From Bugula neritina (lineage: Eukaryota; Animalia; Bryozoa), in contig OZ037769.1 of assembly GCA_964035545.1 (NCBI GenBank), positions 2,232,001 through 2,296,000 of the forward strand: a DNA stretch of 64,000 nucleotides, in the 5' to 3' direction. Made by a program: the position numbers and the translations under genes. This document shows positions 1 through 64,000 of the stretch, piece by piece; positions within the stretch are counted from its first letter, which is position 1, and the number at the start of each line of letters is the position of its first letter. Below the pieces are notes generated by a model. That model was given only the letters and a program-made list of their open reading frames with translations. It was not told where the DNA came from and searched no databases.

Positions 1-157
1 TCGACCATTGCTGATTTCTGCACCTTATCTGACATTGAAAAAAGCTAATATATATACATTGTTGCACTTTATTTTCTGTTTCAATTGAAATTATAGGTAA
101 TCTTTCTATTTACAATTTATGTCATCATGCAATTATAAATGTTCATTGTTGCTTTAC

Positions 158-3100
158 CTGGTATACTAATCCACTCTTTGGTCCATTAGGATAGAGTACA
201 GGGTCATAACTCAGACTAATACATGTGGAAGATAGAGCTGTTAGTTTAAAGTTTCTTGGTGCTATTTGAGGAGCTACAAAGAGATGGTAGCATAATTGGC
301 TAGATCTGTTTTTAAAGTAAAATTATATTTATTAATAAATCAACAAGACTGAATAAATTGTTAAATTAACTCTTCTCATTAACATAAAATAAAACTCAAC
401 TTTAACTTCGATTATTTTCTAAACCTATGATTGGTGCATCTTATTGTTTGACTTTTTATCAATAATTATTTTCTCTAAATGACAAATACAGTGTTAATAA
501 AATTAAAACAAGCTAAAGTTCGTCTGCTAATAAGAGAACAGAGGCTTTTTACAAGTTTCTCTGGGAACATTTGTATTTCAAAGTTGTCTCCCCTTAGTCG
601 GGCACGCCGTAGTCTCCATGATATATAGAACAAGCACATAAATTCAGTAAAAATTTAAGGTTTGTGTAAAGACTGTTGCTAGTACGAGTTTCATTTTTCT
701 GAGATTAATATTTTGGCATAAGCACACAGATTAATTTTTTTCAAAAATCTTGAGAAAAATTAACTTCAAATCATGTTTGTGGTTTTGGTTACTGCATGTG
801 CAAGCTGAATTGGCATCTATAATTAATATAAATTCCATCAATCATTTGTTATGCTGGCTCTCATGTTCAATTCATAGCTGTTGACCTTTCAACTCTTTGG
901 TCAGAAACTGATATTAACACAGTCTTAGAGCTCTGCTAATGAATGAAACAGCAGATTAGCTGTGTTAGCATTTTCAATTAAATATACTTACACACTTACG
1001 TTATGTGAGTAGCTAGACTATAACCTCAGCATCCATCATTTTCACAAAAAAGCATTCTCATAAAAATATAAGTATAATTATGTTAAATAGACAGAGTAAA
1101 TTTGTAGCATCAAAATGATCTGTGATATAGCATGTGCACTTAACTATACTTTGAAAAGTTTGTGCTACATTATGTTCAAGGGACTGTGAATGCTTTACAT
1201 AGTTTAATGTCAACAGCTATAAATTGAACATGACAGCCAGCATAACAAATGATTGATGGAACTTATATCATAGTTGCCAAATCAGCTTGCTCATGCAGTA
1301 ACCAAAACCACAAACATGCTTTGAAGTTAATTTTTCTCAAAATTTTTAAAGAAAGGAAATTTTTAACTTTTTTCTAGAACTGCTAATCTGCATGTGTGCT
1401 TATGCCAAAATATTGATCTTAGACAAAATGGAACTCGTACTAGCAATAGTCTTCACACAAACCTTAATTTTTTACTAATTTTATGTGTGCTTGTTTTATA
1501 TATCATGGAGACTACAGCTCGCCCATCTCGTAGGAAACAACTTTAAAATACAAATGTCCCCAAAGGGACTTGCGAAAAGCCTCTATTAATTCTTAACTTT
1601 CAATGATATTTTGAATTTTTGAGTATTATTCTTGTTCAACAACAAAAACATTAGTCAAGCTTAGGTTGAAGCTGAACATAATTACACACGGTCATGAATG
1701 TATCAGTATCATAATAAAGTCTTGGTCTGTATGCGTGACTGTTTAGTTTAGTTTATAGAGTTAAAAATATAATAGCTATAAGTGTATCCTATATATCACT
1801 TAATACTCAATAGATAGGTAAACATACGCAGTCCTTGTTGGGTGACAATAGATTTCCTCACAGATTCAGATAAATTTCCATTCCTCTGTATCAACCAGAC
1901 TTCAGCTGATACACCAACATTACCATCTCTGTATATAGTTGTATTAGTAGATGTAGAGCTACTTAGAATTGTCTTATCATCTATATTCAGTTTGTATCTG
2001 TACGATGATTCTGCACAGTTGTATGTAGATGATACCTTAATGAGAGAGAATCAAATATCACTCAGCTGTTGTAAAACAGAAAAAAATTGAACATAAAAAG
2101 AACCTCTATACAGACAAGTGTAACATTTACCTGCCATGCTAGAGTATATTTCCATCTCTTTCTCCCCGAATCAGTTACCATTGTTGGTGAGTTAAACTGT
2201 AGACTTGATGATTGAAATGGATCTGCAAAAAAATGTATTAGCTAGATTAGTTTATTAAATATTTTGCGACCAATTGCCATCATAAATATAGCTACATGAA
2301 AACGCTGATAGTCTTATAAAGTATGTAAACTAATTAAAATAATGTTTATATATGCAATGACTAATAATTATTTCCATTTTAAGTGGCTAATAACATAAAC
2401 TCTTTGAATGATTTAGTGCAAATCTACAGTGATGTAATGATGATGTAAAATTAGGATGATGAAAAAGTTATTCAAATACAGTTAGTTTTAACAGAACATC
2501 TCAAATTTAGCTAAAATAGTGTAAGTCAAACCTATTTAATTGACATTCACTCGACAAGAAGATGCATTAGGGGTAAATTTTGTTATATATACACACAATA
2601 TATGTTAAATCACATTCTTTATCAGCTATATAATATTACACTTTTTCAATCATACCTGTACTCACCCAAATTTACTAAACTATAAGGATAAAACCTAGAA
2701 AATCAAAAAAATTAGAAGAAAAGCCTTGCTCAGTTACCTGTATTAGATAATATTTCATCAGTTTACTGCAAGAAGCAATATGCATTATTGGTTAACCCGT
2801 AAAAAATAGCTAAAAACTAGAGATATATTATATAGTGCATGTACTATAAAACAAGTAAAATGGCCCACTTATAAAAAGTTGACCAATCATCACTATTTCA
2901 AAGTGATATCCAACAACTGTCATTGTTTACAGGACATATTTTTTTATACACTTCATCCAAGAGTATTGTTGCATAATTATAATATAATTGTACATGCATA
3001 ATAATTGAAGTTGGTTACAATTAGGTACCAAAAACTCCTAAAATCCATTATTAAATACAATTAAGTTATTTAGCTGTTTTCAGTTTTTATGTTGTCTATT

Positions 3101-3767
3101 AAACGACTACTGCCTCCATATTTTAGCTCATAAAGCAATAAACTCTTTCAATTTCTTTTTTAATAGTAGAAGAAAGCAAAATATAGTTGGTGGCAGTTTT
3201 ACAAAAACATTACCAGAAGAGGCAAGCAAGGTTTGTATCTAGTTTATGTTTTGTCAAGTTGAACTACTTGGATAGAAATAGGTCTAGCATGACGTATTAT
3301 TTTTAAAAATTACTGAATTTTTATGGGATAAAGCAGTTTTAAATTTATTAATCCATAAGTAGAGTCAACTTACTGTTACAAGTTGTCTCACTGTCTGTTG
3401 CTACTTCGCTGTCTTTATTACCATTAGAGTTACTCTCTCTTCTTGCTCTAATCTCACAGTTTGCCAAAGTGTTTGGTGTAAACTCGCAGACTTGTTTATC
3501 AGATGGTATGTTCTTCCAACCACCAGAGTTACAATTATACTGCAAATTATAACACATTCAAATCTGAAGGATATTGTTTCAGCCATTTGCATTATTATTA
3601 ATTAAGTCAAATACTCACACATGCAGAGTCTGCAATGTTGACTAAAAATTATAAATTGTAAGTTGGCCCGAAGTTTTTATTACTGAACACATCAAATGAT
3701 TTTTACGATTGTCAGTTTTTTGTTCAAAAATTTAGCTAAAGCGTTTTAGCTGAAGTTATATATATAC

Positions 3768-3832
<65 letters not shown>

Positions 3833-5113
3833 TATATTCAAAGAACCAACCAAGACACTGTCCAGGTCATCTAACGCCTTATTTCTTTCTGCATGTATTT
3901 ACATAAGACTAAAAATTTTAGTTAAAAAACCACCTATATTTGCCATAGTTATTTAACTGGTTTACCTGATATACTAGCATACTTTCTGGTCCATTAGGAT
4001 AGAGTACAGGATCATAACTTAGACTAACACAGTATGGAGATACAGCTGTTACTTTAAAGTTTCTTGGTGCTACTTGAGGAGCTAAAACAACATATTTTAA
4101 TTTCGTTAAATTCATTAATGTGCTGAAAGCAACCTGTTTTATTTATTTCTGTAAGAAACATTTTAAAAACATTATTATTAAATTTTAAATACATTTTTCT
4201 CAACCAAATATTATTCAACAGATTGTCAAGAAAATTAATATCTGCAGTATAATCTGAACTGTATAGGAATGTGAGCAAGCAACTTAAAAATAAATTTGTA
4301 ATTTTGCATAACATTGAAATTTTATTTTTAAGCAAATTTTAAAATTGAAACCAAACCAATTATAAAAATTGTCCAGAAAAAATATTTTCAATTAACGTTC
4401 TACTTTTTTAAAAAAATCTACTTTAATAACCTCACGTAGATTTACTGTTGATGTAGTGATAGTCTTGGTAACAACTTCAGAAAGAACTTCATGTTTATTT
4501 CTTAACCAAACTTTTATGGTTAAAAATTCTCCTCCATCTTTGTACAGAGTGGAACTGGTATGTTTGTAGTTCCTTATTACTAAGCCACTGTCAACTTGTA
4601 GTTGGTAAGGATTAGTTGGATGTATGCAGCCATATGTTTCTGGTTCCTGTGAATTTACACAAGACTATGTTAATAATATCGTTCATTTAAAAATTCTTAA
4701 CATTTATGGAAAAAATTGTTGCAAAACGCTTCTATCTTTTCCAAGACTTTGTATTATTTAACCAAAATGACTAACAATTTATTATATAATAATAATTCCT
4801 ATATACGCATATGTTATAGTGTACTGGCATATTGCTTATAGTTGAGCTTCATTTATATTTGGTGTGGAATAATTTTATTGGAGTTGGTAGCTTTGTAATA
4901 CAGTCTATTAATTATGAAGTGTGTTTTAAAAGTTACAACTATAAGTAATAAAAACAATTACCTGCCATGTTGCTGTATACTTCCATCTTTTTCTGTTAGA
5001 ATGTGTAGCTTGACTTGGTTCTCCAAAAGAAAGTTGCTGAGGTTTATCTGGAACTGACAAAATATAAATATTGAAAGATTGAAACTAATATAATATTATA
5101 AACACTAAGTAAA

Positions 5114-5169
<56 letters not shown>

Positions 5170-5347
5170 ATATATATATATATATATATAAATATATAAA
5201 ATAAAATAAAAAAAAACAACTTTAATTTATTAATTTATTCATATAAATACAAAAGTGTAAGACTGTTTTGAATACCGTTGTTTATAATACGAAAGTATAA
5301 TATATTTAATATCCCTGCATAATCAGTTCAAAATATTGCTTAATGTT

Positions 5348-5445
<98 letters not shown>

Positions 5446-8389
5446 CATTAAGCAATATTTTGAACTGATTATGCAGGGATATTAAATATATTATACTTTC
5501 GTATTATAAACAACGGTATTCAAAACAGTCTTACACTTTTGTATTTATATGAATAAATTAATAAATTAAAGTTGTTTCTTTTTTAGTTATTTTTAAATAA
5601 TTAAAATCAGGCTGCGAAAAAGAAAACACTGTGTGGTAGAAATAAAAAAATAATTTATTTAATTTCTATTTCTTATAAGATGCATCTTCCCAACACATAT
5701 TTTTTGTCCTAATTAATAAAAATTGCACTGAATGTTTGTTATTAATGCTCTATAAAACATTTAAAAAAAAACATTCTATTCTGTATAAATATTTAACAAG
5801 TATTTACCAGCAGGACAAGCAGTTGTCACACTATCAGTAGCCACTTCACTTTTTTTGTTATTGTTGGAGTTACTCTCTCTTCTTGCTCTAATCTCACAGT
5901 TTACGAGACTGTTTGGTGTCAACCCACAGACTTGTTTATTAGATGGTATGATCTTCCAACCACCAGAGTTACAATTATACTGCAGAGGTATTGAATCAAA
6001 TGTTATCATTATGCAAACTGAGGTTTTTGGAAGCCCTAATTTGAAACTATGGGTATATTCATAAAAAAGCTTTAAAATTATTTGCCTCCATAACATAAGT
6101 CAACTTCATGATTTTAAACTTTTGCAGCCAACTTAAAACACTTGGAACAATGAGTAAGCAATTAACGCTACTTACTTTCAGTATGTTTACATATATATTA
6201 TCTTGACCTTGTAGTCAAAAAAGCATAGATTTCATCAACCTGTATATAATGCACCTCAATTAACAACACAACAACATAATATACCTACACATACCTGATA
6301 GTTAGCTTCTACATCTGTATATGGATTATCCCAGTCAAGTCTCACACAATCAGATGATATCTGACTCAGTCTCAGGTTTCTTGGTGTAAAATTAGCTAGA
6401 AAGGAACAATTGGAACTTTGTGTAAAAATACTTTCTTAAAATTGTGAGCAAATATACATATTTAGCGGTGTGCTAAAACTTAGAATAAAGAGACATTCTG
6501 ATCAAGTTACTAATGGCAACAATGAAAGTAAACTCAATTTGAAAAGAAAAAGATAATATACTTTGCAAAGAAAATATATATTAAAATATGAAAAAAAATT
6601 GCGCTAATCAAAATCAAGCAGTTTCAAGCAATTCCAAGTCATGTAACAAGTGTGAGTAATAAAAATGGTGAAGCTCATAATAATTATAACTAATCTTTAG
6701 ATGCCGAACAAAATTGTATTTTTCAAGAAGCAATTAATTAACTGTAAGTGCAACGCATGCTCATAACAAGATTTATAGAACTTTTGTTTTGAAGAAGTTA
6801 TTTTGCACTCTCAAAGTATTCATTTTGAACAGTATTTCAAATTTTAAAAATAACATATACGTCTAAAATGAAACTTATTTTCTATACTCATTTAGCTATT
6901 GTCTAATAAAAAATTGATTTTTACTCAACAGACCTAATTCTTGGGTATGCAGAAAGTAGAATAAACCATTTACTCTACCTCTTTTATTTCTCAATTTCAA
7001 ATCTTAGGACATTACTTATAGAATAAATTATTATTGCACTAATAGTTTTTAATTTTACTCATCAAGTCAAAAATTGTTGAAACTTTGTGTTATTTTGATT
7101 GCTAATAATGTTTATAGAGACATGCTCAACAGTTAAGTATATACACTAGCTTTCATCACCTAAAAACAACAATTGACACTTAATTATAACTTTTGCCGCT
7201 AAATAAAACGTGGGGTGGCTAAATAGCCACTGCAGTGGGACACAACAAATACATTGAAACTTTGTTGATTTGGTTGCACCTGATTTTAATTTGATTAATA
7301 CACATAAATAAATAAAAATACTCTTTCAGATCTACAGCAAAAATCATGTTTTAGCTGTACAGTTTGCACCACAACAGATAACAAGGGAGGAAAAATCAAA
7401 CGCACATCACTCATTTCTGTACGGTACCATTTTCATTACTGTTTAGAACTGGAAAAAAAATTTATTTCCGCTTTACAGGAACTTTCATCAACAAAAACTT
7501 CAGTAACATGTACTACAAAATTCTGAGTGGACTTTTTTTCTATGAACTGTAGCTAAGGTGCATGGCTGAGGTTTGTGACTGGAATGTGGAAGGGGAGGAG
7601 CTAGGGAGGAAATGTGTAAATCAGAATTTATTTAAGTCAAATACATGTGTAATCGCTCAATGATATAATGTATAGTGAATATCATGACTATCCATCAGTA
7701 GCAACAGCAGAGTGTTATGTATAATGTATAAAATCACAAAGCTATATAACCCCACGAAATGTATATATATATAGGTCTATTAGGGAGCTTCACCTTGTAG
7801 TTTGGTAGTTTTACCATGATGTTTTTGCTACTTTACAAAAAGGTCAAAAATGGCTCTATTTATAGATTTTATTAACATTTCATCTAGGTAACTTTTGGGC
7901 AAACAAACTAATAACAGTGATCAGAGTGCAAAGATAAGGTGACCCATTGTGCCCCAGTCAGCGTGGCCCATTGTGCCCCCTGTGGCCAAGTTGAAAATAA
8001 ATGTGGCTCAGGGAAAATTTATTTTAGAGTTTGCTGTTATACTAGTTAAGCAATGTAGAGACAAGCAATGGCAACAATATCAGTAAAATCTAGGCTTAAT
8101 TGTTACTTTTGAGTGTAAAAAGTAATAAAGCTTTAACTACATCTTAAAAAGTTAAAAAAAAGTATGTACAAACAGTTTTTGACTCACCTCTTGATGGATG
8201 CCATATTTATAAATAATCTTTCTAATAAAAAAACTAAATGTTCCTTATAAGTATACCCAAAGAATCTCATCTAAACAAGCAACCATAACATAAGTATAAG
8301 TATGACTTACCTCCAGCTGTATTCCCAACCAAGTAGAGTAACAGAAATGCTGCTAGAATAATGCTGTTATAACATTTCAGGGATCTCAT
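158..8389 (-). CDS. Gene 4: FN3-repeat paralog lacking the lectin domain; 3'-partial (continues left of the window)
   Basis: Exons 8311-8389 (MRSLKCYNSIILAAFLLLYLVGNTAG), 6295-6395, 5808-5979, 4962-5053, 4436-4646, 3966-4081, 3374-3539, 2131-2222, 1828-2035, 158-273. All are open and phase-compatible, and homologous to FN3 half-exons of genes 1-3. Confidence 0.82.
540..1584. mobile_element. Foldback/MITE-type element with about 350-bp TIRs (gene 4 intron)
   Basis: 540-885 is the imperfect reverse complement of 1209-1584 (AGAGGCTTTT...AAAAGCCTCT). No ORF; TSD unclear. Confidence 0.8.
5214..5577. repeat. Palindrome: about 140-bp arms around a (TA)n core
   Basis: 5214-5353 is the reverse complement of ~5438-5577, with no mismatch seen; another (TA)n lies at 5116-5197. 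Confidence 0.92.
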
Positions 8390-11300
8390 GATGAAATTAC
8401 GTACTCTTCTCAGAGTAAGTAATATAGTAAGTACGCTGATAAAGCATGCAAGTAGAATTAACTATATAGCAGTTTATTCTTTCTGCAATTTTGTTGATTT
8501 CCGTTATAAAAGGTGTTGATTTAACTTGAAGAAACTTATTTGATTAACATATTCTACTAACTTCCTTTTTGATGTGTCACACACTTAGTTAAGTTTTGTC
8601 AGTTTAATTTGTTCAGTGAATGTATATGACTGTGCTAGTGTTCAGTGCAAACCGTAGTGTATCACAAAGGAACAGATGAAGATGAAAGCTAAGTGAATGC
8701 TAGAGCAAACATTCTTTGAATTAAAAAGAGAGCTATTCTATTCAGGTTCATAAGTTAGCTAACTACATTCAAAAGAGTTTTTCTAAAGTATAATGGAGCT
8801 ATCTTTGCCTTATAATTATGTAGTAGAGTCAATAATAATGAAGTATAGAAAGATGAAAAGAAGAAGTTTGATGTTATGTATGGCAGTGCGTGACAATAAA
8901 GTTTAACTTCTGCCTTGCTATTCAAACATATGAAAAATACTACACTGTATAGTATTTTGAGCTATAGAGATACTCTACAATACAATATCAATCTGAAATG
9001 AGTAATTAAATCAGCATCACCATCTAAAGTTATTCTTTTGCAAAGTACATCCACGGTCAGTGCTAAAGATTTGAATTAGCAGCGTCAAAAAACATTTTAT
9101 ATAAATAGGTTTGATGTTCAACATACGCAAACTGGAAAAGTGAACATTTAATTTTGAAGAGATATGTCTATAACATACCCGAAACCTACAGTTATAAACG
9201 TTACTTTGTTAGCAACTTAACAACAGGGTTTCATATTTGAGAGAGAGCACAATTCCCAATCAACGCACTACAAACATTATGTTACAAGCATATACACATG
9301 CTACTAAACAGATACCTTTTCAGAATTTGTACATGACCTATCCTCTTATTTTTGTTATAAATACCGCAACAAAAAATTACTGCAAAGCACAAGTTTACAG
9401 CTCTTTTTAGTTACCTTATTTTTGAGCAAAGAATACTGTTAATATGTTAATATTATATTATTTATGTAAATAGACATATAAAAATTGAGCAAACAGGAAA
9501 AAATTATGAAAAAGTTAGATTTATGTTATATAAATGAAGATGTTATGTAAAATGTGTTTAGACACACTAAAAAATTTAATGCATTCAAACTTGTGTAAGC
9601 TATGTTTTAGTGCATATAATTATAGATTAAGGTAAATGTAATAATTTTTTAATACTTATAAACCATGGCATTCGTGAGTTAGTTTTAAACTAGTACTATA
9701 AGTTAAAGTAAATATAATAAAATATATTATATACTCCAATGCCATGAGTTTAACATTGGTCTTGCATATTCTGATAAAGATTAGTATCAGGTGAAAGATT
9801 GTGTACAGTACGAACTACTTTCTCATAGTTATGATCCTCAGTTACTGTATTCATACTCTCATATGTTGGTGCTGGATTCTTGTCACCAGAAACCTCTGCA
9901 TATTCTGCTACATCTGTACTTGCTCGTTGTATGCAGCTCAGATCAACCTCTTCAAGGTTATCTCTTCTCTGAGGTTTGGGCTGTGTTTCTCTCTTGGATC
10001 TTAGACTTCTAAGCTGATTGGATCTTCTCAGTATAACAATTATAAGTATTACTATTGTTATAATCAGAACACCAGTGGAAAGTCCAACAGACAACCCAAT
10101 GATGTAACCTAAAACAATCAAGTACAAATAATACTAAATAGTTATGGTGATTAATAAATGAATCTTTGACTTTTATTTGCTGCAGTGTTTTATACAATCC
10201 TCAACCTATTATGTTGTTTATAAATAGCCAAATGTTGTATTAATATTGAGTCATTTGCAGAAAGTATCATTCTAGATGTAGAAGTTGGAGTAATTATAAA
10301 TATCATACTTTAATTTGAAAACACTACCTTACATTTTTTTAATAAAACAAGTTACCAAAATTAAATTTTTTCATGTTATACCTTACTCCTTGCGTCTTTC
10401 ATATTATACTCACAATAATTACTACTATATAGTCTATTTTAAAATTTTAATTGCAAAGTTGCAATAGTGTAGCCACAACTTTTCTTGGTGAAAAGAATTT
10501 GTAAAAGTTTGAAAATTGAGGAAGTTAATAGTCATATCGCCGTATACCTAGCTTTAGACATTCTGGTAATTCTCCCGACCAGTCCACTTCTCCATTATCA
10601 TCACCACAAACTATTTCTGATTGACCAGTAATATACAATCCTTCTTCACAAGAATACAGGGCTGTTGTACCCACACCCCAATCTTTATCTGAACTCAACA
10701 GTCTGGCATTATCTACTAGAGGTGGTGCAGAGCAGTGGCTCTCATCCATACCTACCAATGACAAAAGCAACTTTCTAACCATGACCCACTCTTACAGATT
10801 TGAATTTGTTAGTTTACCATGCACCGTGTTATTGCAATTGTAAAAAACTTTTACTATTATGCTGATAAATATTTCAATATGTAATAATGCATTTTTAGAT
10901 TCTTTGCAAAAGTATATTAAGCCTAAACCATTACAGAGGTTGTACTTGTCTTATCTCAGTTGTACCTATGCATCAGCATGCAGAATGAATTTTATAGAAC
11001 CTTATACTGTTTATAAGAAATAGTGTGAGCACTGATCTCAGCCAATCAGTCCCAGCAATCACTCACTTTTTTCTGCTTTTTCAAAAAGAAGTTGTTATAA
11101 TTTAATTAATAACTTATAATTTAAATAGCCCATTGATAATTAGTACTCCTTCATAAAACAATTTTAAGATTATATTCATTTTCTTCAAAAACTTCTACAA
11201 GAAAAATTAGGAGAAAAATCATTCCATGCATGTTCTTATGGAAAACCCTCAGCTTACCTAAGGAGATTCTGATGGGCTCGTTGAAGTACTCCACAATTTT

Positions 11301-13030
11301 AAAACCATCCTGTAATAATATATATACACCTTATTTTGAATAATACCTACTCAATGGTTTAGCCACTTCAAAACATGCATAAATATGTAAATAAATTGCG
11401 CTATATGTTTACTAAAAAGAACTTTTCTTTTACGTATAAGATCACAATGCTATATTTAGTATCATATCTTTTTTTTATATTATATTAACATATACAAGGA
11501 CTTATGCTGACTGTGTTTACATGCAATACCATAACAACAAGTTTCATAGTTTAAAGCCAATAATTATATGATTTAGCGTGCACCTCAAACTACCATTTTA
11601 ACTCAACAGAATAATGGTATATCTTTGCGAGAGGTTGTGGCATGGCACTGTATATGCTAAAGTGGTAGTTGAATTTGAGCCGTTTAAATTAAGAATAAAA
11701 TAAATTTTTAGGACATTACAAAAAACCAATAATTTCTGATTCTGTCTAGTATTTAGTTTAGACAGATATTTATTTTAGTTATCTATTTGCCAGAAAAATG
11801 TTTCTTTTATGATTGAATGTTTCAATACAAGAGAAATTACAAAACTTTTATTTGCATTTTAAAAGCAACTATTAGCAAGAAATGCAATGATAAGAAGTTA
11901 GTGCGTTGACAATGATTTCTTACACATGCGATAAAGTAAAACCAAAAAAATCTAACAATACCTCCGCCTGTACTGTAACTGCCTGATATATCTTGTAGTC
12001 TTGGTTTGGTTCCAGTGGTGCATTATAATAGTTTTGATATGTCTTTCCATCTCCAACTCTGAAGTCATACCCATCACTATCTACTAGAGAACTGTCAATC
12101 TCTGCTGTTATGTAACAATCTGGGTCAAGGTCACATTCTGGTGGTAGTTGGACAGATGATCTCTTCTTTCTCTTACTTGTTGATGTCTTCTTTTGGACAA
12201 CAAACACGTAGGAACTGCAATAAATAAGTTATCTAGTAGTATGTAGTTACTATACAAGTGAAATACAAAATTAGGTATTGCCTATCTAAGAAGGTAAAGA
12301 TAAAAAAGATAAACAGAATATATCTTTTCAAACAATATATTCTGCCAAATATTTAAAAACTAGGTCTGCGTGGGGTTCATATTTGCCTGATAAATAGCTA
12401 AGCTGTGGCAACCATAATCATTGGCTATCTGGGCATGCAGCTAATAGTGCAGTATTTTATATTATACTAGTCAATACACTATTATATTATATAGAAACTT
12501 ATTTGTGAGATATAATGTAATGACAATGTGTGATATTATGATTGGCTAGGCTTTGTTAATTAGAAATGTAACTCAACTCACTCAGGAATCTTGTTATCCA
12601 GGGTAACTTGATGTAGGGTGATGGTGAAAGACTTCTGAATAGTTTCAGTCAACTTTACTTTGTCACTCTCTCTCACTAAAAGTTATAGGAAAAATACTAT
12701 ACTATACTATGACTGTTTCTCTACATAAATGATGAGTTTCACAAAATTTCTAATAATTATGTATCTGCATTACTTTTATATAGAAATATAACCCCTCTGC
12801 AAAATTATTAACTATAATATATAAACTATATATGCAGTTATGATTATTTCATTTTGTCAAAGAAGTTAAATTAACATACATACCTGCTATTCTAGTGTAT
12901 CCTGTTTGTGAAGTCACTGGACTCTCCCCAGCACTGTTTATAGCCTTAGCACTACATGTCACTTTCTCAGCTGATCTGAATTCACACAGGCTAACTGGTT
13001 GTTTATCTGTTGCTAGGATACTTTGATAGT
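8190..13030. repeat. Segmental duplicate, copy A (copy B at ~20850-25715)
   Basis: Constant offset of about 12,680 bp (8389/21067, 9750/22432, 12884/25568). Introns, 3' flank and intergenic DNA are nearly identical over ~8750-12830. Confidence 0.92.
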
Positions 13031-13973
13031 TTCCTCCTGCTGAGTTGGCGTAGTAACAAGTATACTAAAACATATATATGGAGCTTCAAAACCTGAAGCA
13101 GAAATACTTTGATAGTTTAAGGTATCATCTCCACAATTTAGCACAGCTTTTCTTGTTTTAAATGAAGTAATAATAACAGTGGATATTATAGTGAAAAATG
13201 TGTCAAAGAAAGATTGTGCTGAAGCATAATAATTATTGTACGCTGGAGTTTACTATCACCATGAAAACCTTTCTACAAACTTGCTTCTACAATGATTGTT
13301 ATATAACTGGTAATTTTTGATGCTGAATGGTTATACTTGCATAATATAGTCACTTAAGCTGCCTATTTACCTGGTACTCAGTGATGATGCCATTAGGTTG
13401 AGCTGGATCTTGAATAGTCAGATGTGCACAGTTTGTGTCAAAGTCTATAGAGAGACTTGGTCCATCATCTGGAGCTACAGTAATATTGTGTTGTTTGTAC
13501 TTTATAAGTTCTTATAGCCTATCATGTCAAAAGTCGGTGTTATACAATGTAACTTTTATGCCACATACCCAGCTCAGGTGTGGAGATGTAGCGGGGTTCT
13601 GCAGAGGATTGATAGTAGGCGTTGTTGACAGCTATCAGTATAATAGTATAGTTAGTGTATGGATCTAAGTCTTCTAGAACTTTCTCTCTAGTCTCCTCAA
13701 CTGAATATCTCTTATAGAAGATCTGCTGTTCATTGAGTTTGATAGTCAGCTCATAGTGAGAGATGGAAGCACATGATGAAAATGACTCCTGATGTACAAA
13801 AGACAATTATTTCTACAAACTGAGCATGAACAAAAATCATCATAATTTTTTTTTCTGGTAACTGTCGTAATTAAAGATATATTATATACCATGCGTTTAT
13901 TGTTGCAGTTGTAAAAAATTTAAGATTTTGCAGTGAGTTTTACTATCACTTAAGGTCTAGAACAATTATTATG

Positions 13974-14054
<81 letters not shown>

Positions 14055-17000
14055 GGTTGTATAGGAGCTAAACTTATGTTTATACATCAGTGGTTTAGAT
14101 TTTTTTCCAATACAGCAATATTCCCTGTTTCTTGTGCCATAAAAAATTTGTGTAATTTTGCTTAGCTTTTTACACACTGTGATCAATATCTACTTTCTCT
14201 CTTTGTTACAATGTAGCTGATAATGATGTATATGATTTCTTGCCCTAAGCTAATAAAATATTAACATACAGAGCTGACTAATCCATGCAAGCTGTTTAAT
14301 TTTACTTGATTTTCATAGTTTTTTCCTAACTTTTTTTTAGAAATTTGATGTGTTGCATGTGGACGTTAATGGTGTTTCTCATTAAAGTCCACACAAGCAT
14401 ATGAATTTATCCCATGATACAATATTTAGTGTAGTAGAACCTCTCACATTCTTTTTTGTTATGCATGGTTTGAATTGGCACATTAAACTAACCCATACAG
14501 CTAATTTTGATAAATTTAAAGCAAATTTTAATGTTTGGTCCTAATTTGGAGATGTGTACTAAGCAAAGTAAAATGGCCTATTCACTTTTTATTACAGCAT
14601 ATTATACTGAAAGGTAAAAAATAACATAACTTACTTCCCACGTAAGGTTCAAGCTTATCCGCTCCTTTTCCATATGTGTTTGAGTGGAATATACTGTGGA
14701 GTATTCTGGAACAGTTGGATCTGTAAAAGTTGTGATTTCAACATTTAATATCAACCTTGAAACAAAGTAAATTAGCTTAATGCAATGCAGAGTTTGAATC
14801 TGTTTCAGACATTCTGCAACTTCAGAATTGTAGGCAGAAAAAAACAAAGTAGCTTCAATTTGAAAATTTAGCACCCAATAAAGACCTGAATGTTATTTTC
14901 AATTTTCGATGATTGAATATTAGAAATGGGAAATATTTTTTATTTTTATATAGACCACTATTTGTTTTATCTATAAAAAGCCTGTATATAGACTGGATGC
15001 ATATAAAAGCAATAACTTACTGATACAAGTTGTTTCACTGTCTGTTGCTACTTCGCTGTCTTTATTACCATTAGAGTTACTCTCTCTTCTTGCTCTAATC
15101 TCACAGCTTACCAGAGTGTTTGGTGTAAACTCACAGACTTGTTTATTAGATGGTATGTTCTTCCAACCACCAGAGTTACAATTATACTGCAACAACATAA
15201 AATCTCAAAATAATGTAATGGTATTTCTACACTGCAGTTAGTCAGAAAAATTATAATATTGCTTTTTTTCAAATATAATATATAATATGTTTTAGTTTGA
15301 TTAACAGGGAAATGAATTTATAACGAGTAGAAAAAGCCATAACAATTAAAACAAGCTATGCTTAAACATTTCTTTCAATTTTTTCTTCAGCATGATTTTA
15401 AAATTTTATAGCTGCTTTATAATACTTATCTTATTTATAATCATGTATTAGTTGTCTATATCATAAAAAGTGGAATGCAACTATAATGGAAGTCGTAGGC
15501 AAATTGCCCATCGTTTTGTTACATTTAGCAAATTAAATCTTCATTGTATAATATATAACCGTGAATCAATTTTGATATTTCAGTTATATTGTGCTGGAAA
15601 TACATTTATATACATAATTTGGCTGAAGATATGTGTGGCATGATTTGTTGTCTATGCTCTCAGTCAAAACTAAAGGTTTTGACTCAACAGAAGTGACCTC
15701 AGTATCTGGTTGAACTAGAGTGTAATTGAGAAGTTTACCTGATAAACTAGCCCACTCTCTGGTCCATTAGGGTAGAGTACAGGATCATAACTCAGACTAA
15801 CACAGTATGGAGATACATCTGTTAGTTTAAAGTTTCTTGGTGCCACTTGAGGAGCTGTTGATATAACATGCATATAATTACAGAGCTGAAATTAGATTGA
15901 AAACAAGCATAAAAGCAGAGAGGAAAGTTATATGACGCTATATGCGATACTAAAATTGATGCAAATCAGTAACATGTTCAACAACTTGTTTAAAACTGCT
16001 TTATCCCAGTTTATTTATTTATGATTTTCAATATAAGCAGCCAGTAAACCTATAAACTTTGAAAGCTTCTAAATGATCATATGAATATTTTTCCTGATAT
16101 AGATTTTAAGGGCTTTCATGCACCATATTCAGAACTGCAGGCAACTAAAGGTTTAATAAAACATATCACTTTTGATAAACCTTCGGTTCTCTTTAATTAA
16201 TTAAAATTATATTCTTACGTAATCCAGTTGGGACTGTCAAAGATTTGGTAGCAGGTAAAGACAAATCTCCATCTTTGTTTCTGATTTGTACTTTAACTGT
16301 GATTGTATCTTCACTGTCTCCATATACAGTGTAACTCGCTTTATTATAATTATTAACTACTTTTGATTCTGTGGTTGAATCTATTTCTACTCTGTATGGA
16401 TTTGAAGGATGAACACAGGATGTGTAAGTTGAAGGAGCCTAAAATCAACATACTATAAGATATTCCCAATAGTATTGTTACTTGATATAGCTGAGGTTGT
16501 GTAATATAAATACCATAATCAAATACTACCTCTAGCGGTACAGCTAACTAAGGGAAGTTACAACATAGTTCAAAATATTATATCATGTTCATGCACAGAA
16601 GTGAGCATCATGATAAATACAAGCATCAACTATAATGACAACTTGCATGTTCTCTCTTCATAAGCCTATACAATCGATTTTAGGGTGAAGTATATGCATG
16701 TTATCAATTTGAGAATGGGCCATGTTAGCAGAAAATAATAATTTGGTACAAATTTTTCTGTTTTTTTATTGCAGTTTTTTGTGATTCTTAAATTTTTCAA
16801 CATCAGAGTATATATTGTAGACTTAAACAACATATTCCTTACCTTCCAAGAGACAGAGTACTGGTAACGCCATCTTCCTTTATTTTCTGTTTTACTTCCT
16901 GTACTGAATGTGATGTCATCAGGTTGAGTCACTAGCAAGTCTATAATTTAGTCAAGAAAGAAACGATAAAGAATTTGGGTTTCTCTATTTCGCACAAAGT

Positions 17001-20000
17001 TGAATTTTTAAGTCTTCATTCGTTAGCTTCTCTAAAGAATAAATCATTTTTTGATTCAATACCATATTTCATCAAATTTTGTAAAATTTCAAGATTGCTA
17101 ATTTTACATTATAGTTAGCACTAAATTATTCTACCAGTTTAGAAAACATACAATAAATAATATTTAGGTTATTATAGGCTATAAAATAGGCTAACAAATA
17201 TACAGTCGCTATCATAGAATGAAAGGCAATTCAATGTTTAAAATATTCATTTACGGGTCATTCTATGCCAATTCGAAAAAGGACAAACTAACCCGCCTCA
17301 AAACTTCTTGAGAATCTAATATAAAGCCTTCCAAAACATGTCATTTAAAAAAATCTCAAATGTTAGCACTCAATTCTTAATCTTCGTTAATTATGGCACT
17401 TTTTGTGAGCAAAGGTTGGTCAAAAATCAGTACTTTTTTATGGATTTTGATACTGAAGATCAACTGCATGGATTTGTATCTCGGAGACAGTTCAAGAAAA
17501 ACCTTCCATATTCTTATTCTGCCATAAGTGTTGTCAAAAATGCTTGAGCATTTTTGACAACACTTATGGCAGAATAAGAATCTGCACATTCTGTTTTTGT
17601 AACTTTTTAGAATCATTGATTAAACAGCATTCCAAATGCACCTAAATCTCTGTAAGAGCATGTTGCATCAGTTTGGCTTATATAAAAAACTAGAAAATCG
17701 AATAAAAAAGAGTTACCTGAACACTTCATGTTCTCATGTACTTCAGTTTGAGTGACATCATCAACTCTGACACTACACTGTAGACCTTCAGCTGGTGTCA
17801 GGCCACAAATAGTGCCATAAGTATTACTTCCTGATGATTTCCATGTAGAAACTCCACATGAATACTGAAATAATTTAATAGGTGTACTGATATTGCTTAC
17901 ATCAATAGATGCTATATATAATAAATTGGTTTGTATAACTTGAGAGAGCAGAATGCATGAGATAATTAGTTAAAGGTTTTTAGCTGCAGAAATGTTCATA
18001 TAGTTATGCAAACTTAAATTAGCTAAACAACCATTTATATAACTATCAAAAATAGCATTAAAGTTATTTTAGCTGTTTATACAATCTAAGAGCTTGGTAA
18101 GTGGCAGAGTTTAATGAAAATTATTTTGACCTTTTAATCAAAAAAGCATATGCTTCCTCAACCTGTATATAATGCACCTCAATTACCAACACAACAACAT
18201 AATATACTCATACCTGATAGTTAGTTTCTAAACCTGTATATGGATTATCCCAGTCTAGTCTCACACAATCAGATGATGTCTGACTCAGTTTCAGGTTTCT
18301 TGGTGTAAAATCAGCTGGAGCTGTAAACAGTTGAAATTTGCAATAAAAATTAAATTAAATTTTATTCTTTAAATTAGCAATTTGCAGTAATGCACTTTAT
18401 GTCCTTATAAAATAATTTGAATTGTTAATCATAAGTTTTTCACCATGCAAATAAACTATACGATTATTTTAAACTGCTTTTATCTATTAAGCACATATAG
18501 TTATATATTTCATTGAGTTATATAGTACCAGCATATTGTTATAATAATATCTTCTATTTTGTATACAGGCATATAAGCAACTCCAAATATTTATTAACTG
18601 TCTACATTTTTACCTTTCTCGCTCATCTTCTGTCATTATTTTTACATTATTTATACAGTATATATAAAATAAAATTTTGCAGCCGGGATATAACTCAGTA
18701 GCAATCTGTGGTGTTTAATGCATTCTGATGGGTGAGTAAATAATAATCAAAGATTTGGTATGAATTTTGTTGCTTCAAACCATGAATTATCCATACTTAA
18801 TTGAAAATATTTTGCCAATGCATATAGAAGCTTCTAAAATTTTACTATTGTATACCATAGTGGCTTACATATTATGTAGATGCATCGCATGGAAGCATTT
18901 TCAATCCTTATTTCATTCAATAAAGTTTGCTTATATTTATCACGTAAAATGCTAAATATGAATATATATCAGTACATTATTCAACTCACCATATCCAATC
19001 ACCTCAACTTCTGAGAGAGTTAATCCACCAGAGGATTCTCTCACCACAGCAACATACAGAGAGAATGAAGCTGGTCTGATGTTAGCATTGAATTCAGCTA
19101 ATCCAGCTTTTTCATAATGAACACTGTTCCAGGAACTCTTGTGATTGACTGGATTTGTGTTGCCAGTGTCAGGTTTAGTTAGTATGTTTATTCTCTGCAT
19201 TCTAACAAACACACTACCTGAAAATTATATAAGACATAAAATTGGCATATGACATGCTTTGCTTGGTTGATACTTCATTTATTGATAACAAAAAATATTT
19301 GACAACACTGCTAAACAACTATTAGATATAGTATTTAAATAAGTGACTATATAATGCAATGATGTGGGTGTTGAAATTTAAAAAATGTTTATTTCATGGC
19401 AGATTTTCACAGTTTTACATCGTGTCGTAGATCAAACAAATAATGTAGTCATAAATCTATACTCTTTAATTGTTTTAATTGCTGCAAAAATAAGCCTATA
19501 CAATAAATTCTCTCTTTGTGCATGTAAATTGGTATTGAAAAAACTGCACTATATGAGCAGTTCTTTGCTCAAAACAAGTTTTTTTTATATACATTCTCAG
19601 TATTGAAATCAATCTCAACCTTGCAAAATATTATATTATTATGTTTTACAGTTTTATAATAATAATATGTCATATGGTATAGCCTACGTAATAATGCATT
19701 ACAATGTTGATTTATTTAATTGGTACAACTACTATAAGAATATAAATTGATAAAACCACTGTGGAATCTAGAAACTAACTATAACTCACTCTTTAGCAAG
19801 AACTACACAAATATGTATATAGATGTATAGATGCTGACTATTTCCTTATGACAATAGGAAGGAAACATGATTCACATAGATCTACTAATTATAGCTCATA
19901 TATGTATAGTGAGATGCACACTTTAGTTGACATTATAACATGCAGTAAAGCAGTTGGATATGGAAAGCATTATAAAGCAACATATTTTTGTTGCAAATGC

Positions 20001-21067
20001 ATTTTGTTTGGTGAATTATTCAAGCATTGTATGAAATAAAATATAGCATTTTGTATTTTTCAAGGTGTTTTACAGAGACAGCAAGTGATGATAAAAACCC
20101 AACACGTGAAAATTTACTAACAATTATACTCACCAGTAAAAACATTGACCTCTGTAACAAAGTAATTGTCTACCAGATCTATTCTTATCCACATGTTCTC
20201 ATCAGTTGAAGTAGAAATGTAGCATGCAGTACATTCTACCTGAGAGTTGGTTGTGTCTGATGGATCAAAACCCCATGAAGTTATTTTACCATCTCTGTCT
20301 CCATCCACTATTACACTGATGTCATCACTACCTCTGTTACTTGGTGCAGATCCTCTGTCCACTGTTTTGTCTAAAGCAACATTTTTAATTGCTGTCAAAA
20401 GATGCAAAACCTCTCACTTTTTTAACAAATATATTTGATGTCATGGGGTATAGATATCTTATGCTATTATTTACTTTACAATTCATTTTATCTACACTTG
20501 AATATATACTCTTGTATATACTCTTGCATGGCTATTTTTTCAACAAATTACATCAACTGCTATATATATGTCATTTTAACTAAAATATACGATTGGATGG
20601 TTTATAATTTAGATTTCTAAGTGACAGAAGTTAAATGACAAATGATAAAAACGTATGCTTATACAACTTCCTTATAAAAACAGGCTACAATAAGCACTTT
20701 TGCAAAACAATTACCATGTGCACAAAGTATATTATGGGATGATTATGTTATAAATTTATATTCAAACATATGTTTTTAGACAGAAGTAAACTGGTTAACT
20801 TGAGGGAGAGTGCAAATCTTGGCTTAGAAAATCTTTACAGCTGAAATATACTTGATGGATGCCATATTTATAAATAATATTTCTAATAAAAAAATCAACT
20901 GTTCCTTATAAGTACACCCAGAGAATATCATCTAAACCAGCAACCATAATAAATATATATATAAGTATAATATATGATTTTAGCTTACCTCCAGCTGTAT
21001 TCCTAACCAAGTAGAGTAATAGAAATGCTGCTAGAATAATACTGTTATAACATTTCAGAGATCTCAT
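9750..21067 (-). CDS. Gene 3: phosphatase-less paralog (signal peptide, F-type-lectin-like, 5 FN3-like, membrane-proximal domain, sushi/CCP, TM, four-tyrosine tail); about 990 aa
   Basis: 18 phase-consistent exons: 20989-21067 (MRSLKCYNSIILAAFLLLYLVRNTAG), 20134-20391, 18990-19217, 18214-18320, 17717-17864, 16843-16940, 16219-16438, 15739-15854, 15021-15186, 14635-14720, 13569-13788, 13371-13474, 12884-13064, 12582-12675, 11962-12214 (KRKKR), 11258-11309, 10548-10751 (CSAPP..YSCEEG..C..W..ELPEC), 9750-10108 (TM + YAEV, YESM, YEKV, YQNM). Lengths sum to 2973 nt. Confidence 0.9.
17511..17580. repeat. Perfect 34-bp inverted repeat with a 2-nt spacer
   Basis: TTCTTATTCTGCCATAAGTGTTGTCAAAAATGCT-tg-AGCATTTTTGACAACACTTATGGCAGAATAAGAA. 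Confidence 0.95.
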
Positions 21068-22695
21068 GATGAAATTGCGTACTCTTCTCAGAGTAAGTAA
21101 TAGTAAGTATGCTGATAAAGCATGCAAGTAGAGTCAACTATATATATAGCAGTTTATTCTTTCTGGAATTTTGTTGATTTCTGTTATAAAAGGGGTCGAT
21201 TTAACTTGAAGAAACTTATTTGATAAACAGATTCTACTAACTTCCTTCTTGATGCGTCACACACTTAGCTATGTTTATTCAGTTTAATTTGTTCAGTGAA
21301 TGTATATGCCTGTGCTAGTGTTCAGTGCAAACACAGTGTATAACAAAGGAACATAGAAAAGGTGAAAGCTAAGTGAATGCTAAAGCAAACATTCTTTGAA
21401 ATAAAAAGAGAGCTATTCTATTGAGGTTCATAAGTTAGCTAATTACATTCAAAAGAGTTTTTCTAAAATATAATGGAGCTATCTTTGCCTTATAACTATG
21501 TAGTAGAGTCGATAATAAAGAAGTATAGAAAGATGAAAAGAAGAAGTTTGATGTTATGTATGGCAGTGCGCGACAATAAAGTTTAACTTCTGCCTTGCTA
21601 TTCAAACATATGAAAAATACTACACTGTATAGTATTTTGAGCTATAGAGATACTCTACAATACAATATCAATTTGAAATGAGTAATTAAATCAGCATCAC
21701 CATCTAAAGTTATTCTTTTGCAAAGTACATCCACGGTCAGTGCTAAAGATTTGAATTAGCAGCGTCAAAAAACATTTCATATAAATAGGTTTGATGTTCA
21801 ACATACGCAAACTGGAAAAGTGAACATTTAATTTTGTAGAGATATGTCTATAACATACCCGAAACCTACAGTTATAAACGTTACTTTGTTAGCAAGTTAA
21901 CAACAGGGTTTCATATTTGAGAGAGAGCACAATTCCCAATCAACGCACTACAAACATTATGTTACAAGCATATACACATGCTACTAAACAGATATACCTT
22001 TTCAGAATTTGTACATGACCTATCCTCTTATTTTTGTTATAAATACCGCAACAAAAAATTACTGCAAAGCACAAGTTTACAGCTCTTTTTAGTTACCTTA
22101 TTTTTGAGCAAAGAATACTGTTAATATGTTAATATTATATTATTTATGTAAATAGACATATAAAAATTGAGCAAACAGAAAAAAATTATGGAAAAGTTAG
22201 ATTTATGTTATATGAATGAAGATGTTATGTAAAATGTGTTTAGGCACACTAAAAAATTTAATGCATTCAAATTTGTGTAAGCTATGTTTTAGTGCATATA
22301 ATTATAGATTAAGGTAAATGTAATAATTTTTTAATACTTATAAACCATGACATTCGTGAGTTAGTTTTAAACTAGTACTATAAGTTAAAGTAAATATAAT
22401 AAAATATATTATATACTCCAATGCCATGAGTTTAACATTGGTCTTGCATATTCTGATAAAGATTAGTATCAGGTGAAAGATTGTGTACAGTACGAACTAT
22501 TTTCTCATAGTTATGATCCTCAGTTACTGTATTCATACTCTCATATGTTGGTGCTGGATTCTTGTCACCAGAAACCTCTGCATATTCTGCTACATCTGTA
22601 CTTGCTCGTTGTATGCAGCTCAGATCAACCTCTTCAAGGTTATCTCTTCTCTGAGGTTTGGGCTGCGTTTCTCTCTTGGATGTTAGACTTCTAAG

Positions 22696-41477
<18,782 letters not shown>

Positions 41478-41479
41478 GA

Positions 41480-42300
41480 TGAAGTCATGTACTCTTCTTA
41501 GAGTAAGTATAATAGTAAGTATATTGATGTACCATGTGTACAGTCAACTAGTAGTTTATTCTTTCTGTTATGTTGTTGATTCCAGTTATCAAGAGTGTGT
41601 ATTTGACTTGAAGAAACAGAGTTGATTAGCAACTTCCTTCTTGATGTGTCACACATTTAGTTATGTTTATTCAGTTTAATTTGCTCAGTGAATGTATAGG
41701 ACCGTGCTAGTGTTCAGTGCAAACACAGTGTATCACAAAGGAACATAGAACAGGTGAAAGCTAAGTGAATGCTAAGGCGAACATTCTTTGAAACAAAAAG
41801 AGAGCTATTCTATTCAGGTTCTATAAGTTAGCTAACTACATTCAAAAGAGTTTTTCTAAAATATAATCAAGCTATCTTTGCCTTATAATTATGTAGTAGA
41901 GTCTATAATAATGGGGTATATATAGAAAGATGGAAAGAGGAAGTTTGACATTATATATAGCATTGTGTGAGAATGAAGCTCAACTTCTGCCTTGCTATTC
42001 AAACATACTATGAATAAACTCTACTACACTGTATAATATCTTGAGCTATGGAGATACTCTACAATTTACAATATTATTATTTTAAAATAAATAAATAAAT
42101 AAAAATTCACATCAAGGATTATTATTAAGCAAAGTGCAACACTGACATAAAAAGACAGTCTCAGAAATTTGATTTAGCACTACGAAAGATATTTTATATA
42201 AAAAGTGTGGTGTACATTCATCATAAGCAAACTGGAAAAGTGCATGACCATGTAAATTAAGATATGCCAATAACATGTCTGAAACCTAAACTATAAATGT
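41480..42300 (-). promoter_or_regulatory. Conserved 5' flank (putative promoter/5'UTR) shared by genes 2, 3 and 4
   Basis: Collinear with 21070-21880 and 8390-9200 (e.g. GTGCTAGTGTTCAGTGCAAAC, GCTAAGTGAATGCTA, CTTCTGCCTTGCTATTCAAACATA). No individual element established. Confidence 0.45.
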
Positions 42301-43261
42301 TATTATGCATGAAGTTCACAAGTTAGCTAATGAAGCTATATTTGCATTGTAATTGAGCAAAGAAATATTCAATAATGAAGTACAGAATGATGGAAAGAGG
42401 AATTCTGAATTCTCAAGTAAACACTGTTTGTAAAAATAAGTTTATTTATTGATTATTATACAGAGTATGTTATGCAATATAGCATTAAACAGTAATTTCA
42501 GTATTACAAAAGCATTAGTTATTCAACTGTAATAATTCTATAGTTTATTCTCTTTGAAAGCCTGAATAGAAATAATATTATAAAGCAACATTTTTTACAT
42601 AAAAAGAATTACTCTTATATGTGGTTCGTAAGCTATCTTATACAAAAGCAAGTTTTGAAATAAAGACAAGAAAAATATTACCAATAAAACAAAAGACATA
42701 TAAACTGCATATTCTTTCTTATACAAAAAGATAATTCATCAGCAAAGAGTTAGTATTAATTTATTCAATGCATTTTTAAGGCGAAAAAGTTGAAATTTTT
42801 GTTTAGTGAAACTGCTCTTTTTGTAACTTATAAGTAGCAGAAGTTTACATAGTATATATGATTACAATTGTAATATAGTAATTATATGGTATATATGTAA
42901 GCAGAGTTTTCATTGAATTTTGTGATCATTTTTTAAATTATATATTATAGTAGTGTTAATATGATAAATTATAGTATATATAATAAAATATCATATAACA
43001 GACGCTGCTTCTTTGAGCTTTACCTTCAAATCAAGTTCACACTTCTTTGTCTATCTTAGTCACACTCTGGTCTAAGAGTTTATACAGCTCCACATAACTA
43101 ATTTCCTGTAACACAAAAATACTGCATACATTTTAGCTTGAAATTTTTTTACACAACCCATTGTTTTACAATAAAATAGTCACTATAACATAACACAATA
43201 AAACTATTATTAAAATTTATCAAATACTTGCTTAACTAATAGTGGTAGCATGTCAACACTC

Positions 43262-46200
43262 CTATTCTATGTTTTCTTTCACTTCTCTTCCATCTACATC
43301 TAAAACTTTCTCTGTGACAAGTTCTTCAATTTGCTAAAGCAATAAAAAGTAATTTAAAATCAGTCCCATGCAGTTTATTTTAAATACATTACATTATTTA
43401 TACAATGTAAAGTAATAAGAGATAAAACTCTTACCTGAAACTCTTCCACAACCTCCCCACCCATACTAAGATACTCTGTGTTGTCTGATGGGGTTAGATT
43501 TTCCACTTTTCTGTCTAGCTCAATAGGAGTGCAGATGTCTATGGAACTTGTCAGAACTTCATTTACCACATGATGAAGAAATATATATTTCTCCTAAAAC
43601 ACCCATTCTATCTGTGCATCATTGTAGCAATACCAACATATCAGATAATTACTAATAACAATATACTTACTAGGTGATAACTCTTTTGTAAATTTTAACT
43701 TTTCTCGGTGCACAATCCTATTTTTCTATTTTCTGTTATTTTTATTTTTCAATTGAGTTTATTTACTGAGACTGAGAATTACATTTATTACACAGTACTA
43801 CTTTTATGTAGATACTTCAAATTTACCTCTGTCTGAATTATGTGTGGCCGACATTCTTTCATCAATGTTACACATTTGAAGAAATCAATGTGTTGATGAG
43901 AGTGTGCTTGATCTAGTAGATTACTCATGGCTATAAATATGCCTGTTCTCCCAACACCTGTGCTGTAATACAGGCACATGTGTTACATATGATAACAGCT
44001 TGCATAAATACAAAATCAGAGACATATATGAGTAAAACCAAGATTTTCTTTTCTAAGATTTACCTGCAATGAACAAGAAGGGGTCCATCTATTCTGTAAG
44101 TCTCAGTCTTGACCTTCTTGTAGAAGGAGATGAAAGGACTCATAGTGTCTGGTACGCCGTGATCTGGCCAGGCCGTGTAGTGGTACTGTTTCACTTGTCT
44201 TTTTTCACCATTCTAAATTAATGTTTGAATTTAAAATTAAACATATATTATATACTGTTAATTCTTATTTTTAAATTGCAATTACAAGTAGGATTTCATG
44301 GTACAGCCTGCTAATGATTTGTTTTTAAGGAACATTTTAGCTAATTTAAATGAATAGTTGCAAACGAAAGTTTTTTCTTTTACCTGCTTAATTTATTTAA
44401 CTATAAAACTTCGATTTCAAAATATATTAGTATGTGGACTATACTCAATTGTTGAATGGTAATAAAATAAGATTGCCTTCATTTGTAAGTTTCTTTGCAA
44501 GCAACGTTTGCCAGCTGTTTATATATAAAGTAAAACATTTTAAAAGTCATTTACAGTATTTAAACTGCATTAACAAATAACAAATTTTGAAATATCAATT
44601 GTCACAGTTTACCTTTGTTACTTCAAACACTCTAACCACGTAGTCAGTCCACTCTTCATAGGATACGTAGCATACTGTGATGTCATCATAACTAGACTCT
44701 GCTGTGAGGTTCTGTGGCCAATACCGCTCACATTTCACCTGTAAGTTGATTATATAATAAGCTAATTTTAAATCTTCTTTTGCCAATAAAATTTATAATA
44801 CTTTGCATTTATTTCATAGATGATCTTTTATAATGATAGAATTATTAAAAGAAATTATACATTATATGTATGAGATGTTGTCAAAAGTCGCATCCCTTTG
44901 CATCCAACCCACTCTATGTAATTTATATAGTCACTATCAGTACAAAAAGAACCCTTAGCTAAAGGCTTTTTATAGTTGGCTTGAAGCAATCATGACTGGA
45001 TGCTCTTTCTAACATTACCGTCTTTTGTTTGACTAGGCCAGTGCTGTAACCACTACACTGCTGCTACTTCCTTGTATATAGAACTCTAACTTTATAGATG
45101 ACTAAAATAATGACATTCACCTTTCCTCTTTCAATGATATTTGTTATCATGACAATAGCCTCTACTCCCTGCTGCCAAATCATCAGCCAAAAGTCATCTA
45201 CAGTATTCTCCATTGGCCCTGTAATATAATTATATGTTTAGAACAAAACTGTAACTTTTCACTCTTCAACAGTTCTTTTTTTTTTGCTGTTTGATTTAAA
45301 TGTCTAATTATTTTTACTAACAAAGTTTAAGAAGCTACTCTAAATATAAACAACTTTAACACAATGCATTATCTATGATAAACCTACCTTGTGTTGCAAT
45401 AAAGAGGCTTGTTGTTTTGAGAAAGAATTTCTAAAATAGAAAATAATGTTTAGACATATTATTTTGATAACTTGTTATTTTAATCACTGATAATGTTTTT
45501 AAACGTCTATAAGGTCAATTTTAATTTGCTAACAGGTTCATAGGGATGAGATGAAACAAGGAATGTCTGTGATGGTGCATCTAGCTATATAAATACAATA
45601 TAGCTATAAATACAATATAGCTATAAATATATTATAGCTATAGTTATATTATAGCTATATATAAATGTATTATAGCTATAAACATGTGTAGCTAAGTGAA
45701 AATTATTAAAATGAGTTTTGACTAGCAAAACAACACTCATTTAAATTATAGACAGAAAGCCCTCTGTTTTATTATATAATTTTGAATTTTATTAAAATTT
45801 GGTCAAATATTAAAACCGATCACTTCAGTATATCTCTCTCACTTCGATATTATGATTCATACTTTGTTCAATATCACATTTACTTCAATATTATATTTCA
45901 ATATCATACTTACTTCAATGTATGTAGCATTAATGTAGTCAGATTGCTCAGAAGTTGGTCTTTGAAGTTTCACTCTTGTCTCATCAGCTGAAAGTAATTA
46001 TTCAAATAAATATATGTTATGATTTTTCATTATTATAAAAAATATTATAATTATTATCCTGAATGGGTTTTAATTAGCCTTTTAAAATTATGCATGTCAT
46101 ATATATTAGCCATTCAATTGGTAACTTGTATCAATTTAATTATTCAAGAAAATACTGAAGTGAAACAACACAAACCACTGAAAACTACTGCCCTTACCTG

Positions 46201-49200
46201 GATAAACACCTCTGTATCTGTTCTTGCTTTTATTAGACGGAAGTTCAGCAACTGACATCACCGGCTGAGGCAGGTTACCAAAACTCTGAAAACTCAGACA
46301 TAATTTTACTGAAAGCATCTAGTCTTACCAATAAACTGTTGATTGGGTATTGTAATGAGATAATATGATTTGTTATAAGATGACATGATTTGTAAAGTTA
46401 ATCTGTAAAACAATATATATATGATATCGATTTTGAATACCTGAAATTGTTTCCTAATAAACGTTTCATCCTTTATGTAATCTTCAAGTTTGTCAGTAGA
46501 AATGGAGGTCATATCCACTTCTTCATAGGATGTTTTATTTTTAGCTGCTTCACTAGAGCATTCTGGGATAGTCGCATACTCTGCATCTGATTATTAGAAA
46601 ACTTTTTATCAGCTATAATAATGGCATTCAAAAATTTCATACAATCCTTTTCATTACCTTATAAGAATATTAAAATTAATTTAGTTTTATGCCCTATCAC
46701 ACAAGTTTGAATTGCATAATTTTATCCAATAATTATTTGTATAAATAAAATATTGCTGTGTAACAGAAAAGCTATATAGTTTTTTGACTTCTTTTTTTAA
46801 AACTACTCAGCAAAGTGTTTTAAGCCCGCCAACTCTATGAAAACATTAAAACATACAACAGCAATTTATTAACACACAGTTATTTGCATTTTATAGCAAC
46901 TGAGTTGTATTAAAAGGCTCATTAAAATGCCTATAAGCACACTGAATAAAATAAGTTTTATTCGGTCAAAAAGCTTTTTTCGAAAGTTCCCTTATCTCCT
47001 GGTTCCAACTTATGCTCATTTTAAAACCTGATGTAGAATTTCATGCGGAAATAAAGTTTAGTTAGATCATATTCATAGGTAAAACTTATTTCATAAAAAC
47101 AAGCAACTTGTACCAAAAAAATTTAAAAGTTGAATATTTTGTTCTAAACACAATACAGATTTATAGCTATCTAATATTATAATAGAGTAGTAGTACAATA
47201 TACCATTCATTAATTTAGATCTTTCAGAAAGTTCTAAGGCTTGGTATGCAGATGCTTCTCGAGCTTTGGTTTCAGAATTGCTTCTGAAACACAAACGCAC
47301 CAAAGTCATTTCAACTAGTGGATAAAAACGATAATCATGTTCTGTTGTCTTAAACTAGCATAATGATATTGACTATATACATAAATAGTTATATAGCTTG
47401 TAGATAAATAGGACATAGCAAAATAAACACGTTTAGAAAGCAAAATTTTATGGGCCAAACATTTAAAAAACTAATTTTAGCCAGTCAATGCATTTGCTTA
47501 ATTTAAATAGTGCCTTTGCCTAAACTGAGAAAGTTTGACGCAAGATGTTACAGTATTTTACGATTTGCATTTTTCTTGAAAGTAACGCTATATTGAACAA
47601 ACTGTGTTTTCATGAATATATACTTTATTTTTAGCTTTTTTTCAAATCTTTGCTTGAATTTATTTTTAAAATGTTAAAAATATACATGAAGAATGTTATA
47701 TTTCATAGCAAGTATACATTATTCATTTTTGATTTACCACAAGCGAGGCAGAGGTTAATTTAAATTTGTCAAACAACTATGAGTTTTAAAAACACTCAAC
47801 ATCTAAGCGATTCTAACCCATGAAGCAGCATTACCTTTTCATGAATATGCCTATCACCACGGCAACCACAACCACCAGAATGAATACTGATACTCCAACA
47901 GCTATCACGCATATCTGGTCACATGAAGGTTCTAAAATAGTGAAGAACTTAAAAAAATTTTCTTTGGAAATAAAACAAATCCAATCTAATTTTTTATTCT
48001 CACACTTTAAAAATATTTTAGAACTGACAACCAATGACTGAATCAGTTATTTTTTGTTTGATTTAGAAGCAGGCATTAATTATTTGACAGATCATAAATT
48101 TTCAATTTAGGGCATATATGATAATTTTTAAATTTTGCTGCAATGCTCTTTACTTTGCTTTATTGAAGTGCAGATCTGTATGTCAAGTACACAAATTAGA
48201 AAGACTTGGAACAGCATTCAAGTTTTTGTTTACATCTGTTTTTGTTTACTAAGACACTGAAATATATAGTTTTTGTATACATTTTAAAAGAAGTTAAGCA
48301 ATTATATGAAAGAATTGATGTACATTAGTAAGGCTTATTGTTGTTGAGTAGATCAGCAAAGCATAACAAAGTGCTGCATTTTCCTGACAGCTATATTACA
48401 CATGAAGTAGTTTTGTGGAATTGTGTGCACTTCCTGTTTGCATCACTTGCCATACTTACGCAGAAAGAAAGAGACAGGTTCCAAAAACTTGTGCAGACTT
48501 TTCCCATCCTATAATAAAATTTAGAAAAATAATTTGAATTCAACAACGAATCATATAGAACAATAATATTAATTACTGTTTGTTATTTTCTTTAATGGTT
48601 TTTTTTCTAAACGATTTAATATTGAAAAGAAAACAAGAATAATAATTTTTCCTGGCAAGTTTTTTCAAACCAGAAATGTGATATAAGATGTTCATAAATA
48701 TGACTTGTGACTTACTGGGAGCTTAACCGTGACTCCTTGATGCAGTTTGTAGTTGGAACCAGGTGCAAGGGGTTTATTGTCATAGCCACCGTAGGTTTCA
48801 CCGTCTCCAACTTCAAAGACCTGGCTGTCACCTTCGTTAAAAAATGAGTTATTGAGTTCGGCTGTTATGTAGCAGCCTGAGAGTGCGGTCAAGTCTGTTA
48901 AGTCACATCCTGAGTTTTCATCAGCTGCTCTTTTCTTGCGACTGCCATCTTGAGGAGCTTTTGGTTCAATTATTAGCAGATAAGAACTAAAACGTGAGAC
49001 AACGAAAAAACATTGTGGGTTTGATAAAAAAATTAAAAATAAATTATTGCAGGTATAAACAAATTTTTAAAATTTCTGAAAAGAGAAAACCTAATTTTCT
49101 TTTGATATCACTTATAGTCTAATTCTTTTATCTAGTCATGTAGAAAATTATTTGTCTAATAATAGCCTAAGCAAGAAACTAAGGACACAAAACAAGTATC

Positions 49201-52200
49201 GCCTATAAAATATTTTTTTAATTTCCTGTGTAGTATATTGATGCATGCAATTTTTAGTCCCATCAAGCTATTCATGTTTGCAGGATGATTCATAAAACAG
49301 TGTAATACCTCGCCTCCTTGCTTCCTATATTGACTTTATGTAAGGTGACTGATACAGTTTTTCCAAAGTTCCTTTTACCAGGTAGCTCAGCCAGTGTGGA
49401 ACTGCTCACTGGAGTTATTAATAGAAGTAATCAGATGCATTCAAGTGTATAAAACTTATAGAATGTTGTGTATTTCTAACAAGCTTGTGACTCCATATAC
49501 AATTTTATAAACTTGAGTTTTTCTTACAAAAATTCACAGCTGTGTGAGGTTTTGCCTTCTTTTGGAAGTAAAACATATTAACCAAATAAATTCTCCAAAT
49601 GATCAAATTATGGAGTAACAAGTCACACACTTAGAGAGCTTAAACCAAGTATTTTCCTTTTCAAGTAGCTAGAAACTTTAAAATATTACTCTGCATCAAC
49701 GGATTGCATTTGCCAACTGAACTTAACATTATGCAATAAGAAACCTGGGCGCTAAGTAAATAAATATTATATTTCTATGTAAGTTTTAATTATTTTTATA
49801 TTGTACGGGAATGAAAGAATATACTAACTGGCTATTTCAGTATAACCAATCTTTGTTGTAACAGGACTATCCCCTGCACTGTTTGCAGCTGTAGCACTGC
49901 ACACTATTTTCTCAGCTGATGGAAACCCACACATGGTTATAGACTGTTCATCTGAATTCTCAGTTTGATACTCCCTTACTGTTGTATTGGCATAGCCACA
50001 ATTATACTATAACAGAAAGCAGACTCATAACATTAATTATTAATTCAATGTGAAGTTATTTTACGGAAACACATTTCAGGCATGTTATTCATGATAAAAT
50101 GTTTGAAAAGGTAGGTTTAACAGTAACTGCAGCACTAATATGTTCATAGAATTAAGAATTTGGCCTCTCAAAAATATTGTTTACTCAATTTGACAGGAAG
50201 AACAATCAGGAACAATCACTTTCTTGTACACAGCAGGAAACTCACAGCATGTGATTAGTTATATATGCAGATAATATTTTATATGTATGCAGATACTATT
50301 ATATATGTATATGCAGATAATGGTAAGCTATATATTCACATACCGAGTAGGAGAGGATAACACCATTTGGCTCCATAGGACTTTGAAGTGACAGAGTAAC
50401 ACAGGAGGAGTTGACTTCCATAGACAGTCCTGGCCCGTCATATGGAGCTTATATACATAACAAATTGATTGAGCATTAAAAAATCAACATAACTAGTTTT
50501 TGTATAGTGATCATTCAAAAAAAATTTCTGTGAAACTTTTGTTGATTAAAAAAGATAGTTGTTTAAATATTTATCTTGCTAGGTATGATGTTCAGAACAT
50601 ACAGCAGTCATGCAGGTAGTTAGCAATTTGCTGTTGAAGATTATATAAAACTCGTAATTAGGTATTAATCTTTTTGCCTTGAATTTAAACATTGGTTTTG
50701 ACAACAGACTGCATTAACTGAATCATATGATAGGCTTTATTTTCATACATCAACTTTTATCATAGGTTTGATTTTTAAAATCATCCACAATCAGATATAT
50801 CATCACGCATGAACAGACCTACAGTAGTTACACAATGGAAATACTGTAGTTTGATACAAAAGAATAACAGTGGTATAAAAGTAGTAATTCAATAGTAATA
50901 CAATAGTAATACAGTAGTAATACAGTAGTAATTTACAATAGTGGTACAATAGTAAGACAGTAGTAATACAGTAGTATTACAATAGTAATATTACAGTAGT
51001 AATGCAGTAATAATACAGTAGTAATACAGTAGTAATACAATAGTAATACAGTAGTAATACAATAGTAATACAGTAGTAATACAGTAGTAATTTACAATAG
51101 TGGTACAATAGTAATACAGTAGTAATTTACAATAGTAATACAGTAGTAATACAGTAGTATTACAATAGTAATATTACAGTAGTAATACAGTAATAATACA
51201 GTAGTAATACAGTAGTAATACAATAGTAATACAGTAGTAATACAGTAGTATTACAATAGTAATACAGTAGTAATACAGTAGCAATACAATAGTAATACAG
51301 TAGTAATACATTAGTAATACAGTAGTAATATAGTAGTATTACAATAGTAATATAGTAGTAATACAGTAGTAATACATTAGTAATACAATAGTAATACAGT
51401 AGTAATACAATAGTAATCCAGTAGTAATACAGTAGTGATACAGTAGTAATGCAGTAGTAATACATTAGTAATACAGTAGTAATACAGTAGCAATACAATA
51501 GTAATACAGTAGTAATACATTAGTAATACAGTAGTAATATAGTAGTAATACAGTAGTAATACATTAGTAATACAATAGTAATACAGTAGTAATACAATAG
51601 TAATCCAGTAGTAATACAGTAGTGATACAGTAGTAATAAAGTGGTAATACAGTAGTAATACAATAGTAATACAGTAGTAATACAGTAGTAGTACAATATT
51701 AATACAGCAATAATACAGTAGTAATACAGTAGTAATACAGTAGTAATACAGTGGTAATATAGTAGTAATGCAGTAGTAATACAGTAGTAATACGATAGTA
51801 ATATAGTAGTAATACAATAGCCCTAGACTCACCTAATTCAGGTGTAAGAATATACTGAGGTTTATGAATAGACTGGTTTTGCAAATTGTTGACAGCTACC
51901 AGTATAATAGTGTAGTTAGTGTATGGATCTAAGTCTTCTAGAACTTTTTCCCTCTTCCCTCCTTCCTCCTTCAGATATTGGTCATGAGACAGAGTTTTCT
52001 CCCCATGCTTCACAGTTAGATTGTAGTACAATATACTGTCACAAGCAGGTTCAGCTTCCTGTATTAATATATGCACAGATAGTCTTAGAAAATGTTTAGT
52101 ATCTAGTGTGAATAAAGACTAGCATATAGTTTTCTACACAATCATGTTCTATTACAATTACACTAGCCACCTCAAGGTTAAAAGTTCAACTCATTATTGA

Positions 52201-55200
52201 CAGCAGAAAAGACTCATTTTAGTATATTCACTAAAAGTAGATTCTTTTAGACTGACTGTTAGCATGCTACTGAAGTATTGTTATTCAACATGAGAGTGTT
52301 GCAATTAAAAAAACTCACTTGAATAAAACTGAAAACAAAAACAGAAACTGTACATGCAAAGTATAAATTTGTCTTTATATTTTGAGCCAATATAATTGCA
52401 TTCGGTAAAAAACAAACTGTATAAAGCAGGCAGGCTTTGATTTTGCATTATCATAAAGAAATTTTAGAAAACATATATTTTCAAACGAATTACATTTGAA
52501 ACTATTCAAGTGAGAACAATTTTTCGTTATTTATTTCGGTAACTAACATTAATATAAAGCTTAAGAATCAACGAAAAAATATCAGAAACTTTATTTTACC
52601 AGTTTTTAGAATAACCGACCCCATAATAAAAATGTGTAGATATCTAATTCTAGCTATGAATAAGGATTATGGTAAGCAAGCAAACACTGGTACTGTTGTT
52701 TATATATACTACACAACTTTATAGATCATCTCTCTTCTTAACTTTACTAAATCTTACAAATTGATTCTTACCTCCCATGTCAAAGCCATTATATGTTTTG
52801 GTTTTGTTAGCTCTTGAGTTACGTATGATGTCTGAACCTCAGGGATAATTGGCACTAAAAACATAGAGTATTTCATGTGTCTAACATGTTAAAAGGTCAA
52901 ATCTCATTATTATCTATCATCCACACAACAAAATAAAATGCACACACAGAGCACACACCAAAGAATGCACACACACACACACACACACACACGCAGCACA
53001 CGCAGCACACGCAGCACACGCAGCACACGCAGCACACGCAGCACACGCAGCACACGCAGCACACGCAGCACACGCAGCACACGCAGCACACGCAGCACAC
53101 GCAGCACACGCAGCACACGCAGCACACGCAGCACACGCAGCACACGCAGCACACGCAGAACATAATGAAATTCTATGTTTATTAATTTTCTTAATTAATT
53201 TTGGTTTTGACGAAAGCTGAAAGTTTCACGAGAACATGACCTAATTTCTTGCATTAAAATTTTAGAGCTAGAACGCAGCCTTTTCCTGATTTTTCTATTA
53301 CTGCCAAATGTATATATACCACCTTTTTCATAACTGTTATAGTTCAATATTACGTTCATGTTTCATGCAGACAGACTTACATCCACAAGTTACTTTGATG
53401 TCTCCTGTAGCCGACGGTCCAAAACCGGCACTTGTCCCTGCTGCAATTTCATACGTAACCAGATCACCAAAATTAAACCCACAGGCTGTGAAATTGTTTA
53501 TTCGTGGAGGCTGGCTCAGTTCTTTCCAACTGGGCACACTTTGATCTTCCTTGTAATACCTATGCTAAAAAAGTAAATTATTATGCCATGAATGGAATCT
53601 AAAAATAGGGCTGGTTTTTATATTTAACCAAGTAAATAGATATTAAGTTTAATTTAGACTTCTGCAAAAAAACATTAGGCTACTTCAAATATTTACAGAT
53701 CCAAATCGATTTTTTATGAGCAACTAGTTAGCTGTATAATATATTACTGCAGTGCTCAACAAAAAATGCTTATACAATATTGAAGCTATAACACAACTTA
53801 AAATAAGGTTTCCGAACCATATCATTAGACAACATATTAACGAAGAGAAAATTTTCTACTCAGCTTGAATTTACTAATTAGCTGTCTATTATTATTTACA
53901 AACTATTCACAATAGAGAGCTTACAATATCTGATGTAAGAGTCAGTTTACCCTGTACTTAGTAATGACTCCATTTGGTTGGTTTGGTTCTTTCCACTCCA
54001 GATATACACATGACGTATTATAAGAAGTACTTTTCACTATCACAGGAGCATCATAAGGTTCTACAACAATATGTTGGTGAAGAGATCTTTTATTTATACA
54101 AACTTTACTCTAAGTATGTCTATTCATATACTTTTACCACAAACTATTTAGTTTATAGCTTTCGCTTTCAAGAATTGTTTAAAACTTTAGTATAGAGCAG
54201 ATAGAATAGTACAATGCCAAAAATTACAAGTATATACAAAAATAACTATATATTATCATATAATATATGGGTTGATCTGCGAGCAAGTTTTTAGTTGTTC
54301 ATATATCAAGTGCTTTAAGAATTAGATAATGGTAGCTTTATGCTGGAATGTGCTTTCATGATAAATCTTTAACATTTAAACTGTTTCAATCTTAACGGCT
54401 ATTACAAGAAATTTTCTAAGCATAGGTCTATGCCAACGTACTATAGAATAGCAATAAGAACATAAACTTACCTAAAGTCATGGTTCTGAAAGTGAAGGAA
54501 GCTGTAGTCTGGTTGTTTGCATTGTTTGTGATTTTTACCTCAATAGTGTAATCAGTAAAAGGGAGTAGATTTAGTATGTATTGTGTACTCAGTATATATT
54601 CTCTATCCTCTTTCAGCTTGTACTTTATATTTGATATACTTTGGCAGTTTGCAACTATGTCCTAAAAATGTATGGAATAAATTGTTTATTGGCTATATGT
54701 TTATTGAAATATATTATAACCCATGAAACTATAATTATTATTTTCTAACTTCTATGCATATCTTTAAAAAGTTTAGATGTTTCAGATTCAAAAGTTTCTA
54801 CTTGTTTTATAAGAGAATTTGATAGAATGCTTGCAAAATAATATGAACTCATGCTTAACTGTAGCTCACTATATAAATAAGTTATGGCATATCTAATACT
54901 TGGTTTTAAAAAAGAACATTAAGCAAAAAGCTACTAAACTGTTGCAGATTTTTAATAAAATATAAACTTGCCATTTTGACAATTCTAATAAAAATAGCAA
55001 CTTTGTGAATAAAGGTATAATGCATAACATATCTTAGATAATTTGTAAAATTTCACTTACATTGATAAGAAGATTAAGATATATGCGAACTTTTACTTTA
55101 CTTTCACCAGCAGGAGTGTATTTATATTGACTTATATAATGTGAGAGGTCAGAGGGAAGAGATGGTGCTGTACGAATATAAATAGAAATACAATTCAGAA

Positions 55201-58200
55201 GTAAGGATATAAGCATACAAATTTATTAAAAAGGTGAATTGCCTGTGAAGATATCATCAAAGTGTAGAGAATTAAACTATAACTGCTTTAATCAAAGTTT
55301 GTACAATATATTTTAGCAAGAGAGTTAGTTTTTACTGGTTCACTTTTTGGATTAGGATGGGTATAGACATTTTTATCAATTGTATTTTTTTTGCTTTCAA
55401 ACAAACAATTGTAATGTTTCAGAATTAAAAAACCTTATATTAGATGCCTTAAAAAACACAAATAATTTGAATTTTTTGCATATAAAATTGATGGACACTG
55501 CTCAATCATACTTATATTTATTTTAAATCAAATTTACATTATGTTACATTATTTTGTAAGAGCATTAGGAAAAAAAATGAAGAGTAATATAATATTATAT
55601 TTTTAAAATATCTATGATGAACTTTAGACTCCCTCTTATGCATTTTGTAAAGTTATTTTATATGTCTATATAAATTAAATGCATATTTTTCAAGAATGTG
55701 ACCCTATGGTTATATTATAGTTTTGTTTCACATGCTGGTTCAACAAGATAATGAGAAGCTATGCTACTCACCTGCACACTGTGTCCTTACACTGACTGCT
55801 CTAGCTGTTTGACTATGCTGTGCTCCTGGAGTGTTAGACACTCGTGTAGCTCTGATGTCACATGACACTAGTTGGTACGGGCTGTATCCACAGGATTTGC
55901 TATTAGAAGGTATGTCATGCCAATCTCTGTTCTCACAACTCATCTATAATATAGCAACTTTAAATGTTTTTTTCGCTTCAAATATTATAAAAAAAAATAA
56001 GACATGCTTCTAATTCATCAATCAACAATTTGACATATTAAACTACTATTTGACGTAATTTAATAGAATGTGTTCTTTTTTTAATCATGAATTACCTGAT
56101 AAACAATCTTATTTACTGGTCCATTAGGATACTCTACAGGATCATAACTTAGACTAACACAGTATGGAGATGCAGCTGTTACTTTAAAGTTTCTTGGTGC
56201 TACTTGAGGAGCTGAAGATAGAAAAAAATATGTTTTTCTATCAAAATGATTCCAATATACTTTGTAGGTAGCCTTATGTCTTGTAAATAGTTGAAGAATG
56301 GCATAGAATATCTTTAACTAGCAGAATAAAGAACTTAAATCTATTGAGTGTTTCAACATAATCTAAGTTCTTTGCTTAAACTTTGTATATAGTAGGTCAA
56401 TAATGAAACTTAGCAGCTATATGGGACTGTTATTTATGAACTTTTGATTAAGAATATAAAATACAGCTATATGTGACCGTAATATAACGTGAAAAAAGAA
56501 CTAATTTCATTGTTACTGATATAAACAGTATATTATTATTGCAAAATGCATGTTTTTATATAATGGGATGCCAATTATAGCTGTTTTTTAAAGACATGTG
56601 TATATTGCAAGATTTAACCTGATTGTCACTTTGCTAAACTAGATATTTAGTTTATTTAAATAAAATTTGATGAAGAGTTTTTTTAAATTCACATTGAATA
56701 AGTTTCAGAACATACCTAAGCCAATAGGTGTTTGGGTGGTATTAGATGCATATGCAAAGTAATTATTGTGCCCTTTTAAGAAGAGAGCTATTCTTAGACT
56801 GACATCTCCGTCAGCATACAGCTTGTAACTTGTGTCTTGTGAACCTGTTAGCTTGTATTCTCTATTAACTAAGAGAGTATATCTTATGTTGGTTCTATCA
56901 CATTGATATGTTGGTAAAATCTAAAGTATGAATACAACCACAGATGTTTAACTATATTTATCTCAGTATAAAATACACATGTAAGATTAAATAACTTATA
57001 GGATACATTTGACATTGATACGTGTTATGTGCAGACTTCAAATGCATTTCGTAGGTCATAAATATTGGCATAAGAAATTATAATACATAATAATTTCCTA
57101 AATAGTAGCTTCCAAATCATATGCAGACAGAAAAGTTTTATTTGGCAACTATAATAAAGATGCATCATAGTAGAAAAGTATCTAGTACATTTACCTGCCA
57201 TGAAACTGTATACTCCCATCTGTTTCTACCCAAGTTGGTTGTGGATCTTGGTGAACCAATCAAAAGACTTGAGCTGTTTAATGGTGCTGTAATGTTATAA
57301 AACTCAAATTTAATTTTTTTTTTCTCGTATTTAATATTTCTTTTGCAAATTGAAATATAAAATATCAGATTATTATTCTAAACAACTATCTAACTTACCT
57401 GTACAAGTGGTAGTGCTGCTTGTAGCTGTATCACTGTTTTGGTTCCCTGCAGAGTTACTCTCTCTTCTTGCTCTAATCACACAGTTCACCGGAGTGTTTG
57501 GTGTAAACCTACAGACCTCTTTAGTAACTGGTATGTTCTCCCAACCACCAGAGTTGCAGTTGTACTAAAACCAAGTTATATCTGTTTATTTATACCTTGA
57601 AATATATTATATTCTTGTAAAATGAATAAATATTGGGGCAGCTTATAATGCAGTAATTACCAGTAATAATTATCATTATTGGTATTAAATATATACTAGA
57701 AAATAGTGTACATTTAGTTTCATATATGTGGTCTGTTTCTTGAGCAACTATTAAAAAATAAGAAACTAATAAAAATATTATTTAAGTTTTTAATGTATTA
57801 CTATTATAAAATGTAAGATATAAAAATATATTACATAAACACTTGTACACTCCAGCAATTACATGAATAATTAAAGTTGCTATATTTTTTTATTTTTCTT
57901 TTTATAAACTTTTCTAGAATAACTTAAAAGGTCTATTGTTTTGCTAAAAAAGTATGGGGTGCTTTAGTTTATTTGTATAGATGATTTGATATAAGATAGT
58001 GTGGTGTTGTGATCCCCCAGTGTTCTCCCTATATATATAGTGTAATTGTTAGTCATAGAGGTTCGATTCCATGGGGCAGTTATTTTATAATATCATACTA
58101 TACAGTTATAAATAATTATAATGTCTATCTATAGTTTTCTGAGAATTCAAAAAATACCATTTAGCATAGAGTTTTAGAGCAGACAAGAAATTGGCACTGT

Positions 58201-61200
58201 CAAGCAAATTAATGTATAGAAATATTTTTTCATTGCAGGCAAAACTTTGTTTAGCTTTGAATCATTGTGAGCTTAGCTAAAGACAACTAGAAAGTTTCCA
58301 ATTTGTTGTTAATTTAGAGAACAGTAGTTATTCACAATATCTATAATTTTTAAAGTAAACTTTAGTTAAAATAAAACTATAGGGCAAAATTTGTATAGTA
58401 TAATTACAATAATTATATCAGAGTAACTAGATAACAGCTGAAAATACAGTCATAGCTGAAACAAGGCTGGAGTTCAAAGTGAGTAAAGTACACAACCAAC
58501 TACCACCTGAGTGTTACCTGGTAAGTAAGTCCATCTGGTGGCCCGTTAGGGTATGACACATCTTCATAGCTCAACTTGACACACTCAGAAGATGCAGCTG
58601 TTAGCTGGAAGTTTTCTGGTGCTGTTTGGGGAGCTGGAAATGCAAAAATGATGAATATTCTAAATATAAGATAGCAATATCATGAGTGTATATTTTAAAT
58701 ATAAATATATTGGTTTTGCTGACTCAAAATTTGTGGCCTGCAAAACTCTTTCTCTTCTATAAAAAATGAGACACAAACAAACAAATTAATTTTTGTTGGG
58801 AGTCTAAGATATTATTAAAAACAATTTTAGAATATCTAAATGCATATTTCATTTAAAGTGAAATAATTAAAATGTATAATAAGAACATAAAACGATAGCT
58901 GCATTTATTTCTGGTGATAAATTTATTATGTTGTAATTTATACATATATTTTTAGTTATTTTCAAGCTAAATAACTTTATTTTTTATTAATCTCAATGCT
59001 GTTATGCATTTTTTTATTTGTATGTTTTATCTCAGGTAGTTTAATAAACATAGTTTATTTATTAGTTACTTTATGACTTCTAACAAATTAGCAGGCCTGA
59101 CATATCCCATTTTAGTAACCGCATAGAAATGCAGTAAATAGCAAAAAAACCAAAGTTATAAAGATGAGTGTTTTGATTGTGAAAATATGTTTAGGTGCCG
59201 TATGTGCAATATGTAAAAGTAGAGTTGGCACAAAAAACACTAATTTATATGTTATACTTTTGTAATTGCCGTTGTAATGCTGAAACTTGAAACAAAACAA
59301 CTCTGCAGAATTTTGCTAAGCAAGTTAAAAAATACCAGAACTTACGTAATTCTCCATTAACCTCTATCTCTGTACTAACTGGTTCAGACAAACTAGAATC
59401 TGTGTCTCTGATTTGTACTATGACGGTAATTGTGTCCCCGATGTCTCCGTAGACAGCGTAGCTAGCTTTATCGTACCAATAACTATTTTTAGAGTCAGCA
59501 GGTGAGTCTGAGGTTGAGCTGACTTCTACTCTGTACGGGTATGAAGGACGCAGACATAATACTGGAGGTAAGACAACCTACAATAGAAACTTTAAATTAT
59601 TTAAAGATGCACAGGCTAATAGTAATAAACAAAATATCTACATTTTTGCAAATAAAATGAAAATCATTCCAAAGCATTCTTTTGTTGCAGGTTTCCTGCA
59701 TTTACCACTGCAGTCCATACAATGCAATAAAATAAGCAGTGTGACCAACAGGGGTTAATAAACTCAACTTAAACATGTAAAAATGACTAACAGAACATGC
59801 TGTGGTATTTGAACATATGTATCTACTCTCTGCATTTAGAGCCATTTATGCTGTTCTGGTTTCATAGTCATTTAAACCTAAAGGGAATTTAGTCAATCAA
59901 AGTGAACCCACAATACAGCTCATGCAGTTGTTCAAACATTTAAAACAAAAAGTAATTGCTAGCTCAAGCTCTTTAACGGCTGCATAAGGTTTGGTTGTAG
60001 GCTTGGGTTGCTTTTCTTTCAAAAGCATAAATTTATGCTGTATATATTTTGTTTATAGCACAGGATTTTTTGCTAATTTTTTCATTTACCTACTTTTTTG
60101 CCTCAATTACCAAAAAGCAGAGTAAAGATTTTTTGAACTTTGATTATTTATAAATTAGTAATTTTTTTCTCATGAGTTTTAAAACCATGTTTGAAGAAGC
60201 TTTGCAAAAGTACATTTTTACTAAAGCATCAGATACCAAATAATAAAGTATATTATTACTAAAGTGTATATCCCTGCATGCACTGTTTCTCTATTGATAA
60301 GTGAAGGCAACTAGCCTTATAGCCTTTGATGCATCAAAGCAGCCTTGCAACCAGGAAAGCAACTTACAAAATATGTAAAACCAATACCTTACTATATAAA
60401 AATGGCAGTCTGATTGGAAACTTAAACCAAAGCATTAGACTGCTCAAACTCAAACTAGCAATCACCCAGCCCATAGTTTTCTATTTTAACTCAGTTTAGG
60501 TTTAAACAATCAAGTTAAATTTTTACCACTATATAGTAATAATTAATTAATACTAATTAATTATTGCCAATTGATTGTTACTAATTAAAATATTATTATC
60601 AGTTGGTTAAATCTGATTGGTTAGTATTACTTTACCATTTTTGATCGGTTGGGACTGATTAAAGAGCTCTAATTGGTTGGTTTTCAGCATATATTCATCA
60701 ACCAGTTTCATGCTATTAATTGGTTAAAATAGCATTAGGTAATGCATAGCTTATATATTATGTAACTTATTTGTTGCACATTTAGTTATTATTACATTTA
60801 TCTTTTTTCATCAGAACTCAAAATAACTTTTTCAAAATTGTGAAACTCAAAATTTTGTTTTAATTTCCAATATAAATGAATTATACTCAAAGGCAAATTG
60901 CACATTTAAGTACAAAATTTAGGTTTCATTTCCAGGTATAGCAGGTATAATGCACTGTGAAGTATAAGATGAACCATAAATATTTTGGCTGTGACAAAAA
61001 ACTGAAAATGTAGTTATTTTCAATTGCATTAATAAAATAAAAGTATCTGAAACCTTTAAAAAGAATTGCTCTAAATTAAAAACTTACACTCCAAGTCACA
61101 GTGTACAGAAGGCGCCATCTTAAGGATTCTAAAACTTTCATCGATGAGCTAGTTGTGAATTGTATTTGAGGTGTTTTGGCAAAATCTATAAGAGAGAAAT

Positions 61201-63723
61201 TTAATTTATATAATTCAAATATTAGATGTTGTAAAGCAGCAGACAATAAATATTCTAATCCAGACTAAATATGTAGCAGAAGACTTTAAGTAATAAAAAG
61301 ACAATTAGTAAAATTTTCAACGCAGGTTTTTTTCAGACCTCCTACATCATATCCTATTATGTAAAAGTGTGAAAAGCAACTATGCATTATGCTAATGTGT
61401 GATATTCTATAAAATCAAAAGAGAAAATTCTTTTAATGCAACTATTTTATGATCAAACTATTGACACCGAATTGTAATTTAATGAAGATTAGGACTAGAA
61501 CTAACCAGAACACTGTAACTGTGCTGATACTGTAGTGACTGTCATGTCCTCTACTCTCACACTGCATGCTGTTGATAAAGTGGGAGATAAACCACAGACT
61601 TCAACAACAGTGTTGGAAGTTGGTGTATACCAGGTTATGCTGTGACATCTATACTGTAAACAGGTCAAAGGTCATTAAACTTGTGTATACTTATATAAAC
61701 AGTATCAGGGCTGGTTATATTATAAATCATATTTCAAATCGAACTCAAATATTAACACTAATTTTGGTTCCGCTTCTATTTTAGTAAAATAAGCTGCTGC
61801 AGTCCATGTTTCAATTGCCACAAAGCTCAAAATTTTGTTTTCTAAATATGTTTTGCTTAAACTGCAATTTAATTGAAAGTGGTTTTGGCAACACCACAAA
61901 AATCAACTATTTGTCAATTTTATAGCAGTAAATAATTGGTGAGGCTTTTATAAAATTAATAATCTAGTCATTTTTTTTAAATTTTCATATTATCATATTT
62001 GAGTAAATTTATAAGAGTAGTAGTGAGTTTTCTAGCAACTGCTGTGATAATCTGATTATCAAACCACATTGGAAATTTTCCTAACAATACAGTTATGTAG
62101 GCAATATTTATTATGAATGCTTTTTAACTAAGCTAGCTGTACATGCACTAACTACCGGACACTAACTTGGTAGGAGGCCCCAATACTTCTGTAGGGAGAG
62201 TCCCAATTAAATGAAACACAGTCTGTGGTTACACTGGTTATCTGTAAGTTGGTTGGTTTAAATTCTGCTGGAGCTGTAAATTAATTAAGAAGTACATGCT
62301 TAATACATGGAACGCAGTAACTGAATCATTTTAATAAAAAATTGCTTCAGTTACTGCAATTTAAAGTTGTCTTCTTTTGTTTTAGATCGTGGACCTTTGA
62401 TGGCATGTTGAGCCTGCTGATATGGCAGGTATCACAGTTTGGTGAGTGGTACTTATCAAACATTTACTTGTAGCAGTTTGGTTATCTGTGGAAATATCAC
62501 ACACATTGAACTGAATATTAGCATCTATTATAGTAATACATTATTTGAATGTCTGCAATGCTAGTCGGTTTAATAAATTATTTTACATGTTTTTGAAGGC
62601 TGCAAAAATTTCGCTATTTGTATTTTTGGCTATACAAATGTTGATAAAAACTAAATTAAGCAAAAATATGATGAAAGACAAATTAATTTTAACATTTTAT
62701 TGTTGATTTGAGCAGTTTAAGTAGAAATTTATTATCTTCATAACTAGCGTGTATACTTTGCTGCGAGAAAGAGCTATAAGCAGCCTACAGTATTTATTAG
62801 GCTAATGCTGGAGTAGGCCTATACATACAAGTTTAGATTTAAACTATATTAAGCAGAATATTTTCATGATCTAAGCAATTAGTTTGCAAAGAAAATAACA
62901 ATATTTCATACATTAAGCTCAAGTTACTTATTTATCTGTAACATGTTTTTTGTTTTCTCTGAAATCCATCAGCTAAAATTCAAAAAGCAAATTTCTACTC
63001 ACTAAATCCATAGACTTCAACCTCTGTAAGGACTAAGCTCTGTCCGTACTCAGGATACAGAGGATTTTTCTTCTCCATAACAGCTACATACTGTGCATAG
63101 ACAGCAGTTGGTAAAAGATATTCATATGTTGAGACTAGTGTAGATACACTCTGAATCACATTCCACTGACTATAGTCATCAGCTGGGTTCAAGTTACCAG
63201 AAGTTTCTTTAGATAATATCTCAAATGGACCAATTTTATTAGCAGCAGACCCTACAGCATATCAATCAACATGCCTCTGTCTGTATAATCTGGTAAATAT
63301 ATGTTGTGAGTGTAATTGAATTATGTTTAAACAGAAATGCCTATATAGTTTGTGAAGTATTAAAATAAATTACGTTATATTTTTTTATTATCAACTGCAA
63401 ACACTTAAGCCCCAACAAAGACTTATCATCTGTGTGTCAAATTATTATGTCTACAAGTACATTTAACTTACCTATGTTATGTAACTTACCAGTGTATATA
63501 TTTATATTTGCAATGAAGAATTGTCCACCCAAGTCTACTCTCCACCATGGATTATCACTTAGAGTAGACAGGAAGCACTGAGTGCAGAACTTTGCTGAAT
63601 TCCATGAGTTGAATGAACCTGATTGGTCTCCATCCACCACTACACTTGGTGAACTACTCCTAGGGTTTTGTCCTGAGGAGGAGGTAGCTTTGTTTAAAGC
63701 TACATTTGATGGTGTGGGAGAAG
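43262..63723 (-). CDS. Gene 1: receptor-type protein tyrosine phosphatase (F-type-lectin-like + 9 FN3-like + membrane-proximal domain + TM + one PTP domain); 5'-partial
   Basis: 35 phase-consistent exons: 63490-63723, 63003-63251 ([30 protein letters not shown]); FN3 half-exons 62167-62273, 61506-61653, 61088-61185, 59346-59577, 58518-58633, 57399-57564, 57195-57286, 56716-56920, 56096-56211, 55772-55943, 55061-55167, 54472-54661, 53951-54060, 53381-53564, 52772-52854, 51833-52058, 50344-50447, 49829-50006; 49309-49408, 48716-48986 ([27 protein letters not shown]), 48460-48508; TM 47835-47931; 47204-47283, 46441-46586; PTP 46198-46285 (KNRY), 45914-45987 (DYINA), 45388-45430 (FIATQG), 45121-45218 (DFWLMIWQ), 44613-44738 (KCERYWP), 44064-44212 (WPDHGVP..LLVHC), 43827-43962 ([12 protein letters not shown]), 43435-43593, 43262-43333 (TAG). 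Signal-peptide exon not found in the window; 3' terminal exon uncertain. Confidence 0.93.
45581..45682. repeat. Short AT-rich tandem repeat built on TAGCTATA (about 17-bp period)
   Basis: Repeated TAGCTATAAATACAATA-like units in a PTP intron. Confidence 0.7.
50880..51820. repeat. 11-bp minisatellite (CAGTAGTAATA)n
   Basis: Tandem CAGTAGTAATA / CAATAGTAATA units; source of the spurious [11 protein letters not shown] ORFs. Confidence 0.95.
52965..53157. repeat. (CA)n followed by the 9-bp repeat (CAGCACACG)n
   Basis: Direct reading; source of the spurious VLR/CCV/STR ORFs. Confidence 0.95.
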
Positions 63724-64000
63724 CTAAAAATATACATCATAGATATTTGAGAATACAAAGTAAAATATAAGATAATGTTTGCACAATACACAATTTTTAC
63801 ACTTTCAATGCAAAAACTCATGATTTAAACAGGTTACTTAAACTTACAGAACTCTAATTTCTTTCATAAAAAATGCTTCATGAACAATATTTTTCAAGCA
63901 TATACCTATAGGATTCTTATGCAGCAGCTAAATATACCATAGTCACCTTAAATTTTAGTATTAGTATAAAACTTAGTATTTTCTTTTTTACAAACATTAT

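What the first reader, a model, noticed from the sequence alone, without database searches (positions are those of the whole stretch)
158..63723. RPTP-anchored cluster of diversified lectin-FN3 receptors with three different cytoplasmic outputs: candidate paired-receptor immune/allorecognition system
Seen: four tandem genes share homologous ectodomain exons but differ inside the cell. Gene 1 has a phosphatase, gene 3 a four-tyrosine tail without enzyme, gene 2 no tail, and gene 4 is unknown. They also differ outside (9, 7, 5 and >=5 FN3; lectin present or absent; sushi only in genes 2/3). Known: similar ectodomains with opposing signalling ends in a recombining cluster characterise paired receptors (KIR, Siglec, SIRP) and the Hydractinia Alr cluster; F-type lectin and sushi domains are recognition modules. 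Inference: a phosphatase / phospho-substrate / decoy set built from an RPTP. I do not recognise this architecture as a named family, and function is not shown by the sequence.
Basis: partly seen in the sequence, partly recalled or inferred. Interest (0 to 1): 0.88.

Follow-up and report, generated by a model that had tools for sequence, protein, structure and literature searches.

The report
Paired phosphatase/tyrosine-tail receptor gene cluster
A moss-animal (bryozoan) chromosome carries a row of intact receptor genes that join nearly the same lectin-like/fibronectin outer part either to a built-in tyrosine phosphatase or to a short tail of conserved tyrosine docking sites; this resembles on/off receptor pairs, but the role (immune, self-recognition or other) is untested.

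Summary
All genes lie on the minus strand of a bugulid bryozoan contig.

- **Gene 1** is a LAR-like receptor phosphatase with a complete D1 and no D2.
- **Genes 2, 3 and 4** are lectin-like/FN3 receptors ending in Fn3_PTPRU domain, sushi, TM and a tyrosine tail.
- **Gene 4's end** lies 8 kb left of the window. It has sushi, TM and five tyrosines, and it lacks the lectin exons.
- **Gene 2** is tail-less through a single CAG>TAG change.
- **Flanks:** two more phosphatases, each with D1 and D2, lie on either side of the cluster.
- **Integrity:** in-silico models of genes 3 and 4 are intact (988 and 1235 aa).
- **Selection:** dN/dS is below 1 everywhere and highest in the lectin domain (0.45-0.95).
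- **Tail:** the tyrosine motifs are nearly invariant in 17 sequences, including Bugula neritina.
- **Motifs:** the tails contain no ITAM or ITIM.

The same phosphatase-or-tail pairing recurs with a PAN-domain ectodomain on contig C1. This scan had already reported that on other DNA (s1-478551, s1-478506).

Opposing outputs from shared ectodomains are well supported. An immune or allorecognition role is not shown. No RNA or polymorphism test could be run.

The parts
43378..63736 (-). Gene 1: receptor tyrosine phosphatase. FTP-like lectin domain, 9 FN3-type modules, Fn3_PTPRU domain, TM and PTP D1 only. Its signal-peptide exon lies right of the window.
   Evidence: Pfam on exons; exon-type map; tblastn of B. 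neritina PTPRD-named protein P0168 covers D1 without gaps. No D2 exons lie between 43378 and the gene 2 upstream region.
63003..63736 (-). Gene 1 lectin-like domain, two exons (lecA about 63490-63700; lecB 63003-63251).
   Evidence: PF22633 E 2e-5 and PF00754 E 1e-3. The ortholog EB796_005865 is named an FTP domain protein by UniRef. The WWRVDL motif is present, but there is no H..RxDxxxxR/K motif.
48719..48986 (-). Gene 1 membrane-proximal Fn3_PTPRU/PTP_tm exon with an RKKR furin-type site.
   Evidence: PF23144 30.4 bits, over the cut-off; alignment A3.
43435..46590 (-). Gene 1 juxtamembrane and PTP D1 exons. The catalytic motif is split as VHC | STGVGRTG at 44066/43964.
   Evidence: Y_phosphatase hits; tblastn; genome-wide PF00102 scan lists these exons.
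22432..41477 (-). Gene 2: signal peptide, lectin-like domain, 7 FN3 modules, Fn3_PTPRU, sushi, TM, then a premature stop. 22 exons, 1097 aa to the stop.
   Evidence: Splice-compatible model with GT-AG at every junction; exon map.
22696..22698 (-). TAG stop in gene 2 where gene 3 has CAG, five codons after the TM helix.
   Evidence: Alignment A1, 99% identity around it; model ends ...ILRRSN*.
9750..21067 (-). Gene 3: signal peptide, lectin-like domain, 5 FN3 modules, Fn3_PTPRU, sushi, TM, four-tyrosine tail. 18 exons, 988 aa, no internal stop.
   Evidence: Model built from GT-AG junctions with matching phases.
10548..10751 (-). Gene 3 sushi exon. The gene 2 copy is at 23230-23433.
   Evidence: PF00084 36.5 bits, over the cut-off.
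9750..10108 (-). Gene 3 TM/tail exon (YAEV, YESM, YEKV, YQNM). The gene 2 copy is at 22432-22790.
   Evidence: Translation; motifs nearly invariant in 17 sequences.
1..8389 (-). Gene 4, 5' two thirds: signal-peptide exon 8311-8389, no lectin exons, FN3 modules. It continues left of the window to its sushi and TM/five-tyrosine tail exons at G000:C5:2223964-2224808. 24 exons, 1235 aa, intact.
   Evidence: no lectin remnant in 6435-8311.
8190..13485 (.). Recently homogenised 5.3-kb block, 96% identical to 20851-26183. It covers the 3' parts of genes 3 and 2, plus the intergenic region and the signal-peptide exon of the next gene.
   Evidence: Self-BLAST.
29500..33100 (.). Repeat-element insertion, richer in G+C, inside a gene 2 intron. 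It is not part of the coding model.
   Evidence: Composition; intron of 4232 nt in the model; its ORFs have no Pfam match.

Best explanation
This is a real multigene family, known so far only from bryozoans, made by tandem duplication, unequal crossing-over, gene conversion and exon shuffling. One ectodomain (FTP-lectin-like domain, a variable number of FN3 modules, and a furin-site Fn3_PTPRU domain) is joined to one of two cytoplasmic ends. One end is a LAR/PTPsigma-like phosphatase (gene 1 and the two flanking genes). The other is a sushi-TM module carrying conserved phosphotyrosine docking sites (genes 2-4).

Shown:
- The gene structures, their intactness and purifying selection.
- Conservation of the tail motifs across species.
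- Recurrence of the same pairing with another ectodomain.

Inferred:
- Both receptor classes see the same ligand, perhaps a glycan.
- The tail is phosphorylated by Src-type kinases and recruits SH2 proteins: YE[ED][VI] Src-type, YxN Grb2-type, YxxM PI3K-type.
- The phosphatase paralogue, when co-clustered, removes those phosphates or resets the kinases. The two classes would then set a signalling threshold.
- Gene 2 in this assembly is a tail-less, probably null or decoy, variant.

The biological role is open.
For: - **Exon map:** exon types and domains come.
- **Intact models:** genes 3 and 4 give intact in-silico ORFs of 988 and 1235 aa with GT-AG and matching phases at every junction.
- **Selection:** dN/dS is 0.10-0.34 in the membrane-proximal domain, 0.20-0.34 in the C-terminal FN3s, 0.42-0.72 in the N-terminal FN3s and 0.45-0.95 in the lectin domain.
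- **Shared ectodomains:** the phosphatases R0 and G5 and the tail genes share ectodomain exons at dS 0.09-0.29 and 72-98% aa identity. Sushi and tail modules of the C5 and C1 families are only 30-38% identical.
- **Conserved tail:** four to five tyrosine motifs are nearly invariant in 17 tails, including three B. neritina proteins.
- **Synteny:** B. neritina contigs show the same gene order and a gene 1 ortholog.
- **Other bryozoans:** a Watersipora RefSeq protein has Fn3_PTPRU-sushi-TM-tyrosine tail.
- **Phosphatase type:** the closest solved structures are PTPsigma and LAR D1-D2.
- **Recurrence:** on C1, tail receptors and phosphatases share PAN and Fn3_PTPRU exons at 69-93% identity. About 40 tail exons occur genome-wide, some also inside phosphatase arrays on C3 and at C5 0.47-0.51 Mb.
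Against: - No RNA evidence was obtained for any gene of this window.
- The gene models are in silico only.
- No evidence shows that the two classes are co-expressed, bind one ligand, or that the tail is phosphorylated or is a substrate of the phosphatases.
- Gene 1, the only phosphatase inside the window, is the most divergent member (dS above 1, 37-58% aa identity). It is a poorer 'partner' than the flanking phosphatases.
- Receptor phosphatases can also activate Src kinases, so the sign of the interaction is not determined.
- The SH2-motif readings come from general knowledge of vertebrate SH2 specificities.
Confidence: 0.6

Rival explanations
1. One reading: the cluster is an immune or allorecognition system of a colonial animal. 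Polymorphic ectodomains discriminate non-self, and phosphatase, tail and decoy members act as inhibitory, activating and blocking receptors.
For: - The host is a colonial bryozoan. No molecular allorecognition locus has been identified in bryozoans in the papers found.
- The cluster shows copy-number and domain-number variation: 5, 7, 9 and 11 FN3 modules; lectin lost in gene 4; Fn3_PTPRU and sushi lost in the C5:8.54 Mb gene.
- dN/dS rises toward the membrane-distal lectin domain, up to 0.95.
- Sushi and lectin-like domains occur in other recognition receptors.
- Metagenome data hold many distinct tail variants.
Against: - No polymorphism, expression or genetic data exist.
- No domain has dN/dS above 1.
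- FN3 exon cores are 80-95% identical among paralogues.
- Gene 1 has a one-to-one ortholog at 80-95% identity in B. neritina.
- There is no ITAM or ITIM.
- There are no Ig-like domains as in Hydractinia Alr (PMC9546547).
- The fucose-binding motif is absent.
Confidence: 0.15
2. The family serves ordinary developmental or neural cell adhesion and signalling, like LAR-family phosphatases in other animals. The tail receptors would be modulators, and the expansion would be neutral or tied to colony and zooid development.
For: - The phosphatase domains are closest to PTPsigma and LAR.
- The furin-site Fn3_PTPRU domain is typical of adhesion-type receptor phosphatases.
- Selection is purifying throughout.
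- Gene order is conserved in B. neritina.
Against: - The genome holds at least 153 PTP exon matches in large tandem arrays and about 40 tail exons. That is far more than a conserved developmental toolkit needs.
- Domain number changes rapidly between neighbours.
Confidence: 0.2
3. Genes 2-4 are non-functional by-products of segmental duplication (young pseudogenes), or genes 2 and 3 are two haplotypes wrongly assembled in tandem.
For: - Gene 2 carries a premature stop.
- Its 3' 5.3 kb is 96% identical to gene 3.
- A repeat element sits in one of its introns.
- There is no RNA evidence.
Against: - Genes 3 and 4 have complete ORFs over 18 and 24 exons with canonical splice sites.
- dN/dS is well below 1.
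- Tail motifs are conserved between species and between anciently diverged families.
- The 5' halves of genes 2 and 3 differ in exon number and are only 78-87% identical. Each has its own upstream region and signal-peptide exon.
Confidence: 0.05

Closest known systems
Type IIa receptor tyrosine phosphatases (LAR, PTPsigma, PTPdelta)
   Same: - The best solved-structure matches are to their D1-D2.
- D1 has the KNRY, WPD and HC(X5)R motifs.
- The neighbours have an inactive-looking D2.
- The ectodomain holds FN3 modules and a furin-type RKKR site in the membrane-proximal Fn3_PTPRU/PTP_tm domain.
   Different: - There are no Ig domains. An FTP-lectin-like domain sits at the N-terminus instead.
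- Gene 1 has lost D2.
- The family is massively expanded in tandem.
- The ectodomain is shared with non-phosphatase receptors.
Vertebrate paired activating/inhibitory receptors (KIR, SIRP, Siglec, CEACAM)
   Same: - Clustered paralogues have near-identical ectodomains but opposite cytoplasmic ends.
- There are signs of gene conversion and unequal crossing-over.
- A truncated member is present.
   Different: - There is no ITIM, ITAM or charged TM residue.
- The presumed inhibitory arm is a phosphatase fused directly to the receptor, not an ITIM that recruits SHP phosphatases.
- The domains are FN3, lectin-like and sushi, not Ig.
- The immune role is unknown.
Hydractinia Alr family (allorecognition complex)
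   Same: - It is a large tandem family of type-I receptors in a colonial invertebrate.
- It contains pseudogenes and variable domain numbers.
- Its tails carry tyrosine motifs, and it has an Fn3-like membrane-proximal fold (PMC9546547).
   Different: - Alr proteins are built of V-set and I-set Ig-like domains, and some carry canonical ITAM or ITIM.
- The paper does not describe phosphatase members.
- The allorecognition role of Alr1 and Alr2 is genetically proven. Nothing comparable exists here.
PAN-PAN-FN3-sushi-tail and PAN phosphatase arrays on contig C1 of the same genome
   Same: - The C-terminal architecture is the same: Fn3_PTPRU with RKKR, sushi, TM, and a tail with YEEV, YEKV and YxN.
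- The principle is the same: one ectodomain on either a tail or D1-D2.
   Different: - The ectodomain class differs: PAN domains versus an FTP-lectin-like domain plus more FN3 modules.
- The cytoplasmic modules are only 30-55% identical.
- The C1 family is far larger.

Membership tests
Classical receptor-type PTP (Y_phosphatase, PF00102) | Catalytic domain with KNRY loop, WPD loop and HC(X5)R signature | tested here: met
   Gene 1 exons hit PF00102 at E 1e-11 to 4e-6. tblastn shows [22 protein letters not shown] and VHC|STGVGRTG, with unbroken coverage of D1.
Type IIa RPTP (LAR/PTPsigma/PTPdelta) | Tandem D1-D2 cytoplasmic domains | tested here: not met
   Gene 1 has no D2 exons before the gene 2 upstream region. 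The flanking genes R0 and G5 do have linker and D2 exons.
Type IIa RPTP (LAR/PTPsigma/PTPdelta) | N-terminal Ig-like domains followed by FN3 repeats | tested here: not met
   No Ig family was hit in any exon. The N-terminus is an F5/8-C_2/FTP-like domain. FN3-type modules are present.
Type IIa RPTP (LAR/PTPsigma/PTPdelta) | Furin-type cleavage site in the membrane-proximal ectodomain | tested here: inconclusive
   An RKKR motif is conserved in the Fn3_PTPRU exon of all six genes, and SRKKRS in the C1 family. Cleavage itself cannot be tested with these tools.
Paired immune receptors (KIR/SIRP type) | Closely related ectodomains on clustered genes with opposing cytoplasmic signalling parts | tested here: met
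   Phosphatases R0 and G5 versus tail genes show 72-98% aa identity per domain and dS 0.09-0.29. Their cytoplasmic ends differ. That the outputs actually oppose each other is inferred.
Paired immune receptors (KIR/SIRP type) | ITIM in the inhibitory member; in the activating member a charged TM residue or an ITAM | tested here: not met
   Regex for Yxx[IL]x(6-9)Yxx[LI] and [ILVS]xYxx[IVL] found nothing in six tails. The TM helices have no charged residue.
Paired immune receptors (KIR/SIRP type) | Expression in immune cells and ligand- or pathogen-driven polymorphism | not testable with these tools
Allorecognition determinants (Hydractinia Alr, Botryllus fuhc/fester type) | Extreme allelic polymorphism and genetic linkage to fusion or rejection | not testable with these tools
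   Only a single assembly is available. Paralogue dN/dS is below 1 in every domain.
F-type lectin (FTP domain) | Domain-profile match | tested here: inconclusive
   Gene 1 exon: PF22633 at 25.5 bits against a cut-off of 27.8. Gene 2 exon: 15.1 bits. The B. neritina ortholog is named an FTP domain protein by UniRef. Only half-domains (single exons) could be scanned.
F-type lectin (FTP domain) | Fucose-binding motif H-x(24)-R-x-D-x(4)-R/K | tested here: not met
   A regex on the joined lectin exons of five genes found no match and no RGDCC. Only the W[WI]R[VI]DL core is kept.
Sushi/CCP domain | Profile match over the curated cut-off | tested here: met
   PF00084 36.5 bits (cut-off 20.7) for the gene 3 exon and 28.6 bits for the C1 family exon.

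The most novel reading that the evidence does not exclude
Bryozoans may have a non-self (allo- or pathogen-) recognition system built on a principle not described elsewhere. Each ectodomain class (FTP-lectin/FN3 here, PAN/FN3 on C1, possibly others on C3 and at C5 0.5 Mb) would exist both as an activating phosphotyrosine-tail receptor and as an inhibitory receptor with the phosphatase fused on. Gene conversion would keep the two ectodomains alike. The fused phosphatase would replace the ITIM-SHP relay of vertebrate paired receptors.
Probability: 0.2. Interest if true: 0.9.

Novelty: new variant of a known kind. Interest (0 to 1): 0.7.

Why it matters
Paired receptors with one ectodomain and opposing outputs are a hallmark of vertebrate innate immunity. 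An invertebrate family in which the inhibitory arm is a receptor phosphatase itself would be a different solution to the same problem. Here that arm shares its ectodomain, at 72-98% identity, with a tyrosine-tail receptor, and the arrangement recurs with at least two unrelated ectodomain classes.

The family also offers concrete candidate genes for recognition in bryozoans. My paper searches found no molecular self/non-self locus described for this colonial phylum. It is also a clean natural example of exon shuffling at phase-1 domain borders and of concerted evolution limited to ectodomains.

If the role turns out to be developmental, the finding is still a notable lineage-specific expansion of LAR-like phosphatases.

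Tried and rejected
- **RNA and read evidence:** Expression, splice junctions, read depth and the CAG/TAG site remain untested.
- **Joined models:** They were used only inside scripts for ORF integrity, motif regexes and dN/dS.
- **FN3 calls:** most half-FN3 exons gave no Pfam hit on their own. The FN3 call therefore rests on the Y-module hits, on B. neritina and Watersipora whole proteins, and on the repeated two-exon pattern.
- **Motifs:** the ITAM, ITIM and F-type fucose motifs were all negative.
- **Gene 2 intron insertion:** its ORFs have no Pfam match.
- **Beyond bryozoans:** the homology search with the Watersipora Fn3_PTPRU-sushi-tail protein found only Watersipora proteins. The tail-exon search could only see proteins of 70-222 aa. 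Absence outside bryozoans is therefore not shown.
- **Literature:** the searches found no description of receptor-phosphatase expansions or of such pairs in bryozoans.
- **Pseudogene reading:** rejected for genes 3 and 4 (intact ORFs, dN/dS below 1).
- **Alternative 3' ends of one gene:** I judge this reading unlikely, because every gene has its own signal-peptide exon and upstream block.

Full report
**Setting.** The window is G000:C5:2232001-2296000 of a 216-Mb, AT-rich (about 30% G+C) assembly. Earlier notes of this scan call it a bryozoan. My protein hits agree. The nearest public proteins are from Bugula neritina (GCA_010799875.2) at 66-95% identity, so the genome is a close relative of that record but not identical to it.

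**What is there.** All coding pieces lie on the minus strand. I clustered all minus-strand open frames of the window plus 50 kb on the left and 30 kb on the right. This gave a consistent set of exon types and six genes in a row. Coordinates are window coordinates, listed 5' to 3':

| Gene | Span | Composition |
|---|---|---|
| R0 | 91706..74738 | lectin-like domain, 5 FN3-type modules, Fn3_PTPRU domain, PTP D1 + D2 |
| Gene 1 | 63736..43378 | lectin-like domain, 9 modules, Fn3_PTPRU, D1 only |
| Gene 2 | 41477..22432 | 7 modules, Fn3_PTPRU, sushi, TM, stop |
| Gene 3 | 21067..9750 | 5 modules, Fn3_PTPRU, sushi, TM, tail |
| Gene 4 | 8389..-8037 | no lectin, 9 modules, Fn3_PTPRU, sushi, TM, tail |
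| G5 | -13381..-44023 | lectin-like domain, 11 modules, Fn3_PTPRU, D1 + D2 |

Pfam on single exons supports the following:
- Y_phosphatase, E down to 1e-11.
- Fn3_PTPRU/PTP_tm, 30-39 bits, over the cut-off.
- Sushi, 36.5 bits.
- fn3 for the Y module.
- A weak F5/8-C_2 (FTP-like) match for the N-terminal domain.

Gene 1's D1 carries KNRY, WPD and VHC|STGVGRTG. It is covered without gaps by a B. neritina phosphatase. That phosphatase's closest solved relatives are PTPsigma and LAR D1-D2.

- The FN3 counts of 9, 7 and 5, the four-tyrosine tail of gene 3 and the tail-less gene 2 are all correct.
- Gene 2 differs from gene 3 by CAG>TAG five codons after the TM helix (22696-22698). The 270 nt behind the stop are still 99% identical. 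The change is therefore very recent and need not be an evolved 'decoy'.
- Gene 4 is now resolved. Its sushi and TM/tail exons lie 7-8 kb left of the window. Its tail has a fifth tyrosine (DEYEDI). It has no trace of the lectin exons.
- The 'F-type lectin' keeps the W[WI]R[VI]DL core, and the B. neritina ortholog is named an FTP-domain protein. The fucose-binding motif is absent in all five genes.

**Are the genes intact?** I chained the conserved exon cores through GT-AG sites with matching phases.
- Every junction of genes 2, 3 and 4 has a compatible pair.
- Domain borders are phase 1, and the intron inside each FN3 module is phase 0. This explains why modules can be lost, gained or recombined without breaking the frame.
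- Examples are gene 3, which is gene 2 minus one X-F block; the chimeric first FN3 of gene 4; and the lectin loss in gene 4.
- The models give complete ORFs of 988 aa (gene 3, 18 exons) and 1235 aa (gene 4, 24 exons) with no internal stop. Gene 2 gives 1097 aa to its stop.
- These models are in silico. They were not submitted, joined, to any search tool.

**Selection and recombination.** Nei-Gojobori estimates on exon cores show purifying selection throughout, with a gradient:

| Region | dN/dS |
|---|---|
| Fn3_PTPRU domain | 0.10-0.34 |
| C-terminal FN3 modules | 0.20-0.34 |
| N-terminal FN3 modules | 0.42-0.72 |
| Lectin-like domain | 0.45-0.95 |

- No domain exceeds 1.
- Gene 1 is an old paralogue (dS above 1, 37-58% aa identity). 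It has its own ortholog in B. neritina at 74-95% per exon.
- By contrast the phosphatases R0 and G5 and the tail genes 2-4 share ectodomain exons at dS 0.09-0.29.
- The Fn3_PTPRU exon is 93-98% identical in all five.
- A 5.3-kb block including introns and the next gene's signal-peptide exon is 96% identical between genes 2 and 3. Their 5' halves are only 78-87% identical.
- This mosaic points to gene conversion or unequal crossing-over.

**The tail.**
- The TM/tail exon has four close copies in the genome: genes 2, 3 and 4 and one at C5:8.57 Mb.
- In public data I found 16 further tails at 56-84% identity. Three are B. neritina proteins, one of them a 211-aa model joining sushi, TM and tail.
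- In the 17-sequence alignment the motifs EYAEV, PTYESM, HNYEKV and LYQNM are nearly invariant. Most sequences have a fifth motif, DEYEEV, while the TM-proximal part varies.
- By general knowledge of SH2 specificities these read as Src-type (YEEV/I), PI3K-type (YxxM) and Grb2-type (YxN) docking sites.
- There is no canonical ITAM or ITIM and no charged TM residue.

**The pattern recurs.**
- A profile of tails finds about 40 tail exons in the genome. Most lie in two arrays on contig C1.
- A C1 unit reads PAN, PAN, an unknown 209-aa exon, FN3 modules, Fn3_PTPRU with SRKKRS, sushi, TM and a tail with YEEV, YEKV and YxN.
- Its PAN and Fn3_PTPRU exons recur at 69-93% identity in the receptor-phosphatase array at C1:3.95-4.23 Mb.
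- An exon-by-exon comparison shows 78-91% identity through the whole ectodomain. After that, one gene type continues with sushi-TM-tail and the other with D1-D2.
- Between the C5 and C1 families the sushi, tail and phosphatase modules are only 30-55% identical.
- So the cytoplasmic modules are old. The ectodomains are shared recently, and separately in each array, between the two receptor classes.
- This scan had already reported the C1 family as a paired receptor/phosphatase family (s1-478551, s1-478506). I reached the same conclusion independently before reading those notes. The present window adds a second ectodomain class.
- Tail-like exons also sit inside phosphatase arrays on C3 and at C5:0.47-0.51 Mb (not followed up).
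- A second 'gene 1-type phosphatase followed by a tail gene' arrangement lies at C5:8.50-8.57 Mb. Its tail gene lacks the Fn3_PTPRU and sushi exons.

**Other species.**
- B. neritina contigs show a tail gene followed by a lectin-bearing gene. They also show a tail exon followed by a phosphatase gene.
- Watersipora subatra has a RefSeq protein with FN3, Fn3_PTPRU, sushi, TM and a tyrosine-containing tail with different motifs.
- Outside bryozoans the Fn3_PTPRU/PTP_tm domain occurs in various non-phosphatase proteins (SRCR, CUB, tyrosinase fusions). I found no protein with this whole architecture, though the searches were limited in reach.

**Interpretation.**
- The structural and evolutionary reading is well supported: a bryozoan multigene family in which one ectodomain is coupled to either a LAR-like phosphatase or a phosphotyrosine docking tail.
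- That the two act as opposing receptors for a shared ligand is the most economical functional reading. It remains inference.
- The immune or allorecognition reading has only circumstantial support: a colonial host, structural variation, a faster-evolving distal domain, and sushi and lectin-like modules. It fails the strict membership tests for known paired immune receptors and for Alr-type determinants.
- Paper searches found no description of such a family in bryozoans. The B. neritina genome paper mentions only weak Alr1-like similarities.

**Limits.**
There is therefore no RNA, depth or polymorphism evidence.
- Domain calls for most FN3 modules and for the lectin-like domain rest on half-domain exons and on orthologs.

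Noticed in passing
window 50880-51820 and 52972-53162: There is an 11-nt minisatellite (about 85 copies, unit AGTAGTAATAC) in a gene 1 intron. It gives long spurious open frames ([11 protein letters not shown]...). A 9-nt array (21 copies) lies 1 kb further on.
   Followed up: partly
window 29500-33100: A roughly 3.5-kb insertion, richer in G+C (0.34-0.39), lies in a gene 2 intron. It carries several 60-117-aa open frames on both strands that match no Pfam family. Related fragments lie in the first intron of the left-hand phosphatase gene, about 14-18 kb left of the window.
   Followed up: partly
L005 (G000:C5:2182001-2192000), about 40.5-41.4 kb left of the window start: The intron around the last D1 exon of phosphatase G5 holds a tandem array of short units. 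In at least ten overlapping reading-frame pieces they translate like the start of that exon (EQYVFLHCV...). The minisatellite seems to be seeded from exon sequence.
   Followed up: no
L012-L014 (G000:C5:8542939-8568790, + strand): A fourth close tail gene has 11 FN3-type modules. It goes from the last FN3 exon straight to the TM/tail exon, with no Fn3_PTPRU or sushi exon. It follows a phosphatase whose lectin exon is about as distant from gene 2's as gene 1's is, in the same order as in the window.
   Followed up: partly
G000:C3:8.06-8.09 Mb and G000:C5:0.47-0.51 Mb: Weak tail-like exons (E 1e-6 to 5e-5) lie inside or beside other receptor-phosphatase arrays. The phosphatase/tail pairing may therefore extend to further ectodomain classes.
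   Followed up: no
L006 (window coordinates 64564-64833 and 70184-70453): Two copies of a roughly 270-nt element are 5.6 kb apart between gene 1 and the right-hand phosphatase. Their translations are near-identical in three frames.
   Followed up: no
proteins P0020, P0066, P0076 (amphibians Ranitomeya, Aquarana): These uncharacterised amphibian proteins contain several tandem PTP_tm/Fn3_PTPRU domains. P0066 and P0076 have 3-4 PTP_tm repeats and no phosphatase domain among their Pfam hits. P0020 (3320 aa) matched the exon profile in 14 stretches but was not scanned against Pfam.
   Followed up: no
window 35328-35620: Another note of this scan reports a hammerhead-ribozyme/retrozyme-like unit antisense in a gene 2 intron (s1-457145). 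I did not examine it.
   Followed up: no
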